Of a stretch of 64,000 nucleotides of DNA, positions 1 to 64,000 are shown piece after piece; within the stretch, counting starts at the first letter, position 1; the number at the start of each line of letters is the position of its first letter. The DNA is taken from sequence record OZ035742.1; one strand, written 5' to 3'. The stretch is from Felixounavirus AN17P8. Both the position numbers and the translations under genes were made by a program. Under the pieces are notes generated by a model, which saw only the letters and a program-made list of their open reading frames with translations, did not search any database and had not been told where the DNA came from.

Positions 1-1296
1 TATATTCCGGCAGCAACATTAAGTACGATTGCAAGAACTAATGCACAAAATACTTTTAATGGTGCGCAAACAGTTGTTAGTGATGGCGAAGGTTTAGTTA
101 TTAAAAACTCTACTCAGAATAGGCCATTGTATATTCGTGGTAAGGACGCTGCCAATGTATCAAGATGGTGGTTAGGTGTTGGTGACCCAAATTCTACTGA
201 TGTAGCCTTAAACAACAGCTTCTCTGGCACTCAGTTAATTTTAGGTAACTCATCTGCAAGTATCAATAAGACATTAACCCTAGCAGGGCAGATTCAACCC
301 TCAGATTTCTCTAACTTAGATGCTAGATATTTTACCCAATCAGCAGCTAATCAGAGATTTATGTATGCAGGCTCTACAGGAACAGCTAGTGAAGTAGGGG
401 ATAGCAAAGGGGTTGCTTGGAATGCTAAAACTGGTCTATATAATGTTATGAGGTCTAATGGAGGCTCAACACTACTTGTTTTTCAAATGTATCAAGGTTC
501 AAGCTCTACTCCTTCTGCTCAATTGAGATTCGACTACCGGAATGGAGGATTTTGGTATAGGTCATCAAGGGACAGTTTTGGTTTTGAAGAGGACTTCACA
601 CAAATTTATACAGAAAAGTATAAACCAACTCCTTCAGCTATCGGTGCATACACTAAAGCAGAAACTGACCAGAAGATTGCACAGGCAGTAAGTGACTCTA
701 CAGACCTTAACAAAATCTACCCTGTTGGTATTGTGACTTGGTTTAACAGTAACGTTAACCCTAATACCGCACTTCCTGGATTAACTTGGACGTACCTGAA
801 CAATGGTGTTGGTAGAACTATCAGGATTGCAGCAGCGAATGGTTCAGATGTTGCTACAACTGGAGGTTCAGATTCTGTTACATTAGCAGTTGGAAACTTG
901 CCTTCACACACTCATAGTTTCTCTGCGACAACCTCTAGCTTTGACTACGGTACTAAGACCACTAATACAACTGGTGCTCACACCCACTCAGTGAGTGGTT
1001 CTACTAACAACACCGGTGCTCATACACATACAGTTGGTGGTCGTTATGGTGGTGACTCTATCGGTGGTAAACAACGTGTTCAGGTATCTGGTACAGAACA
1101 GGTATCTAGCTCTGCTGGTGCTCACGCTCACACTGTATCTGGTACTGCTGCCTCTAACGGAAACCATGCTCACACTGTTGGTATTGGTGCTCACAGTCAT
1201 ACAGTTAGTGGTAACACTGGTGGTACAGGTTCTGGTTCAGCATTTAGTGTAATTAACCAGTTCTATAAGCTGATGGCTTGGGTAAGAACTGCTTAA
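1..1296 (+). CDS. tail fiber protein, 5'-partial (ORF open to window start)
   Basis: Frame 1 has no stop from nt 1; track start 127 is TTG. C-terminal repeats GAHTHSVSG/GAHTHTVGG/GAHAHTVSG/GNHAHTVG/GAHSHTVSG resemble HxH boxes of phage tail fiber tips. Confidence 0.6.
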   Translation, partial: YIPAATLSTIARTNAQNTFNGAQTVVSDGEGLVIKNSTQNRPLYIRGKDAANVSRWWLGVGDPNSTDVALNNSFSGTQLILGNSSASINKTLTLAGQIQPSDFSNLDARYFTQSAANQRFMYAGSTGTASEVGDSKGVAWNAKTGLYNVMRSNGGSTLLVFQMYQGSSSTPSAQLRFDYRNGGFWYRSSRDSFGFEEDFTQIYTEKYKPTPSAIGAYTKAETDQKIAQAVSDSTDLNKIYPVGIVTWFNSNVNPNTALPGLTWTYLNNGVGRTIRIAAANGSDVATTGGSDSVTLAVGNLPSHTHSFSATTSSFDYGTKTTNTTGAHTHSVSGSTNNTGAHTHTVGGRYGGDSIGGKQRVQVSGTEQVSSSAGAHAHTVSGTAASNGNHAHTVGIGAHSHTVSGNTGGTGSGSAFSVINQFYKLMAWVRTA

Positions 1297-1375
1297 TCCC
1301 TTATTGACTGATTGTTAAGATGGTGTTAATATTCTTTATGGGTATTCTCACCATCTTGGCTGATGAGGTGATTAA

Positions 1376-1570
1376 ATGCCTACAATCCTAGCAATTCTTC
1401 TAAAAAATCTAGGTAGCTTCTTCTGGAAACTCATTTTATCCCTTCTGAGTGAATACATGATTGAGAAAGTGTTCTTTAAGCTTGCAAGATACCTTGCGAG
1501 TAAAACAGACACACCTATTGATGATGAGTTCGTAGATAACTTAGAAAAAGCTTTTAAGGGGGAGAAATAA
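1376..1570 (+). CDS. small hydrophobic protein
   Basis: ATG with RBS gaggtg; hydrophobic N-terminus ILAILLKNLGSFFWKLILSLL. Confidence 0.35.
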   Translation: MPTILAILLKNLGSFFWKLILSLLSEYMIEKVFFKLARYLASKTDTPIDDEFVDNLEKAFKGEK

Positions 1571-1942
1571 ATGAAGTGGCTAGAGGAAGCTTTTAAAAAT
1601 AATATTGGTGCAATTGTTGTTGGTATTTTTAGTGTTATTGGGATGTATACCACGATGCAAGTTTCAAGTGGTAAGCAAGAAGTGTCTGTCACAACAAAAT
1701 TACAGCAGCTAGATAATTATAGTAAATCTAATTACTCAGCTATTCGTGATTTGCAGTCTGACATGAGATTGATTCAGCTAGGGATGGAGAACCAGAAAGT
1801 TCAGTTAGAGAATGTTAAGGGTGAAAACGCAAAACTTACCAAAACTCTTGATAAATTCTCTGACAGTGTAAATAATCTGGCTCAATCAGTATCAGCCTTG
1901 CAAGCTATTACTGAAAAGAACACAAAGAATACTGAAAAATAA
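1571..1942 (+). CDS. membrane-anchored coiled-coil protein
   Basis: RBS gggggag; N-terminal TM helix IGAIVVGIFSVIGMY then heptad-like Q/L-rich region; terminator follows. Confidence 0.4.
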   Translation: MKWLEEAFKNNIGAIVVGIFSVIGMYTTMQVSSGKQEVSVTTKLQQLDNYSKSNYSAIRDLQSDMRLIQLGMENQKVQLENVKGENAKLTKTLDKFSDSVNNLAQSVSALQAITEKNTKNTEK

Positions 1943-1950
1943 AATTTTAA

Positions 1951-1976
1951 GGCTCCTTTTTACGGGAGCCTTTTTT
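1951..1976. terminator. bidirectional rho-independent terminator between convergent genes
   Basis: GGCTCC-tttttac-GGGAGCC flanked by A/T runs on both sides. Confidence 0.6.
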
Positions 1977-1980
1977 GTTT

Positions 1981-2880
1981 CTACTTACCTACTGACAAAG
2001 GTGCTTCAATCTTTCCTGCATGTTGGTAATTGTAAATGCCACCAATAAAATCACTTGCAGTGAGATGTTTTAAGTCACTTAAAGTGTTAAGTGGGATACC
2101 AATCTCAAAAGTTGGTGCATGGAACTCTTCATTGTTCATCAGTTCATAAACCTGCTTCATATGATTCTGATAAATCTGAGTATCTCCAAAGACACCTATC
2201 AAGTACCGTGGAGTGTATCCAGTCATCTTACAAAGAACTTCCAGAATAAAACCATAAGATGCAATATTAAACGGGAGTCCTAAAAAGGTGTCTACTGAAC
2301 GCTGATACCATTGTAAGTCAACTTCACCCTCGTTAGTGATATAAATCTGAAACAGAACATGACAAGGTGCTAAAGCCATCGAGTTGGATGCAATATCTGC
2401 TGCATTCCAAGCATTAACAAGCATGTAGCGGTCTGTAATATCACCCTTCATCTTCGTTACTAAGGTCTCTAACTGGTCTACAACACAACCATTATGACCT
2501 TCAAAGTTTCTCCACTGAACCCCGTAGATTCTCCCACCTGCGTCATCTAACCAGTCTTGTTCAGAAGAATAATTAGAGCTTAACCAGCGTTTAAAATCAT
2601 CTGACCAGATAGTCCAGCGTTCTCCATCATTTTCATCCCAAGTGCGGTAACGGAGTTCACCCAGTTTATTCTCACCATTCAGGAACCATAAAGCTTCCCC
2701 AATAACTTGCCGTGTAAACACCTGTTTAGATGTTAAGAGCGGGAAACCAGTTCGCATATCAAAACGAAACTGAGGTGGAGCAAAAGCAGAGATAACATCT
2801 CCAGTTCGTGTAGTACGTAGTTCACCAACGGATAAAACATGGTTCAGTATATTTTTGTAACTCGAATCTGCTTGTGACAT
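1981..2880 (-). CDS. thyA: thymidylate synthase
   Basis: ThyA motifs: active-site LAPCHVLFQIYI, RTGDVISAFAPPQFRFDM, YQRSVDTFLGLPFNIASY. Confidence 0.9.
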   Translation of the reverse strand: MSQADSSYKNILNHVLSVGELRTTRTGDVISAFAPPQFRFDMRTGFPLLTSKQVFTRQVIGEALWFLNGENKLGELRYRTWDENDGERWTIWSDDFKRWLSSNYSSEQDWLDDAGGRIYGVQWRNFEGHNGCVVDQLETLVTKMKGDITDRYMLVNAWNAADIASNSMALAPCHVLFQIYITNEGEVDLQWYQRSVDTFLGLPFNIASYGFILEVLCKMTGYTPRYLIGVFGDTQIYQNHMKQVYELMNNEEFHAPTFEIGIPLNTLSDLKHLTASDFIGGIYNYQHAGKIEAPLSVGK

Positions 2881-2881
2881 A

Positions 2882-3427
2882 TCAAAAGTGTCCTTTTACT
2901 TGTGGAACATAAATTTCAAAAGTTGCTTTACCATCCTCTGATGGTTTTGACTGTACCTTTGTAAATACACGGTTATCATACAGCTTCTCAAAGAAGTTTT
3001 CAAAAGGTAAATGCACAGTGACCTCTTCAGTAACTTTATGGAAAACAGTATGGAACACTACATCAGCATACGGTAAAGCATCGACAAGGACACCTGCGCC
3101 ACCAATTACAAAGACATCTTCATCAATAGAGCTATCAAGATACTTCAAAAATGCTCCAAATGACTCTTTACTGGCTTTAGCATACATTACATCATCTTTG
3201 CCAAAGTCTATGCCTAAGTATGGTACAGAATTTGTTAAGACGAGGTTTGCACGTTCTGGTAAAGGCTTACACCCCAGAGTCTTGAAAGTCTCATTCCCCA
3301 TCACTACTAAGTTATTTTTAGTTAGTCTCTTAAACTCTTGCATATCCTGTTTGTGTCGAGGCCACGGCATACCAGTTGGAGTACCAAACTCCCCATTTTC
3401 ACCACTTGCAAAGATTAACTTAATCAT
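2882..3427 (-). CDS. frd: dihydrofolate reductase
   Basis: DHFR pattern LIFA..G..MPW....D...FKRLT..N.VVMG..TFKTLG.PLP.R.NLVLT and VIGGAGVL; abuts thyA. Confidence 0.85.
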   Translation of the reverse strand: MIKLIFASGENGEFGTPTGMPWPRHKQDMQEFKRLTKNNLVVMGNETFKTLGCKPLPERANLVLTNSVPYLGIDFGKDDVMYAKASKESFGAFLKYLDSSIDEDVFVIGGAGVLVDALPYADVVFHTVFHKVTEEVTVHLPFENFFEKLYDNRVFTKVQSKPSEDGKATFEIYVPQVKGHF

Positions 3428-3684
3428 TTTGTAAATCCTTTCTTAATGAACCAGTTGATAACATTCTTCACAGCTTTATTGCTATGGTAGATTAAGTGCG
3501 GTGTGGGTTGGTATGAACCATAAGCCCAGAATGATAGCTGCTCACCACAACCAACACATGTCGTACTCTCTTCAGATATATGACCATTAACAATCATATG
3601 AACTTCACCTTGTAAATCTGTACACCCACAATGTGGACATCGGATAGGTGTTCCATCAGACTCATAGCAGTGTTCAATTTTCAT
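3424..3684 (-). CDS. small zinc-ribbon protein
   Basis: CPHCGC...CVGCG paired CxxC motifs. Confidence 0.4.
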   Translation of the reverse strand: MKIEHCYESDGTPIRCPHCGCTDLQGEVHMIVNGHISEESTTCVGCGEQLSFWAYGSYQPTPHLIYHSNKAVKNVINWFIKKGFTK

Positions 3685-4200
3685 TTACTTAACCTCAAAA
3701 ACTGGCTCAAGAACCAATATAAAGTCTACACAGTCATCTTCTTCATCCAGAATACCATCAAAGTTCTTAGGAACGAAGTCGAAGAGGCTCATAACAAAAC
3801 AGTCAGAAGTGACCCTGATAGTTCCTCCCATGTTCTCTACAGTTAACACTGTACGACTTTCTTTTACCTCCCTCAGAAGATTACTCACAAAGTCATCTAA
3901 GAAGTACTTCATTAGTGACTTGAAACCTTTAGGGTAATTTGTACCAGAGTATGTTTCAATCTGAGGCACAAGCTTAACATTTATACTAGTCTTTGTTAAG
4001 AATGTGCTAGAGAACATGCTATCAGGTAACTTACAAACAGTCTTTTCAGTACCTTCATGTTCAATCTCAACAAAACCAGCTTCGTCGCCACATGTGACTA
4101 TTTTAAAAGATGCTTCATTCTCATGCTGCGAAGCCATAAACTTTTTAAGCATCACTTTAAGGAAATCTGCATGAGCATCTTGTAAGTAGATATCAATCAT
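3685..4200 (-). CDS. hypothetical protein
   Basis: 171-aa ORF packed in operon; no recognised motif. Confidence 0.4.
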   Translation of the reverse strand: MIDIYLQDAHADFLKVMLKKFMASQHENEASFKIVTCGDEAGFVEIEHEGTEKTVCKLPDSMFSSTFLTKTSINVKLVPQIETYSGTNYPKGFKSLMKYFLDDFVSNLLREVKESRTVLTVENMGGTIRVTSDCFVMSLFDFVPKNFDGILDEEDDCVDFILVLEPVFEVK

Positions 4201-4213
4201 AGTTAATCACCTA

Positions 4214-4573
4214 TTATGGGAACAGACACTTGATGTCATCGTTTTTAAAAACAAAACTTGTGTAGTTATAACCGTCAACATCCAGCCAAACAGCCTGAAC
4301 ATCTACACCATCAAGATTCTGGTAAAGCTCTTTGATGAAGTGGTCTTTTACAATCTGACTGCTAGTTGTTTCCAGCTTAATGTTCGAGATTGCTGAACCT
4401 ACAGCCATATAACCCATGACACGTTTCTTTTCAGTATGCTTAATCTTACCATCTTTGTAAGACATAATGAGATTGGAAAGAATCTTTACACCATAATACT
4501 TTTCAAGGTGAGTAGGTACACCATAAAAGCCTAATGCGAAGTTTTCAGAGTGGATAATGTTTTCACGTTTCAT
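4214..4573 (-). CDS. hypothetical protein
   Basis: 119-aa ORF in operon. Confidence 0.4.
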   Translation of the reverse strand: MKRENIIHSENFALGFYGVPTHLEKYYGVKILSNLIMSYKDGKIKHTEKKRVMGYMAVGSAISNIKLETTSSQIVKDHFIKELYQNLDGVDVQAVWLDVDGYNYTSFVFKNDDIKCLFP

Positions 4574-4574
4574 A

Positions 4575-4904
4575 TTAGTCTGCCAACCTTAAATTGAAAT
4601 TAACACCAAATTTTTCACATACTTCCAACATATACTCAAGGGAGACATTACCAGTGAGGTGGATTATGTTGGATACACGAGCCTGAGAGATACCACAAAT
4701 TTTAGCAACTTGCTCTTGAGAAAGACCTCTGGATTTAATCTCTCTCTTAAAACGATGTGCAACGAAGTCTCTCATTTCGTCTACATCCATTGGACAAATA
4801 TAACTCTCCATTTCAGCCTCTCTATCAGCCTCCCAATCATCTTGTGGAGCATAAGGGTCAAAAACTTCATTCATCTTTCTTCTTCCGTTTGCGTGAAGTG
4901 TCAA
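4575..4904 (-). CDS. HTH DNA-binding protein
   Basis: C-terminal helix-turn-helix-like LSQEQVAKICGISQARVSNI. Confidence 0.45.
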   Translation of the reverse strand: MTLHANGRRKMNEVFDPYAPQDDWEADREAEMESYICPMDVDEMRDFVAHRFKREIKSRGLSQEQVAKICGISQARVSNIIHLTGNVSLEYMLEVCEKFGVNFNLRLAD

Positions 4905-5079
4905 TTAATGAATCTATGTTTGTAGCCCTAACCTTTTCACGTTCATCGTTAAGATAATCATCAAGAGCCTTTTCAATCTGTGAATCATCTTGACAGATAA
5001 CTGTAAAGACTGTAAAGCCGTCTGTATCGTCAATTATCTTACCATAACCGCTTCTGGGATGTAACTTTTTAAGAGCCAT
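4867..5079 (-). CDS. hypothetical small protein
   Basis: 70-aa ORF with basic C-terminus; overlaps neighbour by 38 nt. Confidence 0.3.
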   Translation of the reverse strand: MALKKLHPRSGYGKIIDDTDGFTVFTVICQDDSQIEKALDDYLNDEREKVRATNIDSLIDTSRKRKKKDE

Positions 5080-5080
5080 A

Positions 5081-5464
5081 TCAAATACCTGTGCAGCTTC
5101 TGTTTTCTAAGAAATACTCCACACCATACATAGCTTTTTGCATCAAATCTTCTTTAAACTGGATACGATGGTTGAGCATAGCCTGTACATCAATATCATC
5201 ATGGTGCTTTTCTTTAATATTTGCAGATTGCAGGAAATACTCTGCAAGAACACGATATTGATAGTCAGTTACCTTATCAGTCATCTCTGTTAAAGACTCT
5301 TCAGAGATTGGTTTAAGTAGCTCACCATTCGCTAGAGCAACACCTTTAACAATCTGGCAAGTGTCTTCTGGAACACCTGATAAATCCACATTTGGAAGTT
5401 CTGTTGCACTGACTGGTAAATTCATTGCCATAACCATTGCAGCAGCTAATAAAATCTTTTTCAT
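5081..5464 (-). CDS. secreted/periplasmic protein
   Basis: N-terminal signal peptide MKKILLAAAMVMAMNLPVSA; sigma70-like promoter upstream on minus strand. Confidence 0.5.
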   Translation of the reverse strand: MKKILLAAAMVMAMNLPVSATELPNVDLSGVPEDTCQIVKGVALANGELLKPISEESLTEMTDKVTDYQYRVLAEYFLQSANIKEKHHDDIDVQAMLNHRIQFKEDLMQKAMYGVEYFLENRSCTGI

Positions 5465-5559
5465 AATGACCTCAAAGTTATATTAAATTTTGTATTACAT
5501 TGAGTATAAAAATAAGCTATAACACCTGACTTGTCAACAGATTTTATAGCTTATTTGGC

Positions 5560-5960
5560 AGATTTTTTATAAGGCTACTGCCATCCTTCCATACCAAACC
5601 TCACCTGACCTCGCCTAACCCTACCTTACTCCACCATACAGCACCTTATTAAAACACCCTGTTTAAAGACCTTTTAAAAAGGTAAGTCTCATTTTAATGT
5701 AGCTGAGACTAACTACCCATACCTCACCCTACCAGACCCTACCAGACCAGACCTTACCCTACCAGACCCTACCGAACATCACTTAAAAACCCTCTTAGAA
5801 GACTCTTAAGTGATGTAATCGAATTTTAATGTAGCTCCGATTAACTACCCATACCTCACCTCACCCAACCATACCATGCCTTGCCAGACCGCACCTTACC
5901 TCATTAAAAGACCCTCTTAAAAGACCTTTTAAAAAGGAGCCTCCGAAGAGGCTACCTAGT
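5560..5960. repeat. repeated C/A-rich intergenic elements with covarying hairpins (two copies plus related leader)
   Basis: Hairpin with conserved loop TTTTAATGTAGC and variable stems (AGTCTCA/TGAGACT; AATCG/CGATT), then ACTACCCATACCTCACC and 11-nt CCCTACCAGAC-type repeats. Confidence 0.55.
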
Positions 5961-5975
5961 CAACTTAGAAAGGTT
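5946..5975 (-). terminator. rho-independent terminator (minus strand)
   Basis: Minus-strand reading: AGCCTC-ttcg-GAGGCT then CCTTTTTAAAA. Confidence 0.5.
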
Positions 5976-6405
5976 TTCTACGTTGCTTGTTAATGTTAGC
6001 TTTCATAGCAGCTAAATGGTTTTGCTGTTCAATCAGTCGTGAACGTTCTTGATGACTAAGCGCCATAGTGTTCACATTCTCAATTGCTTGAGTGGCTTGC
6101 TTTAAAGCTCGACCAATCTTACCAGACATTTTGCGTTTTGCAATAGTTGCTTGATGCTTAGGTTCAACCACACGATAACCAACACCCATTGAAGCAACCA
6201 GATAAATCTTCTCTTCTTTAAGAAGCTTTTCAATAAACTTCTCAAGTCGGTTTAGACGTGTAAGTGCATAAGCCTTCATTTCATCTTCGTACTTAACAAT
6301 GTCACCTTGATAAGTTGGCTTCACAATACCTAAGAAGGTGTCCATCTCGGAATGTGATACAGTGTCGCCGTAACTAAACTTTGCTGCTAATGCTTTTGTA
6401 TTCAT
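5965..6405 (-). CDS. hypothetical protein
   Basis: 146-aa ORF followed by minus-strand terminator. Confidence 0.45.
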   Translation of the reverse strand: MNTKALAAKFSYGDTVSHSEMDTFLGIVKPTYQGDIVKYEDEMKAYALTRLNRLEKFIEKLLKEEKIYLVASMGVGYRVVEPKHQATIAKRKMSGKIGRALKQATQAIENVNTMALSHQERSRLIEQQNHLAAMKANINKQRRKPF

Positions 6406-6407
6406 AA

Positions 6408-7013
<606 letters not shown>

Positions 7014-7069
7014 TTAGTTGATTGTTAAGTTGTTTGTAAAGAACCCTCAACAGAAGACTCTTTAGAAAC

Positions 7070-7210
7070 TTGGTAGATTTTTAACGTGGCTACTACCATC
7101 CACCCATACCTCACCTAACAACACCTAACAACACAAAACTACACCCCACACCACCGCACCACACCAAACATCACTTAAAAACCTTCTTAGAAGACTCTTA
7201 AGTGATGCTG
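7070..7210. repeat. third copy of the C/A-rich intergenic element
   Basis: TGGTAG-atttttaacgtggc-CTACCA hairpin, CCACCCATACCTCACC, ACCTAACAAC x2, then CATCACTTAA...TTAAGTGATG inverted repeat shared with 5781-5815. Confidence 0.55.
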
Positions 7211-7272
7211 GTGAGTACCCGTTGGTTTATGCTGCTCAGTATACTCACCAAATTTTCTATGTCAACAACTTT

Positions 7273-8412
7273 TTATTCGTAGTCTCGAATAACTAACCCG
7301 ACAGGGAACTGTAAAGACCCCTTACGAGTCATCTTCTGGAACTGAACCGTTAAAGGCTTCCCGATAAACTCTTCAGGATGCTCAGCAAGATACTGTTTCT
7401 TCTCATGAGTAGTCTTCCATGAGACATCTACAAAGACGTTAGGGAGGGTCTCTACAACGAACTTGCCATGACCACGCTTATCAGTCTTTACACCAGTCAC
7501 TTTAAACTCTTCAGTGTGCATCTTCTTGTGTTTAATCAAGAAGTATGAACGGTGACAACACTCATAGAAGGAGTCTTCAGAGATTGAACGGTACATTGCA
7601 CCTTCAAACTTAGCTTCAACCCACTTATCATGAGCTTCATCAAACTCTTCCCAAGAATTTACACGACGAGATTTAACAGGAACAACTCTACAGCCGTCTC
7701 TAAAGTCATTCAATGGTGAAGTCTCAATAATATCTCTACGCTCAGGCCACGTCTTAGTACTGTCACAGATATCGTACCAGTAAAACTTGAGTAGGTGTCG
7801 GTCAGGATTGTCTTCATTTTTAATCATGGAGACAATATCTTCTAAGTCCTGCCCATGAGCATAAATCTCACCATCAAATTCATCAACATCTTTGTGGAGC
7901 CTTAACATTGCCATAATGTCAGGTATTAGCTCAGTAGGAATTTTATAAACAGTATTCTCACGAGAGTATGCTGTAAATACACTACCGATGCTCAAGTGTC
8001 TTGAAATTCTACAACGGACACCATCAAGTTTTGGTTGAGCATCAGCAGGGAACTTCAGGTACTTCGCATGACTAACCTTTGCAGCATCATGAGCAAGCTG
8101 TACACCTACCTTCTCAGTATTCTGTGCAGACTCTTTTGTGTAAGCATAACCTTTACGGTCAACTTGCTTTTTATACTTAGCAGCAACTTCAAAGAGAGCT
8201 TGCTGTTCAGCGTTACGCTCATTCTTTTTACCGATGTTTTTAGGTTCTGCTGTATACTCTTCAAACATCATCTTGCCATTTTCTTTACCATAGGTTGTAA
8301 TAACTTTGTCACCTACAGCAACGCATGACCAGACGTTGAAAGAGCCATCTTTATTTTGTTTGTATAGGATTGTCATTTTATTCCTCTGAGTGATACCAAG
8401 TGTTGCAAGCAT
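7273..8412 (-). CDS. ATP-dependent DNA ligase
   Basis: Adenylation motif I KLDGVRC; length and later motifs fit a ligase. Confidence 0.8.
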   Translation of the reverse strand: MLATLGITQRNKMTILYKQNKDGSFNVWSCVAVGDKVITTYGKENGKMMFEEYTAEPKNIGKKNERNAEQQALFEVAAKYKKQVDRKGYAYTKESAQNTEKVGVQLAHDAAKVSHAKYLKFPADAQPKLDGVRCRISRHLSIGSVFTAYSRENTVYKIPTELIPDIMAMLRLHKDVDEFDGEIYAHGQDLEDIVSMIKNEDNPDRHLLKFYWYDICDSTKTWPERRDIIETSPLNDFRDGCRVVPVKSRRVNSWEEFDEAHDKWVEAKFEGAMYRSISEDSFYECCHRSYFLIKHKKMHTEEFKVTGVKTDKRGHGKFVVETLPNVFVDVSWKTTHEKKQYLAEHPEEFIGKPLTVQFQKMTRKGSLQFPVGLVIRDYE

Positions 8413-8569
8413 TACATGCGTAAAGCTCTAAGTCATTTTTATCCGGTTTATGAAAACAGTTTGCTCCGCAGTGGCAACGAAATGGCTTTCCACCAACTGT
8501 CAGGACGAAGGACTGAATCTTTCCATCAGGAGTTCGTACAGCATTTTTATGCTTATCTTCTTTGTTCAT
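8378..8569 (-). CDS. small zinc-binding protein
   Basis: Cys cluster CHCGANC...CNAC; overlaps ligase start by 35 nt. Confidence 0.35.
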   Translation of the reverse strand: MNKEDKHKNAVRTPDGKIQSFVLTVGGKPFRCHCGANCFHKPDKNDLELYACNACNTWYHSEE

Positions 8570-8772
8570 TTCCTCTTGCCACCAATTTCTACGTCAATAA
8601 CTTGAACATCACCAGCAACATCAAACTTATGAATGATGCTTTCCACAGTGTAAGTCCAATCCTCAATGCGAACCAACTCACCTTCTCGTGGGACGATTGG
8701 ATTACGTTGAGCTACCGTTGTAGTGGAGTGAACAACATCATAACGATAGATATAGTTTACTAATACTTCCAT
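8566..8772 (-). CDS. hypothetical protein (start trimmed to internal ATG)
   Basis: Internal ATG at 8772 has RBS gaggt and removes overlap with the upstream lipoprotein gene. Confidence 0.35.
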   Translation of the reverse strand: MEVLVNYIYRYDVVHSTTTVAQRNPIVPREGELVRIEDWTYTVESIIHKFDVAGDVQVIDVEIGGKRK

Positions 8773-8782
8773 CGTGAAAACC

Positions 8783-9040
8783 TCACTCAATAACCGTAGT
8801 ATGTGATTGACCATTTTTGCCATAGCTATAAGATGTTGTTGTTTGAGAGTTTGGGCATCTGACAACAACAATATCTCTGCTTATAGCATCACCATTGAGT
8901 TTGTAGATTTTGCAGTCTTGCATCTCTGGAGGGAGGCTGTAAGAAGCATCTTTGTTTTCATAAGATGGGTTGCAGCCAGCCAGAAAAATTACTCCAAGTG
9001 CAACCATTGCTTTCACGCAACTCTTAACCTTATTGTTCAC
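8783..9040 (-). CDS. lipoprotein
   Basis: Signal peptide with lipobox LAGC (MVALGVIFLAGCNPS). Confidence 0.5.
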   Translation of the reverse strand: MNNKVKSCVKAMVALGVIFLAGCNPSYENKDASYSLPPEMQDCKIYKLNGDAISRDIVVVRCPNSQTTTSYSYGKNGQSHTTVIE

Positions 9041-9172
9041 GATAGTCTACCTCTCTGTATGTTTTTAAATAGTGAGTGATGAGTTCTGGTAATTCACTAC
9101 GTTTAACGTTTGAACGAAGAAGTGTCCAGTCAAAACCTTTACCAACCCTTCCCCAGAGACTGTACATTTTCT

Positions 9173-9406
9173 TCATAGCAACTCCAGAATATCAATACGT
9201 TCGCCTTTGAGTACTCCAGTACGGTCTTTTGCAATCTTACCGTCAACGATAAGGATGTGTGTAGACCTTAAAGCATCGTTGTTAAAGGTTTTTACGAACT
9301 TGCTAGGCATGACTACAATGGACATCTCCTGAATTAACTCTGGAGTGTAGCAGTTATCATGAAGTTGCTGAATAACGTCTGCAAGTGTCATTTTTGGTGT
9401 CTCCAA
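9173..9406 (-). CDS. hypothetical protein
   Basis: 77-aa ORF. Confidence 0.35.
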   Translation of the reverse strand: METPKMTLADVIQQLHDNCYTPELIQEMSIVVMPSKFVKTFNNDALRSTHILIVDGKIAKDRTGVLKGERIDILELL

Positions 9407-9597
9407 TACTCAATATCAATAAGTTCTTGTGCAATACTTTTCAGATTACCTTTCAAGAAAACCTTCTCAGAACCTGAAAGAGATGAATTGTCAATTAACC
9501 TGCTCATCCTCTCAAACAACTTCTGTTTACGGTTCTTGATAGTTTCCTTTGAAGCACCTTTCATCATCGCTGCATGGGTTCTTCCACGGTGGCTCAT
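9388..9597 (-). CDS. hypothetical basic protein
   Basis: 69-aa Lys/Arg-rich ORF. Confidence 0.3.
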   Translation of the reverse strand: MSHRGRTHAAMMKGASKETIKNRKQKLFERMSRLIDNSSLSGSEKVFLKGNLKSIAQELIDIEYWRHQK

Positions 9598-9648
9598 AAT
9601 CCCTCCTATATAAGATATTGTATAAGGTACTCTTCCATGAGCACCTTG

Positions 9649-10182
9649 TCAAGATAGTTTTGCAAACTCTCCGTGGAGTTTAATAGCAGCTTCACAGTAA
9701 GCTTTATGGGCTTCTTCTGGTGTGTCATGGTAACCTAAAAACATCTTCTTACCTTTATAACTTATCTGTGCGACCCACTTACCAGACTTCTTTTTAAGAC
9801 TTACACCCTTGTACCCAGATTTATTGGTGACTGGTTTACCTTTATTCCAAGCACTTTGAAAATCATCTGCTTCCCTTAAGTTTACAATCCTGTTGTCAAG
9901 CGAGTCTCCGTTGATATGGTCAATGATACCTTTTGGCATCTTGCCATACACGTAAAGCCATGCGAGTCTGTGTGCTTTATGTGCTTTCTTGTCAAAATAG
10001 ATACTAATCTGTTTATGACCACTTGAATCAGTCTGGATATTACCTGCCACCTTTCCTGCATAATTACTGTTAAAAACACTAACAGCTCTTGATTTACCTT
10101 CTCTACGAAGCCAAGTAAAGACCCCTGTTTCGGGGTCATAGTGCAGCAGCTCCTTTAAACGTTTTTGTAAAATTAAATCCAT
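9649..10182 (-). CDS. HNH homing endonuclease with AP2-like DNA-binding domain
   Basis: HINGDSLDNRIVNLREA (HNH) plus GYKGVSLKKKSGKWVAQISYKGKKMFLGYHDTPEEAHKAY (AP2-like); paralog of 32334-32825. Confidence 0.7.
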   Translation of the reverse strand: MDLILQKRLKELLHYDPETGVFTWLRREGKSRAVSVFNSNYAGKVAGNIQTDSSGHKQISIYFDKKAHKAHRLAWLYVYGKMPKGIIDHINGDSLDNRIVNLREADDFQSAWNKGKPVTNKSGYKGVSLKKKSGKWVAQISYKGKKMFLGYHDTPEEAHKAYCEAAIKLHGEFAKLS

Positions 10183-10185
10183 TAA

Positions 10186-12915
10186 TCAATGTACCTCATA
10201 CCAGCTCTTACCAACCTTTGCTGTACCAGTTACAAGTGTTTCTTTCCTCAAACCTAAGTTTTTTGAAGCTTGTCCATACATCCAGTCAGCAATTGCTTTC
10301 ATATCATGTGTCATACCCTCTGGACATTCCCAACTATTTTCATCGTGATATGCCAGAAGTAACCTTGCTCCGATAGCTGGTTTTCGAGCATTCAGTTTTG
10401 TCAGGCCATCTTCACAGGCTTTTCTTGCTGCTAGGTTGATGGCCTCATTCTGAATCTGTGCTTCCGAACTCATCAGGAGGTAGTTCAGTAGTTTATGTGG
10501 AGATTTGCACCATATCCATGCTCCAGCGACCCTGATATAACCACCTTTAGCAATTGAAGAATTCTTCCCAAAAACCTCTTCCAGAGCCTTTTTAGACGCC
10601 TTAAAATCGGCTTCTAAGCTATCAAGTAACTTCTTAATCTTTGGCAGACGCATATAGTAAGTTTGTTTAGTCAATGCACCTTCTTCCGTAGATGATGCCT
10701 TGATAGTTTTTGCAAACTTCTCGTCTCCGGCTCCAAATAACAGGGCGTAGATGCCATTTTTGCTCTTCTTACGGCCTTTTGTAATCTCGTGAAGAAGTTC
10801 CTCATCCTGTGTCTCCCTACAACGAACAATATCTTCTTCCTTGTTCAGACCAAAGTAAATACTGTTCAGTGTATGCGCATCAGTCCCTGTGTAGACTTCA
10901 TAGAGGTCGTTCTCAGCATCATAACGAAGATACTTGTCAGTTTCTGGATTAAGATACTTATCGAGATGCTTGCAATAGTATCTGCCATCCTCTTGCTTAG
11001 TGAACTCTACTGACTCTTTACCCTCAGTTACTGCTTTAGTGAAGTCTTCATCACCCATAAAGTTACAAAGGAGAACTAGCTGGGCTGAGTTCATATCAAC
11101 GGAGACTACGTTGGTTCCTTCCTCGCAAATCCACACCTCCCTCATAGGCGCTCCATAGACAGCAGCACCAGATGGTACGTTTACAATACCATATTGTGTC
11201 ATACGTCCAGTTGAAGTACCAAACACCATTGCACCAGCACTAAGGCGACCATCAGGACGAATCTGGTTCAACCAACCTTTTTCATCATCTTTTGAGTTCT
11301 CAATAGTTCTGCGTCGGTGCATTAAAGTATAGTACTTAGCAATCTTCTGTCCAAGCTCACCTTCAATCGTATCATAAGATGATTCAGTAAGTTTTGGTGA
11401 AGTACGGATTAAGCAAGGCTCAAGCAAATCTGTGTATTTCTTCACAGACCAGTTATGCTCAATGTACTGTACACCTTCATGTTCAACATAACTCAAACCA
11501 CATCGTTCCACCATTTCCTGCCACTTAGGATGTTTTGTAATCATCTTTTTATTGTCTTTGAAACGACAAACTTTGACAGGGCGACCGTCTGAGTCTTTCT
11601 TGTAGTTCCAGTCATCTGGAATCCAACCAACTGATTTCAAGTAGTCTTTAACAACTGCTACCTGAGTCATACGAGAAACTTCGAACTCAATTGGTGTATA
11701 TGGTGCATCAATCAAACCTGTGTAGCGACTTGACTCAAGTTCAAAGTGGTTAACAACGTGACTGTTATAGTACTTCACAGTTTTGACTGTTTTTACTGGC
11801 TTCCAGTCTTTGCATTTCTTACCAATCTTTGCGTTCAACTCATTGCAAATTGCACGAGCATCCTTCATTGCTACAAAACCTTCCTTGTACTCTTCACCAG
11901 TTACAGTGTTGGTTGGTGTATAGCAATTTCTCTTTTCAATGTTAAAAATCTTTGTAGTTGGCTTACCAAATGGTTTGATTTCGTATGTCTGCATCTCGCC
12001 ATTACGTACCTGCTGACGATACTTTGTCTTAGGGTACTTGGTAATTCTTTTCAGTCCATCTGCATGACCAAATGTTTCAACATACTCATTCCAAGCTTTT
12101 GCAAACTCTTCTCCAGTGACTTTACCTTTGGTCTTAATAGTTGGAGGCAGATGTGGTTCAACCTCTGAAGCAAGCTCATTAGTCAACTTGTCAAGTTCCT
12201 TTACATGGAACTCCATAAGCCCCTTATCAGCTTTCCAACCATTGATAGCTTGTTGACTCATCCAGAAAGATGTTTCTTTAGCTCGCATGTAGGTTTCATA
12301 AGTGTCTATGCCACACTTCTTAAGCTTGAGATACTCATTATCAAGTGCCCGTTTAGTTTTGGCGTTAATACGGATATCTTCTACAACACGAGTGAAGATT
12401 TCTGCATTCCACACACCCCAATGCTCAATCTCTGGCTTACGAACACCAACACGAGCACCCCAAGCAGCCAAGCCATGAGCACCTTTATAACCCTTTGGAG
12501 TTGGTCTATCCATCCACTGAACACGAGACTGGATAAGAGAGTCCTGAAAGAAATTACTCCACGGTTTACACTTTGGATTATCAAAGTTCCATAAATCAGG
12601 TGCAATGTGATTGAAAACCCACCAGTCATAACCGAGACCATTATGGATGCAAAGACGTTTTGCCTTTAACGCAAATTCAACACCTTCACGTAAACCACCC
12701 TTGATGTACTTAGTGTACTTGTGACCGAGGATAGGCTCATCTGTAAAGACCCATACAGGTGGCTCTTCATCGTCAGATTTATAGTCTGCGAAAGCCATTA
12801 CGTGAACTTTAGTGAACTCAAGGAGTAAACCATCAGTTTCTGTATCACCAACCAAATGTAAGTTTTTAAAATCTACGTTTTCCATTTTTACTCCCTCTAA
12901 AATCATTAACCCCAT
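10186..12915 (-). CDS. DNA polymerase, family A, with 3'-5' exonuclease domain
   Basis: Exo motif DTETDGL; pol motif B RKKSKNGIYALLFGAG; motif C YHDE. Confidence 0.9.
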   Translation of the reverse strand: MGLMILEGVKMENVDFKNLHLVGDTETDGLLLEFTKVHVMAFADYKSDDEEPPVWVFTDEPILGHKYTKYIKGGLREGVEFALKAKRLCIHNGLGYDWWVFNHIAPDLWNFDNPKCKPWSNFFQDSLIQSRVQWMDRPTPKGYKGAHGLAAWGARVGVRKPEIEHWGVWNAEIFTRVVEDIRINAKTKRALDNEYLKLKKCGIDTYETYMRAKETSFWMSQQAINGWKADKGLMEFHVKELDKLTNELASEVEPHLPPTIKTKGKVTGEEFAKAWNEYVETFGHADGLKRITKYPKTKYRQQVRNGEMQTYEIKPFGKPTTKIFNIEKRNCYTPTNTVTGEEYKEGFVAMKDARAICNELNAKIGKKCKDWKPVKTVKTVKYYNSHVVNHFELESSRYTGLIDAPYTPIEFEVSRMTQVAVVKDYLKSVGWIPDDWNYKKDSDGRPVKVCRFKDNKKMITKHPKWQEMVERCGLSYVEHEGVQYIEHNWSVKKYTDLLEPCLIRTSPKLTESSYDTIEGELGQKIAKYYTLMHRRRTIENSKDDEKGWLNQIRPDGRLSAGAMVFGTSTGRMTQYGIVNVPSGAAVYGAPMREVWICEEGTNVVSVDMNSAQLVLLCNFMGDEDFTKAVTEGKESVEFTKQEDGRYYCKHLDKYLNPETDKYLRYDAENDLYEVYTGTDAHTLNSIYFGLNKEEDIVRCRETQDEELLHEITKGRKKSKNGIYALLFGAGDEKFAKTIKASSTEEGALTKQTYYMRLPKIKKLLDSLEADFKASKKALEEVFGKNSSIAKGGYIRVAGAWIWCKSPHKLLNYLLMSSEAQIQNEAINLAARKACEDGLTKLNARKPAIGARLLLAYHDENSWECPEGMTHDMKAIADWMYGQASKNLGLRKETLVTGTAKVGKSWYEVH

Positions 12916-12945
12916 ACATTACTGCAAAAAATTATAAAAAGCAAG

Positions 12946-12975
12946 TTGACAATGCACTTGACAAGGTGTTAATCT
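12946..12975 (+). promoter_or_regulatory. sigma70-like promoter in divergent region (tandem TTGACA boxes)
   Basis: gtTGACAatgcacTTGACAaggtg...TAATCT; shares cTTGACAAGGTG with three other promoters. Confidence 0.4.
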
Positions 12976-13142
12976 TTGCGAAGTGGGTTTTTACTTAAAA
13001 GGTTACTTAACAGTTTAGCTATACAGATACTTTAAAACTCTTAAAAGATTATTTAATAGCTTTTAAAAAGCTTTAAAGTATAACGTATAGAATACGTTAA
13101 GATAAAAGATTAAAACTTAATAGTTACTTAAAAGAGGCTTAC

Positions 13143-13565
13143 ATGCAGAAAATGTTTGTTCACCCAGACATAGCTGACTTTGTTAGAGCTTTGCAGAAGT
13201 TGGAAGAACTTGACATTGCTGCTCAACGGGAATATGCTCACCATCACAGGAGAATGGTTGATATACAACATGAAATAGAGTTATCTGAAAACTATGAAGA
13301 TGACTTAAAATGTTCTGTATTTGAGCATATGAAAGATGTTGCTACAGCGAGACGTAAAGCTAAAGACACAGTTGCTTTACTAGATTCTCTTAAAAAGAGG
13401 TTGCAAAGTGGTACAGACCTGTGTAATCTAGCGTCACTGATTAACGATGTTGAAACTTCTTGGGATAGGCACTATTATCCACGTTCTGAAAAGACACTTG
13501 ACTTTTCTTCATCCGAAAACTTAAAATGTTCTAGAAAGAAACTTAACAAACTGAGAGAGAAATAA
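13143..13565 (+). CDS. hypothetical protein
   Basis: First gene of plus-strand block; RBS aagagg. Confidence 0.4.
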   Translation: MQKMFVHPDIADFVRALQKLEELDIAAQREYAHHHRRMVDIQHEIELSENYEDDLKCSVFEHMKDVATARRKAKDTVALLDSLKKRLQSGTDLCNLASLINDVETSWDRHYYPRSEKTLDFSSSENLKCSRKKLNKLREK

Positions 13566-13566
13566 T

Positions 13567-14367
13567 ATGAATATCGATGTAGAAAAGATGCTTGAAGAAA
13601 AAGGTATTGACGAAGCATTTTTAATCAATGCCGTAGAAAGCATGGCTATGATTCTTCGTGGGAACAACTACACAGAACAGTTTATGCCTGCAAGCTATAA
13701 TCTGCCTGAAGACAAGTCTGATAACGGTGCTTTTGCAGAACAGGTTAACATGATGTTGACAGACACTACACTTGCTCTGGCATCTATTGCGGTTGGTGTT
13801 GATGCACTTGCTGAGTTCATTTTTTATGAAATGCAAAAGAATGACTATATCAGGATGTCAGACGAAGATAAGGAACTGTTGCTGACTAAGGACACTGATT
13901 TCATTATTGATACGCTTATCTCATCAACAAGTGCTGTTATGGCTGCTCTTGAGAAGCGTATGGAAGAGAAACTTTCACGATATGAAAAACTTGATTGGGG
14001 TGTAGAAGAACTAAACCAACGAATCAAGGAGATTATCCAGCAAACTAAAGAGTCTTTGGAAGAAGCTGTTGAAAATGACTCTGTAGCTGATATAGAACCA
14101 CTTCAGGTGAAAGTTGCACTGATGATTCCAGCTATCTCTACGATGATGAATATCGTTGCACTAATCCAACTTTCACAGATGATGGGTATGAGTATTGAGT
14201 TCATTGAGGAGATGACTGGTGGTGTTAGTATGCAAACAATCAATGATGTTTTGGTGAATATTGGTGCTTCAATCATTGAAGAGAAACTACGCATTAACTT
14301 CGGTGATGATTTTGTGAAGCAAATCTCAGCTATGGCTGAAAAAGAGTCTGCTGAGCAACTGCACTAA
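13567..14367 (+). CDS. acidic hypothetical protein
   Basis: 266 aa, strongly acidic; terminator follows. Confidence 0.4.
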   Translation: MNIDVEKMLEEKGIDEAFLINAVESMAMILRGNNYTEQFMPASYNLPEDKSDNGAFAEQVNMMLTDTTLALASIAVGVDALAEFIFYEMQKNDYIRMSDEDKELLLTKDTDFIIDTLISSTSAVMAALEKRMEEKLSRYEKLDWGVEELNQRIKEIIQQTKESLEEAVENDSVADIEPLQVKVALMIPAISTMMNIVALIQLSQMMGMSIEFIEEMTGGVSMQTINDVLVNIGASIIEEKLRINFGDDFVKQISAMAEKESAEQLH

Positions 14368-14385
14368 GTCTTTATAAGTCTTACA

Positions 14386-14409
14386 GGCCCCCTTAGTTGG
14401 GGGCTTTTT
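14386..14409 (+). terminator. rho-independent terminator
   Basis: GCCCCC-ttagtt-GGGGGC-TTTTT. Confidence 0.6.
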
Positions 14410-14428
14410 AGTAATTAATGGGGATAAA

Positions 14429-15172
14429 ATGAGTAATATTATCGCATTTACTGGAAAGGCACGTTCTGGAAAAGACACCTCATGTTCTATTGTGAAGAAC
14501 ATCTTAGAGGATGAGTACGGCTACAATGTTGCAGTAATGGCCTATGCAGACAACCTTAAGCTATCTGCATCAAGGATATTTGACCTGACTTGGAATGACC
14601 TGTATGGTGAAACTAAAGAGACTCCACAGGTTTTTGACTTATCATATCCTGGACTAATGTTCAAAGTTACCGAAGCTATGGAGTTCACCTTCAAAGGCGA
14701 ACGTTACCATATGGATTTTAAGCTTATGTCAGAGTTAACCGGACGATTAATCATGGAGCTTAAGAAGGTTGCTAAACCGACTCTATTAACACGTCTGGGA
14801 TTTAGCAAGAAGTATAAATTTTCATCAAGACAAATTCAACAGATTTGGGGCACTGAAGTTATCCGTAAAGTTATGGGTGACAAGTTCTGGGCTAAAGACC
14901 TCGAAAAACGAATGGTAAATTTCTTTGATGTTTGCTCACTTAGAAATCAAGAAGGTGTTGTTTTAATCAGTGATTTAAGATTTGACTCTGAAGCTGAGTG
15001 GCTGAGTAGATTTGCACACCAAACTATTGAAGTAAAAAGAGACAATGTGGACAAAGTTTCATCACATGTTTCAGAAAATGGCATTTCTACAAAATATGAG
15101 CGTGACATTATTCATAATAATGGTACTCTTGCAGACCTTGAGAGCAAACTAAGAGCTATCCTGAAGATTTAA
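14429..15172 (+). CDS. deoxynucleoside monophosphate kinase-like P-loop protein
   Basis: N-terminal Walker A AFTGKARSGKDT as in T4 gp1-type dNMP kinases. Confidence 0.55.
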   Translation: MSNIIAFTGKARSGKDTSCSIVKNILEDEYGYNVAVMAYADNLKLSASRIFDLTWNDLYGETKETPQVFDLSYPGLMFKVTEAMEFTFKGERYHMDFKLMSELTGRLIMELKKVAKPTLLTRLGFSKKYKFSSRQIQQIWGTEVIRKVMGDKFWAKDLEKRMVNFFDVCSLRNQEGVVLISDLRFDSEAEWLSRFAHQTIEVKRDNVDKVSSHVSENGISTKYERDIIHNNGTLADLESKLRAILKI

Positions 15173-15180
15173 AAGAGAGA

Positions 15181-15381
15181 ATGAAGATGAGAGTAAAAGA
15201 TAATTTTAAAGTTATTGACCACCGTTTAGTGGAACTCTCATCTCTTTCCAATGAGGTAATGATTGAACGTCTTAAGAGAGTTGAATCACGAAGGAAAGAG
15301 ATTGCAGATGAAATTCATGAACTGGACAAGATTGAAAATGGATTGAAGGCAGAACTACAACGAAGAGGTGCTAATGTCTAA
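15181..15381 (+). CDS. hypothetical small protein
   Basis: 66-aa coiled-coil-like ORF. Confidence 0.3.
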   Translation: MKMRVKDNFKVIDHRLVELSSLSNEVMIERLKRVESRRKEIADEIHELDKIENGLKAELQRRGANV

Positions 15382-17359
15382 AGGTCGTAAATTGAAAGAG
15401 GCTGGTCAGTTTATTGGTCATTGTGCATGTCCACGTTGTGGTTCATCAGATGCTGGTTCAATCTATCATCATGACGATGATTCTTATTCGATGACTTGCT
15501 TTAGTTGTAACAAAGGTTTCCCAGAGTGGGATTTTGATAAAGGACAAATCGTGAGCACTTATTCTACTGGTTCAGACAATAAAAACCGTACTTTCCGTGG
15601 AATGGATTTAGACGATGTAAAAGAAAACCTAGAAGCAATGGACTTGAAAGACAGGAAGATTCCTGCAAAAGTCCTTGAACGCTTAGGTATAAAGGTTGAC
15701 ATTGACAGTGATGGTGAAATTGATGCGCATTTCTATCCAACTTACAAACGTAATGAAGATGGCAAGCTAGAGCACGTTGGTTACCGTGTACGTCATCGTT
15801 ACCCAGAAGACCATCCAAAAGAACACCTACGAGGTAAGCTAAAAGACTTTTCAGGTGGTGTTGGAGACATTAAAGGTGAACTGGCAATGTTCGGTTCATG
15901 GATTGCTCCAGAAGGTGGTAACCGTCTATTCATCTGGGAAGGTGAGATGGAATGTGCAACAGCAATCTATATGACTTCTCTTGCGATTAAGGACAAGTCT
16001 CGTCGTAAGAATTACTGTCACGTATCTGTTCCATCAGGTGCAAACATTAAGTCTATCAAAGACAACTATCAGTACATTACATCATTTGATGAAATTTACT
16101 TGTGCTTTGATAATGATGAAGCTGGTGCTAAAGCTACTAAAGAGGCTGCTGGTATCCTCCCTATCGAGAAGGTTCGTTTATTCCAGTATCCAGAAGGTGT
16201 AAAAGACCTTAACGAATGGTGGACAAAGTTCTATAAAGAGAAAGATACAGTTCTGGAAGGATTTAAGCAGCGTATCTACAATGCACCTCGTTACTGTCCT
16301 GCTGGTATCAAGAACTTCGCAGATGGTTTTGAGGCAATGAAGAATCGTGGTCAGATTCCATTGATTCCTTTCCCAGAATCTTTCGGAGATTTGAACAGAC
16401 TGACTTATGGTGGTTATGGTCTAGGTGAGATTACAACTCTGGCAGCACCATCTTCAGTGGGTAAATCAGCATACACTCGTGAAATGATTTACACAGCTTG
16501 GAAAGATACCGATTACAATATTGGTGTAATTCCTGTAGAAGATACCTATGAAGAGTTGATGGAGATGCTCTGTGCAATCCACCTAAGCAAGCAGATTTCT
16601 GAGATTCCTTATGACGAACGTGATTGGGATGAATTGAAGGAAGCACACGCAGAACTATCTAAAGGTCGTCGTATCCACATCGTAGACCATCAAGGGGCAA
16701 TTGACCAAGATAACTTGCTGGAGTTTGTTGACTATCTTGTTAATAGTTTAGACTGTAAGATTATTATTCTTGACCCTATTACGTTGGCTCTGTCACGTTC
16801 AGATACGGATGAAGAGGAAGTTTTGTCTGAGCTATTGCGTCGTTGCAAACGCTACCAGTATGCACAGGTAAACGTCTGTCACGTTCGTAAAAGTGCAGGT
16901 GGTCAGAAGGCTAACTCCGAAGGTGGAGATATCTCTGAAGAGGATATTAAAGGTTCTGGTGCGTATTTCCAGATTTCTATGAACAACATCCTGTTAATGC
17001 GTAACAAAGTTGACCCAGACCCTGTTAAGAAAAACTTGACAAAAATCAAGCTAACTAAATGTCGTCGTCACGGTAAGTCAACGGGTATTGCTGGTCATAC
17101 TTGGTACAATCCAGATACAGGACGCCTCATCAAAGCATCTGGTTGCGGAGTTGACATTGATGGTGCAGCAGAAAATATTCGCCAACAGTTTGGTATTGGT
17201 GAAGCTGAAGACCATTACGATGACTCTTTGCCACATTATGAGGATGAAGTGTTTGACCGTGAGACTGGTGAAGTCTATACTGAAGAGCAGCGCCAAAGCT
17301 CAACGATTCCACCTGTATTAAGTGAGGATGCAGATGACTGCCCATTCGAAACTGAGTGA
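15374..17359 (+). CDS. bifunctional primase-helicase (T7 gp4-like)
   Basis: Zinc ribbon CPRCG...CFSCN; TOPRIM EGEMEC...DNDEAG; helicase Walker A APSSVGKS and Walker B IIILDP. Start moved from GTG 15368 to ATG 15374. Confidence 0.8.
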   Translation: MSKGRKLKEAGQFIGHCACPRCGSSDAGSIYHHDDDSYSMTCFSCNKGFPEWDFDKGQIVSTYSTGSDNKNRTFRGMDLDDVKENLEAMDLKDRKIPAKVLERLGIKVDIDSDGEIDAHFYPTYKRNEDGKLEHVGYRVRHRYPEDHPKEHLRGKLKDFSGGVGDIKGELAMFGSWIAPEGGNRLFIWEGEMECATAIYMTSLAIKDKSRRKNYCHVSVPSGANIKSIKDNYQYITSFDEIYLCFDNDEAGAKATKEAAGILPIEKVRLFQYPEGVKDLNEWWTKFYKEKDTVLEGFKQRIYNAPRYCPAGIKNFADGFEAMKNRGQIPLIPFPESFGDLNRLTYGGYGLGEITTLAAPSSVGKSAYTREMIYTAWKDTDYNIGVIPVEDTYEELMEMLCAIHLSKQISEIPYDERDWDELKEAHAELSKGRRIHIVDHQGAIDQDNLLEFVDYLVNSLDCKIIILDPITLALSRSDTDEEEVLSELLRRCKRYQYAQVNVCHVRKSAGGQKANSEGGDISEEDIKGSGAYFQISMNNILLMRNKVDPDPVKKNLTKIKLTKCRRHGKSTGIAGHTWYNPDTGRLIKASGCGVDIDGAAENIRQQFGIGEAEDHYDDSLPHYEDEVFDRETGEVYTEEQRQSSTIPPVLSEDADDCPFETE

Positions 17360-17611
17360 TAGTTATAAAAGAGAGGGGTTCACACCCTTCTTTGAAGAAA
17401 AAAGTTTAAATAAATTTCAGGAAGAGTGTTTGACAAAGATTGATAGGTTCTATAGAATGCTCCTTATGAAATGCGATGGGGAAGTTGAGATAAAAGAAGA
17501 TTTCCACCAAAGCATGATTACAGTCATCATTGCGCTGCCTCAGCATAATATTAGCTGGCTGTTTATAATTAAAGAAAATGTGTTTGAATATCAAGTATAT
17601 CGGAGAATATC

Positions 17612-17761
17612 ATGAAACACTCTAAAGCATTTGAAAAAGTTTTTGGGGATTCCTTAAAAGCCACTGCTGGAAAACCAGCAAAATACTATGAAGAGAAACG
17701 TGTAAGAACTGGAAAAACTGCACGTAAAGCAGCTTCTAAAGATAAGCACAACTTCCAGTAA
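17612..17761 (+). CDS. small basic protein (49 aa, below track cutoff)
   Basis: ATG with RBS ggag; MKHSKAFEKVFGDSLKATAGKPAKYYEEKRVRTGKTARKAASKDKHNFQ. Confidence 0.3.
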   Translation: MKHSKAFEKVFGDSLKATAGKPAKYYEEKRVRTGKTARKAASKDKHNFQ

Positions 17762-17768
17762 TTAGTAT

Positions 17769-17798
17769 TTGACAATAGAGTATCAACAAATTAGAATT
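17769..17798 (+). promoter_or_regulatory. sigma70-like promoter for putative SSB gene
   Basis: TTGACA-N18-TAGAAT about 36 nt upstream of ATG 17834. Confidence 0.55.
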
Positions 17799-17833
17799 GG
17801 TACTCTTCATAAATTGAGATAGAGGTTTAAATA

Positions 17834-18691
17834 ATGTCTAAAGTTGTTAAAATGAAAGCTCCGGTAGAGAAGTACAACGGTACTGAACGTCAAACTCTGC
17901 GTTACCTGCTGAAAGACGTCTGGTTTTATTACCTGAACACTTCACCACGTCCGGGGAAAGGTAAGTCTATTGATAAAAAATTCCCAGGAAAAGATTGTAA
18001 CTACAGCGTATCAATTCTGGCAGAGGATGGTAACAAACTGTTTAAAGAGTTTACTAAGTCTAAGAAAAATCCAGAAGGCTGGGATAAAGTTACTACTGAA
18101 GCAGTTGATGCAGATGACTTCGAAGAGAAGTTTGGTTGTAAACCACCTTTTGAAGCAGATACTTACTACATCTTGAAAGTAAGTCGTGCAGCAGCTTATA
18201 AAGATGGTGCTGTATGGACAGCTAAACAGTCATTCCCTGTAATGCTGATTGAAGAAGTAAATGGTAAGCGTGTAGCTGTTAAGCAGCCGATGAAGAAAAT
18301 CAAAGCTCAAGCATCTGATAAACATGAAGATGACAAGAACTATGACGTAATTCATCCAGATATCGCAGTTGGTAACGGTTCTTTTGGTAGTGTGATTCTT
18401 TCTACTCACTTCTACACTTTTGAGAACAATGTTCTGACAAAACCTATTCAGGAACAGTTTATCATTGATACTCTTGTACCTTACACTGGTGGCAACGGTG
18501 CTAACGGTGAGCCTGAACTGGATGAAGATGAACTGGCTATGCTTGGTCTTGATGGTGTTGAAGATAACGGTGAAATCACTGAAGAAGACGCAACAGACCA
18601 TAAATCTTCGAATGCTTCTGATGATGGTGATGATGAAGATTTGCCAGACCCAGATGACGAAGAAGATGAAGACTTCGATACAGAAGACTAA
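17834..18691 (+). CDS. putative ssDNA-binding protein
   Basis: Strong promoter upstream; extremely acidic C-terminal tail ending DEEDEDFDTED, as in T7 gp2.5-type SSBs. Confidence 0.45.
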   Translation: MSKVVKMKAPVEKYNGTERQTLRYLLKDVWFYYLNTSPRPGKGKSIDKKFPGKDCNYSVSILAEDGNKLFKEFTKSKKNPEGWDKVTTEAVDADDFEEKFGCKPPFEADTYYILKVSRAAAYKDGAVWTAKQSFPVMLIEEVNGKRVAVKQPMKKIKAQASDKHEDDKNYDVIHPDIAVGNGSFGSVILSTHFYTFENNVLTKPIQEQFIIDTLVPYTGGNGANGEPELDEDELAMLGLDGVEDNGEITEEDATDHKSSNASDDGDDEDLPDPDDEEDEDFDTED

Positions 18692-18709
18692 TCTCTAAAA
18701 GTTACTTTA

Positions 18710-18737
18710 AAGCCCTGTACTTAGTATGGGGCTTTTT
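18710..18737 (+). terminator. rho-independent terminator
   Basis: AGCCC-(loop)-GGGGCT-TTTTT after SSB-like gene. Confidence 0.5.
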
Positions 18738-18753
18738 CATATGGAGAGCCATA

Positions 18754-19794
18754 ATGGAGAAGTACACATTAACAAAACTTCCCGATTCAGTTACACATGT
18801 TTTTATTGACTCTGACAGCATTGCCTATAAAGGTGCTTGTGTAGTTGAGAAAGCAAAATATAAATATGTCAATAAACTCACAGCAGAAGAATCTGATTCG
18901 TTTGATAATGCAAAAGATGCTGCAAGATGGTTAGCAGACCAGAGAATCCTTGTGGAAGAGCTTGGTCTGACATTTGATGAAGATGAATGGGAAAGACAGA
19001 CTTGGAAAGAAGCTAAGAGTGAAAAAGAAGCTATCATGGCTACTCAACAGGTGCTTCAGGAATGGCTTAAGGTTGTTGGTAAAGAAAGAACTTGGGTAGG
19101 TTATTTAACAGAGAAAGGTGTGCATAAACATAAAGACGTTAAAGGTCTTGAGCACCAATATCAAGGCAACCGTAAAGATGCTGTCACACCAACACACCTA
19201 GTTGCTTGTCGTGAGTATCTTCTGTCAAGACCAGAGTTCAAACTCTTAAAGGGTGGCTTCGAAGCTGATTCAATCGTAATTGCTAAAGCTGAAAAGATGG
19301 GTAAGAAAGCCGCTCTTATGAGTATTGACAAAGACCTTCGACAAGCTGAAGGGACTTATTGTATTGATATGACTTATGAAAAATCACCACTAATTTTTAT
19401 TGCTGACAATAATGTTGGTGATATCTGGGATTGTCCTATCAAATCAAAACCAAAAGCTGCAAAAACAGTTGGTGTAGGTTTTAAATTCTTGTGTTATCAG
19501 GCTGTTGCTGGAGATAATGCAGACAACTACTTCGGCCTTAAGGGTGCTGGTAAAGTAGCTGTGATGAATGCTTTAGATGGTAAAGAGACCTATAAAGAGT
19601 GTCTTGACGCTATCTATGAACTCTATGCTAAAAAAGACTCTTATACCTATGTGTCATGGGATGGACAGACTGTTACAAAGACACCGTTAGAGTTAATGGA
19701 ACAGCATTTCTGGATAGCATATCAAGAGAGAAATCCAAAAGATAATTTCTCTTTCAAGAAATATAATTGGGAGCCGTGTATGAATGAAGATTAA
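18754..19794 (+). CDS. 5'-3' exonuclease / flap endonuclease
   Basis: N-terminal VFIDSDSIAYKGA and H3TH-like AGDNADNYFGLKGAGKVAVMNAL. Confidence 0.6.
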   Translation: MEKYTLTKLPDSVTHVFIDSDSIAYKGACVVEKAKYKYVNKLTAEESDSFDNAKDAARWLADQRILVEELGLTFDEDEWERQTWKEAKSEKEAIMATQQVLQEWLKVVGKERTWVGYLTEKGVHKHKDVKGLEHQYQGNRKDAVTPTHLVACREYLLSRPEFKLLKGGFEADSIVIAKAEKMGKKAALMSIDKDLRQAEGTYCIDMTYEKSPLIFIADNNVGDIWDCPIKSKPKAAKTVGVGFKFLCYQAVAGDNADNYFGLKGAGKVAVMNALDGKETYKECLDAIYELYAKKDSYTYVSWDGQTVTKTPLELMEQHFWIAYQERNPKDNFSFKKYNWEPCMNED

Positions 19795-20281
19795 AGGATT
19801 TGGCAATTGTCCCACCTATGGTCATTGGGTATCTTTATGTGGGGAAGTTGACCCCACTAAACATTTTGGCTTTGTCTATTTAGTACACTGTAAGAAGACT
19901 GGACAATATTATATCGGAAAGAAACAGCTTAACAGTGTGACCAAAAGAAAAGTTGCTGGGAAGACTCGGAAGAAGGTAGTCACTAAGGAAAGTGATTGGA
20001 TGACTTACGAGACTTCTTCTGAGTATATTAAAAAAGATATTGAGAGCTTTGGAAAAGAATTTTTTGACTTTTACATTATCCAAACCTACTACACAAAAGG
20101 TGGCCTAGTTTATGGTGAAGCAAACCTTCAACATAAGTTCGATGTAATGACAAAAAGGATTGACTCGAAGCTCAGACTCTTCTACAATGCCAATATTGCA
20201 GCAATTAAGTTTATTACTAAAGAAACTTATGAAGATGCTGAAAAAAGAATCCATAAGGTAATGAAAGTAAATTGTGCTTGA
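19784..20281 (+). CDS. GIY-YIG family endonuclease
   Basis: N-terminal FVYLVHCKKTGQYYIGKK matches GIY-(10)-YIG spacing. Confidence 0.5.
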   Translation: MKIKGFGNCPTYGHWVSLCGEVDPTKHFGFVYLVHCKKTGQYYIGKKQLNSVTKRKVAGKTRKKVVTKESDWMTYETSSEYIKKDIESFGKEFFDFYIIQTYYTKGGLVYGEANLQHKFDVMTKRIDSKLRLFYNANIAAIKFITKETYEDAEKRIHKVMKVNCA

Positions 20282-20302
20282 TAACTATTGAGAGAGAATA
20301 AA

Positions 20303-20551
20303 ATGTTTAACAAAAGTAAAGCTGTAAGTCATGTAGCAAAAGTTGACAGCAAGATTGAAGAACTTGAGCGCATTCTTGCAAATGCTAAAGAGTCAATCAT
20401 TAAAGAAGTTGAAGCTGTTGAATCTCAAATGCAGCACCTGATGCTTAAACGTCAAGAGCTACGTGAGCACCTAGAATATATTGAAACACGAGAGCTAAAG
20501 GTTAACAAATATTTTAAGGAGTCCGAATGTTTAACTCAAGAGAATCAGTAA
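20303..20551 (+). CDS. hypothetical coiled-coil protein
   Basis: Start moved to ATG with RBS gagagag. Confidence 0.3.
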   Translation: MFNKSKAVSHVAKVDSKIEELERILANAKESIIKEVEAVESQMQHLMLKRQELREHLEYIETRELKVNKYFKESECLTQENQ

Positions 20552-21282
20552 AAAACTGGAACCTTCGTTGTGGGAACACTCAAAAGCAACCTTACAGCAA
20601 TGAGTATTGGGAATCTTTAAAATCTCAATCTCTGTGTATGCTTGAAGAAGCAAAAGAGCTTGTAAAAGCAATTGAAGAGAAAGACCCCATTGAGACACTG
20701 GATGCTCAGGCAGATTTGCAATATGTTCTTGACGGATTGATTTATCTGTCACAACATGACCATAACGGCGCTATGAAAGCTGTTTGCCATAATAATGACC
20801 TGAAGTACACAGATGACTATGAAGAAGCTTTAAAACGTCTTGCAGACATTGAAAAGCGTACTGGTCAAGAGTGTATTATCAGAATGTCAGTAGTTGATGG
20901 TAAAGAGTGGTATGCGATTGTTCGTGCAGCAGATGGGAAGATTATGAAGCAATCAAATATCCCTAAAGTACAGCTTGGTGAATACATTGTAGAACTTGAA
21001 AGCCAAGAACTTTTTGTGGTAGTATCTGAGACATGCGTTATCTGCAAAGGTATTGTAGGTAGCTTAAAGGATTTGGGTGTAGATGGTTTTGTAGAAGTTA
21101 ATCCAATTACCTCTAAAGCAGATAAAGACTTCTGTAAAGAGAATGGACTATGGATTGCAGATATTGTCTACTATGATGGTGAGCAGTTCCATGTAACCTC
21201 ATACCCGAAACTGAATTATGATGCTAATAACCTGAAGTGCTGGTTAAAAGGGGTTGGTTATAATGGATTCACAGAACATTAA
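20527..21282 (+). CDS. MazG-like NTP pyrophosphohydrolase domain protein
   Basis: EEAKELVKAIEEKD...ETLDAQADLQYVLDGL resembles MazG/HisE EExxE...ExxD motifs. Confidence 0.45.
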   Translation: MFNSRESVKNWNLRCGNTQKQPYSNEYWESLKSQSLCMLEEAKELVKAIEEKDPIETLDAQADLQYVLDGLIYLSQHDHNGAMKAVCHNNDLKYTDDYEEALKRLADIEKRTGQECIIRMSVVDGKEWYAIVRAADGKIMKQSNIPKVQLGEYIVELESQELFVVVSETCVICKGIVGSLKDLGVDGFVEVNPITSKADKDFCKENGLWIADIVYYDGEQFHVTSYPKLNYDANNLKCWLKGVGYNGFTEH

Positions 21283-21586
21283 TAAAGAGGGTGTGGCTCA
21301 GAAGAGCCACTTCTCAAACTACAATATTTCTATGACGGTGTTTATGAATGACCCGTTACTAGAAAAATATGGTGAGACTCCAGATACACTTCTGGACAAT
21401 GAACAAGTTTTAAAAGCAGTCCTGTACAAATACGGGATTGATATTGAGAAAGAATATTCCTTTGAAATCTGCCAACACAGGAACACTTTCGGTAAAGTTG
21501 TGATGGCTCCACTCTTTATGGGTGTAGAAAGAACTGACTATGGTTGGTTGTATCTAAAAAGAAACTTGGAGAAATACCGTGTCTAA
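21263..21586 (+). CDS. hypothetical protein
   Basis: Start trimmed to ATG with RBS aagggg. Confidence 0.35.
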   Translation: MDSQNINKEGVAQKSHFSNYNISMTVFMNDPLLEKYGETPDTLLDNEQVLKAVLYKYGIDIEKEYSFEICQHRNTFGKVVMAPLFMGVERTDYGWLYLKRNLEKYRV

Positions 21587-21914
21587 AGCAAAAAAGCTAT
21601 CTTATGATGACATCATCTCAGGTGCTAAGTTAGGTGTTGACAGTATCGGACAAGATATCAAGCACGGAGACACAGTTATGTACTGTGATGACCGAAGAGG
21701 TAGAAGTGCAATCTTGTTTGGAAGAATTGTTTGCAAGATGAGAGGTAATTACGTTGTTGCAGACATGGATGTGAACGTTACACAAAAACTTGAAACAATT
21801 ATAGATACTAGCGCACAATCATGGTTCCTAAATTGTATGCACACCTCGTCAGTCACAAAAGTAAGTGATAAGTTTTACGATATGTGGCAGAATGAGCAAA
21901 TTTTCAAGATTTAA
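21579..21914 (+). CDS. hypothetical protein
   Basis: GTG start with RBS ggag; terminator follows. Confidence 0.35.
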   Translation: MSKAKKLSYDDIISGAKLGVDSIGQDIKHGDTVMYCDDRRGRSAILFGRIVCKMRGNYVVADMDVNVTQKLETIIDTSAQSWFLNCMHTSSVTKVSDKFYDMWQNEQIFKI

Positions 21915-21920
21915 ACTATG

Positions 21921-21943
21921 GAGCCTCTTTGGAGGCTCTTTTC
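21921..21943 (+). terminator. rho-independent terminator
   Basis: GAGCCTC-tttg-GAGGCTC-TTTT before nrdA. Confidence 0.6.
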
Positions 21944-21960
21944 ATCTGTAGGATTCAAAA

Positions 21961-24195
21961 ATGATTAAGACAATTAAAAAATCAAACGGTACAGTAGTAA
22001 GCTTTGACCCAGAAAGACTGAACAAGTGGGCATCATGGGCAGATAAGCGTGGAATTATCTGGTCAGAAGTCACTATGGAAGCCATGAAACGTGTCTATGA
22101 AGGATGCACTACAAAAGAGATGCACCAAGCCATGATTGATGTTTGTGTTGATAAACAAACTCAAGAGTACTCAGACATGGCTGGACGGCTACTTTTGGGT
22201 ATTATCTACAAAGAAGCCTTTGGAGGCTTTACTAAGGTTCCTACGCTGGTTACATTCGTTAAAAATATGGAGAGAGCAGGACTTTGGGAGAAGATGGATT
22301 ATTCACAGGAAGAGCTTGAATACCTGCAAGGTTACATCGTACACTCAAAAGATATCTCTTACGGCTATGCAGTATTGAAACAGTTCAGAGACAAGTATGG
22401 TATCCGTGATATTAAAACTGGAAGACTTTTTGAGTCACCACAATTTATGTTTATGGGTATGGCTATGAAAGCCTTTGAGAAGCAACCAAAGCACCGTAGA
22501 CTGCAAGATGTTATCAAGCTGTACACTTACCTATCTGACCTGAAGATTAACGCTCCTACGCCTTATTTAAACGGTTTAAGAGCAACTAAATCAGGCTATG
22601 CGTCATGCTGTTTGATTAAGGCAAATGATACTGCTGAATCACTTGGTATTGCTGCAAAGGTTGCTTATGATATGACTACAAAGCAAGCTGGTATTGGGAT
22701 GCTGATGGAGACTCGCACTATTGGTGATGGTATCCGTCAAAATACTATTGAGCACATGGGTAAGCTACCTTATTACAAGCTTGTACGTTCATCTGTAGAG
22801 GCAAATAAACAGAAGAGTCGTGGTGGTTCAGCTAATAACTTCTACACTGCTCTAGACCCGCAGATTGAAGATTTACTGCGTTTGAAGCACCCTACAACGG
22901 TTCCTTCTAAACGTATTAATGAGATGGACTACTCATTCGGCACAAACGATTATTTCTGGCAGTGTGTTCAGTATGATACAGATTGGTTGCTATTCTCTTA
23001 CAAAGATGCACCAAAACTCTATGACATGTTCTACACAGCATCTGCTGATGAGTTTGCTATGGCAGTTGGTCATGCAGTACATTCAGGTGTTAAGCACAGA
23101 CGGGTAAAAGCTCGTGAAATTGCTAAGCTGTTTATTCAACAGCGTTATGCTACAGGCCGTGTGTATCCATTCTTCACTAACAATGCAAACACACATACAC
23201 CATTTAAAGAACCATTGAAGATGTCAAATCTTTGTATGGAAATTGTGTTGCCAGTGTATGGTTTTGAGAAAGAGACAGACCTTTACAGAGACGATGCTGT
23301 GAAAGAGGATGGTGAGGTAGCTCTTTGCTTCCTAGCTAGTTTGGTTGCAGGGAGAATTTCAGAAGATGAATACGCTGACGTTGCTTATTATGCTCTTGCA
23401 ATGGTTGACTCCGTTATTGACCTTATGGATTATCCGTATCCGTCGATGCGTAACCATGTTCAGAAGCGTCGTTCTGTTGGGATTGGCCTTACAAATGTGG
23501 CTCATTACCTTGCGAAGAACTACGTGAACTACTCTTCACGAGCAGGTAAAACGAAACTTCATGAACTTGCAGAGATGCACTCTTACTATCTGCATGAAGC
23601 CTCTCTGAGACTTGCTAAAGAGCGTGGTGTTCCAGAGTACATGAAGTTTACTAAGTATCCTGAAGGCTGGGTTCCTCCAAAGACAGCCAACAAGAAGATT
23701 GATGAAAAGCATGATGCAAAACTACGATATGATTGGGATGACTTAGCACAACGTATCAAAGAAAATGGTGGAATCCGAAACTCTGTATTAGAAGCTTACA
23801 TGCCTAATGAGAGTTCTTCACTGGCAACTAATACGACAAATGGCCTGTACCCAATTCGTGACTTTATTTTAACTAAAAAGTCTGCAACTGGTAACGTGTT
23901 GTTTATTGTTCCAGATTATGAAGAGTTGAAGTATGTATATGAAATTGCTTGGGGTATTGACACCTTTGACCTGATTGATTGTTATGCAATTGTTCAAAAG
24001 TTCACTGGTCAAGCTATCTCTTCAGATTTCTATGTTGACTACGCAAAAGCTAAGAAGGTATCATTGGCTCAAGCTTTGAAGTACATGATTTATGCCAACT
24101 CGGTAGGTATGAAAACCATGTACTACCTTAACAGTCGCATTGGTGTAGGTAAATCTGCACTGCAAGATGCTTATTGCGAGGGCTGCGGTGTTTAG
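21961..24195 (+). CDS. nrdA: ribonucleotide reductase class Ia large subunit
   Basis: N-terminal ATP cone; active site SNLCMEI; C-terminal CEGCGV. Confidence 0.9.
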   Translation: MIKTIKKSNGTVVSFDPERLNKWASWADKRGIIWSEVTMEAMKRVYEGCTTKEMHQAMIDVCVDKQTQEYSDMAGRLLLGIIYKEAFGGFTKVPTLVTFVKNMERAGLWEKMDYSQEELEYLQGYIVHSKDISYGYAVLKQFRDKYGIRDIKTGRLFESPQFMFMGMAMKAFEKQPKHRRLQDVIKLYTYLSDLKINAPTPYLNGLRATKSGYASCCLIKANDTAESLGIAAKVAYDMTTKQAGIGMLMETRTIGDGIRQNTIEHMGKLPYYKLVRSSVEANKQKSRGGSANNFYTALDPQIEDLLRLKHPTTVPSKRINEMDYSFGTNDYFWQCVQYDTDWLLFSYKDAPKLYDMFYTASADEFAMAVGHAVHSGVKHRRVKAREIAKLFIQQRYATGRVYPFFTNNANTHTPFKEPLKMSNLCMEIVLPVYGFEKETDLYRDDAVKEDGEVALCFLASLVAGRISEDEYADVAYYALAMVDSVIDLMDYPYPSMRNHVQKRRSVGIGLTNVAHYLAKNYVNYSSRAGKTKLHELAEMHSYYLHEASLRLAKERGVPEYMKFTKYPEGWVPPKTANKKIDEKHDAKLRYDWDDLAQRIKENGGIRNSVLEAYMPNESSSLATNTTNGLYPIRDFILTKKSATGNVLFIVPDYEELKYVYEIAWGIDTFDLIDCYAIVQKFTGQAISSDFYVDYAKAKKVSLAQALKYMIYANSVGMKTMYYLNSRIGVGKSALQDAYCEGCGV

Positions 24196-24250
24196 TTTTA
24201 ACAACTATGAGGGTCGTAAAAGACCCTCTAAAAATAACTTTGGAGAGAGT

Positions 24251-24508
24251 ATGAAGGACTTAATAGCAAATCATGAGTGGCCAATTTATCTGCTCTACAA
24301 ACCTCGGAAAACGTTGTACTATGTAAGTAGCACAGATATGATGATAAAACAAAATGATGACTCATGGGTCGATGGTGTGTCATACATCTCTACAGCAGAT
24401 GGTAAAATCTATGCAAGACCATATGAAATGTTCAATGAAGAAAATTGGGAAGTTCTAGACCGAAAACAAGCCTTAGAAATGATAAAGAAAGGAGAAATCA
24501 CACTATGA
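24251..24508 (+). CDS. hypothetical protein between nrdA and nrdB
   Basis: ATG with RBS ggagagag; stop overlaps nrdB start (ATGA). Confidence 0.3.
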   Translation: MKDLIANHEWPIYLLYKPRKTLYYVSSTDMMIKQNDDSWVDGVSYISTADGKIYARPYEMFNEENWEVLDRKQALEMIKKGEITL

Positions 24509-25578
24509 TTAACCAACACCCAATCTTTTTAGGTGGTGAGAGAAAGACATTTGACTCACTTAATAAACACTACCCAAAAATCTTTGAGCTATATAAACAA
24601 CAAAAAGCGCAAGACTGGTCAGAAGATGAGTTTCCTTTTGAACAATCACGTCTTGATTTTGAGAGTGTGCCAGCATCAATGTCAGGTGTAATGCTTGAGA
24701 TTCTTAAGTGGCAGTGGGAAGCAGATACCCAAGTTGCTAAGAGCTTGGCATTCGCCTTTGCACCATTCATCTCTGATGACATCTATGCAACTGCAATTAT
24801 GAAGCAGTCTGAGATTGAAAACCTACATGCTCTTACTTACTCAGAGATTGTAAGGCAATGTATTAAAAACCCTGAAACAATCTTAGATGAGATTAACCAG
24901 AATGTTGCTGTACAAGACCGATTAAAAACTGTGAATCGTGTTCTTGAAGAATTACTGGATGAAGGTATAAACTATCGCCTGAGTTATGTCCGTGATTCAC
25001 TTCTGGACAAAGACCATTTACACTTCCATAAAGTGATTCTGAAAGGGCTGTTTGCAGTGACTGCACTTGAAGGTATATCTTTTATGGCATCCTTTGCATG
25101 TACTTTTGCACTTGATGCTCAAGATAAATTTCAGGGTATTGCTCAAGCTGTACAGAAAATTATGCTTGACGAAATCCTTCACACTAAAATTGATATTGAA
25201 GTTTTAAAAGAAACTTTAAGAGATGATGAGTGGCAGAAAGCTTTTCAACAAATTCTTCCAGAGATTAAAGTAATCTTAGATGAAGTAGTTGAAAGTGAAG
25301 AGAGATGGTCGTATTATATCTTCTCCGAAGGACGTGCTGTAGTTGGCTTAAATACAAAGCTTCTTCATGAGTGGGTTTACTATAATGCTGCCCCACTGTA
25401 TGATATGTTTGGCATTCCCAGAGATTTTGTAGCTCCTAAAGAACCACCTTTGAAGTATATGATTAAGAAGATGGAAATTGATAAAGAGCAGAATGCTAAT
25501 CAGGAGCAACAGAACGGTGCGTACCTGTTGAATACTGTTGTAGATGATTTGAATAGTGGATTTTTAGAGGTTCCTTAA
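24505..25578 (+). CDS. nrdB: ribonucleotide reductase class Ia small subunit
   Basis: Di-iron/tyrosyl-radical fold features; start set at ATG 24505 with RBS aaaggag rather than track start 24445. Confidence 0.85.
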   Translation: MINQHPIFLGGERKTFDSLNKHYPKIFELYKQQKAQDWSEDEFPFEQSRLDFESVPASMSGVMLEILKWQWEADTQVAKSLAFAFAPFISDDIYATAIMKQSEIENLHALTYSEIVRQCIKNPETILDEINQNVAVQDRLKTVNRVLEELLDEGINYRLSYVRDSLLDKDHLHFHKVILKGLFAVTALEGISFMASFACTFALDAQDKFQGIAQAVQKIMLDEILHTKIDIEVLKETLRDDEWQKAFQQILPEIKVILDEVVESEERWSYYIFSEGRAVVGLNTKLLHEWVYYNAAPLYDMFGIPRDFVAPKEPPLKYMIKKMEIDKEQNANQEQQNGAYLLNTVVDDLNSGFLEVP

Positions 25579-25820
25579 TGACTTATGTAATTTACTCCAA
25601 AACTGGATGCCCTCAGTGCGAGACCGCAAAGAATTTTGCAAAAGCTCTTGGTATTGACCATGTTGTGAGAATGTTAGGGCAGGATTATGAGCTATCAGAA
25701 CTAATGGATATTGCACAGATGCCAGTTCGTCAGATGCCATTCATCATGAAAACTGATGGACAAAACCTAAAACCTGTTGGGACGCTACAGAATTTTATGG
25801 CAGAGGTGAATAATGCTTAA
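25578..25820 (+). CDS. glutaredoxin/NrdH-like redoxin
   Basis: 80 aa with CPQC active-site motif; sits between nrdB and nrdD. Confidence 0.7.
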   Translation: MTYVIYSKTGCPQCETAKNFAKALGIDHVVRMLGQDYELSELMDIAQMPVRQMPFIMKTDGQNLKPVGTLQNFMAEVNNA

Positions 25821-26019
25821 ACGCCTTTGGGAAGGTTTGGTTGTTGATGCACCAGCTATTGTGATTGGTATGCTTATTGTTAACCTATTTACTGACTTTG
25901 AACAAGGTTCGTTGTTTGGAGCCATGTTACTATGGGTTATCTTTGAAATATTAGAGATACAGTTAGGTATCACTGAAAAACTAAGAGAACTCTTTTCGAA
26001 GTTTTCTAAAAAGATTTAA
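25813..26019 (+). CDS. small membrane protein
   Basis: Two hydrophobic segments; terminator follows. Confidence 0.3.
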   Translation: MLKRLWEGLVVDAPAIVIGMLIVNLFTDFEQGSLFGAMLLWVIFEILEIQLGITEKLRELFSKFSKKI

Positions 26020-26036
26020 AATGAAAGGGTCTCTTC

Positions 26037-26057
26037 GGAGGCCTTTTTAGCATGTAA
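26037..26057 (+). terminator. rho-independent terminator
   Basis: GGTCTC-ttcg-GAGGCC (one G.U) then TTTTT before nrdD. Confidence 0.5.
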
Positions 26058-26067
26058 AGGGGCAATA

Positions 26068-28212
26068 ATGAACAAAGTACAAATTATTAAAAAGAATGGC
26101 TCACTTGAAGAACCTGATATCAAAAAAGTTTTAGCAGCCGTCACAAAGTCGGCTAATAGGGTTGGTTATAAAGAGCTTCCACCAGATGTTACTCAAGCTC
26201 TTGAGTCAGCATTTATGAGGATTCTGGTAAAGTCCACTAAGCAGAATAATTTGCTAATTTCTGTAAATGATATTCACAGTATTGTTGAGGGTGCTTTGGC
26301 AGAAGTCAATCACGAGATTTATGAGTCTTACTCAACATATAGAAATTACCGTAAAGAAGTTGCTCAAAATTGGGATGAACTCTACCAGAAGACCAAAGAT
26401 ACACTCTTCTTAGGTGACCGAGAAAACGCTAATTTTGACAGCAGTTTAATTTCTACAAAAGGTTCAATTATTCGTGGTTATCTGACTAAAGAAATCTTTA
26501 AACAGTACCATTTAACACCAGAGGAACTTGAAGCCATTGAAAAAGGGTTTATCTATATCCATGATTTAAGAGACCTAATTTTTGGTGGTATCAACTGTTG
26601 CCTGTTTGACATTGGTAAAGTCCTGAAAGGTGGCTTTGAAATGTCTGGCATCGAATATTGTGAACCAAAGTCTGTGCTGTCGGCCTTACAGGTTATTGGT
26701 GACGTAGTTCTTTCAGCAACTGCACAGCAATTTGGTGGCTTTACTTTAGCAGAGATTGATAAGGTACTTGTGCCGTATGCTAAGAAGTCTCTACGCTATC
26801 ATGCTGAGAAAGCAGCATCTTATGGTATTCCTAAAGAACATTACCACAATTATGTCATGGAGCAGCTACAGATTGAACTGACTCAAGGTTTCCAGTCACT
26901 TGAAATGAAACTAAACACTGTACCTTGTAGCCGTGGGGATTTTGCATTCACAACTTTGACATTCGGGTTACTTGACTCAGATATGTCCAATGAAGATAAC
27001 CGACTGCAATATATGATTGCAAGTACTCTCCTAGATGTTCGTATGAATGGACAAGGTAAGAGCAAGAAGCCTGTTGTATTTCCTAAACTGGTTTATATTT
27101 ATGACCAGAAGAGACATGATGAGAATATCTGTCAAGGCCACCTGTACAGTAAAGCTGTTGAGTGTTGCTCTAAAGCTATGTATCCAGATTTCTTAAGTGT
27201 GTCTGGACATGGTGCTGTAGCAGAGGCTTTTGAGCGTTCTGGTAAGGTAATTTCCCCGATGGGTTGCAGAGCTTTCTTATCTCCATATTTTAACGAGAAT
27301 GGGGAAGAGTTCTACGTTGGTCGTGCTAACATTGGTGCTGTATCTTTGAACTTGCCAATGATTTACCAGTATTCTAAAGAGAATGGCTTAGATTTCTGGA
27401 AAGAGCTTGATAAGTACCTAGAAATGATTCGCAGCTTCCACAAGAAACGTTACGAAATGATTGCTAATATGCCAGCAAGTTCTAATCCTCTTGCATTCAC
27501 ACAAGGTGGTCTGTACAAAGGGAATAAGAAACCTACCGACAAGGTTGGCTGGGGTATCGTGAAGTCCTTCACAGCTTCTTTTGGGGTTACTGCGCTTGAT
27601 GAGCTATCTGTTCTTGCTGAAGGTAAACGACTTCATGAAGTTGGAAGCTGTAGTTTTGCATATGATGTTCTAGAATATATCAACATGAAGACTGAAGAGT
27701 TTAAAAATGAAGACGGCTTCTTATATGCAGTCTATGGCACTCCAGCAGAATCACTTTGTGGAACTCAGCTAAAACAGTTCAGAGATATGTTTGGCGTTAT
27801 CAAAGGCGTTTCTGACAAGGAATACTTTACAAATAGTTTCCATATGAATGTTGCAGCAGACATCACACCATTTGAGAAGCAGGACTTAGAAGAACCTTTC
27901 TTTCATATCTGTAGAGGCGGAAGAATCCAGTATGTAAGAGTAGCTAACCCAGAAAACTTATCAGCACTTAAGAGTTGTATTACAAGAGGGATGTTGAAGG
28001 GTTTTTATCAGGGGCTTAACTTTGACTTAGCAATCTGTGAACATTGTGGTAACAGACCAAAGGCTGATGTTGAAGAATGTGAGGTTTGCCATTCACATGA
28101 CATCTCTGTGATTAACAGGGTGTGTGGGTATCTTGGATGGACTAAGATTAAAGGTGAATCCCGAATGAACGATGCAAAAATCGCTGAGATTCGTGACAGG
28201 ATTTCTATGTAA
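26068..28212 (+). CDS. nrdD: anaerobic ribonucleoside-triphosphate reductase (class III)
   Basis: C-terminal glycyl-radical motif RVCGYLG, Cys cluster CEHCG...CEVC, N-terminal ATP cone. Confidence 0.9.
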   Translation: MNKVQIIKKNGSLEEPDIKKVLAAVTKSANRVGYKELPPDVTQALESAFMRILVKSTKQNNLLISVNDIHSIVEGALAEVNHEIYESYSTYRNYRKEVAQNWDELYQKTKDTLFLGDRENANFDSSLISTKGSIIRGYLTKEIFKQYHLTPEELEAIEKGFIYIHDLRDLIFGGINCCLFDIGKVLKGGFEMSGIEYCEPKSVLSALQVIGDVVLSATAQQFGGFTLAEIDKVLVPYAKKSLRYHAEKAASYGIPKEHYHNYVMEQLQIELTQGFQSLEMKLNTVPCSRGDFAFTTLTFGLLDSDMSNEDNRLQYMIASTLLDVRMNGQGKSKKPVVFPKLVYIYDQKRHDENICQGHLYSKAVECCSKAMYPDFLSVSGHGAVAEAFERSGKVISPMGCRAFLSPYFNENGEEFYVGRANIGAVSLNLPMIYQYSKENGLDFWKELDKYLEMIRSFHKKRYEMIANMPASSNPLAFTQGGLYKGNKKPTDKVGWGIVKSFTASFGVTALDELSVLAEGKRLHEVGSCSFAYDVLEYINMKTEEFKNEDGFLYAVYGTPAESLCGTQLKQFRDMFGVIKGVSDKEYFTNSFHMNVAADITPFEKQDLEEPFFHICRGGRIQYVRVANPENLSALKSCITRGMLKGFYQGLNFDLAICEHCGNRPKADVEECEVCHSHDISVINRVCGYLGWTKIKGESRMNDAKIAEIRDRISM

Positions 28213-28215
28213 AAC

Positions 28216-28245
28216 TTGACAAGGTGGTGTGGGTGTTGATAGGCT
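28216..28245 (+). promoter_or_regulatory. sigma70-like promoter downstream of nrdD
   Basis: acTTGACAaggtg...N18...TAGGCT (TAnnnT). Confidence 0.4.
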
Positions 28246-28367
28246 TACATCACCTTTTTTTATTGGGTGTTAGATATGGCAGAGAATATTATTGGGTTGT
28301 TCATAGGTTCTGTCTTACTAGGGTTCTTTTTAGGACTCTCTTATTGTGAATTGAGAGATAAGTTAAA

Positions 28368-28568
28368 ATGTTTAAAATATCAAAAACGTTGATACCCATA
28401 CTCCGCATACTAGCCTTCTTCTTTGGGGTTAGTGTTATGGTATGGGGTTTTTCTGACCCACAATGGGGTTTCTCATATCATGGTCAGATGGATTTATGGT
28501 CATGCTTCAAACCATTTTTAGGTTTAGTTATAGCATTCAGTGCATTACCAGCTAAGGTGAAATTATGA
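28368..28568 (+). CDS. small membrane protein
   Basis: 66 aa, two TM segments. Confidence 0.3.
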   Translation: MFKISKTLIPILRILAFFFGVSVMVWGFSDPQWGFSYHGQMDLWSCFKPFLGLVIAFSALPAKVKL

Positions 28569-28960
28569 TTAAGTTGAACCAAAAACAGTTAGAGTGGATT
28601 AAAGATTACGCCTCAGAGTGTGGCTCTTGCGAAAAGAATCACGTAAGATACTCAACATTCCATACGGTATTTACATTGTACATCAGTGATAACGTTCTAA
28701 GTGATTCCGTAGAAGATGGTATAGCATTACCTAATGAATTGCTTGACAAATTAGCTGTAGTCACTGGAACTTGGTCTGAAGAAGATGGTCATGAATTATC
28801 TGATGATGTTGTCTTCTACACCCTTGAAAACATCATGAATCCAGAGTACATTATGCTAATGACTTGCGCGCAAGACTGTGTTCCATTACAAAACTTTATT
28901 AAAGAGCACTGTGAAGAGTTTATTACTAAACAGGTTCCTTGTCAGGTGGTATTTGAATGA
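28565..28960 (+). CDS. hypothetical protein
   Basis: 131 aa, Cys-containing, translationally coupled. Confidence 0.4.
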   Translation: MIKLNQKQLEWIKDYASECGSCEKNHVRYSTFHTVFTLYISDNVLSDSVEDGIALPNELLDKLAVVTGTWSEEDGHELSDDVVFYTLENIMNPEYIMLMTCAQDCVPLQNFIKEHCEEFITKQVPCQVVFE

Positions 28961-29256
28961 GCAAAACAATTCGAAGAAAAGGTTTAAAGAACGTTCATGG
29001 ACTTTATGAGTGGAGAAATGAGGTACGTAACAGAGAAAATGCTTCAGAGGTCTACTACCACTCTGATATGATATCTAGAAAAGGTGGCTCTTACGACTTC
29101 ACAAGCCAGCCTTGTAGAGAGATTAAGAAGGCTACTAAACGTCTTACAAGAACACAAATAAGGCAGCTTTCTAAGACATCCTTCTTAGATGAAGACTTTG
29201 ACATTGATAGTAAGTCCCCAAAGAAAGCTGCTAAGAACACTTATATGTATTGGTGA
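28957..29256 (+). CDS. hypothetical protein
   Basis: 99 aa, coupled to neighbours. Confidence 0.4.
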   Translation: MSKTIRRKGLKNVHGLYEWRNEVRNRENASEVYYHSDMISRKGGSYDFTSQPCREIKKATKRLTRTQIRQLSKTSFLDEDFDIDSKSPKKAAKNTYMYW

Positions 29257-29265
29257 GGTAACTAG

Positions 29266-29751
29266 ATGAATTACATGGAGATTAGACCATTTGATACAGC
29301 TAATGGTGAAGGGGTTCGTGTAAGCCTCTTCGTAGCTGGTTGTAAGCATCACTGTGAAGGCTGCTTTAACAGGGAGTCTTGGAAGTTTAATGCTGGTAAA
29401 GAGTTTACTTATGCAAACCTTTACGGCATCATTAAGTTAATGGATGATGAGGCCATCAGTGGGCTGTCAATACTTGGTGGGGAGCCTCTGGATGATAGAA
29501 ACATTCAAGAGGTCACCAACATATGCAAGCGTATTAAAACTGTTTATCCAGAAAAGTCTATATGGCTTTGGACAGGTTTTCAACTGCACGAAAAAATCCA
29601 CTTAGATGTGATGAAATATGTTGACGTGGTGATTGATGGTAAGTATGATTCATCTAAACCAACAGTTAAACCATATCGTGGTTCTGATAACCAAAACCTC
29701 TGGAGAAAAGAGTATGGGTGGCAAGGCGATTGCCAATGGCGAGCAGAATGA
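29266..29751 (+). CDS. nrdG: anaerobic RNR activating protein (radical SAM)
   Basis: CKHHCEGC radical-SAM cluster motif; downstream of nrdD. Confidence 0.8.
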   Translation: MNYMEIRPFDTANGEGVRVSLFVAGCKHHCEGCFNRESWKFNAGKEFTYANLYGIIKLMDDEAISGLSILGGEPLDDRNIQEVTNICKRIKTVYPEKSIWLWTGFQLHEKIHLDVMKYVDVVIDGKYDSSKPTVKPYRGSDNQNLWRKEYGWQGDCQWRAE

Positions 29752-29989
29752 TTATTCTGGTAAGTGGACTTATGACATCAACAAGTTAGATGCCTGGATG
29801 ATTTATACGAGAGAAAAATTTGGTACACATTCATTATGTGCTCTTGCAACTATGGTGAAGAACGTTACCTTTGAAATTCATGAATCAGATAAGTTTGGAG
29901 ACTTCTACAGGATTCAAAACATCAGAGAAGGTATAACTCCAATCGGTATCACTGAAGAAGAACTTCATAAGTTCTGTATTAAACTTTAA
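29714..29989 (+). CDS. hypothetical protein
   Basis: Track ORF 29633-29989 overlaps nrdG; internal ATG 29714 proposed; start uncertain. Confidence 0.3.
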   Translation: MGGKAIANGEQNDYSGKWTYDINKLDAWMIYTREKFGTHSLCALATMVKNVTFEIHESDKFGDFYRIQNIREGITPIGITEEELHKFCIKL

Positions 29990-30003
29990 TGAGAGAGACT
30001 AAA

Positions 30004-30270
30004 ATGGGAATTTTAGGTAATATTAAAGCTGGCTTTTTGAAGGCACTGGCAAAAGCAGCAGCAATCATTTCTATGACTGGGGAGCAGGTTGGTGTAGATG
30101 CTTCAGCAATTGCACAGGTTCTTGCAAGCCAAATTGAACAGCAGCCTTACATCCACGTTGGACGTGGTAAAGGTGGTAAAAAACAAGCACATCGACCAAC
30201 TGGTGCAGCAGCAATTAAACGTGCAGCTAAGAAAGCTCGTAACCGTAAACGTAATAAGAAGGCTAAATAA
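30004..30270 (+). CDS. small basic protein
   Basis: ATG with RBS gagag; C-terminus KRAAKKARNRKRNKKAK. Confidence 0.35.
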   Translation: MGILGNIKAGFLKALAKAAAIISMTGEQVGVDASAIAQVLASQIEQQPYIHVGRGKGGKKQAHRPTGAAAIKRAAKKARNRKRNKKAK

Positions 30271-30272
30271 TC

Positions 30273-30593
30273 ATGAGCAAAGTTTATAACACTCGCAAAT
30301 TACAGATTTTCGTACTGTGTCAGTTTATGGCTAAAGAATACAATTTCTACTATTGTGGCACAGGTTTCATTAGCGACGATGATGGCTCATACCTCCCATT
30401 TAAAGAAGCTGTGAAGCTCTTCAATGAAGAGGAAAGCTCTAAGAAAGATATTGAAAAGGTTAAGCTAACCTACAGCAAGAAAGATAAGAAGATAATCTGC
30501 CTAGATAACTTTGTAAAAGTTACTGGAGAAGCAAAAGAGTTTATGGATGAGAGTGAGATTTCATTCACAAGCATCTTGAAAGTGGCTCAGTAA
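30273..30593 (+). CDS. hypothetical protein
   Basis: 106 aa; terminator follows. Confidence 0.4.
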   Translation: MSKVYNTRKLQIFVLCQFMAKEYNFYYCGTGFISDDDGSYLPFKEAVKLFNEEESSKKDIEKVKLTYSKKDKKIICLDNFVKVTGEAKEFMDESEISFTSILKVAQ

Positions 30594-30606
30594 ACAGATA
30601 CTATAA

Positions 30607-30635
30607 GGGAACTGTAAAGGTTCCCTTTTTATTTT
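30607..30635 (+). terminator. rho-independent terminator
   Basis: GGGAAC-tgtaaag-GTTCCC-TTTTTATTTTT. Confidence 0.6.
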
Positions 30636-30645
30636 TGGAGATAAA

Positions 30646-31161
30646 ATGTATCTGTCAAACCTGAAACGTTCGGCTGCAATGTCAGTTCTAAGACTCAGCT
30701 TTGAGGAACGTCAAGAGTTCATTGACTCCCACCAATACGACCCTTCTAACTCGAATCACATGGTTCTTTGGAATCGTGATAACTTCCGTGAAAGAGCACT
30801 TGTCCGTTATTACCCACACTACACAATAGATAACCTGTATGAATGGTGTGTTGTGAAGAACACTATTGCAACACTGAACAATCTTTGCAGGTATACAGGT
30901 AAGCAAGCATTTACATTAGGCCACCACAAACCTGTTACAAAGGGTGGTGAGCATCACTGCGCAAACTGGTTTATCCAGACTAAACTTGATAACCAGAAGC
31001 AAGGGGATAACCTTCTAAGCACACCTAAGATGACCTATGAAGAGCAAGAGAAATATGTCAAAAATAATATGCCAGATGTGCTTGACAACAACTATACAGA
31101 TTTGGCAATATCTCTCCTGTTGAAGTTCGAGACAGTTTATAGGGCAACTTACAATGGCTAA
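30646..31161 (+). CDS. HNH endonuclease
   Basis: LGHHKPVTKGGEHHCANWFIQTKLDNQKQGD resembles HNH catalytic core. Confidence 0.5.
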   Translation: MYLSNLKRSAAMSVLRLSFEERQEFIDSHQYDPSNSNHMVLWNRDNFRERALVRYYPHYTIDNLYEWCVVKNTIATLNNLCRYTGKQAFTLGHHKPVTKGGEHHCANWFIQTKLDNQKQGDNLLSTPKMTYEEQEKYVKNNMPDVLDNNYTDLAISLLLKFETVYRATYNG

Positions 31162-31432
31162 AGAGAAGTGGGAGATTTTACCATTAGTCAGTGAAGGCGG
31201 TAATGGTTGTGAAATGTACATGATACGTGGTCATGTTCCAGAACCAATTGCACTTGAGATGGTAAACAACTTTACAGATGGCTCTTACAAAGACTTAGGG
31301 GAGCCAACTATAAAGCAGCAATGGGTAAAGCCTGTACCAGACAGCACAGGTAACTGTAGTGTACTTTATCACGTTGTAGACCCTGTAAAATGCAAATCTG
31401 CAATGGCAGTAACAAATGTAACTTTTGATTGA
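31154..31432 (+). CDS. hypothetical protein
   Basis: 92 aa, coupled to neighbours. Confidence 0.35.
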   Translation: MAKEKWEILPLVSEGGNGCEMYMIRGHVPEPIALEMVNNFTDGSYKDLGEPTIKQQWVKPVPDSTGNCSVLYHVVDPVKCKSAMAVTNVTFD

Positions 31433-31443
31433 GAGAGAAAACT

Positions 31444-32325
31444 ATGAAAACATCTATCCGTGTTACAGTTCATTCACCAACTAAAGGGACTCATGAAGAA
31501 GAGTTTAACATCGTCCAATTTCCTTCTGGTGAGATTGGTGGACATTTTTCACCAGAGTTTGTTGACTTTACTGCTTATGCTGCATCATCCATCAACAACG
31601 TGATTATGATTGTAAAGGGTTATGACAAAGACACATTATTTGCTGTGGCACTTGCTAAAGAGGCAATTGATGATTTAGTACCTCATAAGTTTGCTATGAA
31701 GACTGCTATCTTTTACTATTTGCCAAATGCACGTTACGACCGTCACATGTTTAAAGGTGATGCAGCAGCTTTGAAAGTGTTTGCACAACAGGTTAATGCA
31801 ATGGGTTTTGATGCAGTCTGTGCAGTTGACCCTCACAGTTGCGTTCCAGATAACCTGTTTAACTGCTTCCAGAGTATTCCTCAAAAGGAGATTGCAGTTC
31901 ACTATGCAAATGACCCTCTGATTGATTACTTAGTAGCCCCAGATGCAGGTGCAGCTAAGAAGATTGCAGAGACTGCTAAAGAGGTGGATAAACCATATAT
32001 CACAATGTCTAAAGTGCGTAACCTTAAGACTGGTGAGATTACGGGTATGCGAATCCTTGATGATGTTGATTTGACAGATAAAACCGTCATGATTCTGGAT
32101 GATATCTGTGATGGTGGTCGAACCTTCGTAGAAGCAGCAAAACATCTTCGTGAAGCAGGTGCAAAACGTGTGGAACTTTATGTAACACATGGTATCTTCT
32201 CTAAAGATGTTGAAAACCTTCTTGACAATGGTATTGACCATATCTACACTACAAACTCTTTAGGGGAAGCTAAAGACCGTGGATTAGCACATTATGCCCA
32301 AGTTACTGTAGCAAACCTTGATTAG
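31444..32325 (+). CDS. ribose-phosphate pyrophosphokinase (Prs)-like enzyme; candidate ADPR-PP synthetase (Adps-like)
   Basis: Prs-family motifs VDPHS, LVAPDAGAAKKIAE, PRPP-binding loop ILDDICDGGRTFVEAAKHLREAGAKRV; start at ATG 31444 with RBS gagagag. Confidence 0.75.
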   Translation: MKTSIRVTVHSPTKGTHEEEFNIVQFPSGEIGGHFSPEFVDFTAYAASSINNVIMIVKGYDKDTLFAVALAKEAIDDLVPHKFAMKTAIFYYLPNARYDRHMFKGDAAALKVFAQQVNAMGFDAVCAVDPHSCVPDNLFNCFQSIPQKEIAVHYANDPLIDYLVAPDAGAAKKIAETAKEVDKPYITMSKVRNLKTGEITGMRILDDVDLTDKTVMILDDICDGGRTFVEAAKHLREAGAKRVELYVTHGIFSKDVENLLDNGIDHIYTTNSLGEAKDRGLAHYAQVTVANLD

Positions 32326-32333
32326 GTAATAGT

Positions 32334-32825
32334 GTGAATAAGGGTTATTTTGAAAAATACCTAATATATGAACCAGATACAGGTTTATTAATTTGGAGAG
32401 TAACCCTTTGCAGTACCGCTATTGCTGGTAATGTGGCTGGCACAAGGTCTAAGAAGGGTTATATCCAAGTCCAGATAAATAAGAAGAGGTACTATGCACA
32501 TAATATTGCATGGATTATGTCTGGAGGTGAGATACCAAGTGGATATGAGGTAGACCACATAGACCTTGATAAAGCTAATAATAAGTTGGAGAATTTAAGA
32601 CTTAGCACAAAGTCACAAAATCAGAGAAATAGGGGTATACACAAGAATAATAAAACTGGTGTGAAGGGTGTAAGTTTTTGTAAACAAACAGGTCTTTACA
32701 AAGCAAGAGTCATGCTTTACTATAAAGAATACTTTTGTGGAAGATTTAAAACGGTAGAAGAAGCAAAAGAAGCTGTAATTAAAAAGCGAATAGAACTTCA
32801 TGGTGAGTTTGCAAGACATAACTAA
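32334..32825 (+). CDS. HNH homing endonuclease with AP2-like domain
   Basis: GTG start; HIDLDKANNKLENLRL (HNH) plus GVKGVSFCKQTGLYKARV (AP2-like); sits between the two NAD+ salvage genes. Confidence 0.7.
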   Translation: MNKGYFEKYLIYEPDTGLLIWRVTLCSTAIAGNVAGTRSKKGYIQVQINKKRYYAHNIAWIMSGGEIPSGYEVDHIDLDKANNKLENLRLSTKSQNQRNRGIHKNNKTGVKGVSFCKQTGLYKARVMLYYKEYFCGRFKTVEEAKEAVIKKRIELHGEFARHN

Positions 32826-32839
32826 GAGAGAGATAAAAT

Positions 32840-34621
32840 ATGAGTAAGTCACTTTACGCAGTACCAGCAGGTCTTAATGCAGATGCTTACAAGGCATCAC
32901 ATATATATCAGTATCCAGATGCTACGCAATATCTTATGTTGAACCTAACACCACGTAGCGACAAATGGTTTAACAGTCCTTTAGCAATTGATGGTGTAGT
33001 GGCTTTTGGTATTCAACGTTTTGTTAAAGATTACTTGATAGACCACTGGAACGCCACTTTCTTTGAACGTGATAAAAAAGAAGCAATTGACGAAATCTTA
33101 GAAGTTATGAATGGTGTTCTGGGTAAAGATGCTATCGGTCGAGAGCATTGGGAAGCACTTCACGACTTAGGCTATCTACCAGTTGAAGTGTACGCTGTAG
33201 AAGAAGGTACAGTTGTTCCTATGCGTGTCCCAATGATTGTCTTCCAGAACACTGTTTCAGGTTTCCATTGGGTAGCAGGTTATCTGGAAGACGCTTTCTC
33301 TGCTGAGATTTGGAAGGCTTGCACCATTGCAACTATTGCATTGCACTACAAACGTATCTGTAAGAAGTGGGCTGACCTCACTTGCGACAACGACTTGCAT
33401 TTACCTTATCAGTGCCATGACTTTGCTATGCGTGGTATGTCCGGCTTTACTGATGACGCATTCAACGCTGTAGGACACTTAACCAGCTTTAAAGGGACTG
33501 ATAGCTTCCCTGCTGTATACACGGCTAAACGTATCTATGGGCAGACCTATCCAATCTCTGATATTGGAAGCTCTGTACCAGCCACTGAACACTCTGTAAT
33601 GTGTGCAAACATTGCTTGGGAAGGTGGTAACGAGTTGGTTGAAGAAGAAAGACGATTTAAAGGTGAGTTGCAAACCTTCCGTCGTTTCTTAACAGAAACT
33701 TACCCAACTGGTATTGCAAGTATTGTTTCAGATACTTATAACTTCTGGAGAACTGTGTCAGAAATCTTACCAGCACTTCGTAAAGAAATTATGGAACGTG
33801 ACGGTAAGCTGGTAATTCGCCCTGACTCTGGAGACCCTGTACACATTGTCACAGGTTATAAAGCAATCCACTTAGAGTGTGCTAAGAAGGCTTATTATGA
33901 GCACCTAAGCAAGCTGGAAGCTAGTGACACAATGTTGAATGCTGTTCTGAACATGAAGCTTGAAAACATCAACTATGGTATTGCTGGATGGCTACTGTCA
34001 GAAGGCTACGAAATGGTTGTTGACAGAGAAGACTTTGAAGTTGCTGATACAGTGATGTTGAAAAATGCTTATATGGTCGGTTCTGCAAACGTTGTAACAC
34101 GTCCTGTAGCTGAAATTGATGGAGCTATTAAGACACTGTACAACATCTTTGGGGGAACTATTAACTCTAAAGGGTTTAAGGTACTGGATGAACATATCGG
34201 CCTTATCTATGGTGACTCTATCACGCTGGAACGTGCAAACGAAATCCTGAAGCGTCTGTATGAAATGGGTTTTGCAAGCTCTAACGTAGTGTTTGGTGTA
34301 GGCTCTTACACTTACCAGTACATGACTCGTGACACCTTTGCATTTGCTGTCAAAGCAACTCTTGCAAGCATTGGTGGTAAAGAGATTATGCTTGCAAAAG
34401 ACCCTAAAACAGATAGTGGTGTTAAGAAGTCTGCCTTTGGTGGTGTAGCACCTATGTGGGACGGTGATAAGCTGAAAGCTGTAGATGGATATGGATTCCA
34501 GAGTTTTGCAGATGTACTTGACCACCCAGCCTGTGCTTTACGTTTAGTCTTTAGTGACTCTGAGCAGTTCGGTTACACGACTCTTGGTGATATTCGAAAT
34601 AATATTGACAAGCAGCTTTAA
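32840..34621 (+). CDS. nicotinamide phosphoribosyltransferase (NAMPT)-like enzyme; candidate nicotinamide ADPR transferase
   Basis: 593-aa NAMPT-family protein: N-terminal YKASHIYQYP, VFGVGSYTYQYMTRDT region; terminator follows. Confidence 0.8.
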   Translation: MSKSLYAVPAGLNADAYKASHIYQYPDATQYLMLNLTPRSDKWFNSPLAIDGVVAFGIQRFVKDYLIDHWNATFFERDKKEAIDEILEVMNGVLGKDAIGREHWEALHDLGYLPVEVYAVEEGTVVPMRVPMIVFQNTVSGFHWVAGYLEDAFSAEIWKACTIATIALHYKRICKKWADLTCDNDLHLPYQCHDFAMRGMSGFTDDAFNAVGHLTSFKGTDSFPAVYTAKRIYGQTYPISDIGSSVPATEHSVMCANIAWEGGNELVEEERRFKGELQTFRRFLTETYPTGIASIVSDTYNFWRTVSEILPALRKEIMERDGKLVIRPDSGDPVHIVTGYKAIHLECAKKAYYEHLSKLEASDTMLNAVLNMKLENINYGIAGWLLSEGYEMVVDREDFEVADTVMLKNAYMVGSANVVTRPVAEIDGAIKTLYNIFGGTINSKGFKVLDEHIGLIYGDSITLERANEILKRLYEMGFASSNVVFGVGSYTYQYMTRDTFAFAVKATLASIGGKEIMLAKDPKTDSGVKKSAFGGVAPMWDGDKLKAVDGYGFQSFADVLDHPACALRLVFSDSEQFGYTTLGDIRNNIDKQL

Positions 34622-34636
34622 AAGTATATGATAAGA

Positions 34637-34658
34637 GGCTCCTACGGGAGCCTTTTTA
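34637..34658 (+). terminator. rho-independent terminator
   Basis: GGCTCC-tacg-GGAGCC-TTTTT after NAMPT-like gene. Confidence 0.6.
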
Positions 34659-34674
34659 ATTTCTGGAGAAAGAC

Positions 34675-35010
34675 ATGAAAATCAAAGAGATGAATATTAA
34701 CGTTGTCTTGGAAGAACGCTGGGAAAACATTAAGAAACCTGAAGATGGTAAAAAGTTTCTTAACAAAATTTTAGTAGCGGCTAAAGAAGAACTGACGGGT
34801 AAGGTTGCAGCAGCAATCACAATAAAGGTTTGTGTAAAAGGTCTTCCACAACATCACCAATTTGCACTTGACGAGTTTAAAGAAAGCTTCTACAATCCAA
34901 ACAAACAGATGCTTGAAAGTAACTTTGCAGTATCTACAAGTATCGTCCATGACAGAAGCTTTATCCTTTACAAAAACATGAGAGGTGAGTCATGCAAGCA
35001 TATTGGATAG
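34675..35010 (+). CDS. hypothetical protein
   Basis: 111 aa, RBS ggag. Confidence 0.4.
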   Translation: MKIKEMNINVVLEERWENIKKPEDGKKFLNKILVAAKEELTGKVAAAITIKVCVKGLPQHHQFALDEFKESFYNPNKQMLESNFAVSTSIVHDRSFILYKNMRGESCKHIG

Positions 35011-35168
35011 AAATTTTACTGTCACTTGGTAGTGTAGCAGTATTTGTTTACCTTCTTTGCAAGTACTATGCAGAGCACAAGAAGTGTGACTACTGTAACG
35101 GAGAAGGGTACACAAGAGCAGGCTGTTGCCCTATGTGTGGTGGTTCTGGTAAAATGTTTAATAAGTAA
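34992..35168 (+). CDS. small membrane-anchored protein with DnaJ-type zinc finger (58 aa, below track cutoff)
   Basis: RBS gagaggtgag; TM helix ILLSLGSVAVFVYLL then CDYCNGEGY...CPMCGGSG (two CxxCxGxG repeats). Confidence 0.4.
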   Translation: MQAYWIEILLSLGSVAVFVYLLCKYYAEHKKCDYCNGEGYTRAGCCPMCGGSGKMFNK

Positions 35169-35196
35169 TTTAACAGTAAACTAAGAGGAAAGTATT

Positions 35197-37563
35197 ATGC
35201 GCATGGTAAACGACCACGCAGAAGTGATTAAGAGTTCAACTTCTTTGGAGACATCTCAAGCACAGATTACAATGACACCTGAAATGTTTAGCCTTCTGAG
35301 TTCTGGTGTATACACGTTTAAAGAGCGAGCAGTGATTCGTGAACTGTCATGTAACGCAGTAGATGCTCAGAAAGAAGCTGGAAAAGAAAACATCCCATTC
35401 CATGTGCATTTACCTACTCGATTTGAGCCTTACTTTGAAGTCCGTGACTTTGGAACTGGTTTAACCCACGACAAAGTAATGAGTTTGTATCTGAACTACG
35501 GGGCTTCTACGAAGAATGACTCTAATGATTACATTGGTGCAATGGGTATCGGCTCAAAATCCCCATTTGCAATTGCTCAGTCATTCACAGTATCTAGCTA
35601 TGTTGATGGTGTTGTTAATAAGTACTCTGTTTACCTTGAGAATGGTATCCCTCAAGTGACTAAGCTTACTACTAACCCAACAAATGAACCTAATGGCTTA
35701 GCTGTACGTGTGGCAGTTGCTGACCACCGTATTTCAAAGTTCTTTGAAGAGGCTGGTCACGTATATTCATACTTTGCTGTAAAACCAGAAAGTAACATTG
35801 TATATGATGACGTGTTAGCAGATATGAACGTCATTGCTCGTGAAGAAGGTGTTTATGACGCTATGATTCATAAGCAAAGCTGGCGTTCTAGTGGTAACAG
35901 GACAGAGTTTAATGTGGTGATGGGTAATATTGCCTATCCAGTGAACATGGAAGCATTACTTGGTGATGATTTCTTCAAAGTCTTGCCAGAGTTTTTCCGT
36001 AGGAGCGTAGACCTTGTAAACATCTACATGCCTATTGGTTCAGTTGCTATAGCAGCTTCTCGTGAAGCATTGCAGATGAATGATACGACAAAAAATGTTA
36101 TCATTGAGGCAACTAAAAAGATAACTGAAGCAATTACAAAGGATGTTATCAAGAAAGTTAATAGTCAACCTACACTCATGGATGCTGCACAGGCTTATGC
36201 TGAGTTACGTTTGAACTCACGAGAAATGTTTAATGCTGTGTGTCCAAAGCTAGAGTGGGGAGGTGTTAAGCTTGATTCTCTGGAAGAAGAATTGCTAAAC
36301 ATTCGTCGTGGGATTATCTACGCAGAAGACGGCTCAGTCATTTATGAACGTGACGGTAAAGGCAATATTAAGGTTGATAGGAACGGAAACAACATCCCTA
36401 AAGTAGATTATCTTTATAACCCAGTTGCTTATGTCAAGTTCAACTCTTTAGAGAGTAAGGTTCGTGCAACAGCACTTTCCTACACTCAAGAGGCAAGTAT
36501 GTTCAATATCTTTGGTGCAATGCGTAAGAGCCAAATTGAACAGTTTTTGTTCGTGATTAATGACCGCCGCAATAAAAACGGTACTGAGAAGACTGTAGGC
36601 CGCAATCAGATTCTGCGTGGTGCATGTCGAGACTATGCCAGTGAGTCAAGTCTGTTTCACAGATACAATGGTATTGTGTTTGTATTCTCGACTGAAAAAG
36701 AGTTAGATGATTTAATCAATCTACACAAACTTGATAAAAGCTTGTTAAAGATTGTGAAAATGTCTGATAAGGAACACCATTACCAGCGCAAAGAAGCTGT
36801 AAGAGGTGTTGTAAAACTCTGGAAAGCAGTTCCAGCAGAATCTGTAGCTTCATACACAGAGGTGTCAGAAGACTTAGACACAATTGAAGAGCCTCAGCTT
36901 TACATTAAGGCAGTAGGTGACACAGTTGATGGCAAATGCTTTTGCTCATCTCCAGAAGATGTAGCTAAGTCAGTTGCTAATGTTATAGGGAAGACAGTCT
37001 ATGTTTTCCGAAAAGCAAATTGGAAAAAGATACCAGAAGACTGGATTGAAGTAGATGAGAAGCTCTTGAACGACAGCTTAACTGATGTTCACTGGATTAA
37101 TCATAACAGGTATATGACACGCATCTACATGAATGGTGTTCTTGACCTTACAAGCAGTTGGATTATTGCCAGAAACTTTACATTCAATAACAGGAAGATT
37201 TCTCGTGGTTATTGCTACTCACGAGATACTAGCAAAACTATCTTCCTAGAAGGTAACGAAGAGGCTGTAGAGGCAATTTTCGGTAAAATCCAGTATGTTG
37301 CTGCACCGTTTGCATACACTTACACTATTAGTGTGTTGAAGACTTTGAAAGAATGTCTTGACAATGATACAAAGCTTTACAAGAAAATTAAGAAAGCTGG
37401 CGACCGCATGGTTATTAAGTTGGCAAACTACCTTTCAAAAAGAAAACAAGAAAACTTCTTGCTTTCCCATTTAGATTGGAATAAAGTGTCACCTATTGAA
37501 GTGAGTAAGTTTTTGGGCTTTAATGTGAAATGTGTTCCAGAAGGTACAACAGTTTACGATTAA
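35197..37563 (+). CDS. rIIA-like protein with N-terminal GHKL ATPase fold
   Basis: GHKL boxes ELSCNAVDA, VRDFGTGL, GAMGIGSKSPF; ~790 aa; followed by an rIIB-sized gene. Confidence 0.55.
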   Translation: MRMVNDHAEVIKSSTSLETSQAQITMTPEMFSLLSSGVYTFKERAVIRELSCNAVDAQKEAGKENIPFHVHLPTRFEPYFEVRDFGTGLTHDKVMSLYLNYGASTKNDSNDYIGAMGIGSKSPFAIAQSFTVSSYVDGVVNKYSVYLENGIPQVTKLTTNPTNEPNGLAVRVAVADHRISKFFEEAGHVYSYFAVKPESNIVYDDVLADMNVIAREEGVYDAMIHKQSWRSSGNRTEFNVVMGNIAYPVNMEALLGDDFFKVLPEFFRRSVDLVNIYMPIGSVAIAASREALQMNDTTKNVIIEATKKITEAITKDVIKKVNSQPTLMDAAQAYAELRLNSREMFNAVCPKLEWGGVKLDSLEEELLNIRRGIIYAEDGSVIYERDGKGNIKVDRNGNNIPKVDYLYNPVAYVKFNSLESKVRATALSYTQEASMFNIFGAMRKSQIEQFLFVINDRRNKNGTEKTVGRNQILRGACRDYASESSLFHRYNGIVFVFSTEKELDDLINLHKLDKSLLKIVKMSDKEHHYQRKEAVRGVVKLWKAVPAESVASYTEVSEDLDTIEEPQLYIKAVGDTVDGKCFCSSPEDVAKSVANVIGKTVYVFRKANWKKIPEDWIEVDEKLLNDSLTDVHWINHNRYMTRIYMNGVLDLTSSWIIARNFTFNNRKISRGYCYSRDTSKTIFLEGNEEAVEAIFGKIQYVAAPFAYTYTISVLKTLKECLDNDTKLYKKIKKAGDRMVIKLANYLSKRKQENFLLSHLDWNKVSPIEVSKFLGFNVKCVPEGTTVYD

Positions 37564-37567
37564 GTGC

Positions 37568-37597
37568 TTGACAAGGGGCTTCAAAGCCCCTTAGAAT
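37568..37597 (+). promoter_or_regulatory. sigma70-like promoter for rIIB-like gene, hairpin in spacer
   Basis: gcTTGACAagGGGCTTCAAAGCCCCtTAGAAT; spacer holds a perfect GGGGCTT/AAGCCCC stem. Confidence 0.5.
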
Positions 37598-37641
37598 AGC
37601 CTCACAAAATGAGTTATTAACTAACAAGAGAGAGTAATAAG

Positions 37642-38751
37642 ATGACTACTAAAACTAAAGCACAGATTGACGCAGAAATTTACAAACTGGTTAAAGAGGG
37701 TAAGCTGACTAAAACAGCTATTGCACAGAAATTTAACACCTCAACACGTTCAGTTGGTCGTGCTGTAGAGCGTCATGAAGCAACCTTAAAAGGTAAGAAA
37801 AAGGTAGCTTCTAAACCAGCTACGAAGACTTTGAAGCAAGTTGCTAAATCAGTTAAAAAGAAAGCTGGAAAACCAGTTGAAAATGTTGTTAAAGAGACTG
37901 TACAAAAGGCTCCGGTAAATAAACTACACGAAGCTATGCAGAATGGTAACCAGATTGAGTATATGATTACTGGCGATTCTATTATCATGACTTTTGGTGC
38001 AGATTCTGAAATCGTTGAATCTACCCATCCGAACTACAAAGAAATCGTAATGGCTGTTGTATCCGGTGAGTATAAGAAAGCTTTCGAACTGATGAACATT
38101 CGTAAGTCTATCGAAAACTTCACTCAGGGTGCTATCACCATCAAAGGTGACAAGTTATTCTATGGTGCTGTTGAGATGCGTTCTACTCTGGTTGACCGTA
38201 TTCTTCACATGATGAAGACTGGAGATAAGGGTTTTGAACGCCTTGTGATGTTCTTCGAAAAACTGATGGAAAACCCATCTAAAGATTCTGTAGAACAACT
38301 TTGGGGATTCGTATCTCACCTTGATGTTGAAATTGATGAAGAAGGCTACATCATTGGTTGGAAGAAAGTCTCTACTCGTGAAGGCAAGCTGGTTGACTCC
38401 CACACCTACAGAGTTCCTAATGATTTGGGTAACATTGTAGAAATGCCACGTTGGATGGTTGATAATAACCGTAACGTGACTTGCTCTCAAGGTCTTCACG
38501 TTGGTGCTTGGGATTACGTTCGTTGCTTCTCAGGCGACACAATCCTGAAGGTTCGTGTCCATCCACGAGACGTTGTATCCGTACCAACTGATTACAACGA
38601 TATGAAGATGCGCTCGTCTCGTTATGAAGTTGCAGCAATCGTTGATAATCAACGTAAAGTGCTGAAAGCATGGGATGGCAAGACTGAAGCTTTACATGTC
38701 ATCGTCGGTACTGCTGGAGAACTTATCTCCCAACGTAAACGTGAAATCTAA
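37642..38751 (+). CDS. rIIB-like protein
   Basis: Position after rIIA-like gene; N-terminal HTH-like LTKTAIAQKFNTSTRSVGRAV; own promoter. Confidence 0.45.
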   Translation: MTTKTKAQIDAEIYKLVKEGKLTKTAIAQKFNTSTRSVGRAVERHEATLKGKKKVASKPATKTLKQVAKSVKKKAGKPVENVVKETVQKAPVNKLHEAMQNGNQIEYMITGDSIIMTFGADSEIVESTHPNYKEIVMAVVSGEYKKAFELMNIRKSIENFTQGAITIKGDKLFYGAVEMRSTLVDRILHMMKTGDKGFERLVMFFEKLMENPSKDSVEQLWGFVSHLDVEIDEEGYIIGWKKVSTREGKLVDSHTYRVPNDLGNIVEMPRWMVDNNRNVTCSQGLHVGAWDYVRCFSGDTILKVRVHPRDVVSVPTDYNDMKMRSSRYEVAAIVDNQRKVLKAWDGKTEALHVIVGTAGELISQRKREI

Positions 38752-38768
38752 TAAGTAATTTCTTAAAA

Positions 38769-38791
38769 GGCTGCTTCGGCGGCCTTTTTTA
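38769..38791 (+). terminator. rho-independent terminator
   Basis: GGCTGC-ttcg-GCGGCC-TTTTTT after rIIB-like gene. Confidence 0.6.
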
Positions 38792-38851
38792 TTTGTATTT
38801 TGTGCAGAGTGCTGTATAATTGTTGTCACGATAAACTAAACAGGAGAACCA

Positions 38852-39400
38852 ATGAAGAAATTGATTCTAGGTTTGTGCTTAATGTTTACAGCACACTTAT
38901 CTTATGCAGTTGACTGCCCAGAGCTATCAATTAGCCAAAAAGTAAACATGTTAAAAGCTTACCAGTATGGTGAGAATAACATGGGTAAAGGTTGGGGTAT
39001 CACTCTAGCTGCTATAGCCTTACAAGAGTCAGAGTTAGGTCTAAAGGTAGAGAATAAAAAGACCCATGACTATGGTATTTTCCAGAATCACTTGAAGACT
39101 GTTGTAAAGCGTAACAAAATCAGTCCTAATGTGGCTAAAAAGAAACTCTTAAAAGACTTTGACTATGCTGCGAAGGAAACGCACAAAGAACTTGAGTTTT
39201 GGACAAAGGTACATGGTCAGCCAAAGTCAAAGAAGACTTTACAAAAAGTTTTAGCGTCATATAATGCTGGGTATTCGTACAGAATCCCTAAAGCTAAGAA
39301 ATATTCTCAAGATGTTTATAACAATATGAAAGTAATTGCTCAATGTGAATTTGCAACAAACATTTCTAAGGTAAACCATGAAAAAATTAAGAAAGTCTGA
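38852..39400 (+). CDS. secreted lysozyme-like / lytic transglycosylase-like protein
   Basis: Signal peptide MKKLILGLCLMFTAHLSYA; ALQESELG...DYGIFQ resembles ES/GxxQ catalytic motifs. Confidence 0.4.
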   Translation: MKKLILGLCLMFTAHLSYAVDCPELSISQKVNMLKAYQYGENNMGKGWGITLAAIALQESELGLKVENKKTHDYGIFQNHLKTVVKRNKISPNVAKKKLLKDFDYAAKETHKELEFWTKVHGQPKSKKTLQKVLASYNAGYSYRIPKAKKYSQDVYNNMKVIAQCEFATNISKVNHEKIKKV

Positions 39401-40073
39401 TGTAGTATTGTGCCATGCTTATGACTTACATCCTCATGAGTTAGGTCTTGATTCCTGTGTATGGACTCCAGAACAGTGCAGGGATTTTGAAGACACCGCA
39501 AGAGAAGTTGTATGTTCACTTGAAGAGTTCCACACATCAGAACCAATTGTGAACGTTGTGGACAAAGAGACTGGACAATCCATAGGTGTAAGACGTGATA
39601 GTTTAGTCATAGTTAATAAAGACCTTATAGAAAAAGGGAATCTCATCTTAGCAGATATTGATGGTGTTCTTACAAATTTTAATCACGAAGATTGTTCAAC
39701 GGAATTGACTGATGGTTCATTTTCACAGTACACTAATCTTCTTGATTCTGTAAGAGCAAAACCAACGTATGTTTTCAATATCATTGATGCAATTGCTAAT
39801 CATGCTGCCGTTGGACTCTTGACAGCGAGAGGTGAATCTCAGAGAATACCCACTGAGATGTTTTTAAGGCATAACACGGAGCATGACTACATGCTTTTTA
39901 TGCGTGGTTTTGGGACTAACTCTATAAGTGCAGAAAGTTTGAAAGTGAGGATGATTCAGTCTTGCATTCTGCCTTACTTTAATATAGTATGTTTTATAGA
40001 AGACACAGAGAAGAATGTGCAGAAGGTGAACAGAATCCTTCCACACATCAAAACCATGTTAGTTAAACATTGA
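39378..40073 (+). CDS. HAD-like hydrolase domain protein
   Basis: HAD motif I ILADIDGVLT and motif II GLLTARGE in C-terminal half. Confidence 0.45.
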   Translation: MKKLRKSDVVLCHAYDLHPHELGLDSCVWTPEQCRDFEDTAREVVCSLEEFHTSEPIVNVVDKETGQSIGVRRDSLVIVNKDLIEKGNLILADIDGVLTNFNHEDCSTELTDGSFSQYTNLLDSVRAKPTYVFNIIDAIANHAAVGLLTARGESQRIPTEMFLRHNTEHDYMLFMRGFGTNSISAESLKVRMIQSCILPYFNIVCFIEDTEKNVQKVNRILPHIKTMLVKH

Positions 40074-40083
40074 GAGAAAACTT

Positions 40084-40548
40084 ATGAACAATATCATTAC
40101 GGTAGCACTGGACGTTACGGCAAACAAATCTGAAGTAGTTCGTAACATTATCAAGAGCAACTTTGAGGGTAAAATCTTCCGTGCTGTCAATGTAAAAGCA
40201 GACGGTAACATTCGGGAGTATCGTGCCCTTTTGAATGTTAAGAAACACGTCAAAGGTGCTGGTTCAACGACTGCACACAAAGAAAACCTGATGACCATCT
40301 ATGATATGGGGATGGCTTCAGAATTAGGTGCTGAAGGTATCGTTAAAGAAGGTGCTCCGTATCGCTCTTTCAATCTGGAAACTGCTCTCATGCTTTCCTT
40401 TACAAGTGGTTCTAAAACAACTACTTATCTCTTTACTGATGCTGCAACGGTATCTGCTATCAAGGATAGCACTGTCAAAGCTGGGGTAGCTGCTGCTGCA
40501 AAAGCTTCTTCGATGGCTGCAAATGTCCTTGCTAAAGTCCTCGGTTAA
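40084..40548 (+). CDS. hypothetical protein
   Basis: 154 aa; terminator follows. Confidence 0.4.
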   Translation: MNNIITVALDVTANKSEVVRNIIKSNFEGKIFRAVNVKADGNIREYRALLNVKKHVKGAGSTTAHKENLMTIYDMGMASELGAEGIVKEGAPYRSFNLETALMLSFTSGSKTTTYLFTDAATVSAIKDSTVKAGVAAAAKASSMAANVLAKVLG

Positions 40549-40560
40549 GGTTAAGATACA

Positions 40561-40582
40561 GGCTCCTTCGGGAGCCTTTTTC
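40561..40582 (+). terminator. rho-independent terminator
   Basis: GGCTCC-ttcg-GGAGCC-TTTTT. Confidence 0.6.
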
Positions 40583-40600
40583 ATTTCAGGAGATTGTTAA

Positions 40601-40948
40601 ATGACATTTAAAGAGTTCTGTCAAGCTACTTTCATAATTGTTTTCTTAGTTGGTGCAGGTGTCTGGGGAGGATACTCTTACAGAGACTATCAAGTTGCTG
40701 AAACTGAGCTAAACAATCAAAAGCTCATAAGTGTTGCTAAAGATGCTTATCAGGAAGGATTAGTCACACTGAGCACCAATTACAAGAATGATTTGAAAGA
40801 TGTGCTTGCTAAGAATAAGCATACAAAAGAGGTACTAACATATGAAAAAACTAAGCCAGAGTTTTATAATGTTTGTGTTACTGATAACTATGTCAGGGTG
40901 TTCAACGAACAAAGTGAACAGTACATTCAAAAACTCCCAAGTAAGTGA
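40601..40948 (+). CDS. N-terminal TM protein (i-spanin-like architecture)
   Basis: RBS ggag; TM helix FIIVFLVGAGVWGG; 3' end overlaps a lipoprotein gene in another frame. Confidence 0.3.
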   Translation: MTFKEFCQATFIIVFLVGAGVWGGYSYRDYQVAETELNNQKLISVAKDAYQEGLVTLSTNYKNDLKDVLAKNKHTKEVLTYEKTKPEFYNVCVTDNYVRVFNEQSEQYIQKLPSK

Positions 40949-41111
40949 GAGTGATAAGTACACTCAAGAAGAATCACGGTATATCATCAAAGGTAACACA
41001 GGCGGTGATGTAGCAGCAGCCCTTGAGTTCTATCGTGATGGATTTTACCAGTGTACACTCAAAGCTAATAACCTTATTGACATGATTTTATTAGGGAATA
41101 AGCAGCAATGA
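40842..41111 (+). CDS. lipoprotein (o-spanin-like position)
   Basis: RBS agagg; signal peptide with lipobox ITMSGC; starts inside the previous ORF and runs past its stop. Confidence 0.35.
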   Translation: MKKLSQSFIMFVLLITMSGCSTNKVNSTFKNSQVSESDKYTQEESRYIIKGNTGGDVAAALEFYRDGFYQCTLKANNLIDMILLGNKQQ

Positions 41112-41377
41112 CAGAGAATCAAGATACTTTCTATGTAGAGGGCTACTTACTGTTACCACGACCAAAAGAAACTTATATGCGAATTGATTTCTCACCAACC
41201 ATCATGGATAATGTGATGTGCCATATCTTTATGCAAGGTGTCACAGCACAACTTAAGCATGTTGGCAAAGAGTGCAAAATAAAGGTTGACACTCATCCAG
41301 AAATCAAAGAAAATCACTACACATGGTTCTTACCAGACTCTAAAGAAATCTTAGCAGTTCTTAAAACGAGGAAATGA
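41108..41377 (+). CDS. hypothetical protein
   Basis: 89 aa, coupled. Confidence 0.35.
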   Translation: MTENQDTFYVEGYLLLPRPKETYMRIDFSPTIMDNVMCHIFMQGVTAQLKHVGKECKIKVDTHPEIKENHYTWFLPDSKEILAVLKTRK

Positions 41378-41688
41378 TTATGCAATTCCAGCCAACAAAT
41401 CGTGGATTTTCTTATGCAGAATTTAAAGATGCTAAAGGGGAAATTTGTACTTTACAAGAGAGTTCATCATACGAACCATGTATCTGGTTAGGTGCTAAAG
41501 AGGTCTCTGTTCAGTACCTAGACAATGGCTGGAAAACACTTGATATCCCAGCATTAGTTGGTAAAGATTTTGTAGGTAATCAAAGAATGAAGCTCAATCA
41601 AGAACAGGTAAAAGAGTTGTTGCCGTACCTCCAATACTTTGCTGAAAATGGTGAATTACCAACAGAGGAACTTACAAATGCAGATTAA
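41374..41688 (+). CDS. hypothetical protein
   Basis: 104 aa, coupled. Confidence 0.35.
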   Translation: MIMQFQPTNRGFSYAEFKDAKGEICTLQESSSYEPCIWLGAKEVSVQYLDNGWKTLDIPALVGKDFVGNQRMKLNQEQVKELLPYLQYFAENGELPTEELTNAD

Positions 41689-42004
41689 TGGAAGAGACTT
41701 TGTAGCCGTTTACTACGAGAAAGGTAAAGAGGTTGGTGTAGCACAAGTAACTTATGGCAATGGTAAGTGGCTATATGGAACAATCGCAGTAGTAGGAACA
41801 AGAAGTGATACAAAAACTTTTAAAGATTGTGTTGACCTTCTTGAAGAATCCATCCAGAATCATTGGTGTCTGATATGGATGACTGATAACGAAGTGATGG
41901 AGCGTTTCAAAAAGATTGATATCAACATTGACAGTATTGAGCATGTTGATTTATATGAGCTAACTGAGAAGGTAAACTATGAAAGTAATACTAGCCAGAG
42001 ATAA
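41678..42004 (+). CDS. hypothetical protein
   Basis: Start trimmed to ATG 41678 with RBS gagg. Confidence 0.35.
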   Translation: MQINGRDFVAVYYEKGKEVGVAQVTYGNGKWLYGTIAVVGTRSDTKTFKDCVDLLEESIQNHWCLIWMTDNEVMERFKKIDINIDSIEHVDLYELTEKVNYESNTSQR

Positions 42005-42206
42005 AAAGACACGAAAACTTATCAGGTCAGCAGTGTTCATTGGACGAAATGAGGTCATCCCATTTACAGCAAATGATGTGATAGCTTACAGGAAGAACTT
42101 AGTATTCACTGACTGCTTACGTGGCTTCATCTCTGAACCATTGGAAGACTTTAAAAGTCGTTGTGGTAAAGGTATCATCATTCAAGAGGCAATTATTCAT
42201 GGCTGA
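41979..42206 (+). CDS. hypothetical protein
   Basis: 75 aa, RBS gaagg. Confidence 0.3.
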   Translation: MKVILARDKKTRKLIRSAVFIGRNEVIPFTANDVIAYRKNLVFTDCLRGFISEPLEDFKSRCGKGIIIQEAIIHG

Positions 42207-42399
42207 CTTCTGTAAAGACTGTTCTATCGAAATGTTCGGACGTGATACAGGTGACTTAAAAGGTCTTATCACTGAAGAGGACTTTAAATATGGCTATGCA
42301 ATGCCAGTAATCTGTGAAGGTTGTGGGTGCATCTGGGTAGACCACGAAGGGCAGCGTGTAAAACCTTCAGAAGATAAAGAATCTTGGGAGAGATGTTAA
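42199..42399 (+). CDS. small zinc-ribbon protein
   Basis: Start trimmed to ATG 42199 with RBS agagg; CKDC...CEGCGC. Confidence 0.3.
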   Translation: MADFCKDCSIEMFGRDTGDLKGLITEEDFKYGYAMPVICEGCGCIWVDHEGQRVKPSEDKESWERC

Positions 42400-43185
42400 A
42401 TGGGTATTGTAAAAATCATCAATGGCGATATCTTTGCCGCATTTGATAAAGGTAAGTTTGACATTATTGGTCACGGTTGCAACTGTATGAATTTAATGGG
42501 TGCAGGTATCGCTGACAAGATTTCTAAACTTTACCCAAAAGCATATGAGACAGATACAGAAGTCTATCTATATGCAGGTGGCATAGGCCACAAACCCTGT
42601 GAAAATTTACTGGGTAATTTCTCTGTAGCACGTTTAAAACAAGGTCGTATAGCTAACCTTTACACTCAGCTTAAGACTGGTAAAGATGCCCGATACAGTG
42701 CTTTAGAGTCATCTTTGAAACAGCTTAACAGATACTGTGAAGTTAACCAGTTGAAGAAGGTTGGTCTACCTATGATTGGTGCAGGTATCGGTGGACTTGA
42801 CCCCCAAGCTGTCACAGTCATCATCAATCAGGTGATGAAGAGTGTAGACGTTTATCTATATGTCTATGAAGGAGAGATGTACCACAAGTTACGCTCAGGT
42901 TGGAAGAACTACTGTGAACCAGAATACTTTGCAGGTGTAGCAGTGTTCACGGATAACGCAGTTACCCTCTTCAGACGAAGAAAAGGTAAGATACATCAAA
43001 GTAACCCTCCGGTTGAAAGGATGTCTCTAAGTAACGCTCTAGTTACCCACCTGTCGAAGAGCAATCACAGAATAGCTGTGACATTTGGTAGTGATGCAGA
43101 TGCTTACATCTATGCAAGAACTGATGAGGATATCGAGGCAATTTTCTCATCACCGGAAGTTACCTTCTTAGACGCAAAGAACTAA
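42400..43185 (+). CDS. macro domain protein (TARG1/DarG-like ADP-ribose hydrolase fold)
   Basis: NGDIF...DIIGHGCNCMNLMGAGIA matches TARG1-type HCISEDCRMGAGIA; second glycine loop GLPMIGAGIGGL; C-terminal ~110-aa extension. Confidence 0.65.
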   Translation: MGIVKIINGDIFAAFDKGKFDIIGHGCNCMNLMGAGIADKISKLYPKAYETDTEVYLYAGGIGHKPCENLLGNFSVARLKQGRIANLYTQLKTGKDARYSALESSLKQLNRYCEVNQLKKVGLPMIGAGIGGLDPQAVTVIINQVMKSVDVYLYVYEGEMYHKLRSGWKNYCEPEYFAGVAVFTDNAVTLFRRRKGKIHQSNPPVERMSLSNALVTHLSKSNHRIAVTFGSDADAYIYARTDEDIEAIFSSPEVTFLDAKN

Positions 43186-43253
43186 GAAACTCTGTAGAAT
43201 ATTCACAATAGACTAAGCCTTTCTTATCTGGTAAATTTTTCAGGTAAGGGGGC

Positions 43254-43438
43254 TTTTTCATTTCAGGATTGTGCAGGTAGAGTTCTGTATAGAAATCTGT
43301 AGAGAAAATTTTGAACTCCAAAGGGAAAATTCATTTTCAAGCTGTGCAGGTAATCTCCAAAGAGCTTTTTCATTTTCAAAACGTGCAGACCCCGCTCAGG
43401 TCGGGCAAGAAAAATCATTTTAGAATCGTGCAGGTAGG
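43254..43438. repeat. four direct repeats TCATTTYnnnnnnGTGCAGGTA
   Basis: Copies at ~43258, 43330, 43368, 43413 with irregular 39-73 bp spacing; between macro-domain gene and cassette. Confidence 0.6.
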
Positions 43439-43621
43439 TGGATGCAGGTGGGGATGTCGCCATTTCTCACAAGGCTACCACATCTGGAAATAAAAGTCAA
43501 CATAAAACTTTGTAGCGGATTGAAAAATAATTCTTGATTGTAGTTCTGTTTTGTGGTAGTCGCGCGCACCCGTTTCATTACAATTTTTGCAAAAAAAAAA
43601 AAAATATTTTTAAAATTCCTA

Positions 43622-43650
43622 TTGACTCTTTGAGTATGGTTATCTAATAT
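43622..43650 (+). promoter_or_regulatory. strong sigma70-like promoter, cassette gene 1
   Basis: TTGACT-N17-TAATAT preceded by a 14-A tract (43591-43604); conserved leader hairpin 43661-43681 follows. Confidence 0.55.
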
Positions 43651-43713
43651 TTGCATCAACGGGGAGGGAATGACCTTCCCCACTAAGTAAAGTCCTAAAC
43701 TGGAGATTCTAAA

Positions 43714-44094
43714 ATGGCATACCGTGCACCTAAATTCATCAATAAAGACAACTTTCGCAACGCACTGGAGAAGTCACTTGATGAGAATTTTAAAGGTAAC
43801 GTTATCGTTGTTCACTCTTTCAATTTCAAGTATGATATCAACGGGAATAAAATCAATCATTACACGGCAACCATGATAGATGGTGCGCTATCAAGTGAAA
43901 AAGCTGTACTAAATGCACTGGCAGGACGTGGAAAGGTTTTAGTAAGATGTGATAAGCGACGTTATCAGGGCGGTGCATATGGTTATGACGATGCTATCTA
44001 TCATCTGGAAAATATGGGCTATCAAGTAGAAAAAGCTGGGGTATCACAAATCATCGGCAGTGATGGCTACGTGACAATCTTCAAAATTAAATAA
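43714..44094 (+). CDS. small protein 1 of promoter-cassette cluster
   Basis: Own promoter TTGACT-N17-TAATAT, 5'UTR hairpin, RBS ggag; 126 aa. Confidence 0.5.
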   Translation: MAYRAPKFINKDNFRNALEKSLDENFKGNVIVVHSFNFKYDINGNKINHYTATMIDGALSSEKAVLNALAGRGKVLVRCDKRRYQGGAYGYDDAIYHLENMGYQVEKAGVSQIIGSDGYVTIFKIK

Positions 44095-44182
44095 AAAGTA
44101 CTTTACAAGGGGCTTATAGTTCGATAAAGTAAGCCCCAGATAAAGAGCTTTACCACTAAATCCTAAATTGGAGAACTTAAAA

Positions 44183-44473
44183 ATGGCTATTATCAAAAAC
44201 GTTGTAATTCCTGCAAAAACTCGTGATGACGCTCGCAACGTGGCTAAAAAGTTATGCGGAAAAGTTGTTGACAACGGGAAGCAATCCGCTGTAAGATGGG
44301 GTGTGAAGGCTGATAAACAGTTGAAGTTAAAAAATTCACCAATAAATCTTTTTACATGTGTAAACACTATCGGGAAGACAAATGTATACACGAAAAAGGC
44401 ATATATTAGATGCGTAGCCTTAACATCTCCAATTCGTACAATGAGAGGTTATGCAAAGCTGAAAATTAACTGA
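44183..44473 (+). CDS. small basic protein 2 of cassette cluster
   Basis: Conserved leader (GGGGCTTA hairpin plus ggag RBS); start moved from TTG 44168 to ATG 44183. Confidence 0.45.
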   Translation: MAIIKNVVIPAKTRDDARNVAKKLCGKVVDNGKQSAVRWGVKADKQLKLKNSPINLFTCVNTIGKTNVYTKKAYIRCVALTSPIRTMRGYAKLKIN

Positions 44474-44561
44474 TAAAGTACTTTACAGGGGGCTTAAAAG
44501 TTGATATCTTAAGCCCCAGATAAAGAGCTTTACCACTAAATCCTAAACTGGAGATTCAAAA

Positions 44562-45125
44562 ATGAAATGCTATCACGGAACTACCCTCAAAAACTTTGTA
44601 AACCTGCTGAATGGTGGCGACAAGCCGGAAGGAATCTGGAACTGCTCATACATGGATGATTGTTTCTACGTTTACCCAATGAACAAGATTATCAAAACGG
44701 AATGTCTGGAAGATGAGGAAGATTCTTACATTCGTGAACGCTGCATTCAAAACGCTTTAGAATCTGGGCTTATTACGGCAGCTTTCCAAATGGAAACGCA
44801 GGACGTAATTGTCATTGAGATGGATATCCCAGAGGAAGAGCTAGAGGATGATTATTCTTGTGACAACATGAGCGATATCGCCAGCTTTACCGGACACTTT
44901 GATAAAAATTGGATTATTGGCCTTCACTCGACGAAATTTAGTGCGATGTATGCACCTTTCTTTGTACCAGATGCAACTAACCGCAATTTAGGCTATGTTG
45001 ACGATGATTTGTTAAGTATGGCGAAAATTGTACAGAATAGCGGTGATAGCTCCGTGTTTTGTGACTTGCTGGATAAAATCACGGCAAACATCACAGAGCG
45101 CAATTTAAAAGACTTTTTAGGTTAA
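44562..45125 (+). CDS. acidic protein 3 of cassette cluster
   Basis: Same conserved leader; 187 aa with D/E-rich patches (EDEEDSY, DIPEEELEDDYSCDNMSD). Confidence 0.5.
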   Translation: MKCYHGTTLKNFVNLLNGGDKPEGIWNCSYMDDCFYVYPMNKIIKTECLEDEEDSYIRERCIQNALESGLITAAFQMETQDVIVIEMDIPEEELEDDYSCDNMSDIASFTGHFDKNWIIGLHSTKFSAMYAPFFVPDATNRNLGYVDDDLLSMAKIVQNSGDSSVFCDLLDKITANITERNLKDFLG

Positions 45126-45188
45126 TCAGTACAAAGACACCAACTTCCAACTTAAGGCCCATACAGGGCCATTTAAAGGGCTTAAATC

Positions 45189-45422
45189 ATGCTTACAACC
45201 ATTTATCTTATCCTTTCTATTTGTAATGGTCATTTATGTGATTTTAAAGGGCTTGAGGAGTTTACAGGGAGTAAAGAAAATGCTATTCAAGTTTGCCAGA
45301 TAGCAAGACAAGACTATCCCGCCAGTGATGATATTCAATGCTACTTTAAGACAGAAGATGAAGACGGCATTTATTTTGATAGTGTTGACGGTCAATATGA
45401 AATTATCATTGAAAAAGACTAG
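45189..45422 (+). CDS. small protein 4 of cassette cluster
   Basis: 77 aa, hydrophobic N-terminus MLTTIYLILSICNGHLC. Confidence 0.4.
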   Translation: MLTTIYLILSICNGHLCDFKGLEEFTGSKENAIQVCQIARQDYPASDDIQCYFKTEDEDGIYFDSVDGQYEIIIEKD

Positions 45423-45448
45423 ACAAACCTGATAAAAGCTTGTAAATT
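45420..45448 (+). promoter_or_regulatory. sigma70-like promoter, cassette gene 5
   Basis: TAGACA-N17-TAAATT followed by leader gtcaatcaacGGGGAGGGaatgaCCTTCCCC. Confidence 0.5.
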
Positions 45449-45512
45449 GTCAATCAACGGGGAGGGAATGACCTTCCCCACTAAATAAAGTCCTTAAACT
45501 AGGAGATTCAAA

Positions 45513-45854
45513 ATGGCTTATGTAACCGTAATTACCGATAAAGCTGACTCATCTTGGTCAACTCAAGTAAGTGACAAGATGTCACCTATGCAGTGCCTAA
45601 AATACTTTGAGCAGTGGAACAAAGGCGAGGATGTAAGCCCCTTTCAGGTAATGCAAATCATCCATGTAGATAATGAAGGCAATAAAACGGTTTTAAATAG
45701 TGAGTACTACGCAAACCGTTTTGAAACTAGAAGTAAAACAATGAAGCTTTTACGTGAATCCGGTTACTCCCATATCGCCGCGCTAATCTGGGATGACCTG
45801 CTAAAAAGTCAGCGTATCAGCTATGTAAAACCTGAAAAAATATTCATCAGTTAA
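45513..45854 (+). CDS. small protein 5 of cassette cluster
   Basis: Own promoter TAGACA-N17-TAAATT, 5'UTR hairpin, RBS ggag. Confidence 0.5.
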   Translation: MAYVTVITDKADSSWSTQVSDKMSPMQCLKYFEQWNKGEDVSPFQVMQIIHVDNEGNKTVLNSEYYANRFETRSKTMKLLRESGYSHIAALIWDDLLKSQRISYVKPEKIFIS

Positions 45855-45984
45855 TCAATAACTTACAAAAAACTTTTAAAAAAGTGTTGACAATACCCCT
45901 TGACATTGGTAACTTTGTTCGAGGGGGTTTATCTAAAAGGGATTCACTTAAAAGATTCTTTATAGATAAGCTTAAAAAATTGCT

Positions 45985-46013
45985 TGCAATCAGATATCAA
46001 AACAAGTAAATTA
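45985..46013 (+). promoter_or_regulatory. sigma70-like promoter, cassette gene 6
   Basis: TTGCAA-N17-TAAATT followed by covarying leader hairpin GGGAGGTaatgACCTCCC. Confidence 0.5.
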
Positions 46014-46073
46014 CTAATCAACGGGAGGTAATGACCTCCCCACTAAATAAAGTCCTAAACTGGAGATTCTAAA

Positions 46074-46604
46074 ATGAACAAGTTCAAAGCTATCAACTAT
46101 ATTCGTTCAAATGCTGTAATGTCAAAGCCTGTAAAAGACACATACGAATTTCGTTGCAATGGGGTACACTTTGCAACCATCACTAAGTCAGAAAACGGGG
46201 CTTATTACGTACATCGTCGTAATGTTGCAACCGTTGTAGTCTCTCACTTTATGCAAGCTGTAGCGGAGTTATTACCGTTATTCTTAGAGATTTATCTAGG
46301 TGAGTGTAAAAACGTTCGTAACCACGTTAAAAACCTTTTAAACGGTTATAAAATGGCTTATGAACGTTCTATCAAGTCCTTAAACAAGTTTTATAAAGCT
46401 CCTGTAAACACTGTTTCAATGGCTTACAGTGTAAGCGGTGAGTTGGTTAGTCTCTTCGAAGTGGAAGAAATCGAACTATATAACTCACGTCCTAGCGGTT
46501 ACTCTAAGACACTAGGAGAGGGCTTATCTTTCAATATCAAGAACTTAGAAAAAACTTTAAAAGATATTGAAAAAGATATTGACGAGACAATCAAAAATCT
46601 GTAA
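46074..46604 (+). CDS. protein 6 of cassette cluster
   Basis: Own promoter TTGCAA-N17-TAAATT, covarying 5'UTR hairpin, RBS ggag. Confidence 0.5.
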   Translation: MNKFKAINYIRSNAVMSKPVKDTYEFRCNGVHFATITKSENGAYYVHRRNVATVVVSHFMQAVAELLPLFLEIYLGECKNVRNHVKNLLNGYKMAYERSIKSLNKFYKAPVNTVSMAYSVSGELVSLFEVEEIELYNSRPSGYSKTLGEGLSFNIKNLEKTLKDIEKDIDETIKNL

Positions 46605-46607
46605 ATT
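46579..46607 (+). promoter_or_regulatory. sigma70-like promoter, cassette gene 7
   Basis: TTGACG-N17-TAAATT embedded in 3' end of gene 6; same leader hairpin. Confidence 0.5.
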
Positions 46608-46683
46608 ACTAATCAACGGGGAGGGAATGACCTTCCCCACTAAATAAAACCCTTAATCAACTTCCTAAACTGGAGATTCTAAA

Positions 46684-46932
46684 ATGGCTACTATCCGCGC
46701 TACTGTTAACGAATTTGGTTTTTACTCTCTGGATGTTAAATTTGACCTTGTAGGCACTGATAACGCCTTTGAAATGGTGAAAGGCCTTATCAGCCAGACC
46801 ATCAGCGATTACAATCCTTCTGATGAATTCTGGAAAGAAACAAAAGAGGAAGTTCTCAAAGAGGGTTACACTTATCACTATTGGGGTGAAAAAATTGTAT
46901 CCCTGTACTACGACAAAGAAGGCACTAACTAA
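46684..46932 (+). CDS. small protein 7 of cassette cluster
   Basis: Own promoter TTGACG-N17-TAAATT (inside 3' end of previous gene), 5'UTR hairpin, RBS; terminator follows. Confidence 0.5.
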   Translation: MATIRATVNEFGFYSLDVKFDLVGTDNAFEMVKGLISQTISDYNPSDEFWKETKEEVLKEGYTYHYWGEKIVSLYYDKEGTN

Positions 46933-46942
46933 ACGCCGCAAC

Positions 46943-46993
46943 GGGGCTAAATAGCCCCAGATACCTTTGCAGCCCCTTAAATGGGGCTTTTTT
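46943..46993 (+). terminator. double hairpin terminator ending the small-gene cassette
   Basis: GGGGCTaaatAGCCCC then AGCCCC-ttaaat-GGGGCT-TTTTTT. Confidence 0.6.
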
Positions 46994-46995
46994 AC

Positions 46996-48600
46996 GTCTA
47001 TCGAATCCTTATACAAACCCTTTCCTTCTCCTTTCTAGAATCTTATCAGACCTTAAAAAGCAATAACTCTATAGCCTACTCTATAGCCTTTTATCAAATC
47101 AGTTTAAATATAAGCCCATAACCCGAAAGGGAAGGGCAACCACTATAACGCTCTATAACGCTCTATAACAGCCTTATCAACCTAACTTAAGCAATCATAT
47201 TAACCCACTCTAAAAAGCCCTTTATAGAGCTTCTTAGAGCCTTAAAAGAATCTTATAAGTGTGTAAGCTTTATCATCTCGTTAGTTATCTTGTGAACTAC
47301 TAAAAAGGGCTTGTTATTGTCTTAAAAGTATGTTATAGGGGCTATGAAGTTACTTTGAAGTAGCTTAAAAGTTACGTAAATGCTAGCCCCCTTAACATTT
47401 TCTTAACAATTTCTTAACAAATTCTACATAGTTATGCTTGTTAGAGACTTGTTAGCCTCTTGTTAAATCTCTGTTAAGACCACGTAAAAGCCTTGTAAGA
47501 GTCTTTGGCATAGCCTTCAAAGCTCCTGTAAAGCCCTATAAAGAGCTATCCGTACAGTTGAGGGGTAAATACTAGGGAGAGACTTAAAAGAGCCTATAAA
47601 GAGCTATAGAGAGCTTTTAAAAGGTATGTTTAAAGAATCACTAAGAAAGGAAAGGGAATGATAAGAAAGAAGAGTTGTGTTTGTAAACAACCACTGTGAC
47701 CATGTTAATAGCTTGTTAAAAAGATTAAACACTTGTTAGAAACTTGTTAATTATCTTAACAAAATAACTTTTTAAAATTAACTATATAACTCTTGTTAGT
47801 CATCTGTTAAGCATCTGTAAAGACTATTCAGCACTTGTTAGAAAACTGTTAAGCTCTTGTTAGTTCTGTTAAGAATCTGCTAAGACCTTTGAAGAGTTGT
47901 TAAGAAGATGTGAGAACTGTTAAGAGATTGTTAAGGATATTTTAAAATTCTGCAAAGTACTTGTAAGGGAGCTGTTAAGGGCTACCAAGCAGATATACAT
48001 CTTCTACAGATATTTTTCAGTTCCTTCAAAGACCCTAAAAAATGACTTGATAGTCCTATTTTATAAAAATTTTAAAATTCTGAATAATTACCTATACAGT
48101 CTTTTAAAAATACAGGTAGAAACAGGCTTATAAGATACCTTGTTAGTACCGTGTTAGACCTTGTGAGATAAGGTCTGTAAAGATATTCCTGTTAAGTTTG
48201 TTAAAACAGTCTATATAGAGGCTTAGTAATACCTAGTGAACACCTATAGAGGGTGTCATAGCTGACATAATGGGTTACTGTTAAGTAACACAGATAACCT
48301 AGAGATTAAGAGGTGTATAGGGGCTTCTAAGAGTGTGTAGAGAGATGGTTAAGGTGATTGTATAGGCTGTTAAGAAGGCTTGTTAGAAGAGTGTTTAGAA
48401 GGTTTGTTAGAGGGCTAGTTAGAAGGGTTATACAGAGGGGCTATTAAGACCACTAGATAATTACTAAGATACTATATAGTACTATATAACTATATAGAGA
48501 GTAAGATTAAGAAGGTTGTTAAGAAGGGTAGATATTTTATTCACATATGATGGTGACCCAGAGGTTGGGACAACCGATAAAATTTTATAAAAATTAAAAA
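46996..48600. repeat. non-coding iteron-rich region (YTTGTTAR/CTGTTAAG, ~12-bp phasing)
   Basis: More than 30 copies of TTGTTAG/TTGTTAA/CTGTTAAG, several runs at 11-12 bp periodicity; also CTCTATAACG x3 and TATAAAGAGCT repeats; no ORF over 60 aa. Confidence 0.7.
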
Positions 48601-48630
48601 GCCCCCAATTAAGGAGGCTCTTAAGATATT

Positions 48631-49236
48631 TTAAATCAGTGTTTCCAGAACTGTTTTTAATGATGACTTGGTTGTCTGATAAAAATGAGTGAATCTATTG
48701 TTGTTATCAAATATCTGCATCATAACAGCATCTCCCTTGATTGGGTACACTCGGATATCATAGTGAAACCCATTAAAGACAGCAGAACCGTTACAGAACA
48801 CACTAAAATCATCCACTGAGATATACTCTTCATGCCCTGTGATTTTTATACAGACACCTTTGCTCGGTCTCTTAGGGTTGATATCTTCCATCACAGACAT
48901 ATTCTGTCCACCAAGAGATACCATAGTGACCACTTTACGGTTCTTCTGTTTAAAGTACATCTTAACTTTCTGTAAAGTGTCTTCATAGAACGGATAAGAC
49001 TTCTCTACAAAGATTCCTTCTAATGGCTCTTTACCATTTTCAACTTCTCTGTTATGCCGTACTGCAAAGATAATTTGTTCGAACCAGTCAAGATTTTCTT
49101 CGGAGAGTGCTTCTCGAATATCACTCCAGTCAAGGACTAGGTAGTTACCTTCAACTTCTTTTAAGTTATCTTTTTCCATAGCTATCACACCATTATCGTA
49201 AAACTTGGTAATCTGGTACTGCAAACTTGTTGTCAT
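48631..49236 (-). CDS. hypothetical protein
   Basis: 201 aa; internal ATG at 49179 is an alternative start. Confidence 0.4.
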   Translation of the reverse strand: MTTSLQYQITKFYDNGVIAMEKDNLKEVEGNYLVLDWSDIREALSEENLDWFEQIIFAVRHNREVENGKEPLEGIFVEKSYPFYEDTLQKVKMYFKQKNRKVVTMVSLGGQNMSVMEDINPKRPSKGVCIKITGHEEYISVDDFSVFCNGSAVFNGFHYDIRVYPIKGDAVMMQIFDNNNRFTHFYQTTKSSLKTVLETLI

Positions 49237-49657
49237 TGTTTTTAATGAGGTCTTCTTCTGTTACTAAGAATGTAAGACCACACAAGTGTGTATATCGGCT
49301 ATCATACTCAAATATTTTAAGTAAGTATTTACCATCATGATAGACAGATTCTACTACACCTTTTGCAACAATCTTCCCAGTCTTGAAGTCTTTAAGACGG
49401 TATACATTACCAACTTTAGGGACTGTTTTCACTTCAGGTTCTTTTAGCTTCTCACCAGCTTCTACATCACCTAGTAAGTGAGAACTTTCAAACGCTACAT
49501 ATTGCATATAAGCTTCTGAGCATTCCCAGATAAAACAATGTACAAGCACCTTAGCAGCATGTCTTGAGCAATTCAGCTTATCACAAATGTCATTGTACAT
49601 TTCATCTTTAGTTGAGTTGTCAAGCATTGCTTTTTGAACGACTTCTTTAATTTTCAT
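49193..49657 (-). CDS. hypothetical protein
   Basis: 154 aa. Confidence 0.4.
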   Translation of the reverse strand: MKIKEVVQKAMLDNSTKDEMYNDICDKLNCSRHAAKVLVHCFIWECSEAYMQYVAFESSHLLGDVEAGEKLKEPEVKTVPKVGNVYRLKDFKTGKIVAKGVVESVYHDGKYLLKIFEYDSRYTHLCGLTFLVTEEDLIKNNDNKFAVPDYQVLR

Positions 49658-49710
49658 TTCGCTACCTTCTAAGTTTCTACAAAGGGGCTATCAAGTAACC
49701 CCTCAAGCTA

Positions 49711-49935
49711 TTACTCAGACTTTTCAGTCTTCTTATCGGATTTCTTACTAGTCTTCTTCTCACCTTTCTGCTCAGGTTCCTTCTCAGAAGTTGCCTTGAT
49801 AACCATATCAAGAAGCTCTGATAAGTCACTCTTCAGCAAAGTAACAGGCTGCTCATTGTAGAAGTTTTTGTCAAGATAAACTTTGAACTCTTCTATAGAA
49901 GGAAATCCAAAAATTGGTACAGGTGTCTTAATCAT
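49711..49935 (-). CDS. hypothetical protein
   Basis: 74 aa with Lys/Glu-rich tail. Confidence 0.35.
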   Translation of the reverse strand: MIKTPVPIFGFPSIEEFKVYLDKNFYNEQPVTLLKSDLSELLDMVIKATSEKEPEQKGEKKTSKKSDKKTEKSE

Positions 49936-50011
49936 TACTTAGTCTCTCCATAGGCATCTTTCAAGATTGCCTTGTTAATCATTTCAGCGATTGCAAAACG
50001 AACACATACAG

Positions 50012-50515
50012 CTATAATTGTAGGTTGCATTCTTTACTTACCTCTTCAAGTTTAATCTCCGAGTCCTTAAGTCGTTTCTTATGAACTCTGAATCTCATTA
50101 GTGAGATGATGATACCAACTAAAGGGACAACATACAAGTACCAAACATCATATACCTTTGCAGTAATCTGTGTAATGGTCAAGTCTTGAGCTATGTAGCT
50201 GATTGCTGAGACGGCTAGTAATGTTGCTAAGAAGAAAACCAGTATCATAACAATATTCAGACAACCTCTGGCATGGTATTCATGCTTAATGCACTTATTC
50301 TTCTCTTCAACAACCCTGTTGTAGTCATTTGTAAAGTCTCTGTAGAAAGCTTTCAAGTATTCTTGACTATAGCCTTCAAAGCAACCTGTACCGTACCAAT
50401 AATCACCACCGAAATGTGCTATGATACCAGTATCTCCATTTGGTTTGGTTACTTTCAAAGAAGTATGATGGTGAGTGTCCTGATAATCTATCTTATATCT
50501 TTCTTCGTAAATCAT
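50012..50515 (-). CDS. membrane protein
   Basis: Two predicted TM helices (IVMILVFFLATLLAVSAISYI; LYVVPLVGIIISL). Confidence 0.4.
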   Translation of the reverse strand: MIYEERYKIDYQDTHHHTSLKVTKPNGDTGIIAHFGGDYWYGTGCFEGYSQEYLKAFYRDFTNDYNRVVEEKNKCIKHEYHARGCLNIVMILVFFLATLLAVSAISYIAQDLTITQITAKVYDVWYLYVVPLVGIIISLMRFRVHKKRLKDSEIKLEEVSKECNLQL

Positions 50516-50730
50516 TTTTCAATCCCTCTCAATCGTTTGTTCCACTCAAGGTCAACAAGTCTTTGCAGGACTTTCCCTCTAGGTGTTACACCTTTTAAAT
50601 CTGCATCGTAACAATGGTAAAAATCACCTTCAGCATGTCTACCATAGCATTTTCTGATGTTCTGACTTCTACGATACTGCTCTAATAGGGACAGTTTGTA
50701 GTAATCTTCAACTGTAGTTAGTTTTTTCAT
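50512..50730 (-). CDS. hypothetical protein
   Basis: 72 aa, coupled. Confidence 0.35.
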   Translation of the reverse strand: MKKLTTVEDYYKLSLLEQYRRSQNIRKCYGRHAEGDFYHCYDADLKGVTPRGKVLQRLVDLEWNKRLRGIEK

Positions 50731-50813
50731 TCTTTCACCACGTATCTTCTCAAGAAACTAAAAAGGGAACTACCTCTCGATAGCTCCCATCATAGTTAAT
50801 GTTGTATATTCGG

Positions 50814-51395
50814 TCAAGAGTATTTTTTAGGCAGTAATGCACTGCGCTTGTTGCTCTCTTCACTCAATAGTGCGATAAATTCATCACCTTTACCCTTCCA
50901 CGGGCTGAATGTCGGAATGTGCTCTCTGATAGCATCAATCACTGTTTTCAGGGCGTTGTTCTTTAACCACCAATCAGACACTGCCGAAGCTACAATGTAA
51001 TAAGCACCATCATCTGTGAAGATTGGCTCGGAGATACATGGTGAAATCATGGTAGTAATGATAGAACCATTATTCATGTAGTATGTTCTTTTTTCAACCT
51101 TGTCAAGAAGCTTATGAAGGTCTGCAAAGAGACTCACAACCTCTTTATGGTCAATATCTTTTTCAAGATTTGCTCTATATTTCAATAGTGCAGCATCGAC
51201 CTCTTTGTCATTGAATTTGAAGTATTGAACTTCTTCATTCACACATACACTGATGTTGTTGGTGTTTATCGTCAATTTGCACAGTTTGACTGGAGAGTTA
51301 ATGTTGGTCTGAAAAAGTGCTACACAGCCTTCTACATTCCCGAAATGTTTGACTAATGTAACTTCTGGTTGGATGTGCTCATGTTCTTCTGACAT
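50814..51395 (-). CDS. hypothetical protein
   Basis: 193 aa. Confidence 0.4.
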   Translation of the reverse strand: MSEEHEHIQPEVTLVKHFGNVEGCVALFQTNINSPVKLCKLTINTNNISVCVNEEVQYFKFNDKEVDAALLKYRANLEKDIDHKEVVSLFADLHKLLDKVEKRTYYMNNGSIITTMISPCISEPIFTDDGAYYIVASAVSDWWLKNNALKTVIDAIREHIPTFSPWKGKGDEFIALLSEESNKRSALLPKKYS

Positions 51396-51739
51396 TATAG
51401 TTTCCTCATTAAATACTTTTTAAGTTGTGTGTTAGGTTTCTCAAAAACTTCTATAGAAGATATCTTGACAGACTCACCACGCATACCTGTATGTTTAAAT
51501 ATATAGTACTCTAACATCCCTATGTACTTTGCTGGTAAGTCGTGTTTGACATACACTGTTACAGAATCTTCAAATTCAACAACCTTTGTACCATCTTTGT
51601 AGTTAAACTCTTTAGGATGGTTGTAGTTGTCGATATCGTACATTAAAAAGAGTCTTTTCCGTTGCATGTCAAGCTTATTGGTTAAAGACTCTTTAATATC
51701 TGAGAAGTTTTTGTACACTGTGACATGGAGCTTACTCAT
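51395..51739 (-). CDS. hypothetical protein
   Basis: 114 aa. Confidence 0.4.
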   Translation of the reverse strand: MSKLHVTVYKNFSDIKESLTNKLDMQRKRLFLMYDIDNYNHPKEFNYKDGTKVVEFEDSVTVYVKHDLPAKYIGMLEYYIFKHTGMRGESVKISSIEVFEKPNTQLKKYLMRKL

Positions 51740-52025
51740 CGTTAAACTCTCTGACGAAGAAATAGTTGACTTTATTATTACCTACCATAAGGTCAAAGCA
51801 GGTATTCTCAAAAGGTTTGTTGTAGGCATCGTATGAAGTGTACGTATCAGCTACTTGTTTAGTATTGAGCTTTTTACTTGATGGGTTTAAGAGGCCACCA
51901 TACAGTTTCTTGATAGCCTCTTCTACAACAGACCAGATGATTTCGTCAGTAATTTCTTCGTACAGGTCAAGTTCACGCTCTAGTGAGAAGTCACAAATAG
52001 GGAAGATAACCTGTACTTTGCTCAT
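51732..52025 (-). CDS. hypothetical protein
   Basis: 97 aa. Confidence 0.4.
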   Translation of the reverse strand: MSKVQVIFPICDFSLERELDLYEEITDEIIWSVVEEAIKKLYGGLLNPSSKKLNTKQVADTYTSYDAYNKPFENTCFDLMVGNNKVNYFFVREFNDE

Positions 52026-52420
52026 TAACGAATAACCTGTGAAACTTGAATTGCTTCAGTTACAGACAAATCACCAACTTTCTCTTCTTTGATGAAAGTA
52101 AAGGTGAGTTCAACAGGTTCTTGCTCTTCTTGCTCAACTGGAATACCGTTAAGCTCATCAAAGATTGATTGGGTAGTCCAGTCTTCTCCACCATCTGGAT
52201 AGTGGATGGCATAAAGAGGAAACTCTAAATTATACCAAGCAAAAACAGGACAACCGTCTGCATCATCTCGGCATCTGTGGAGGTACGTATTTGTACCTTC
52301 AAAATGCAAATGAAGATTGCCATTCTTCTCAAATAGAAGAGCATCTCGCAGGTCTAGTTCCTCATTTTCGCTGTAACGACTGACATCAACTTTAACGTGG
52401 ATATGACTGTTATTATTCAT
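52025..52420 (-). CDS. hypothetical protein
   Basis: 131 aa, acidic. Confidence 0.4.
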   Translation of the reverse strand: MNNNSHIHVKVDVSRYSENEELDLRDALLFEKNGNLHLHFEGTNTYLHRCRDDADGCPVFAWYNLEFPLYAIHYPDGGEDWTTQSIFDELNGIPVEQEEQEPVELTFTFIKEEKVGDLSVTEAIQVSQVIR

Positions 52421-52811
52421 AAAAACCTCTCTCTGCTTGTTCGATTTTTGCTCTTAAAGTTTCGCAATGCTGTAAATGGTAGTTAGCTTCTTGTTCATGT
52501 GTTGCTAACTGCCTTTCAAGAACAGTTTTATAGTAACCTGCAAGTTGCTCTTTTGTCAATGGGTGCTCTGAAATAATATCAAGTCCACTTTCACCAAGAG
52601 GGTTGAATTGTCCATGTTCATTGACATTGTAAGTCTCAAACTTGAACAGGCCATTGTTCACAGACTCAATAGGTGACAGTTCAACAAGTTCTACAGTAAA
52701 CCGTGTATACACCTTGTCACCTCTTGAAACCACATTGCTTCCAATGATGCGTACAAGTGAACCATTACGAGTGTATTTAAAAGTCCCAAAATCACTAGCC
52801 CAAAGCTTCAT
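52413..52811 (-). CDS. hypothetical protein
   Basis: 132 aa; minus-strand terminator upstream. Confidence 0.4.
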   Translation of the reverse strand: MKLWASDFGTFKYTRNGSLVRIIGSNVVSRGDKVYTRFTVELVELSPIESVNNGLFKFETYNVNEHGQFNPLGESGLDIISEHPLTKEQLAGYYKTVLERQLATHEQEANYHLQHCETLRAKIEQAERGFYE

Positions 52812-52824
52812 AGTTTTCTCCTTA

Positions 52825-52852
52825 GAAAATAAAAAAGGCTCCCGAAGGAGCC
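52825..52852 (-). terminator. rho-independent terminator (minus strand) after endolysin
   Basis: Minus-strand reading: GGCTCC-ttcg-GGAGCC-TTTTTTATTTT. Confidence 0.6.
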
Positions 52853-52862
52853 TATGAAGATA

Positions 52863-53327
52863 TTACTTTGGATATACACTGTCAAGATAAATGTCAGCTT
52901 CCATTCTACGTCTATTTTTCAAGCCGTTTGAAGTTACCTTCTTACCTTTGACTGTAATCTTGTTCCACCACTGCATAGCTTCTGCACAACCTACCTTATT
53001 ACCAGCATTGTGGCGCTTGATAAATGTAGAGTCCTGCATAGCTGTGATACCGATGTTATATGTTTCACTTACAAGTGCATCAAACTCGTTCTGAGAAGTT
53101 GGAACCTTGATGGATTTGTTCACTGCTGCAACGAACTTTTCAACATCTGCGAGAAGATACTGTTCAGCTTGTTCAGCGGTAATCTTCATACCCATCTTAA
53201 CAGGCTTACCAGCAATACGGATAGTCCCATACCCAATTGTGGGGATTCCAGCAGAATCTTCGTAAGCCTCTAACTTAAGACCTTCAAAGAACTTAATAGC
53301 TTCTAAACCTTTCTGTGAGAGTTGCAT
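52863..53327 (-). CDS. endolysin, T4-type lysozyme (GH24-like)
   Basis: LEAIKFFEGLKLEAYEDSAGIPTIGYGT aligns with T4 lysozyme catalytic region (Glu, Asp, Thr triad). Confidence 0.85.
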   Translation of the reverse strand: MQLSQKGLEAIKFFEGLKLEAYEDSAGIPTIGYGTIRIAGKPVKMGMKITAEQAEQYLLADVEKFVAAVNKSIKVPTSQNEFDALVSETYNIGITAMQDSTFIKRHNAGNKVGCAEAMQWWNKITVKGKKVTSNGLKNRRRMEADIYLDSVYPK

Positions 53328-54712
53328 TATGCCTCCCCTGCTGGGTTAACTGTAACTGTTGCCGCATTAGATGTTACAGAGCCACCTGCGCCAGTCACTA
53401 CACAAGTGTAGCTTCCCGCATCAGCAGTGGTTGCACCTTCTTTGGTGTAAGTTGCAGTAGTTGCATCGAGGATGTCTTCCTCACCTTTCTTCCACTGGTA
53501 ACCTGTCGCACCTGTTGCCACAACATTCAGCGTTAATGTTTCACCTTCACTGATTTCTTGATTGGTTGGCTGTTGAGTGATTACCGGAAGTGCATTCACA
53601 GTAACTGTTGCTGCATTAGATGTGACTGTTGTGCCACCTGCACCAGTAACTACACAGGTGTATGAACCAGCATCGGCAGGAGCTACACTAGCTTTCGTGT
53701 AAGTCGCACCAGTTGCACTAGGGATGTTCACATTGTCCTTTTTCCATTGGTAACCTTCTGCGCCTGTAGCCTCAACACTCAGTGTCAAAGAGTTCCCCTC
53801 ATTAACTACCTGATTGGTTGGCTGCTTGGTAATAACTGGTAAAGCATTTACCGTGACAGTTGCAGGGCTAGAAGTAACAGAACCACCTGCACCTGTTACG
53901 ACGCAAGTGTATGAACCTGCATCTGCTGGCAGAGCGCCAGACTTGCTATAGATAGCCTCTGTAGCCGAAGGAATGTCAGAGCCATCTTTCTTCCACTGGT
54001 AACCCGTTGCACCCGTTGCAGTCACTTCCAAGCTGATGTTTCCACCCTCATTGATGGTCTGGCTAGAAGGTTGCTGTGTAATCACAGGTAGTGCATTAAC
54101 AGTAACTGTTGCCGCATCTGAGGTAACGCTTGTCCCAGCCTCTCCAGATACAACACAAGTGTATGAACCAGCATCAGAAGGGGCTACAGACTGTTTTGTG
54201 TAGGTTGCAGATGTGGCGCTAGTGATATCCTCACCATCTTTTTTCCATTGATATCCAGTGGCATTAGTTGCAATAACGCTTAGGTTAAGTGTACCACCTT
54301 CATTTACTGTTTGATTGGTTGGTTGCTGAGTGATTGATGGTGGCTTGATAGCGTCCTTCAACTTAGCATTCAACATTGAGAATGGTTTAACTCTTGCCAG
54401 CCACTCACAATAAACTGTATCAACGTCTTTACCATTGATAATTGCATATTGTAAGTCCATGAAGAAGTCAGAAGTTCTCATTTGAGCACCAACGCTGTAA
54501 AGCAACTCATCACTAAATGGGACTTTGTAGTCCGGTTTGTAGTCAAACTTCTCAACTTCTGCAATATCAGCTTCAGGCCAATACGAACTATAGGTGAGTG
54601 GTAAAATAGCCTCTTGATATGTTCTAAAATCATATCTCTTACCAGCCTTTACATTTGCAATGAAGCCCTTCACAAACTCTTTGAAGTCTGGGTAAGTCTT
54701 TGCTTTAATCAT
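53327..54712 (-). CDS. protein with N-terminal domain plus four tandem Ig-like repeats
   Basis: Four ~83-aa repeats each with QWKKDG and DAGSYTCVVTGAGG (Ig-like Gly-x-Tyr-x-Cys); N-terminal ~125 aa paralogous to adjacent gene. Confidence 0.6.
   Translation of the reverse strand: MIKAKTYPDFKEFVKGFIANVKAGKRYDFRTYQEAILPLTYSSYWPEADIAEVEKFDYKPDYKVPFSDELLYSVGAQMRTSDFFMDLQYAIINGKDVDTVYCEWLARVKPFSMLNAKLKDAIKPPSITQQPTNQTVNEGGTLNLSVIATNATGYQWKKDGEDITSATSATYTKQSVAPSDAGSYTCVVSGEAGTSVTSDAATVTVNALPVITQQPSSQTINEGGNISLEVTATGATGYQWKKDGSDIPSATEAIYSKSGALPADAGSYTCVVTGAGGSVTSSPATVTVNALPVITKQPTNQVVNEGNSLTLSVEATGAEGYQWKKDNVNIPSATGATYTKASVAPADAGSYTCVVTGAGGTTVTSNAATVTVNALPVITQQPTNQEISEGETLTLNVVATGATGYQWKKGEEDILDATTATYTKEGATTADAGSYTCVVTGAGGSVTSNAATVTVNPAGEA
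53346..54340. repeat. four tandem ~249-bp coding repeats (Ig-like domains)
   Basis: Units start near 53346, 53594, 53843, 54094 with shared GTAACTGTTGC...CACCTGCACC strings. Confidence 0.75.
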
Positions 54713-55080
54713 TTCTTTTTAGCCTCTAAATGTGCGTTTAGTCTAAAATAACCTTTGTGATGCGGAGATACATCACCAACAACGATACCTTTAACCTTAT
54801 AACCTTTACCAATTACATACTGGATATCCATAAGGAATCTTCCAAGACCAACAATATGGAACATTGGATATAATAGATTCTCAGAGTCTGGAATATTGAT
54901 TTCAGGTTTGTAGGTGCGTTGTTCGCTTGTTGGTGTAATATCTTCTTCAGGCCATTTACTGAGTCTCCATGTCAAAGGTGTTGGGATAACATCATTAAGG
55001 TTGTACCTTTCACCATTTTGCACGGAATTGATATAGGATTGTAGGAAGCAATAAAAGTCTTTTGCACTCTTAGCTTTCAT
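54709..55080 (-). CDS. paralog of the N-terminal domain of the Ig-repeat protein
   Basis: MKAKSAKDFYCFLQSYINSVQNGERY and FLMDIQYVIGKG align with MIKAKTYPDFKEFVKGFIANVKAGKRY and FFMDLQYAIINGKD. Confidence 0.5.
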   Translation of the reverse strand: MKAKSAKDFYCFLQSYINSVQNGERYNLNDVIPTPLTWRLSKWPEEDITPTSEQRTYKPEINIPDSENLLYPMFHIVGLGRFLMDIQYVIGKGYKVKGIVVGDVSPHHKGYFRLNAHLEAKKK

Positions 55081-55127
55081 TAAATATCCTTATAAGTAGT
55101 TAAAGGGGCATTAGCCCCTATTCACAC

Positions 55128-55718
55128 TTAAGCTTTGGTCTTAAGTAGGTTCTTAAGTTTTTTAAGATTCATACTCTCATCAAACTTAAAACCAAATCCA
55201 TTGACATAATCAATGAACTCGGATTTCTTACTGAGTGACAATGCGTAACTCATATCAAAGTTCTTACTTGTTTCTGCGTCTGGACTAGAGTTCACATCAA
55301 ATGAAATTTCTGTAGGCTCTTGTTTACTTTTTCTCATGTTATCAACCAACAAACATGTATAGTTTGCTGGATAGAAATTTACACTACCATCAACGTAGCT
55401 GTATTTATTATTATGGATAAGGTTGGAAAATACCTTAAGAAATGTTTCTGAGTCGTGGCAAACAAGTTTGAATTGGCTGCTCTCTCCAAGCGCAACTAAT
55501 GAGTACGGACTTTCACTATCAAAGTCATAATTTGGATTCGATGCCGTTACTGTTACACGCATCAAGTTATTAGCAATAGTCTTCTGTTTAAAAGAATTTT
55601 GAACATAGTGAAGACCTCTCTCACACTGATTGACTAGCTCTTTAAGTAGGTCATTTGCATATGGTGAATTAATTGATACAGAACCATCACTATTGTAATT
55701 AAAACTTACTGTTAACAT
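55128..55718 (-). CDS. hypothetical protein
   Basis: 196 aa. Confidence 0.4.
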   Translation of the reverse strand: MLTVSFNYNSDGSVSINSPYANDLLKELVNQCERGLHYVQNSFKQKTIANNLMRVTVTASNPNYDFDSESPYSLVALGESSQFKLVCHDSETFLKVFSNLIHNNKYSYVDGSVNFYPANYTCLLVDNMRKSKQEPTEISFDVNSSPDAETSKNFDMSYALSLSKKSEFIDYVNGFGFKFDESMNLKKLKNLLKTKA

Positions 55719-55945
55719 TTTTCAGTTCTCCTGCGATTTATAATTTTGCTGCAATAGAGAAACGAAGTAAACTCACTGGAAGAAACCATTAAGTGTTGTT
55801 CACTAGATTGAGCCATTGCCCTGAAATACATTCCAGTCAAAGCATCATAGTGACTATTCTTTCCAATTGAGGTTATATAGCCATGACTCTTTGCAGTTTG
55901 ATATAAATCTATAATATCTGCGATTTCTAATTGGGAACTACACAT
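55712..55945 (-). CDS. hypothetical protein
   Basis: 77 aa. Confidence 0.3.
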   Translation of the reverse strand: MCSSQLEIADIIDLYQTAKSHGYITSIGKNSHYDALTGMYFRAMAQSSEQHLMVSSSEFTSFLYCSKIINRRRTEKC

Positions 55946-56109
55946 AGATAATCCTCTTGTCTTCTGTAATTTTGAAAGAACAGGTACAGACCAATTTCAG
56001 AGGATGAATAGTAGATTAACTCTACCCTTTTTGATTCCTTACAGTGATTGGTATTCTTACCTTTCTTCGGTTTATTTGATTTTCTCATTAAGTCTCCTTT
56101 GTAGAACAA
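55927..56109 (-). CDS. hypothetical basic protein
   Basis: 60 aa, first gene after divergent promoter region. Confidence 0.3.
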   Translation of the reverse strand: MFYKGDLMRKSNKPKKGKNTNHCKESKRVELIYYSSSEIGLYLFFQNYRRQEDYLCVVPN

Positions 56110-56187
56110 GGCAGACCTACAGCTTTAAGTAAGATGGTACAGTAATCCATACAACAAGTCAAGAACTATTGCAAGTTAAAAAAGTTG

Positions 56188-56216
56188 TTGACAAAGTACT
56201 TGACAAGGTGTAGGCT
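56188..56216 (+). promoter_or_regulatory. sigma70-like promoter in divergent region (tandem TTGACA boxes)
   Basis: gtTGACAaagtacTTGACAaggtgTAGGCT; near-identical to 12946 element. Confidence 0.4.
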
Positions 56217-56337
56217 TATAAATACTTAGAAGATAACTTAAAAGGTTCCTCTAAAAAGGCTATTTAAACAGATATCTTTCTGGATATCTATCTTTTATCT
56301 TAAAAGCCTTTTAAGAGGTCTTATAAGAGGCATACCA

Positions 56338-56709
56338 ATGAAAAACAGAACAAACAAAGGCCAGTTTAAAAAAGGCCAGTCTGGAAACCCATCTGGAAGA
56401 CCAAAAGGCTCTCGTAACAAAAGCTCACTTGTAAAAGCTCAACTGACCATTGATAATTCTGCTGAGTTTGCTGCAAAGTTGTTTGAAGCGATTGTTACAA
56501 GGGACGCTGCTAAGCTTGCAGAGTTCGGGTTAAACACAGACGACGTAACCATCAAGAGCATGATTGAGGTCGGTAAAACTATCATGACTCACTCAGCGGG
56601 TGAGATGAAAGCAATTGCAGCAGACACTAAGAAGACCCCTGATAACGGTGGTCAGTCTCAGACAGATAACAAACCAACGTTCTCTGCTGTTGCAACCCTC
56701 AAAAAATAA
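56338..56709 (+). CDS. protein with GNPSGRPKG motif
   Basis: N-terminal KKGQSGNPSGRPKGSRNK motif of a recurrent phage protein family; function unknown. Confidence 0.45.
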   Translation: MKNRTNKGQFKKGQSGNPSGRPKGSRNKSSLVKAQLTIDNSAEFAAKLFEAIVTRDAAKLAEFGLNTDDVTIKSMIEVGKTIMTHSAGEMKAIAADTKKTPDNGGQSQTDNKPTFSAVATLKK

Positions 56710-56790
56710 TTTTAAAAGGTGTTGACAGACTCTACAAAGTTGCTCTAAAGTCTGTCACATCAAACAACAAATGAGAGAAGAGAGTAAAAT

Positions 56791-58206
56791 ATGAGCGAGT
56801 TATTTAAACATGCGCACCTTCATGCAGGTCGAACTGAAAATGGTGCTGTAAACCATACTTCATCAATGTCTGCTCTGGTAGACTTTTACAAAGCCGCTGG
56901 CTCAAGCCGTAGCAATGTAGAAATCTTACCAGACCTGTTCTACAAAGCTTTGCATGAGGATGTTGATGTTGCAGTTCGTATTTTGCTTCATATGCGAGAT
57001 GTACGAGAAGGTATGGGTGAGCGTAAAGCCTTCAGAACTGTTTTGCTTCAAGCAATTGAAGACAAAGTTTTAGAGTCTACGCAGGTTCTTCGCATTATGG
57101 ATAAGATTGCAGAACTTGGTCGTTTTGATGACTTCAAAATCTTCGTAGGTACTCGTTTCGAGACAGATGCCTTCAAACATTTAGAAGCAGCATTACTAGA
57201 CCCTGCAACAGCAGGTTTGGCGGCTAAGTGGTTACCACGAGTCAAACCACGTCATAAGCAGTTTGTAAAACGTTTCTGCAAGTTTGCCAACTTGAGTGAG
57301 AAAGAGTACCGCACACTGTTGTCTGCACTATCTGATACAGTTGAGCAAAAAATCTCTGCTAATGAGTTTGGTAAGATTGACTACAGCAAGATTCCTTCAC
57401 TTGCTGCTGCACGTTACCAAAAACTGTTTAACCGTAAAGATGGAGAACGCTACAAAGCTTACATCGAGTCCTTATCAAAGGGTGAGACTAAGATTAATGC
57501 TGGTGCTGTTTACCCATACGATGTGATTAAATCTGTTAAGTATGGTAATGCAGATGTTGCCAATGAGCAGTGGAAAGCACTACCAAACTGGATGGCAGAA
57601 GGTGAAAACATCTTGTGTATGACTGATGTTTCAAGCTCAATGTCTTGGGTGAATCTTGGCTCAATCACCGCCCTTGATATTGGTGTATCGCTTGCCTTGT
57701 ATGTAGCAGAACGCAATACAGGCTGCTTTAAGAATGAGTTAATGGTTTATTCAACAAACCCTCACTTCATTGAACTGAGTGGTGATTTACGAAACCGTCA
57801 TCGTCAGGTGATGCGACACGTTGAATATGGTTCAACTAACTTACAAGCAGCTTTCGACCGCATTCTTGAGACAGGTAAAAGAAACAACTTGACTCAGAAA
57901 GATATGCCAAGTAAGCTTATCATATTCTCTGATATGGAGTTCAATCAGGTTGATGGAGCTAACGGTCGTACAAACTTTGAAGCAATTCAGAGCAAGTACA
58001 AAAAAGCTGGATATGAGATGCCACAACTGGTATTCTGGTACTTAGCAAACCGTAATGGTACTTGCGAAGTGTCCGTTAAGGATAACGGTGTAGCAATGGT
58101 ATCTGGTTTCTCTCCAGCCACTTTAAAAGCTCTGCTTGGTGGTGAGAAGTTTGACCCAATCAGCGTAATGCTCAAAGCAGTAATGATTGACCGTTATATC
58201 TGGTAA
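56791..58206 (+). CDS. vWA-domain protein (MIDAS motif)
   Basis: C-terminal half has DxSxS (TDVSSSM), conserved Thr and acidic residues spaced as in vWA folds; ~220-aa alpha-rich N-terminal domain. Confidence 0.5.
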   Translation: MSELFKHAHLHAGRTENGAVNHTSSMSALVDFYKAAGSSRSNVEILPDLFYKALHEDVDVAVRILLHMRDVREGMGERKAFRTVLLQAIEDKVLESTQVLRIMDKIAELGRFDDFKIFVGTRFETDAFKHLEAALLDPATAGLAAKWLPRVKPRHKQFVKRFCKFANLSEKEYRTLLSALSDTVEQKISANEFGKIDYSKIPSLAAARYQKLFNRKDGERYKAYIESLSKGETKINAGAVYPYDVIKSVKYGNADVANEQWKALPNWMAEGENILCMTDVSSSMSWVNLGSITALDIGVSLALYVAERNTGCFKNELMVYSTNPHFIELSGDLRNRHRQVMRHVEYGSTNLQAAFDRILETGKRNNLTQKDMPSKLIIFSDMEFNQVDGANGRTNFEAIQSKYKKAGYEMPQLVFWYLANRNGTCEVSVKDNGVAMVSGFSPATLKALLGGEKFDPISVMLKAVMIDRYIW

Positions 58207-58225
58207 AAAAGTTTTAAAAAGGGTA

Positions 58226-64000: not shown

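Follow-up and report, generated by a model that had tools for sequence, protein, structure and literature searches.

Two predicted lipoprotein genes of a Felix O1-like phage: an overlapped spanin pair and a probable DUF4884 accessory envelope lipoprotein

The genome of Felixounavirus AN17P8 encodes two small proteins that each begin with a signal peptide and a lipobox, which raises the question whether the two serve one function, be it lysis or the exclusion of superinfecting phages, or two different ones. The window, by which we mean the whole 64,000-nt stretch of sequence record OZ035742.1 that was analysed, carries the corresponding ORFs at 8783-9040 (LAGC), hereafter ORF A, and at 40842-41111 (MSGC). 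An earlier, sequence-only reading had described both, correctly, and had proposed a superinfection-exclusion or spanin function for the two together. Altogether, our results make it probable that the window holds a spanin pair of a known kind and, separately, an accessory envelope lipoprotein of the DUF4884 family, the product of ORF A. The products of ORF A and of 40842-41111 are unrelated proteins, and to treat both ORFs as a single class of finding was therefore misleading. Neither locus departs from the kinds of system that are already known. By sequence comparison, the window comes from a Felixounavirus, a Felix O1-like myovirus: the Salmonella phage Felix O1 shares 99.1% DNA identity with it over window positions 40000-41800, Escherichia phage adrianh shares 99.8% identity over 8566-9406, and about 257-258 phage records match each of the two lipoprotein regions.

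Both ORF A and the ORF at 40842-41111 pass PROSITE PS00013 with its two positional rules. When the rule is applied to all six-frame ORFs of at least 50 aa in the whole window, four distinct ORFs pass, whereas 40 Markov shuffles gave 1.35 ± 1.15 (at most 4), and the passing ORF at 9359-9613 on the plus strand is an antisense artefact; the lipobox rule by itself is thus weak, non-significant evidence in this window. Both ORFs are real because they are conserved. The lipobox cysteine and downstream motifs are kept in the homologs of both, down to 27-34% identity, and dN/dS in ORF A is 0.115 for the mature part versus 0.48 for the hydrophobic signal segment (22 Felix O1-like sequences, that of the window included), a pattern that, judged from these alignments, is as expected of a genuine exported protein. 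Scans for promoters and terminators around both loci gave nothing above shuffles except a terminator at 40560, and thus lent no support to the earlier placing of the two ORFs in 'early regions'.

The second of the two ORFs lies in the following setting.

39378-40073, plus strand: polynucleotide kinase gene (pseT-like), two genes upstream of the spanin pair
40560-40577, plus strand: intrinsic-terminator-like hairpin, AGGCTCC-TTCG-GGAGCCT followed by a T run
40601-40948, plus strand: i-spanin gene, 115 aa, N-terminal transmembrane domain (TMD) at residues 6-24, phrog_1152
40842-41111, plus strand: o-spanin gene, 89 aa, lipobox MSGC, in the +1 frame relative to the i-spanin gene
52866-53327, minus strand: endolysin gene, 154 aa, 96.8% identity to the Felix O1 endolysin by tblastn

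The observation that 40842-41111 begins inside a gene for a transmembrane protein holds in full: its start lies 241 nt into the i-spanin gene, the two overlap by 107 nt in different frames, and the o-spanin gene continues for 163 nt beyond the i-spanin stop. The i-spanin has one TMD, its sole hydrophobic segment being residues 6-24 (Kyte-Doolittle mean 1.75), and the remainder is predicted to be periplasmic, with a single periplasmic cysteine, Cys92, inside the conserved C-terminal motif EKTKPxFYNVCxxDxYVxxFNE. The o-spanin gene has an ATG start with the Shine-Dalgarno sequence AAGAGGT 8 nt upstream, and the N-terminus of its product reads, through the lipobox, MKKLSQSFIMFVLLITMSGC, followed by STNK. 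Cys20 is the lipobox cysteine, and Ser, not Asp, at +2 is a predicted outer-membrane sorting signal; the mature part of 70 aa contains one periplasmic cysteine, Cys71, and the motif LEFYRDxFYQCxxxxNxLID. The hairpin at 40560-40577 lies 23 nt upstream of the i-spanin start, and no promoter-like site was found between it and the i-spanin gene. A polynucleotide kinase gene upstream of the spanin pair is a context common to Felix O1, dune and Hafnia phage Zyzzx, and the T4 gene names pseT.2 and pseT.3 indicate a position beside pseT, which encodes the T4 polynucleotide kinase. Both rIIA and rIIB are present in the phage, and the spanin pair lies within a block of rII and nucleotide-metabolism genes. 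The endolysin gene is found 11.8 kb from the pair on the opposite strand, so that the pair has no holin/endolysin linkage; relative to Felix O1, the window has an expanded Ig-repeat gene at the place where Felix O1 coordinates would put the endolysin.

The proposal that 40601-41111 encodes a spanin pair is borne out by homology, by conserved pairing and by a published census. The i-spanin matches phrog_1152, 'Rz-like spanin', with an E value of 1.1e-41, while the best PHROG for the o-spanin is phrog_4180, which has no function label, followed by a weak match to phrog_456, 'Rz-like spanin' (E 7.7e-5). ORF6 and ORF7 of Felix O1 are the same genes, with the same overlapped layout, lipobox and cysteines and no substantive difference from the pair in the window; their RefSeq labels are 'Rz-like spanin' and 'hypothetical protein', respectively. 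In many other relatives, such as dune, UAB_69, garuso and Mijalis, the genes are labelled i-spanin/o-spanin or Rz-like spanin, and 'Felix01, FO1a, UAB_phi87' form one of the overlapped two-component groups in the spanin census of Kongari et al. (2018, PMC6139136). By tblastn, the o-spanin is found in 338 phage records and the i-spanin in 401. Both genes occur together and overlapped in every homologous locus that we examined, in myoviruses, podoviruses and siphoviruses; outside Felixounavirus these loci included those of Hafnia phage Zyzzx and Erwinia phage phiEa104 (Ounavirinae), podovirus EP335 and siphovirus Sasha. In five-phage alignments, the o-spanins keep the lipobox cysteine, Cys71 and the motif (L/A)E(F/W)Y(R/Q)DxYxxCxxxxNGLI(D/E), and Cys92 of the i-spanins is invariant within EKTKPxFxNxCxxDxYxxxFNE. 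In Sasha, which was annotated by the Center for Phage Technology, the homologous pair gp55/gp56 follows a holin, an endolysin and a membrane protein, and gp55 is annotated as 'TMD (7-29) N in, C out', the i-spanin homologs having an equal layout. Because the Sasha homologs sit in a lysis cassette, they lend independent support from context to a lysis role of the pair in the window.

The identification of 40601-40948 and 40842-41111 as an overlapped two-component spanin is therefore well supported on comparative grounds. This identity is already present in the literature and in database annotations, so the pair is nothing new; it confirms that a proline-free, overlapped spanin outside a lysis cassette is normal for the genus. 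A literature search turned up no experimental work on spanins of the Felix O1 type. In many database records the o-spanin still has a wrong label or a shortened N-terminus, and in the annotations of several relatives the start is set 3' of the lipobox.

It had been held against a spanin that 40842-41111 lacks the proline richness of o-spanins and is far from the endolysin. Both observations are accurate, there being no proline in 89 residues and 11.8 kb to the endolysin gene, but neither argues against a spanin, because T4 is the same in both respects. The T4 genes for PseT.3 and PseT.2 are not near t and e, and the T4 o-spanin PseT.2 is a structured beta-alpha-beta protein that is not proline-rich (Kongari et al. 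2018, PMC6139136); in Felix O1-like phages, the lysis genes are scattered (Moogle genome note). The pair in the window thus resembles PseT.3/PseT.2 in lying outside a lysis cassette, in having an o-spanin that is not rich in proline and in having periplasmic cysteines. It differs in that the T4 spanin genes are separated, whereas those in the window overlap, and in that the T4 o-spanin has two periplasmic cysteines and the T4 i-spanin none, whereas the proteins encoded in the window have one each. No T4 sequence similar to the spanins of the window was present among the tblastn matches listed, a sample of the 338-401 records. With lambda Rz/Rz1, the pair shares a type II inner-membrane protein and an outer-membrane lipoprotein encoded in different frames of the same DNA, as well as periplasmic cysteines for intermolecular disulfides. 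The lambda Rz1 gene is fully embedded and its product has a mutationally sensitive penta-proline stretch, and proline richness is a mark of the lambda Rz1 family and not of all o-spanins (Kongari et al. 2018, PMC6139136). Unlike Rz1, the o-spanin of the window is overlapped rather than embedded, proline-free and longer, with a mature part of 70 aa.

By analogy to lambda Rz/Rz1 and T4 PseT.3/PseT.2, we infer a mechanism from the anatomy and homology of the pair. The i-spanin would be anchored in the inner membrane through its N-terminal TMD, while the o-spanin would receive its lipid at Cys20 and, having Ser at +2, would go to the outer membrane. The two periplasmic domains would then bind each other across the periplasm, with the single conserved cysteines giving covalent stabilisation, and, once the peptidoglycan has been degraded by the endolysin, the complex would disrupt the outer membrane or cause it to fuse. 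It is very improbable that the product of 40842-41111 is instead an exclusion or receptor-masking lipoprotein whose gene overlaps that of a membrane protein by chance. Such a role would agree with the proline-free sequence, the 11.8-kb distance from the endolysin, the surrounding rII and nucleotide-metabolism genes and a best PHROG, phrog_4180, that has no assigned function. T4, however, shows that a spanin can be poor in proline and unlinked to a lysis cassette, and the overlapped pairing with a phrog_1152 i-spanin across myo-, podo- and siphoviruses, the place of the Sasha pair in a lysis cassette, the inclusion of the genes in a curated spanin census (Kongari et al. 2018, PMC6139136) and the invariant single periplasmic cysteine in each partner, as expected of disulfide-linked spanins, all speak for an o-spanin. 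The receptor-masking alternative raised earlier for this protein found no support.

With the spanin pair identified, the question becomes what the other lipoprotein does. ORF A lies between the DNA polymerase/HNH and ligase genes, with these immediate neighbours.

8566-8772, minus strand: downstream gene, 68 aa, phrog_4427, true start at ATG 8772
8783-9040, minus strand: ORF A, predicted lipoprotein of 85 aa, DUF4884 / phrog_902
9030-9176, minus strand: ORF of 48 aa, phrog_2381, no transmembrane (TM) segment, 11-nt overlap with the start of ORF A

Because of the shared orientation and the overlap with the upstream ORF, ORF A is probably co-expressed with the replication genes. It has a GTG start with the Shine-Dalgarno sequence GAGAGG 9 nt upstream; an alternative GTG in the same frame, at 9016, matches the 'MWKA' start of most relatives and leaves the mature protein unchanged. 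The downstream gene can be extended to a 101-aa form with a TTG start, reaching to 8871 and overlapping ORF A, and is annotated so in the closest relative. One might hence regard ORF A as a chance ORF with a chance lipobox, or as an annotation artefact, and the 101-aa TTG ORF at 8566-8871 as the real gene. We consider this extremely improbable. In its favour are the non-significance of the lipobox rule taken alone and the fact that adrianh, at 99.8% identity, calls the overlapping 303-nt ORF and not ORF A. The match of the overlapping ORF to phrog_4427, however, begins at its residue 34, which is ATG 8772, and this ATG has its own Shine-Dalgarno sequence and lies just past the ORF A stop; other relatives have the 258-nt gene annotated, and both the low dN/dS of the mature part and the 631 clusters of homologs described below, with their conserved lipobox, cysteines and motif, are at odds with an artefact.

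The product of ORF A begins, through the lipobox, with MNNKVKSCVKAMVALGVIFLAGC, followed by NPSY. The signal peptide ends at the lipobox LAGC with Cys23, leaving a mature protein of 63 aa that contains Cys43, Cys62 and the motif VVRCPNSQTTTSYSYGK. Its C-terminal half is polar (...SYSYGKNGQSHTTVIE) and has no hydrophobic segment, and the protein thus lacks the C-terminal TMD of a unimolecular spanin (u-spanin). AF2 models of the full-length and the mature-only protein show a signal helix followed by five beta strands, with pLDDT values of 69 and 71; the models place Cys43 opposite Cys62 where the strand 2-3 hairpin opens, and the two probably form a disulfide. After cleavage by signal peptidase II, ORF A would accordingly present to the periplasm a membrane-tethered domain of 63 residues with five beta strands. 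The Asn at +2 leads us to expect an outer-membrane location in enterobacteria. Across the family the +2 residue varies, being N here, D in 121Q and BF, and S, E or T elsewhere, which suggests that the membrane to which the protein is tethered may not matter and which agrees with a target in the periplasm.

ORF A belongs to a large family. It matches phrog_902 with an E value of 2.9e-18 over residues 2-83 and, marginally, phrog_15147 (E 0.009); neither of these PHROGs has a function label, and nor does DUF4884. The label PF16225:DUF4884 is precomputed in the database for ORF A and its homologs (E ≤ 1e-5), and NCBI names phage proteins such as that of siphophage Henu8 'DUF4884 domain-containing protein'; our Pfam-A scans of ORF A did not reproduce the PF16225 label, and Pfam-A, NCBIfam and PADLOC together returned nothing for it except a generic lipid-attachment signature. 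Searched exhaustively with a profile, 1.84 billion representative proteins yielded 631 clusters of the family at E ≤ 1e-3, with members of 61-137 aa among the matches listed. A lipobox, mostly L[ASTV][GA]C, is present in 138 of the 151 top matches, and these 138 have exactly two further cysteines in 102 cases and four in 26. Homologs 27-44% identical to ORF A are encoded by Aeromonas phage PAc, Serratia phage BF, Acinetobacter phage Acj61, E. coli phage 121Q and Vibrio phages of ~114 kb, and all of them keep the lipobox cysteine, Cys43, Cys62 and VVRCPNSxTxTxYxxGK; BF and 121Q are jumbo phages and Acj61 is T4-like. The alignments contain the motifs YxLPxELxDCK ... VVRCPNSxTxTxYxxGK, and the second of these, written as VVRCPNSxT(T/x)TxYxxGK, is invariant over eight phage lineages. 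The family profile had no match among PDB sequences, Llp included, no fold match was found for ORF A, and searches of the literature for the identifiers DUF4884 and phrog_902 and for exclusion lipoproteins of Felixounavirus or ICP1 found no functional work.

Judged by these searches, the family appears to be restricted to phages. A degenerate DNA pattern for VVRCPN[ST]xT[ST]T, which covers only part of the family, gave only two chance matches in the genomes of 185,579 bacterial species, and the one 'bacterial' family member that we inspected lies on a phage-like contig with genes for ribonucleotide reductase, Thy1 and MazG. The DUF4884 label is, however, given to Bacteroides proteins as well. 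Frameshifted copies of the family occur in metagenomes.

Within the genus, ORF A is accessory and, as the genome comparisons indicate, dispensable in some relatives. Together with the 48-aa ORF it forms a cassette of ~400 bp that is present in some Felixounaviruses and absent from others: in phiWec172 and several more the cassette is missing and the genes that otherwise flank it adjoin directly, stop against start, and a close homolog of ORF A is found in roughly 197 of the ~257 Felix O1-like records. The P0006 variant keeps ORF A and lacks most of the 48-aa ORF, by which the latter is rejected as an obligate partner. Neither flanking ORF, of 48 and 68 aa, has a hydrophobic segment, and no TM partner of ORF A was found. 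No conserved neighbour emerged from pairwise BLAST comparisons of the flanking genes of six annotated phages, and when 809 flanking ORFs from 45 IMG/VR loci were clustered, no cluster was common to different lineages, all recurrent clusters being confined to Felix O1-like contigs. In Acj61, the gene that directly follows the DUF4884 gene is a spackle homolog (phrog_1586, E 8.9e-17); a jackhmmer search of the 45 loci found no spackle beside other DUF4884 genes, and a link to Spackle, seen in this single case without recurrence, was rejected.

DUF4884 genes stand alone in Felix O1-like, T4-like, jumbo, ~114-kb Vibrio and small sipho-type phages. Since ORF A thus travels singly between unrelated virulent phages, the likeliest role is that of an envelope-acting accessory factor with a conserved target in the periplasm or membrane. 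Members of the family are encoded by phages with hosts as different as Vibrio, Acinetobacter, Aeromonas, Serratia, Yersinia and enterobacteria, so that a mask of one specific receptor is unlikely and the target would be one conserved in Gammaproteobacteria. We tentatively suggest that ORF A is an accessory periplasmic effector that acts in general superinfection exclusion or in protection of the envelope. It is a possibility of the same tentative order that DUF4884 lipoproteins form an unrecognised, widespread class of envelope effectors of virulent phages that act independently of the receptor on a target conserved in Gammaproteobacteria. Each would be a periplasmic beta domain of ~60 residues stapled by a disulfide, a lipoprotein equivalent of T4 Spackle/Imm and not of T5 Llp. 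ORF A resembles Spackle (gp61.3) in being small, exported and non-essential, but it is not homologous to it (no match to phrog_1586), and it is a beta-rich lipoprotein whereas Spackle is helical and soluble in the periplasm.

Two other roles deserve consideration. Like T5 Llp and Cor of phi80 and N15, ORF A is a small phage lipoprotein of similar size for which action on the periplasmic side is expected, and one could envisage that it masks the outer-membrane receptor of its own phage and so protects the progeny from debris. Llp is itself a small beta-rich lipoprotein with a likely disulfide, and ORF A matches this description in its mature part of ~60 residues, its predicted strands and its likely disulfide, as well as in its origin in a virulent phage and the distance of its gene from those for structural proteins; its absence from some relatives is also what an exclusion gene could show. 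We nonetheless regard a Llp- or Cor-type mask as unlikely. ORF A has no sequence or fold similarity to solved structures, that of Llp among them, and it adjoins no gene for a receptor-binding protein or tail fibre, lying instead in the polymerase-ligase interval. Its homologs of 27-50% identity come from phages of at least six host genera, hosts so diverse that they are unlikely to share one protein receptor, and the receptor of Felix O1 is the LPS core, which would be hard to mask by a stoichiometric lipoprotein. A part in lysis, as a second o-spanin, a u-spanin or a regulator of lysis timing such as an antiholin, seems to us distinctly improbable. The lipoprotein signal is of the outer-membrane type, and phages with scattered lysis genes, such as those of the T4 and Felix O1 type, encode periplasmic lysis regulators such as T4 RI, rIIA and rIIB being present here. 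ORF A is, however, not a spanin, because it has no TM partner, adjoining or overlapping, and no C-terminal TMD as needed by a u-spanin of the T1 gp11 type, and because a complete spanin pair is already present in the phage; in addition, it is absent from some fully viable relatives, matches no lysis PHROG and has no recurrent neighbour. The spanin option that had been offered for 8783-9040 is dropped on the same grounds.

As an accessory periplasmic effector, ORF A would extend by a new type the small set of such effectors known from phages, and its wider interest is that it represents a large and strongly conserved family of predicted exported lipoproteins of virulent phages. Felixounaviruses are used in the biocontrol of Salmonella and E. 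coli, and if ORF A is a general exclusion or protection factor, this would bear on the design of phage cocktails, in which phages may exclude one another. The gene is small, non-essential and easy to clone, and it comes with a natural presence/absence polymorphism among near-identical Felixounaviruses.

The metagenomic relatives P0012, P0013 and P0006 of ORF A, the DUF4884 lipoprotein gene, include frameshifted, truncated copies and one variant (P0006) in which the lipoprotein is joined directly to the beginning of the 48-aa ORF that otherwise lies upstream. Both the damaged copies and the fused variant fit an accessory gene that is being gained and lost. The small-ORF block holding ORF A is separated from the DNA polymerase gene by the following feature:

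9649-10182 (-), HNH homing-endonuclease gene

Because insertions and deletions distinguish relatives in this region, the region looks like a hotspot of gene gain and loss. In the closest relative, phage adrianh (99.8% identical), ORF A is unannotated. In the interval that spans ORF A and the downstream 68-aa gene (8566-9040 (-) in the window; 601-1064 in the adrianh excerpt, L014), this downstream gene is called from an extended TTG start. The resulting 303-nt gene covers ORF A at its 3' end, and what remains of ORF A is an unannotated gap.

In Acinetobacter phage Acj61 (L005 2501-3091), the gene directly 3' of the DUF4884 lipoprotein gene, two genes upstream of 61.1/primase, encodes a protein homologous to Spackle, an exclusion protein of T4, such that two adjoining genes both encode exported proteins. 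This adjacency was found in none of the 44 other loci examined. In phage 121Q, gene 177 (L006 3120-3395), located two genes 3' of the DUF4884 gene, encodes a small cysteine-rich lipoprotein (N-terminus MIKKLLTVVFVFCTMFLTAC…; phrog_31263).

Two other ORFs of the window also match the PROSITE lipobox rule, 9359-9613 (+) and the following:

45234-45395 (-), 53-aa ORF with a TTG start

ORF 9359-9613 (+) lies antisense to conserved minus-strand genes, and its lipobox looks like a chance match.

The spanin pair is preceded by a terminator-like element:

40560-40577 (+), strong terminator-like hairpin with T run, 23 nt 5' of the i-spanin start codon

No promoter-like site was found between this hairpin and that start codon, and the spanin genes may be transcribed by read-through or from a phage promoter that escaped recognition. 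Several database records annotate the o-spanin CDS from the lipobox or from a position 3' of it:

L002 1391-1612, annotated o-spanin CDS of phage dune
L018 1648-1776, annotated o-spanin CDS of phage phiEa104
L019 1573-1752, annotated o-spanin CDS of phage Zyzzx

The annotated proteins therefore lack a signal peptide; the full o-spanin ORFs of these records start 48-147 nt more 5' and have good ribosome-binding sites.

Two further genes of the window deserve comment:

53327-54712 (-), 461-aa protein consisting mostly of four Ig-like repeats (…QWKKDGxDIxSATxATYxK…DAGSYTCVV…)
8378-8569 (-), 63-aa ORF with a zinc-ribbon-like CxC…CxxC motif (phrog_5768)

The Ig-repeat protein, whose gene directly adjoins the endolysin gene, is homologous to the 294-aa 'tail protein 12' of Felix O1, relative to which it appears to have additional repeats. 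The 63-aa ORF is labelled 'DNA ligase' in several relatives, a label that looks to have been transferred from the adjacent true ligase gene (7273-8412).

Follow-up and report, generated by a model that had tools for sequence, protein, structure and literature searches.

The window, the whole 64,000-nucleotide stretch of DNA analysed here, comes from a Felixounavirus and is 98% identical to Escherichia phage finno. The string CTTGACAAGGTG is present on its plus strand at 12957-12968, 28215-28226 and 56199-56210, and the related CTTGACAAGGGG at 37567-37578, so the recurrence at four plus-strand sites described in the initial annotation was borne out; a fifth exact copy of CTTGACAAGGTG, absent from that annotation, lies on the minus strand at 9642-9653. 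All five copies fall between genes, as had been claimed, and each is co-oriented with the next gene. The composite TTGACAAGG(T/G)G (TTGACAAGGKG) was found 5 times in the window versus 0.13 expected, a count reached in none of 100 shuffles, which shows the motif to be commoner than composition predicts. Similarly, among the 82 TTGACA hexamers in the window, AGGTG follows in four and AGGGG in one (0.15 expected). Near-matches inside open reading frames occur on the minus strand at 12184, in the DNA polymerase gene (a string also kept in phage Michonne), and at 51096, in ORF 50814-51395.

Exact TTGACA hexamers are present at all five motif sites and additionally upstream of two of them, at 12946 and 56188. 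The sites were found to have two architectures: class A (9642 on the minus strand, 28215 and 37567 on the plus strand) and class B (12957 and 56199, plus strand). The proposal that the motif heads plus-strand gene blocks holds only for the two class B sites; those at 28215 and 37567 lie between nrdD and small ORFs, and between rIIA and rIIB, respectively. A TAnnnT element was said to lie 17-18 bp downstream of each copy, and this is correct at 28215 (TAGGCT, 18 bp) and 37567 (TAGAAT, 18 bp), as well as at 9642 (TACCTT, 17 bp). It fails at 12957, where TAATCT starts 6 bp after the motif's TTGACA, and at 56199, where TAGGCT starts 5 bp after it; the pairing of hexamers to sites was also wrong, as TAGGCT is present at both 28215 and 56199. 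The class A features, and a look-alike cassette, are as follows.

9624..9653, minus strand: putative class A composite promoter, with motif CTTGACAAGGTG at 9653..9642
9652..9647 and 9629..9624, minus strand: candidate -35 TTGACA and -10 TACCTT of the 9642 site, 17-bp spacer
9647..9624, minus strand: predicted hairpin AAGGTGCTC/GAGTACCTT, filling the spacer and overlapping the -10
28216..28262, plus strand: putative composite promoter/terminator of class A, immediately past the nrdD stop (28212)
28216-28221 and 28240-28245, plus strand: candidate -35 TTGACA and -10 TAGGCT (within TGaTAGGCT) of the nrdD site, 18-bp spacer
28221-28256, plus strand: predicted 14-pair hairpin, then T7, beginning at the motif's AAGG
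37568..37597, plus strand: putative class A composite promoter between the rIIA stop (37563) and the rIIB ATG (37642)
37568-37573 and 37592-37597, plus strand: candidate -35 TTGACA and -10 TAGAAT of the rIIA/B site, 18-bp spacer
37573-37592, plus strand: predicted hairpin AAGGGGCTTcaAAGCCCCTT, which constitutes the spacer, without a T-run
44102..44141, plus strand: class A look-alike cassette, CTTTACAAGGGGCTTA...TAAGCCCC, TAAAGT at 17 bp; second copy at 44482-44521

At the nrdD site the hairpin (-20 kcal/mol, z -3.7) was scored as terminator-like in our scan, with 14 pairs and a T-run. Other terminators in the same scan likewise start with AAGG or AAGAGG. When the window was aligned with 16 IMG/VR variants, TTGACA was present in 16 of these 17 sequences and TGATAGGCT was invariant; the stem covaried, with one GC to AU double change, five pairs with one-sided changes that keep pairing, and pairing broken in 2 cells. 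Transcription from this site would probably start near 28252, in the 3' arm of the hairpin. The rIIA/B site, with a promoter-like score of 11/12 and a hairpin of -16.5 kcal/mol (z -3.0), keeps its -35 (TTGACA or TTGACT), its GGGGCT/AGCCCC stem and its -10 (TAGAAT or TAAAAT) in every Ounavirinae variant recovered, while the flanks diverge and the spacer is either 18 or 17 bp. The 9642 element lies between the stop of an HNH endonuclease gene (9649) and a gene for a 69-amino-acid protein (9597..9388), and in relatives it stays with this downstream gene, whether the HNH gene is upstream or not; its hairpin is weak (-13.1 kcal/mol, z -1.5) and has no T-run. A terminator role at 9647 and 37568 is uncertain because of the weak hairpin at the former and the missing U-tract at the latter.

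Combinations of promoter-like sequences and hairpins extend beyond these sites, as eight or more promoter-like sites of the window are enclosed by inverted repeats. The look-alike cassettes at 44102 and 44482 (hairpin z -4.65 and -3.45) are located among small ORFs and belong to the '57-bp repeat' family of Felix O1, which was reported without a functional interpretation (PMC3185647). The hairpin at 17769 has a compensatory change in SUSP2, a phage in which the gaps between small genes are a regular ~88 bp.

The class B sites, listed below, lie in divergent control regions.

12946..12975, plus strand: putative class B promoter at the head of the plus-strand block 13143-46604
12946-12951 and 12970-12975, plus strand: candidate -35 TTGACA and -10 TAATCT, with an 18-bp spacer holding CTTGACAAGGTG (12957-12968)
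12916..12944, minus strand: putative divergent partner promoter of the DNA polymerase block, TTGCTT (12944..12939), 17 bp, TAATGT (12921..12916)
56188..56216, plus strand: putative class B promoter heading the plus-strand block from 56338 on
56188-56193 and 56211-56216, plus strand: candidate -35 TTGACA and -10 TAGGCT, the latter abutted by TG, with a 17-bp spacer holding CTTGACAAGGTG (56199-56210)
56134..56162, minus strand: putative divergent partner promoter of the minus-strand block, TTGACT (56162..56157), 17 bp, TACCAT (56139..56134)
56224..56337, plus strand: leader at the 5' end of the class B transcription unit, conserved between genera; it carries ACTTAAAAG boxes and is predicted to form a long hairpin (~56243-56323)

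Because TAATCT and TAGGCT lie 17-18 bp from a TTGACA located 12 bp upstream of the motif's own, the class B motif falls within the spacer of another promoter. The motif's TTGACA at 12958-12963 has no usable -10, since it faces AAGTGG at 17 bp, and that at 56200-56205 faces TACTTA, a poor -10, at the same distance. At the first site a TG (12967-12968) ends one base before TAATCT, the tandem hexamers are kept in SUSP2 and Michonne, and the GenBank record of phage AYO145A annotates exactly TTGACA(N18)TAATCT, that is, the promoter of the upstream hexamer. No Ounavirinae variant recovered for the 56188 site departs from either hexamer, the TG or TAnnnT, whereas changes occur in the GG and in the five bases that separate the hexamers. 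A hairpin scan at 12958 and 56200 found none that was significant.

On the opposite strand, the TTGCTT promoter abuts the plus-strand -35 at 12946, and the arrangement TTGCTT-N17-TAATGT (TAGGGT in Michonne) was read by eye from the alignment in three genera, suggesting that it could serve the DNA polymerase block. This comparison is thin past three genera, as single-protein locus searches gave mostly close relatives. The sequence of TTGACT-N17-TACCAT at the other region is the same in the window, SUSP2 and Michonne. The two class B regions are paralogous across ~200 bp, with a third copy in Michonne, and the leader at 56224..56337 is paralogous to that at 12976-13142. For the former, 30 pairs are predicted, one of them a compensatory CG/UA pair, and leader identity between genera is 91-94%, as compared to 77-81% in the downstream coding sequence. 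The sole Rfam matches in the window were tRNAs, and neither class B leader gave a credible hit. The block from 56338 onward comprises a homologue of gene 41 and tRNAs, followed by structural genes outside the window.

Several other identities were considered for the motif and rejected. It differs by one base from the iterons at 47-48.6 kb, but TTGTCAA occurs 0 times in that array and the period is 11 versus 12 bp. AAGGTG could act as a Shine-Dalgarno sequence only at 9642, where an ATG opening a 10-codon mini-ORF lies 3 nt downstream; there is none elsewhere. Matches to the T4-type late promoter TATAAATA numbered 2 versus 3.66 expected, and the one at 56217 is not kept in other genera. The palindromic TTGTCAA was also considered as an opposite-strand -35: at the DNA polymerase site two TTGTCA lie 10 and 22 bp from a minus-strand TATAAT, but this TATAAT is not kept in SUSP2 and TTGCTT-N17-TAATGT is the better promoter there, just as TTGACT-N17-TACCAT is the better minus-strand promoter at the gene 41 site.

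The consensus -35 hexamers, TAnnnT at 17-18 bp, upstream A-tract, intergenic position and orientation all agree with the promoter reading of the initial annotation, as far as sequence can indicate, and so does the retention of both hexamers across genera against diverging flanks. We think it likely that these sites are promoters for unmodified host sigma-70 polymerase, in which the bases extending the -35 hexamer have two local causes and do not form a shared recognition element. At class A sites, a hairpin directly after the -35 would fill the spacer and overlap or abut the TAnnnT -10, with the AAGG at the base of the stem paired with CCTT. The hairpin in transcripts arriving from upstream may cause termination or attenuation, most clearly at 28215 with its T-run, and the embedded promoter would let polymerase re-initiate; as the start would be in or beyond the 3' arm, the new RNA would lack the complete hairpin. 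Such cassettes could give transcription a fresh start at three boundaries: nrdD/small-ORF, rIIA/rIIB and HNH/downstream-gene. At class B sites, located in the two divergent control regions that are paralogous to each other, the functional promoter would consist of the A-tract, upstream TTGACA, 17-18 bp, TG and TA(N3)T, the motif being a second conserved TTGACAA in the spacer without its own -10 and with its terminal TG beside the -10 of the working promoter; each such promoter would drive a long, strongly conserved 5' leader. As the extra bases are thus either a hairpin arm or the run-up to the neighbouring promoter's -10, the architecture appears ordinary and does not call for a new promoter class. 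The analysis demonstrates the sequence anatomy, the enrichment, the stability of the hairpins, the covariation and the conservation of the hexamers across genera; that the sites act as promoters or terminators, where transcription starts, and what the second TTGACAA might do is inferred from these features. Among the points against this explanation, the -10 hexamers TACCTT, TAATCT and TAGGCT are weak (3/6 match), and two independent constraints do not readily account for the same 11-mer at four unlinked sites (0.15 expected); what this identity points to is common descent, gene conversion from one cassette to another, or a binding factor acting at all of them.

The last of these corresponds to the view that the 11-12-mer is, as the initial annotation suggested, a true extended element; it would be bound by a phage protein at TTGACAAGGTG or at the tandem TTGACAA to activate or shut off a subset of promoters, or read with the help of a sigma-70-remodelling factor. 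Besides the identical 11-mer, this view could draw on the second class B TTGACAA, invariant across genera in the absence of a usable -10, on the 9-bp palindrome read from the sequence in CTTGACAAG, on the iteron array at 47.0-48.6 kb, whose units (CTTAACAAG) are one base off the motif, and on an HTH_3 protein encoded in the window, a 109-amino-acid Cro/C1-type helix-turn-helix protein (4575-4904, minus strand) that is a candidate binder. However, orthologous sites in relatives do not preserve the extension. The C at -36, present at all five sites in this genome, is replaced by G, A or T in relatives (G, A or C across relatives at the 9642 site, and T in most felixounaviruses at the rIIA/B site), and AGG gives way to variants such as ATGGTG, AATGTG, AAGCTG, AACGTG, AAGATG and AGGGG/TGGGG, or is cut down to GGGG. 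Because these bases are not conserved, unlike the hexamers, the -10 boxes and the TG beside the -10 (class B and nrdD sites), which are kept across Ounavirinae genera, the claim of an extended element is not supported; past TTGACAA, the sole invariant of class B is that TG. At the three class A sites the extension instead forms the 5' side of a hairpin, the interior of which covaries and is not the same from site to site, and TTGTCAA is missing from the iteron array. The suggestion of a modified polymerase or phage factor likewise found no support, as no phage polymerase, sigma factor or appropriator is annotated; no phage RNA polymerase or sigma-modifying protein was found in the Felix O1 genome (PMC3185647). 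When naked FelixO1, VpaE1 and Alf5 DNA was supplied to a cell-free system made entirely from E. coli, infectious phage formed (PMC13591810), as would be expected if unmodified host polymerase reads the first-wave promoters. We therefore consider a true extended element unlikely.

Even less probable, in our judgement, is that 28215, 37567 and 9642 are solely terminators or RNA-stability hairpins, with an incidental TTGACA and no initiation. GenBank records (ASO1A, Michonne) do annotate the equivalent of 28221-28256 as a rho-independent terminator, the Felix O1 paper lists the similar TTGACA-containing hairpins t42 and t43 as terminators, and in L063, a more distant relative, nrdD is followed by a terminator but by no TTGACA. 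Yet TTGACA and TAnnnT at 17-18 bp are kept across genera at all three sites, at rIIA/B despite a change in spacer length; TGATAGGCT is invariant although pairing needs only part of it; and the 37568 site combines its high promoter score with the lack of a U-tract. It is possible, if somewhat doubtful, that the identity of the copies reflects the spread of one ancestral promoter cassette, copied or homogenised by recombination, which would be compatible with our explanation. The paralogy of the class B regions and their third copy in Michonne, the cassette family of '57-bp repeats' between small ORFs, the uniform C at -36 in this genome as opposed to relatives, and the variable presence of HNH/homing-endonuclease genes right beside the 9647 and 28216 elements are consistent with such spread, but 9647, 28216 and 12958 have only the 12-mer in common, and homing alone accounts for the endonuclease insertions.

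The class A sites resemble the promoter-early stem-loops (PeSLs) of the T4-type phages RB49/phi1, PST and nt-1, which are composite promoter/terminator cassettes with demonstrated promoter and terminator activity (PMC2839356, PMC4122927) and for which shuffling by recombination has been proposed. In both, an AT-rich tract precedes a sigma-70 promoter close to consensus, a stem-loop mostly occupies the space from -35 to -10 or covers the -10, and the element as a whole follows a stop codon and lies ahead of the next Shine-Dalgarno sequence; the A3-4G3...C3T3-4 or polyG/polyC stems of PeSLs are comparable to AAGG...CCTT and GGGGCTT...AAGCCCC here. A stem-loop of this type is present at 28216, 37568, 44102 and 44482, weakly at 9647, and absent at 12958 and 56200, so that the class B sites fall outside the PeSL family. 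The lineage is Ounavirinae rather than Tevenvirinae, and the putative class A cassettes flank conserved core genes (nrdD, rIIA/B) rather than orphan ORFs, although the 44.1-44.5 kb copies lie among small ORFs. Compared with rho-independent terminators, 28221-28256 has the GC-containing stem and T7, and is annotated as one in related genomes, whereas 37573-37592 and 9647-9624 have no U-tract and all three hairpins lie within promoter-like sequence.

Lytic coliphages have strong sigma-70 early promoters (T4 early, T5, T7 A1-A3), some with an extended -10 TG, that are read by unmodified host polymerase. The sites described here share with them TTGACA, a 17-18 bp spacer, an upstream A-tract (AAAAGTTG-TTGACA) and TG before the -10, and by analogy may also head early transcription units. 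They differ in that the -10 boxes (TAGGCT, TAATCT, TACCTT) are unusually weak, that TG abuts the hexamer at 56211 where the canonical form is TGn, and that the class B spacer carries a second conserved TTGACAA 12 bp past the first. Our literature search yielded no study of the transcriptome, start sites or in vitro transcription for a Felix O1-like phage, and promoters are not analysed in the genome papers on wV8 and VpaE1. In the Felix O1 genome paper, the promoters of the divergent regions, passage past many terminators and temporal control were stated to be unknown (PMC3185647). Our analysis assigns concrete candidate promoters to five boundaries, the two divergent control regions among them, and suggests that Ounavirinae share the compact promoter-inside-terminator cassette design of T4-type phages. 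This would be of use in the annotation and engineering of Felix O1-like therapeutic or diagnostic phages, and leaves the general view of phage transcription unchanged.

Our explanation does not account for the second, conserved TTGACAA or for the very strong conservation of the leaders. The second class B TTGACAA is under purifying selection, and we know of no described function for such a sequence lying 12 bp past the first within a spacer. We think it improbable, though conceivable, that the class B regions and the third Michonne copy are dedicated regulatory modules, and not plain promoters, in which tandem TTGACAA boxes 12 bp apart are followed by a structured leader RNA. A phage protein or a second polymerase might then occupy the tandem boxes, and the leader might give polymerase resistance to the hairpin terminators in the two 30-kb plus-strand units, in a put/nut-like manner, or else act as a processing site or translational operator. 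An IMG/VR scan with the loose pattern TTGACAN6TTGACAANNTG gave mostly chance hits among the matches listed and was informative for a T4-like family only. Near-identical tandem -35 designs were observed in these unrelated T4-like metagenomic contigs, and if the regions are indeed dedicated modules, the design would represent a recurrent, so far undescribed promoter architecture.

The recurrence and enrichment of the string TTGACAAGGKG, which the initial annotation had taken for an extended -35 promoter core, proved to be real: five copies were observed in the window against 0.13 expected, and no shuffle reached five. After the 82 TTGACA hexamers in the window, AGGTG followed four times and AGGGG once, versus 0.15 expected. 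Four copies are on the plus strand (12958, 28216, 37568, 56200); a fifth, absent from the initial annotation, is on the minus strand at 9642-9652. The intergenic location also held, as 5/5 exact copies fall between ORFs; two copies with a single mismatch, at 12184 (-) and 51096 (-), are both inside ORFs. We found no prior description of the motif in the searchable literature, and the T4 late-type TATAAATA was not enriched in the window.

A megablast search with positions 12000-20000 matched 272 phage records, nearly all Felix O1-like myoviruses, with Escherichia phage finno (98%) as the best match. The gene order of the window was assigned by analogy with the annotated SUSP2 and Michonne genomes, and the two divergent intergenic regions are those named 96/97 and 40/41 in the Felix O1 paper (PMC3185647):

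10186-12915, minus strand, DNA polymerase, last gene of a minus-strand block
12916-13142, divergent intergenic region
13143-46604, plus strand, block including primase/helicase, nrdAB and many small ORFs
26068-28212, plus strand, nrdD, within the 13143-46604 block
35197-37563, plus strand, rIIA, within the same block
37642-38751, plus strand, rIIB, within the same block
between the 13143-46604 and 48631-56109 blocks, non-coding gap of 2 kb
48631-56109, minus strand, gene block
56110-56337, divergent intergenic region
from 56338, plus strand, gene block with 26 tRNAs at 58373-63585

Against this map, only the copies at 12957 (pol site) and 56199 (gene 41 site) head gene blocks, as had been proposed for all four plus-strand copies. 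The TAnnnT element said to lie 17-18 bp downstream of the motif was found there at 28215 (nrdD site, TAGGCT), at 37567 (rIIA/rIIB site, TAGAAT) and at the new minus-strand site 9642 (HNH site, TACCTT), but not at 12957 or 56199. At 12957 the TAATCT in question starts 6 bp past the TTGACA of the motif and 18 bp from another TTGACA, and at 56199 the TAGGCT starts 5 bp past the motif hexamer and 17 bp from another; at both sites this other TTGACA begins 12 bp upstream of that of the motif. The promoter that the AYO145A annotators placed at the pol site is exactly this upstream TTGACA(N18)TAATCT. We refer to 9642, 28215 and 37567 as class A and to 12957 and 56199, in the two divergent regions, as class B.

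Folding placed a hairpin beginning at the AAGG of the motif at each class A site:

9647, minus strand, AAGGUGCUC/GAGUACCUU, -13.1 kcal/mol, z -1.5
28216, plus strand, 14-pair stem, -20 kcal/mol, z -3.7
37568, plus strand, AAGGGGCUU/AAGCCCCUU, -16.5 kcal/mol, z -3.0

A separate consensus scan identified 28221-28256 as terminator-like (14 pairs and a T-run), gave 37568 a promoter score of 11/12, and found that AAGG or AAGAGG also opens other terminators. The nrdD-site hairpin carries a rho-independent terminator annotation in the ASO1A and Michonne records. A transcript arriving from upstream would fold the hairpin and be terminated or attenuated, which is convincing only at 28215, the one class A site with a T-run, and polymerase would re-initiate from the promoter embedded in the hairpin. 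With a -10 element at 28240-28245, the expected start at the nrdD site is ~28252, inside the 3' arm of the hairpin, and that at the rIIA/rIIB site is ~37604, past the hairpin; new transcripts from 28216 and 37568 would thereby escape the hairpin structure. This architecture of promoter plus stem-loop, predicted here from sequence, is the same as that of the promoter-early stem-loops (PeSLs) of T4-type phages, and PeSL-like structure was found at three sites. A further putative promoter/terminator overlap lies at 34605-34656, where TTGACA-N16-TATGAT (11/12) at the end of ORF 32840-34621 is followed directly by a terminator-like hairpin (34633-34656), the promoter there being upstream of the stem.

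Orthologous sites were drawn from IMG/VR via flanking proteins. In the nrdD alignment (the window plus 16 distinct variants), the -35 hexamer is TTGACA in 16/17 sequences and TTGACG in one, and TGATAGGCT is kept in 17/17, with the extension varying to ATGGTG, AATGTG, GAGGTG or AAGGTA. Covariation is seen in the stem, where GGTGGTG:CATCACC is replaced by GGTAGTG:CACTACC through one compensatory change from GC to AU; at five further pairs one side changes without loss of pairing, and only two cells are broken. In the more distantly related L063, nrdD is followed by a terminator that lacks TTGACA, which indicates that the -35 element was gained by, or lost from, the terminator within the subfamily. 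Five other loci (L052, L053, L055, L056, L061) carry different sequence directly after the nrdD stop, at the position of the window's promoter/terminator element, and a homing endonuclease is annotated at this locus in the phiSUSP1 and Si3 records. All recovered variants of the rIIA/rIIB site keep the -35 TTGACA/TTGACT, the GGGGCT/AGCCCC stem and TAGAAT/TAAAAT, with diverging flanks and a spacer alternating between 18 and 17 bp. Its -36 base is T, not C, in most felixounaviruses, and AAGGGG is replaced by AGGGG or TGGGG in other genera. The HNH-site element accompanies the 69-aa gene downstream of it both with and without an HNH gene on its upstream side, and relatives have G, A or C at its -36 position; in L126-L139, upstream of the 69-aa gene, the HNH gene is variously present or absent directly upstream of the 9647-type element.

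No significant hairpin was found by folding at the class B sites (12958, z -1.45; 56200, z -1.7). At 17 bp the motif's own hexamer faces AAGTGG (12958) or TACTTA (56200), neither a usable -10, and the working promoter is most simply predicted as the upstream hexamer plus TG plus TAnnCT. At the gene 41 site the IMG/VR variants share, without exception, the two TTGACA hexamers, the A that follows the downstream one, TG and TA(N3)T, and the five inter-hexamer bases and the GG vary (AAGGTG, AAGCTG, AACGTG, AAGATG); at the pol site the tandem hexamers and TAATCT/TAGTCT are kept across three genera. Judged from these alignments, the second TTGACAA is clearly under selection, yet it lacks a -10. Putative minus-strand partner promoters stand back-to-back with both sites:

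12944..12916, minus strand, TTGCTT-N17-TAATGT, partner of the pol site
56162..56134, minus strand, TTGACT-N17-TACCAT, partner of the gene 41 site, identical in three genera

The proposed extended recognition element thus failed at orthologous sites, where the -36 base and the AGG extension vary. The extended motif as such is not conserved; what the alignments show as conserved is the canonical promoter elements, together with the stem in class A and with TG and the second TTGACAA in class B. It is unlikely that two separate constraints gave four unlinked sites the same 11-mer, and shared descent, gene conversion between cassettes or a common binding factor may contribute to this identity.

A loose IMG/VR scan found a class B-like design in at least about 17 related metagenomic contigs (example aaaagttgTTGACAAAGGGCTTGACAACGTGTATAGT). 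The contig family keeps the tandem hexamers, a C before the second, TG and TAnnnT, with the bases between varying, the scan pattern having imposed the hexamers and TG only. TAnnnT lies at most 1 nt from TG in 21/98 unique non-Ounavirinae matches listed, and most of these come from that one family, so that it represents at most one more independent instance of the design. The one contig examined (L201) encodes T4-like uvsW, uvsY and an Mre11-like protein. The family's promoter-like element (tandem TTGACA 12 bp apart, TG, TAnnnT) is almost identical to the 56188 module at the gene 41 site; the family comprises loci L185, L187, L192, L201, L206, L216, L219, L220, L232, L235, L253, L257, L261, L263, L264, L269, L273 and L275. 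In L201 it lies at 3907-3929 (-), in the orientation opposite to the neighbouring ORFs, with conserved sequence after it.

Cataloguing intergenic TTGACA-type sites gave about 17 plausible sigma-70-like promoters in the window, most with an upstream A-tract (AAAAGTTG-TTGACA) and at least eight wrapped by inverted repeats. The motif sites have the sequence features of sigma-70 promoters, class B having a -10 only via the upstream hexamer. Dependence of these putative promoters on host polymerase, rather than on a modified polymerase or phage factor as the initial annotation had envisaged, agrees with two published results: the Felix O1 paper identified neither a phage polymerase nor a sigma-modifying gene (PMC3185647), and a cell-free system built entirely from E. 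coli yielded infectious FelixO1, VpaE1 and Alf5 from naked DNA (PMC13591810). These assignments should be of use in annotating Felix O1-like phages and will not surprise a specialist.

Look-alike cassettes at 44102 and 44482 (CTTTACA(A/G)GGGGCTTA...TAAGCCCC) belong to the '57-bp repeats' listed without interpretation in Felix O1 (PMC3185647). Repeated cassettes AAAGTACTTTACA(A/G)GGGGCTTA...TAAGCCCCAGATAAAGAGCTTTAC lie between small ORFs at 44096-44530 and in other gaps at 43-46 kb; these are the '57-bp repeats' and look like PeSL-type promoter/stem-loop cassettes. SUSP2 has several copies of this type, with regular gaps of ~88 bp between genes. The hairpin at 58218-58250 (AAAGGGTATTGACAATGTGTTTAATACCCTTT), just upstream of the tRNA cluster, which the Felix O1 paper (PMC3185647) gives as the bidirectional terminators t42/t43, also carries TTGACA-N17-TAATAT.

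The leader behind the 56188 promoter (56224-56337) shows 91-94% identity between genera versus 77-81% for the downstream CDS, forms one long predicted hairpin (~56243-56323) with a compensatory CG/UA pair, has no Rfam match and may be a regulatory leader RNA. Its paralogue behind the 12946 promoter (12976-13142) contains ACTTAAAAG boxes as well as two palindromes, AGCTTTTAAAAAGCT and ACGTATagaATACGT, of which the second has two compensatory changes in Michonne (three sequences compared). The window holds 22 copies of CTTAAAAG versus 5.2 expected.

Within the non-coding gap between convergent gene blocks, 47000-48650 forms an iteron array of 31 TGTTA(A/G) copies (consensus cTTGTTAGa / cTGTTAAg), 11 times denser than the remaining window and most commonly spaced exactly 11 bp apart, in which a group of three inverted copies (47392-47414) is turned towards four direct ones (47439-47472). 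The genome-wide densest iteron window of SUSP2 and Michonne overlaps the equivalent gap, and the array may be an origin of replication or an array of protein-binding sites. Finally, a 500-bp non-coding stretch (5560-5930, minus strand) lies upstream of the promoter-like TTGACAAGTCAGGTG...TATTTT (TTGACA at 5537..5532, minus strand) and of an operon that includes a 109-aa HTH_3 protein (4575-4904, minus strand). By eye it comprises about three repeat blocks of ~125 bp each, rich in NNGGT pentamers (CTGGT/AGGGT/GAGGT), with periods of 5, 10, 15 and 30 bp according to Tandem Repeats Finder; SUSP2 has these repeats too.

Follow-up and report, generated by a model that had tools for sequence, protein, structure and literature searches.

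The window, a 64,000-nucleotide stretch of DNA from Felixounavirus AN17P8 (OZ035742.1), contains three consecutive plus-strand ORFs that encode a PRPS-like protein, an HNH_3 endonuclease and a NAMPT-like protein (Table 1). The question raised by this locus is whether the two outer genes serve ordinary NAD+ salvage or a pathway that rebuilds NAD+ after host defences have consumed it, and whether the gene between them takes part. A preliminary description had recognized three genes on the same strand at 31444-34621, with coordinates that proved exact to the base, and had linked them to a phage pathway, reported in 2024, that reconstitutes NAD+ from ADP-ribose and nicotinamide. That account was accurate. 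The pathway, NARP1, consists of Adps and Namat, and its founding example is genes 79-80 of the Felixounavirus Bas63 (10.1101/2024.02.11.579819). Deletion of these two genes led to sensitivity to SIR2-HerA. The genes rescued NAD+ levels, ADPR-PP was seen only when they were present, and their effect was independent of host pncC and nadR (10.1101/2024.02.11.579819). Independent confirmation of Bas63 NARP1 came from PhageMaP (10.1101/2024.10.10.617714). As set out below, we consider it very probable that the locus in the window is the NARP1 counter-defence operon of a Felix O1-like phage, with a free-standing HNH homing endonuclease gene between its two genes.

Table 1. Features of the adps-HNH-namat locus, in positions of the window
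Feature	Position	Strand	Basis
adps: ADP-ribose pyrophosphokinase (PRPS-like), 293 aa	31444..32325	+	Pfam, PHROG 619, orthology
Adps Lys190 codon (= ICP1 Adps Lys185, catalytic beta-hairpin lysine)	32011..32013	+	alignment, translation
Adps PP-loop DDICDGGRT (ICP1 D212-S220: DDICDGAAS)	32098..32124	+	alignment
Free-standing HNH_3 (+ weak AP2) homing endonuclease gene, 163 aa, GTG start	32334..32825	+	Pfam, PHROG 99
Namat ribosome-binding region GAGAGAGATAAAAT, retained	32826..32839	+	junction comparison, eight genomes
namat: nicotinamide ADP-ribose transferase (NAMPT-like), 593 aa	32840..34621	+	orthology, phmmer, Foldseek
Namat selectivity-clamp loop (SCL) PRSDKWF	32951..32971	+	alignment
Namat lineage-specific insertion domain, residues 337-427	33848..34120	+	
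Namat selectivity-clamp signature GSYTYQYMTRD	34301..34333	+	translation; motif definition PMC12774641
Intrinsic-terminator-like hairpin, 10-bp stem + T-run	34633..34656	+	fold -17.4 kcal/mol, z -3.4

Comparison with 258 matching records placed the window in Felixounavirus, with 97.4% identity to Salmonella phage Si3 across 4.2 kb. The gene order gp77-gp78-adps-namat-...-rIIA is common to Bas63 and the window. The published definition of a NARP1 locus allows Namat to lie up to 10 genes from Adps; at 31444-34621 the two genes are separated by 514 nt that hold a single ORF on the same strand. Namat is identical to Bas63 gp80 at 580 of 593 residues (98%), and Adps to the syntenic gp79 at 233 of 293 (80%). 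Because NARP1 was discovered in the same genus with orthologous and syntenic genes, the pair is already known: this locus belongs to the NARP1 founding family and is not a new lead.

Counted from its ATG codon, Adps has 293 residues, the mechanical ORF starting at a TTG codon at 31429. It matched Pribosyltran (PF00156, 3.1e-11) and Pribosyl_synth (PF14572, 2.8e-10) in Pfam and ribose-phosphate pyrophosphokinase in PHROGs (PHROG 619, 1.4e-97), in support of the Prs-like gene with a PRPP-binding loop that had been described. When Adps was aligned with ICP1 Adps (33% identity), residues R97, H131, D167, K190, D219, D220, I221, C222, D223 and F228 corresponded to ICP1 R87, H121, D161, K185, D212-D216 and F221. 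Formation of ADPR-PP by ICP1 Adps needs H121, D161, K185, D212 and D213, and is abolished by the K185A substitution (PMC13586617). Adps in the window keeps all of these mutagenesis-defined essential residues, plus R97 (R87 of ICP1) and the DDICDG PP-loop. Since the conserved residues are mostly common to canonical PRPS, they alone cannot discriminate between ADPR and ribose-5-phosphate as the acceptor. Adps reached none of the NCBIfam Prs equivalog cut-offs (best score of 105 bits versus 296); the one model whose cut-off it exceeded was that of the broad subfamily TIGR01251 (125 bits versus 113), where the match stopped at model position 290 of 309. Its alignment with the 318-aa human PRPS1 ended at residue 288, consistent with absence of the PRPS C-terminal alpha11-alpha12 region. 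The positions of the adenine-contacting residues F18 and F92 of ICP1 Adps are occupied by H17 and M102, with F103 adjoining and F22 and F27 near, in an N-terminal alignment that is unreliable at 26% identity; Bas63 gp79 has the same residues at these positions. The C-terminal catalytic domain is nearly identical to that of the assayed Bas63 gp79, and the N-terminal domain has 70% amino acid identity. By orthology, Adps would make ADPR-PP from ADPR and ATP. A separate observation concerns the N-terminal domain, for which two divergent alleles circulate in the genus; the window carries the non-Bas63 allele, which is the majority form.

Namat matched NAPRTase (3.2e-35) and NAMPT_N (9.3e-6) in Pfam and nicotinamide phosphoribosyltransferase in PHROGs (1.1e-201), as expected for the NAMPT-family gene of the preliminary description. 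Family and structure comparisons, which that description had called for, placed the protein nearer to Namat structures than to NAMPT, just as they had left Adps far under the Prs equivalog cut-offs. The best phmmer matches in the PDB were to SpbetaL1 Namat (9w5w/9w5x, 5e-129), compared with 8e-52 and 2e-41 for NAMPT-type entries (mammalian NAMPT, 2e-41). Similarly, the top Foldseek match of the AF2 model (pLDDT 92.7) was Namat 9w5x with a target TM of 0.95, and ranks 1-7 were all occupied by Namat 9w5x or 9w5w. In the phmmer alignment, F195, R198, D221, H251, R327 and D329 correspond to the SpbetaL1 catalytic residues F189, R192, D215, catalytic His, R306 and D308 (PMC12774641), and all six are invariant in 52 homologues. 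The clamp signature GSYTYQYMTRD is likewise conserved in 52 of 52 aligned homologues; this motif was defined in PMC12774641, and the ADPR-PP selectivity clamp is missing from NAMPT. The SCL is identical to that of Bas63, with K42 aligned to R40 of SpbetaL1. The published rule for this loop is Arg, Lys or Tyr at the third position together with a stacking residue (PMC12774641), and the window Namat has K42 followed by W43, the predicted adenine-stacking residue. SpbetaL1 Namat has been reported to prefer ADPR-PP over PRPP and to synthesize NAD+ directly, and in vivo the same has been reported for Bas63 (PMC12774641; 10.1101/2024.02.11.579819). We infer by orthology that the window Namat would join ADPR-PP and nicotinamide to form NAD+.

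We weighed these results against classical salvage, which is how public annotations read such genes (ribose-phosphate pyrophosphokinase; nicotinamide phosphoribosyltransferase or NadV). The PRPS-like protein would then make PRPP from ribose-5-phosphate, the NAMPT-like protein would make NMN, and host NadR/PncC routes would complete NAD+. The TIGR01251 score of Adps is consistent with this reading, as is the finding that SpbetaL1 Namat keeps about half of the PRPP-dependent NMN activity of human NAMPT in vitro (PMC12774641). However, the SpbetaL1 homologue failed to make any product from the substrate that canonical PRPS uses (10.1101/2024.02.11.579819), the window Namat bears the selectivity clamp that NAMPT lacks, every Prs equivalog score fell far under its cut-off, and Bas63 genes 53-161, the stretch of that genome covered, include none annotated as an NMN adenylyltransferase. 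Classical salvage is thus very unlikely. The preference for the Adps/Namat pathway over NadV/NatV salvage, voiced in the preliminary description, is supported by the 98% and 80% identical syntenic orthologues in Bas63 and by the Namat-specific signatures in sequence and structure.

In the NARP1 mechanism that we propose for this phage, a host NADase defence (SIR2-HerA/Nezha, type I Thoeris, DSR1/2, SEFIR or similar) would split NAD+ into ADP-ribose and nicotinamide. Adps would form ADPR-PP by pyrophosphorylating the distal ribose of ADPR, with the beta,gamma-pyrophosphate drawn from ATP, and Namat would swap the pyrophosphate of ADPR-PP for nicotinamide, thereby regenerating NAD+ directly. The HNH endonuclease would have entered a 45-nt spacer, removing a small conserved hairpin and leaving the Namat ribosome-binding site, and its gene would travel within the same transcription unit while adding nothing to NAD+ chemistry. 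Both the enzymatic activities and the anti-defence phenotype of the window phage are predictions from sequence.

The middle ORF matched the entire HNH_3 model (positions 1-46 of 46, 3.7e-19) and PHROG 99, HNH endonuclease (1.7e-67), and 16 of its 18 PHROGs matches were to HNH or endonuclease families. An AP2 match (5.4e-4) scored 20.6 bits, under the 33.3-bit gathering score, so that of the proposed HNH-AP2 architecture the HNH half stands and the AP2 half is weakly supported. The insertion site is filled in 61 of about 253 related genomes, including Felix O1, and empty in about 190, including Bas63, and the boundaries of the insertion are identical across two genera. The gene has 91.1% nucleotide and 90% amino acid identity to its copy in Citrobacter phage Moogle, compared with 77-78% nucleotide identity for the Moogle flanks, and its GC content is 34.8% versus 40-42% in the flanking sequence. 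Such a combination, conservation across genera above that of the flanks and lower GC, is what mobile elements show. The first 150 nt of Namat are 88.7% identical to Moogle, which has the HNH gene, and 82.1% identical to Sf13, which does not; a co-conversion-like tract spans the first ~70-150 nt of Namat. One paralogue, 36.6% identical, lies on the minus strand at 9658-10146. The gene starts with GTG in the window and with ATG in relatives. On this comparative evidence the HNH gene is a selfish element and not a component of the NARP1 pathway, and its enzyme may still be active in homing. A mobile-element footprint had been noted at this position; the homing-type HNH insert is indeed there, and it is a common polymorphism among Felix O1-like phages that earlier annotations already include.

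These features also bear on the possibility that the middle ORF is a third pathway component, resembling either Adpp, the Macro-domain ADPR-1''-phosphatase of NARP1-AP, or RyDEP, an RyR-domain cADPR glycosidase. In other phages accessory genes are found between or beside adps and namat (10.64898/2026.01.28.702374; 10.64898/2026.05.28.727677), and here the middle ORF is tightly packed on the same strand within the same terminator-bounded unit. However, Pfam and PHROGs searches detected neither a Macro-domain phosphatase nor an RyR-domain glycosidase in this ORF or in four small neighbouring ORFs, and the only matches of the middle ORF were HNH_3, the weak AP2 and mostly HNH/endonuclease PHROGs. 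Moreover, it is missing from about three quarters of the collinear genomes, including that of Bas63 with its fully functional NARP1, and it shows the conservation and GC pattern of a mobile element. A third-component role is accordingly highly improbable.

The HNH ORF begins 8 nt after the Adps stop codon and ends 14 nt before the Namat start. The two genes had been described as split by the endonuclease; the pair is separated, but the insertion lies in the intergenic spacer and the coding sequences of adps and namat are uninterrupted. Comparison of the junctions in eight genomes indicated that the insert replaces a conserved 6-bp hairpin of the adps-namat spacer. The GAGAGAGA element precedes Namat in genomes that lack the HNH gene as well as in the window. 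The three genes have no terminator-like sites between them; a strong site begins 12 nt after the Namat stop codon and likely marks the end of the transcription unit. Loss of the hairpin and addition of the 0.5-kb insert could alter the Adps:Namat expression ratio. The removed hairpin and the 0.5 kb added between the genes might suggest that the insertion broke co-expression and left only a decayed or inactive remnant of the pair. This is scarcely credible, given that adps and namat are full length with complete catalytic residues, that the Namat ribosome-binding site is kept, that the HNH-containing arrangement occurs with intact flanking genes in 61 genomes of two genera, including Felix O1, and that the one strong terminator-like site follows Namat.

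Namat residues 337-427 form a compact alpha/beta subdomain of ~90 residues that is confidently folded in the model and lies directly after the catalytic RPDSGDP strand. This insertion domain is missing from SpbetaL1 Namat, ICP1 Namat and NAMPT, as is a second insertion of ~15 residues at 258-272 from the SpbetaL1 and ICP1 proteins. Searches of Pfam, the PDB and BFVD found no relatives of the domain by sequence or structure, and it evolves faster than the rest of Namat. The insertion domain in Ounavirinae Namat is previously undescribed. Conceivably it acts as a lid that regulates the enzyme or gates its substrate, offers a docking site to Adps or to ADPR-producing host NADases, or is a surface in arms-race selection from host NARP1 inhibitors; that pressure could also lie behind the two N-domain alleles of Adps. 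Nevertheless, we think it unlikely that the domain is a functional addition to NARP1 rather than neutral decoration.

The main value of these results is a correction of annotation: public records label this pair as PRPP synthetase plus NadV-type salvage, and in this genus it is NARP1 counter-defence. Because NARP1 was experimentally founded in this genus, the phage is expected to resist NAD+ depletion of the SIR2-HerA, type I Thoeris, DSR1/2 and SEFIR types, which bears on host-range prediction for Felix O1-like phages used in therapy or diagnostics. The locus also indicates that a NARP1 operon can accommodate 0.5 kb of selfish DNA and dispense with the hairpin between its genes. Apart from annotation and insert tolerance, it leaves current understanding unchanged.

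The closest characterized system is that of Bas63 (Escherichia phage JohannRWettstein, MZ501086, bas63_0079/0080; Osterman et al. 2024), which belongs to the same genus and has the same flanking genes, order and strand. Its 593-aa Namat shares the insertion domain and clamp residues. Deletion in Bas63 has been seen to lower plating on defence-carrying hosts by 10- to 10^5-fold. Unlike the window, Bas63 lacks the HNH gene, has a GGGGCU-tetraloop-AGCCCC hairpin in its 45-nt spacer, carries the other Adps N-domain allele (70% aa identity) and has an additional small ORF, bas63_0081, after Namat. Salmonella phages Felix O1 (ORF127-ORF128-nadV, NC_005282) and Si3 (NC_041922) have the same three-gene arrangement as the window, with an identically placed HNH gene whose product already bears the annotation of HNH endonuclease. 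Over the locus, Si3 and the window are 97% identical. Felix O1 carries the Bas63-type Adps N-terminal allele; in both phages the HNH gene starts with ATG rather than GTG.

More distant relatives share folds and catalytic residues with the window proteins. The clamp motif is held in common with SpbetaL1 Namat (9w5w/9w5x; 38% identity by Foldseek), and the PP-loop and beta-hairpin lysine with Adps of Vibrio phage ICP1 (F1D1Q1), identity to ICP1 being 47% for Namat and 33% for Adps. Extended NARP1 operons (NARP1-AP with the Macro-domain Adpp, and NARP1 with RyDEP) resemble the window in having a third gene inside the adps-namat operon. However, the third gene in those operons has an accessory metabolic role, the supply of ADPR to the pathway, whereas the HNH gene is unconnected with ADPR chemistry. 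Its counterparts are instead the free-standing HNH and GIY-YIG homing endonucleases of T4-like and Felix O1-like phages (intronless homing), which also occupy intergenic sites between conserved genes and share with it presence/absence polymorphism, adjacent co-conversion, lower GC and genomic paralogues.

Three same-strand ORFs, encoding a PRPS-like protein, an HNH endonuclease and a NAMPT-like protein, lie at exactly the positions given in the preliminary description, and their family assignments agreed across Pfam, PHROGs and NCBIfam. A mechanical ORF list pushed the adps start upstream to a TTG at 31429. The HNH ORF occupies the adps-namat spacer, and the coding sequences are uninterrupted.

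Features of the NARP1 locus and its surroundings (window positions unless a phage is named)
Feature	Position	Strand	Remark
HNH_3-type paralogue of the HNH ORF	9658-10146 (entry span 9649-10182)	-	36.6% identical
909-aa ORF	10186-12915		immediately adjoins the paralogue
Hairpins bracketing the five-ORF block	30605-30627 and 34633-34656		terminator-like
Bas63 gp77 orthologue	30646-31161		92% identical; two genes upstream
adps (PRPS-like ORF)	31444-32325	+	ATG at 31444 is the annotated start in relatives
Adps N-terminal domain	31444-31900		two alleles
adps stop codon	32323-32325		HNH-linked
HNH ORF	32334-32825	+	GTG start; otherwise intact
Hairpin spacer in HNH-less genomes	Bas63 locus (L009) 3429-3473; wV8 locus (L005) 2747-2791; Sf13 locus (L008) 2747-2790		matches window 32326-32839
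namat (NAMPT-like ORF)	32840-34621	+	ORF and family match
HNH-linked block in namat	32893-32945		within 32840-32990
Smaller Namat insertion	33608-33664		residues ~257-275
~90-residue Namat insertion	33848-34120		residues 337-427
Post-Namat indel site	between 34621 and 34675		bas63_0081 in Bas63 (L009 5309-5653)
rIIA and rIIB homologues	35197-38751		Bas63 gp84/85 counterparts
26 tRNA genes, cluster	58373-63585	+	typical of Felix O1-like phages

The 2024 report mentioned in the preliminary description is that of NARP1, a two-enzyme phage pathway that rebuilds NAD+ and was found in the BASEL phage Bas63, itself a Felixounavirus (10.1101/2024.02.11.579819). Bas63 lacking genes 79-80 was sensitised to SIR2-HerA, NAD+ was rescued only when these genes were present, and ADPR-PP was seen only in infected cells expressing the defence; host pncC and nadR were dispensable for the effect (10.1101/2024.02.11.579819). 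PhageMaP independently identified g79 and g80 as countering SIR2-HerA (10.1101/2024.10.10.617714). The biochemistry of NARP1 was carried out with SpbetaL1 homologues, and structures of SpbetaL1 Namat (PMC12774641) and ICP1 Adps (PMC13586617) came later.

The proposal that the pair constitutes NARP1 rather than classical salvage was supported by orthology to Bas63, by the Namat selectivity clamp and by structural matches. Gene order is shared with Bas63; 580 of 593 Namat residues are identical to gp80, and 233 of 293 Adps residues to gp79. The window Namat has all of the published discriminating features: the SCH clamp signature GS-X-phi-X-phi-X-phi-TRD reads GSYTYQYMTRD, the SCL clamp loop PRSDKWF is that of Bas63, and the catalytic core residues are kept. 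When both proteins were compared with Adps/Namat and with canonical Prs/NAMPT, as had been suggested, the window Namat (AF2 model pLDDT 92.7) came nearest to the SpbetaL1 Namat crystals 9w5w and 9w5x in both sequence and structure; among solved proteins, Haemophilus NadV and mammalian NAMPT ranked lower. Adps scored far under every NCBIfam Prs equivalog cut-off. It contains the DDICDG PP-loop and all residues required by mutagenesis in ICP1 Adps, and appears to lack the PRPS C-terminal extension. Because most of these features are common to PRPS, they discriminate less well than those of Namat, so the case for Adps rests mainly on orthology together with linkage to a bona fide Namat. Classical PRPP/NMN salvage, the reading of public annotations, is contradicted by the genetics and metabolomics of Bas63 and by the Namat clamp. 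Chemistry established for the family would, by orthology, apply to this phage: host NADase effectors would yield ADPR and nicotinamide, Adps would convert ADPR and ATP to ADPR-PP and AMP, and Namat would join ADPR-PP to nicotinamide, giving NAD+ and PPi.

NARP1 operons of other phages are now known to include accessory genes with a Macro domain (Adpp) or a RyR domain (RyDEP), and the middle ORF was therefore tested as an accessory of this type. This candidate was rejected, as the sole matches were to HNH_3 over its full length, weakly to AP2, and to PHROGs that were nearly all HNH endonuclease families. Of the earlier HNH-AP2 assignment the HNH half stood, whereas the AP2 half was sub-threshold (20.6 bits vs a gathering score of 33.3). 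An accessory-enzyme role is also contradicted by the comparative data. The HNH gene is present at exactly the same site in 61 records (Felix O1, Si3, Moogle and others), and the site is empty in ~190 collinear genomes, including Bas63, wV8, REP9 and Sf13. The start codon is GTG in the window phage vs ATG in Si3, Felix O1 and Moogle. The empty site is a 44-45-nt spacer consisting of the stop codon, a hairpin, A(U/C)UUU, GAGAGAGA and the Namat ATG. Its conserved hairpin (GGGGCU-tetraloop-AGCCCC, -11.5 to -14 kcal/mol) is annotated as a terminator in one record. At the filled site the HNH ORF exactly supplants the hairpin, and the GAGAGAGA ribosome-binding region is retained. Since the insertion deletes the hairpin, the ratio of Adps to Namat expression may not be the same in operons with and without the HNH gene. 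The comparative data contradict the notion that the insert broke the operon.

The HNH element behaves as mobile DNA, and its description as a mobile-element footprint was borne out by this presence/absence polymorphism and by conservation across genera. Identity to Citrobacter phage Moogle, of a different genus, is 91.1% (nt) and 90% (aa) for the HNH gene, and 78.1% and 77.1% (nt) for Adps and Namat, respectively. The first ~70-150 nt of Moogle namat resemble the HNH-containing allele, unlike those of its HNH-less congener Sf13 (88.7% vs 82.1%). In two genera the adps stop codon is TAG with the HNH gene vs TGA or TAA without it; Namat codon 2 is likewise AGT vs ACT, and a downstream block tracks HNH presence. 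These polymorphisms look like a co-conversion tract or a cleavage-resistant allele. REP9 has no HNH gene yet carries the HNH-type flank, which suggests element loss or recombination. The GC content is 34.8% in the HNH gene and 40-42% in its flanks. Judging from the population pattern, the enzyme would presumably cleave HNH-less alleles in co-infected cells, close to where Adps and Namat meet, and repair would copy the gene in, carrying adjacent Namat 5′ sequence along. An HNH_3-type paralogue lies elsewhere in the window.

Over 4.2 kb, the region shares 97.4% identity with Salmonella phage Si3. Matches were obtained in 258 phage records, almost all of which are Felix O1-like myoviruses of Salmonella, Escherichia, Shigella and Citrobacter. 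NrdG upstream, rIIA/rIIB directly downstream and a tRNA block further on are consistent with a Felix O1-like genome type. Terminator-like hairpins bracket a block of five ORFs, of which the gp77 homologue is the first and Namat the last. Since no convincing terminator was found inside this block, the HNH gene is probably co-transcribed with the NARP1 operon. PhageMaP reported Bas63 gp77, there described as GIY-YIG, as a counter to retron Ec67; its orthologue here had no Pfam match and a weak HNH-endonuclease match in PHROGs (phrog_2214, 6.8e-6). Bas63 gp84/85 are reported counters of QatABCD. Since the gp77 homologue, NARP1 and rIIA/rIIB lie together, 30.6-38.8 kb is an anti-defence neighbourhood. 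In Bas63, Namat is followed by an additional hypothetical ORF of 345 nt (bas63_0081) that is missing from the window, Si3, wV8 and REP9, and another small ORF occupies this position in Moogle; the operon 3′ end is another indel hot spot.

A ~90-residue insertion directly follows the catalytic RPDSGDP strand in Ounavirinae Namat. It is modelled as a confident compact alpha/beta fold (pLDDT 93-97 in context, 87.6 alone), diverges more than any other part of Namat and is confined to Ounavirinae-type phage Namats, with homologues to 46% identity. No relatives were found in Pfam, PDB or BFVD, and the Namat structure paper (PMC12774641) does not mention it. Only this orphan domain leaves a thread of some interest. 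A smaller, lineage-specific insertion relative to SpbetaL1 and ICP1 Namat lies at about residues 258-272, and Mooglevirus-type homologues extend it by 11-14 residues. Multi-megabase contigs of Klebsiella, Cronobacter, Kosakonia and Phytobacter encode 496-aa homologues with the Namat motif GS[FY]TYQYNTRD (P0069, P0072, P0087, P0106 and others; 46-48% identity). These may be bacterial copies of NARP1, chromosomal or prophage-borne, a kind mentioned in the literature.

The Adps N-terminal domain occurs in the genus as two deeply diverged alleles (70% aa and 62-68% nt identity; C-domain 89-97% aa), and this split is not linked to HNH presence. The commoner allele is that of the window, Si3, wV8 and REP9; the experimentally tested Bas63 allele, shared with Felix O1 and resembling that of Moogle, is the rarer. 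The main finding is already known, because NARP1 was discovered in the same genus and because annotations already exist for its HNH-containing versions, that of Felix O1 among them, which the published definition of the locus covers.

Follow-up and report, generated by a model that had tools for sequence, protein, structure and literature searches.

The described proteins closest to the one analysed here are built around the CxxCxGxG motif. Anti-TRAP of Bacillus (RtpA; structures 2bx9, 3lcz and 3ld0) is a soluble protein of ~53 residues that forms a trimer via a C-terminal helix and acts through binding another protein; its two CXXCXGXG are zinc-binding motifs, and zinc is essential for oligomer formation as well as function (PMC2896485). 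The cysteine-rich domain of DnaJ/Hsp40 has four such repeats and two zinc sites, and is accompanied by a J domain, a G/F region and C-terminal substrate-binding domains. In Arabidopsis, FIP (At5g02160) combines a transmembrane (TM) anchor with a C4 zinc finger whose two CXXCXGXG motifs lie on the stromal side; two-hybrid and pull-down assays showed that it binds FtsH5 (PMC5915565). Half-DnaJ modules with two CXXCXGXG also occur in phage proteins, stand-alone or inserted, and have been reported without functional study (PMC9038755, PMC5313236). Examples are an insert in the HMO-2011-type DNA polymerase, gp45 of Acinetobacter phage Loki and small knuckle proteins in BFVD.

The genomic setting has been described in Escherichia phage JohannRWettstein (Bas63). 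According to the PhageMaP preprint, Sir2-HerA and other systems that deplete NAD are countered in Bas63 by g79/g80 (PRPP-synthetase-like and NAMPT), and QatABCD by g84/g85 (rIIA/rIIB); the lysis and membrane genes are for the most part non-essential, and g83 is not mentioned in the text (PMC11482910). The gene considered here corresponds to g83 and thus lies between two counter-defence blocks, NAD salvage (g79/g80) on one side and rIIA/rIIB (g84/g85) on the other (PMC11482910). Literature searches turned up nothing specific on the function, expression, zinc binding, topology or partners of its product, and the phage group that carries it is not covered by a transposon-mutagenesis preprint.

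We analysed a 64,000-nucleotide stretch of Felixounavirus AN17P8 (sequence record OZ035742.1), hereafter the window, in which a short ORF encodes a mini-protein of 58 residues, MQAYWIEILLSLGSVAVFVYLLCKYYAEHKKCDYCNGEGYTRAGCCPMCGGSGKMFNK (Table 1). A first-pass annotation had described it as an unannotated, membrane-anchored DnaJ-type zinc-finger protein at the start of a rIIA-like operon. Our analysis places the product in a known kind, the J-less DnaJ-like or anti-TRAP-like zinc-knuckle proteins, here TM-anchored and in a phage, and its gene among the accessory genes of Felix O1-type phages. The reading that we favour, and consider reasonably probable, is that this accessory gene supplies a TM-anchored zinc knuckle on the cytoplasmic side that would bind a partner protein at the inner membrane.

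Table 1. Features of the mini-gene locus (positions in the window)
Feature	Position	Strand	Remarks
Sigma-70-like promoter, TTGACA-16-TATGAT	34605..34632	+	11/12 consensus positions; at NAMPT gene end; consensus match only
Terminator-like hairpin with T-run	34633..34656	+	abuts the promoter -10; annotated as terminator in phage Tribble
ORF111 (phrog_4262)	34675..35010	+	no assigned function; last 19 nt overlap the mini-ORF
Shine-Dalgarno (SD) of the mini-ORF, GAGGTGA	34982-34988	+	within the 3' end of ORF111
Mini-protein gene (phrog_3931)	34992..35168	+	58 codons, ATG start; stop codon included
Predicted TM helix, residues 5-23 (WIEILLSLGSVAVFVYLLC)	35004..35060	+	hydropathy and AF2 helix
First CxxCxGxG motif, CDYCNGEG	35085-35108	+	C32, C35, G37 and G39 invariant
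Second CxxCxGxG motif, CPMCGGSG	35127-35150	+	C46, C49, G51 and G53 invariant
rIIA homologue	35197..37563	+	phrog_612, E 9e-189; begins 28 nt past the mini-ORF
rIIB homologue	37642..38751	+	phrog_609, E 2e-88
Terminator-like hairpin	38765-38788		after rIIB

The mini-ORF is a genuine coding gene, and purifying selection on its frame is strong. Among 22 distinct Felixounavirus alleles, pN/pS is 0.089 in this frame but 2.0 and 0.91 in the two others, and third codon positions account for 30 of the 43 variable sites; in Mooglevirus the in-frame value is 0.15. The SD is a perfect 7-nt consensus match that ends 3 nt before the ATG. In relatives it reads GAGAGGTGAG, with GGAGA in other genera. The first-pass annotation was therefore right to call this a real ORF with a strong ribosome-binding site, and the reading frame, whose lack of conservation in related phages it had named as grounds for rejection, is conserved in them. 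Apart from the two CxxCxGxG motifs, the 64-kb window has no match to this pattern in any of its six frames; in random sequences drawn from a first-order Markov model, single motifs averaged 0.2, and adjacent pairs arose in 0 of 200 trials. A programmed -1 frameshift joining ORF111 to the mini-protein was considered and rejected, given an in-frame TGA two codons 5' of the ATG and the absence of a slippery heptamer from the 19-nt overlap.

The mini-protein matches the phrog_3931 HMM over its full length (residues 1-58 against profile positions 1-59 of 59; E 9.2e-34, 116 bits), and most GenBank records of related phages, those of Felix O1 relatives among them, annotate its gene, so that its description as unannotated holds at most for the gene track of the first-pass annotation itself. 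Relatives are labelled as hypothetical protein or as (putative) membrane protein (for example bas63_0083 of Bas63, and phage Tribble, citing Felix O1 NP_945023.1). The entry in phage Mushroom already reads 'heat shock protein; DnaJ-like, contains cysteine-rich domain', in which 'heat shock protein' overstates the nature of the mini-protein. Because the family is already catalogued in hundreds of phage genomes, we regard the gene as an uncharacterised accessory gene rather than as a discovery.

In tblastn searches, 214 phage records held a copy of the mini-ORF at 90% identity or above. Felixounavirus genomes, for example those of Salmonella phage Si3 and Bas63, match the window region at 96-97% identity, and the Bas63 mini-protein (bas63_0083, g83) is identical to that of the window. 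Homologues at 36-57% identity occur in Mooglevirus, Suspvirus, Pectobacterium Ounavirinae (Wc4-1, Arno162) and Krischvirus-type phages (RB49; Phi1 ORF046), the last being T4-like. The family is restricted to Ounavirinae and some T4-like (Krischvirus-type) enterobacterial phages. An exhaustive profile search of 1.8 billion representatives added few full-length small relatives (P0023, P0054, P0099, P0106 and P0114), the remaining matches being multi-repeat CxxCxGxG proteins or DnaJ itself. Divergent relatives in metagenomes were sought with a hand-made degenerate DNA pattern, which returned 80 loci, five of them true members, including L084. Two weak tblastn matches are not family members: one in a Vibrio phage falls outside annotated ORFs, and the other, in Synechococcus phage S-RIM2, is a portion of a 285-residue protein. 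Over 14 sequences, reaching down to 25% identity, the invariant positions are M1 together with the eight motif cysteines and glycines given in Table 1.

The relationship to DnaJ is real but partial. The family profile matches the cysteine-rich domain of E. coli DnaJ (1exk) with an E-value of 1.4e-10, the top stretch being ungapped on repeats 3-4, and matches anti-TRAP (3lcz) ungapped over residues 10-33 with an E-value of 6e-4. These ungapped alignments mean that the mini-protein, DnaJ repeats 3-4 and anti-TRAP share the same spacer of 6 residues between two adjacent motifs. By itself the window protein scores 15.6 bits against Pfam DnaJ_CXXCXGXG (PF00684), below the gathering threshold of 32.7, and 18.6 bits against DUF5351 (cutoff 27); the best PF00684 E-value among 12 family members is 3.3e-5. 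No J domain was found in Pfam or NCBIfam (TIGR02349, 17.6 bits against a cutoff of 377), and the G/F region and C-terminal substrate-binding domains of DnaJ are likewise missing. With two motifs only, no J domain and 58 residues in total, the mini-protein is not a DnaJ. The earlier assignment to the DnaJ-type zinc fingers therefore stands as to the homology of the two motifs, and needs correcting as to extent, the mini-protein having half of the domain with one zinc site where DnaJ has four repeats and two sites.

Half a DnaJ cysteine-rich domain implies a single zinc site, and in this the mini-protein is more anti-TRAP-like than DnaJ-like. The comparison strongly points to a single-zinc, anti-TRAP-type knuckle mounted on a TM helix, in which Cys32, Cys35, Cys46 and Cys49 are, with good support from their invariance, the predicted ligands of one Zn2+. 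The AF2 model, built from a 12-sequence alignment (pLDDT 71), places a helix at residues 3-28 and, after it, a small beta knuckle. Its top Foldseek matches in the PDB are anti-TRAP structures 3ld0 and 2bx9, with an rmsd of 1.0-1.7 Å over 24-28 residues and E-values of 0.65-0.8, which are not significant because the domain is tiny. Against BFVD the model matched its own relatives (Sf18, RB49, Arno18) and many small uncharacterised phage proteins. The window protein has no match to PF15777 (Anti-TRAP) at E up to 1, and five of 12 relatives match it at E 0.03 or weaker. A lambda Q-like zinc finger was rejected: the matches are marginal (E 0.02-0.06), none of them has a passing stretch, and nothing else of Q is present. 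PADLOC defence models gave no match to the mini-protein at E up to 1.

The likeness to anti-TRAP covers size, motif arrangement and fold. Anti-TRAP is soluble and trimeric via its C-terminal helix, whereas the mini-protein has an N-terminal TM helix and almost nothing after the knuckle, where the AF2 model places no helix. To our knowledge enterobacteria have no TRAP, and the target of anti-TRAP is unrelated to that of the mini-protein. The other half-DnaJ modules of phages are soluble or lie within enzymes or Q-like proteins, and to these the present family adds a conserved TM helix. In architecture the mini-protein resembles FIP and other J-less DnaJ-like zinc-finger proteins (OR, CYO1), its own topology being predicted by charge bias. 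Of the architectural analogues whose partner is known, FIP is the closest; unlike the mini-protein it belongs to plant chloroplasts and has a transit peptide, and it is compared here by architecture.

The single TM helix proposed earlier is borne out by both hydropathy (mean Kyte-Doolittle value of 2.1 over residues 5-23) and the AF2 helix, and we consider the product very probably a bitopic inner-membrane protein. Its orientation was judged from charge bias and the chemistry of the Cys4 site. First, K/R residues are absent from the N-tail (1-7 residues long) of every family member, and most carry an acidic residue there; in the window protein the four residues before the helix are uncharged, and a near-invariant Glu7 sits at the N-terminal edge of the helix. 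Second, the first 15 residues after the helix contain 1-4 K/R in all family members. Lastly, Cys4 zinc sites require a reducing compartment. Together these features favour an N-out/C-in orientation with a cytoplasmic zinc knuckle, which we hold to be probable and not firmer than that, because Mooglevirus, Suspvirus and Wc4-1, with their net acidic C-terminal flanks, give a weak positive-inside signal.

At the locus itself, the sigma-70-like promoter that follows NAMPT is likely, on its consensus match, to start a transcription unit of ORF111, the mini-ORF and rIIA. This promoter-like element and the adjoining hairpin are both conserved in Felixounavirus and Suspvirus, and variants in the stem and loop of the hairpin preserve pairing. 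No terminator-like site was found in the gap between the mini-ORF and rIIA, and we discounted a weak promoter-like match at 35170-35198 as fortuitous. Felixouna-, Moogle- and Suspvirus all retain the 19-nt overlap with ORF111, as does the divergent metagenomic locus L084. ORF111 itself gave an AF2 model too poor for a fold search (pLDDT 51). Among the genes of this block the mini-protein is the most diverged: over six loci its identity is 36-56%, compared with 40-68% for rIIA and 50-90% for NAMPT, and rIIB stands at 67-86% in the three loci that extend far enough to include it.

The mini-gene lies directly 5' of rIIA in all Ounavirinae lineages examined, the rIIA-adjacent copies being those of Felixounavirus, Mooglevirus, Suspvirus, Pectobacterium phage Wc4-1 and metagenomic loci L041, L042 and L084. 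It also precedes rIIA on the divergent contig P0099, whose rIIA N-terminus is 82% identical to that of the window. The suggestion that it opens a rIIA-like operon is thus correct as to the immediate neighbour; the unit, however, has ORF111 ahead of it, and in Mooglevirus and Suspvirus the spacer to rIIA is 58-67 nt and contains a promoter-like element or hairpin. Krischvirus-type copies are located away from rII, where they overlap the stop codon of an nrdH-like glutaredoxin gene and precede 55.2. The rII linkage is therefore subfamily-specific and not family-wide, and since the ORF111 overlap is kept while the rII linkage is limited to the subfamily, ORF111 is the firmest coupling of the mini-gene.

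The model that we propose is as follows. The mini-gene would be transcribed from the host-type promoter, in this genus together with rIIA, and its translation would be coupled to that of ORF111. The uncharged four-residue N-terminus and the TM helix with its conserved Glu would leave the N-terminus in the periplasm, and a C-terminal tail of roughly 30 residues, carrying the knuckle, on the cytoplasmic side. Held at the membrane, the zinc knuckle could offer a surface for protein-protein interaction; by analogy with anti-TRAP and FIP, we infer an adaptor (protein-binding) function. It would recruit or sequester a partner at the inner membrane, either a phage protein (ORF111 or RIIA/RIIB) or a host protein, and the conserved N-terminal face of the TM helix (YW-x-E...S) may touch a partner within the membrane. 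Such a gene would be useful conditionally, in host takeover or defence evasion, and is probably not essential.

Who the partner might be is the point on which the readings differ. The idea put forward in the first-pass annotation, that the mini-protein could modulate a host chaperone or membrane protein, is plausible. One candidate is the neighbouring RII pair: the mini-protein could be a membrane tether or assembly factor for the TM-less RIIA and RIIB, directed against membrane-depolarising Abi systems (RexAB, QatABCD). Position speaks for this, since the mini-gene stays 5' of rIIA in every Ounavirinae lineage examined, even in Wc4-1, where ORF111 is absent, and the adjacency holds at 38% identity (L084) as well as in L041; in the window the 28-nt gap is free of terminator-like sites, and the countering of QatABCD by Bas63 rIIA/rIIB fits the proposed role. 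However, Ounavirinae genomes are broadly syntenic, and adjacency to rIIA is weak evidence for that reason. Further points against a dedicated RII cofactor are the Krischvirus copies, found distant from rII and after nrdH, and the promoter-like element or hairpin that precedes rIIA in Mooglevirus and Suspvirus. T4, moreover, carries at the equivalent position before rIIA an unrelated gene, rIIA.1, whose product has no Cys and no hydrophobic segment; with its sequence unrelated, we rejected rIIA.1 as a positional homologue. PhageMaP also named g84 and g85, not g83, as the QatABCD counters. On balance we regard a role as RII cofactor as possible but doubtful.

A partner in host membrane quality control is, in our estimate, unlikely. 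Here the knuckle would dock onto the FtsH protease, or onto DnaK by mimicry of the DnaJ zinc centre, and would alter proteolysis or chaperone use during infection. The homology to the DnaJ cysteine-rich domain and the binding of FtsH5 by the architecturally similar FIP (PMC5915565) are consistent with this, the argument being one of analogy. Against it, the residues between and around the motifs differ much between genera, which makes a poor fit with a single, highly conserved host target. Should the mini-protein turn out to assist RII as a cofactor or to inhibit a host membrane machine, it would open a way into the RII mechanism, and the tiny zinc-knuckle proteins of phages, a widespread class, would gain a function. 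Small membrane proteins of phages often go unnoticed or unstudied; the present one is well conserved and could be tested at little cost, and because the Bas63 protein is identical to that of the window, genetic tools for it already exist.

A more speculative proposal, which we rate as rather improbable, concerns the fast-evolving, translationally coupled pair of ORF111 and the mini-protein: the two may form a new membrane-localised module for counter-defence or host takeover, in which the knuckle captures a specific host protein at the inner membrane, be it a defence effector, FtsH or DnaK. Such a module could act alongside or upstream of RIIA/RIIB, and, if this is true, would contain the first functionally defined small 'half-DnaJ' knuckle protein of a phage.

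The adaptor reading presupposes a cytoplasmic knuckle. In the opposite, N-in/C-out orientation the knuckle would be periplasmic, its four cysteines disulfide-bonded, and the protein might, in the manner of T4 RI, Sp or Imm, influence when lysis occurs or exclude superinfecting phages. Its small size, its single TM helix and its position beside genes labelled 'lysis inhibitor' invite this comparison, as does the net acidic C-terminal flank in some genera. We find it quite improbable, given a family-wide lack of a K/R-containing n-region in the N-tail and strictly kept CxxCxGxG glycines, the pattern of zinc knuckles in reducing compartments. The surroundings also differ from those of the holin, antiholin or superinfection-exclusion type, as the unit (neighbours NAMPT, ORF111, rIIA and rIIB) has no linkage to an endolysin or holin and its upstream promoter is host-type, not late.

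Catalytic CxxC pairs are very improbable in our judgement. Under this reading the protein would be a thiol-disulfide redox factor, comparable to the oxidoreductase activity reported for DnaJ (PMC8262869), and the Krischvirus-type overlap with an nrdH-like glutaredoxin gene speaks for it. Ounavirinae copies, however, lack redox neighbours, the invariant Gly pattern is that of a structural zinc site, and the domain is too small for a substrate-binding fold.

That the mini-ORF is spurious, or conserved for a non-coding cause, might be entertained because it is short and a few frameshifted alleles are known, but the reading is effectively refuted by a low pN/pS confined to the mini-ORF frame, with start codon, SD and motifs kept down to 25-38% identity and no Rfam family at threshold in the region, where the scan returned sub-threshold chance matches only. 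The frameshifted alleles, found in a few deposited genomes such as that of phiWec177, encode 63 residues and have lost the second motif; if they are not sequencing errors, they suggest that the gene is dispensable in culture.

Upstream of ORF111, the gene preceding the mini-ORF, the end of a strong sigma-70-like promoter (TTGACA-16-TATGAT) coincides exactly with the start of a terminator-like hairpin. This arrangement is kept in Felixounavirus and Suspvirus, among which stem and loop variants preserve pairing. Because the promoter directly abuts the hairpin, its transcripts would begin within the hairpin 5' arm and so escape it. Judged from sequence, read-through from NAMPT would stop at the hairpin, while transcripts of the abutting promoter would not.

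Coordinates of features around the mini-ORF and in related loci
Feature	Sequence	Position	Remark
NAMPT gene	window	32840-34621
Promoter-hairpin arrangement	window	34605-34656	upstream of ORF111
ORF111 (phrog_4262)	window	34675-35010
Second strong promoter-like site	window	37568-37597	between rIIA and rIIB; TTGACA-18-TAGAAT, 11/12
Additional 114-aa hypothetical ORF	L002 (Bas63)	2176-2520	NAMPT-ORF111 interval
Additional 114-aa hypothetical ORF	L003 (Tribble)	2176-2520	NAMPT-ORF111 interval
Mini-gene homologue and nrdH-like glutaredoxin gene	L006	2236-2653	Krischvirus-type
Mini-gene homologue and nrdH-like glutaredoxin gene	L043	4742-5177	Krischvirus-type
Mini-gene homologue and nrdH-like glutaredoxin gene	L044	255-699	Krischvirus-type

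Further promoter-like and hairpin elements occur downstream. The spacer between the mini-ORF and rIIA measures 58–67 nt in Mooglevirus (L004, L031-L036) and Suspvirus (L005, L037, L042), carrying a promoter-like TTGACA...TATA element in the former and a TGCAGAG...CTCTGCA hairpin in the latter, with TTGACA in addition to the hairpin in L042. In contrast, the 28-nt spacer of the window has neither a promoter-like element nor a hairpin; on these motifs, rIIA may be transcribed differently in the two genera than in the window. The second promoter-like site of the window may provide rIIB with a promoter of its own.

ORF111 returned no match in Pfam, NCBIfam or PADLOC, and AF2 modelled it poorly, at a pLDDT of 51. 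Its 19-nt overlap with the mini-ORF is maintained across genera, and at 41–66% identity it diverges nearly as fast as the mini-protein. ORF111 may be the functional partner of the mini-protein. Of the mini-protein itself, 63-aa alleles occur (P0003, P0005, P0006 and P0007, e.g. from phages phiWec177 and GE_vB_B3) in which a frameshift directly downstream of the first CxxC motif shifts reading into the +1 frame, so that the second motif is lost. Such alleles reflect either errors in sequencing or natural variants with loss of function.

The 114-aa ORF, present in some Felixounaviruses and absent from the window, is an insertion/deletion polymorphism in an intergenic hotspot between NAMPT and ORF111. 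In related phages a ribose-phosphate pyrophosphokinase gene lies upstream of NAMPT, and the two genes correspond to g79/g80 of Bas63 (Escherichia phage JohannRWettstein), which, according to PMC11482910, counteract defences that deplete NAD (Sir2-HerA, retron Ec86 and hhe). In some relatives, e.g. Mushroom and L042, an HNH homing endonuclease is inserted beside NAMPT.

In each of the T4-like relatives, the homologous mini-gene and the stop codon of the nrdH-like glutaredoxin gene overlap; through this overlap, a CxxC redox protein adjoins the Cys4 knuckle in Krischvirus-type phages.
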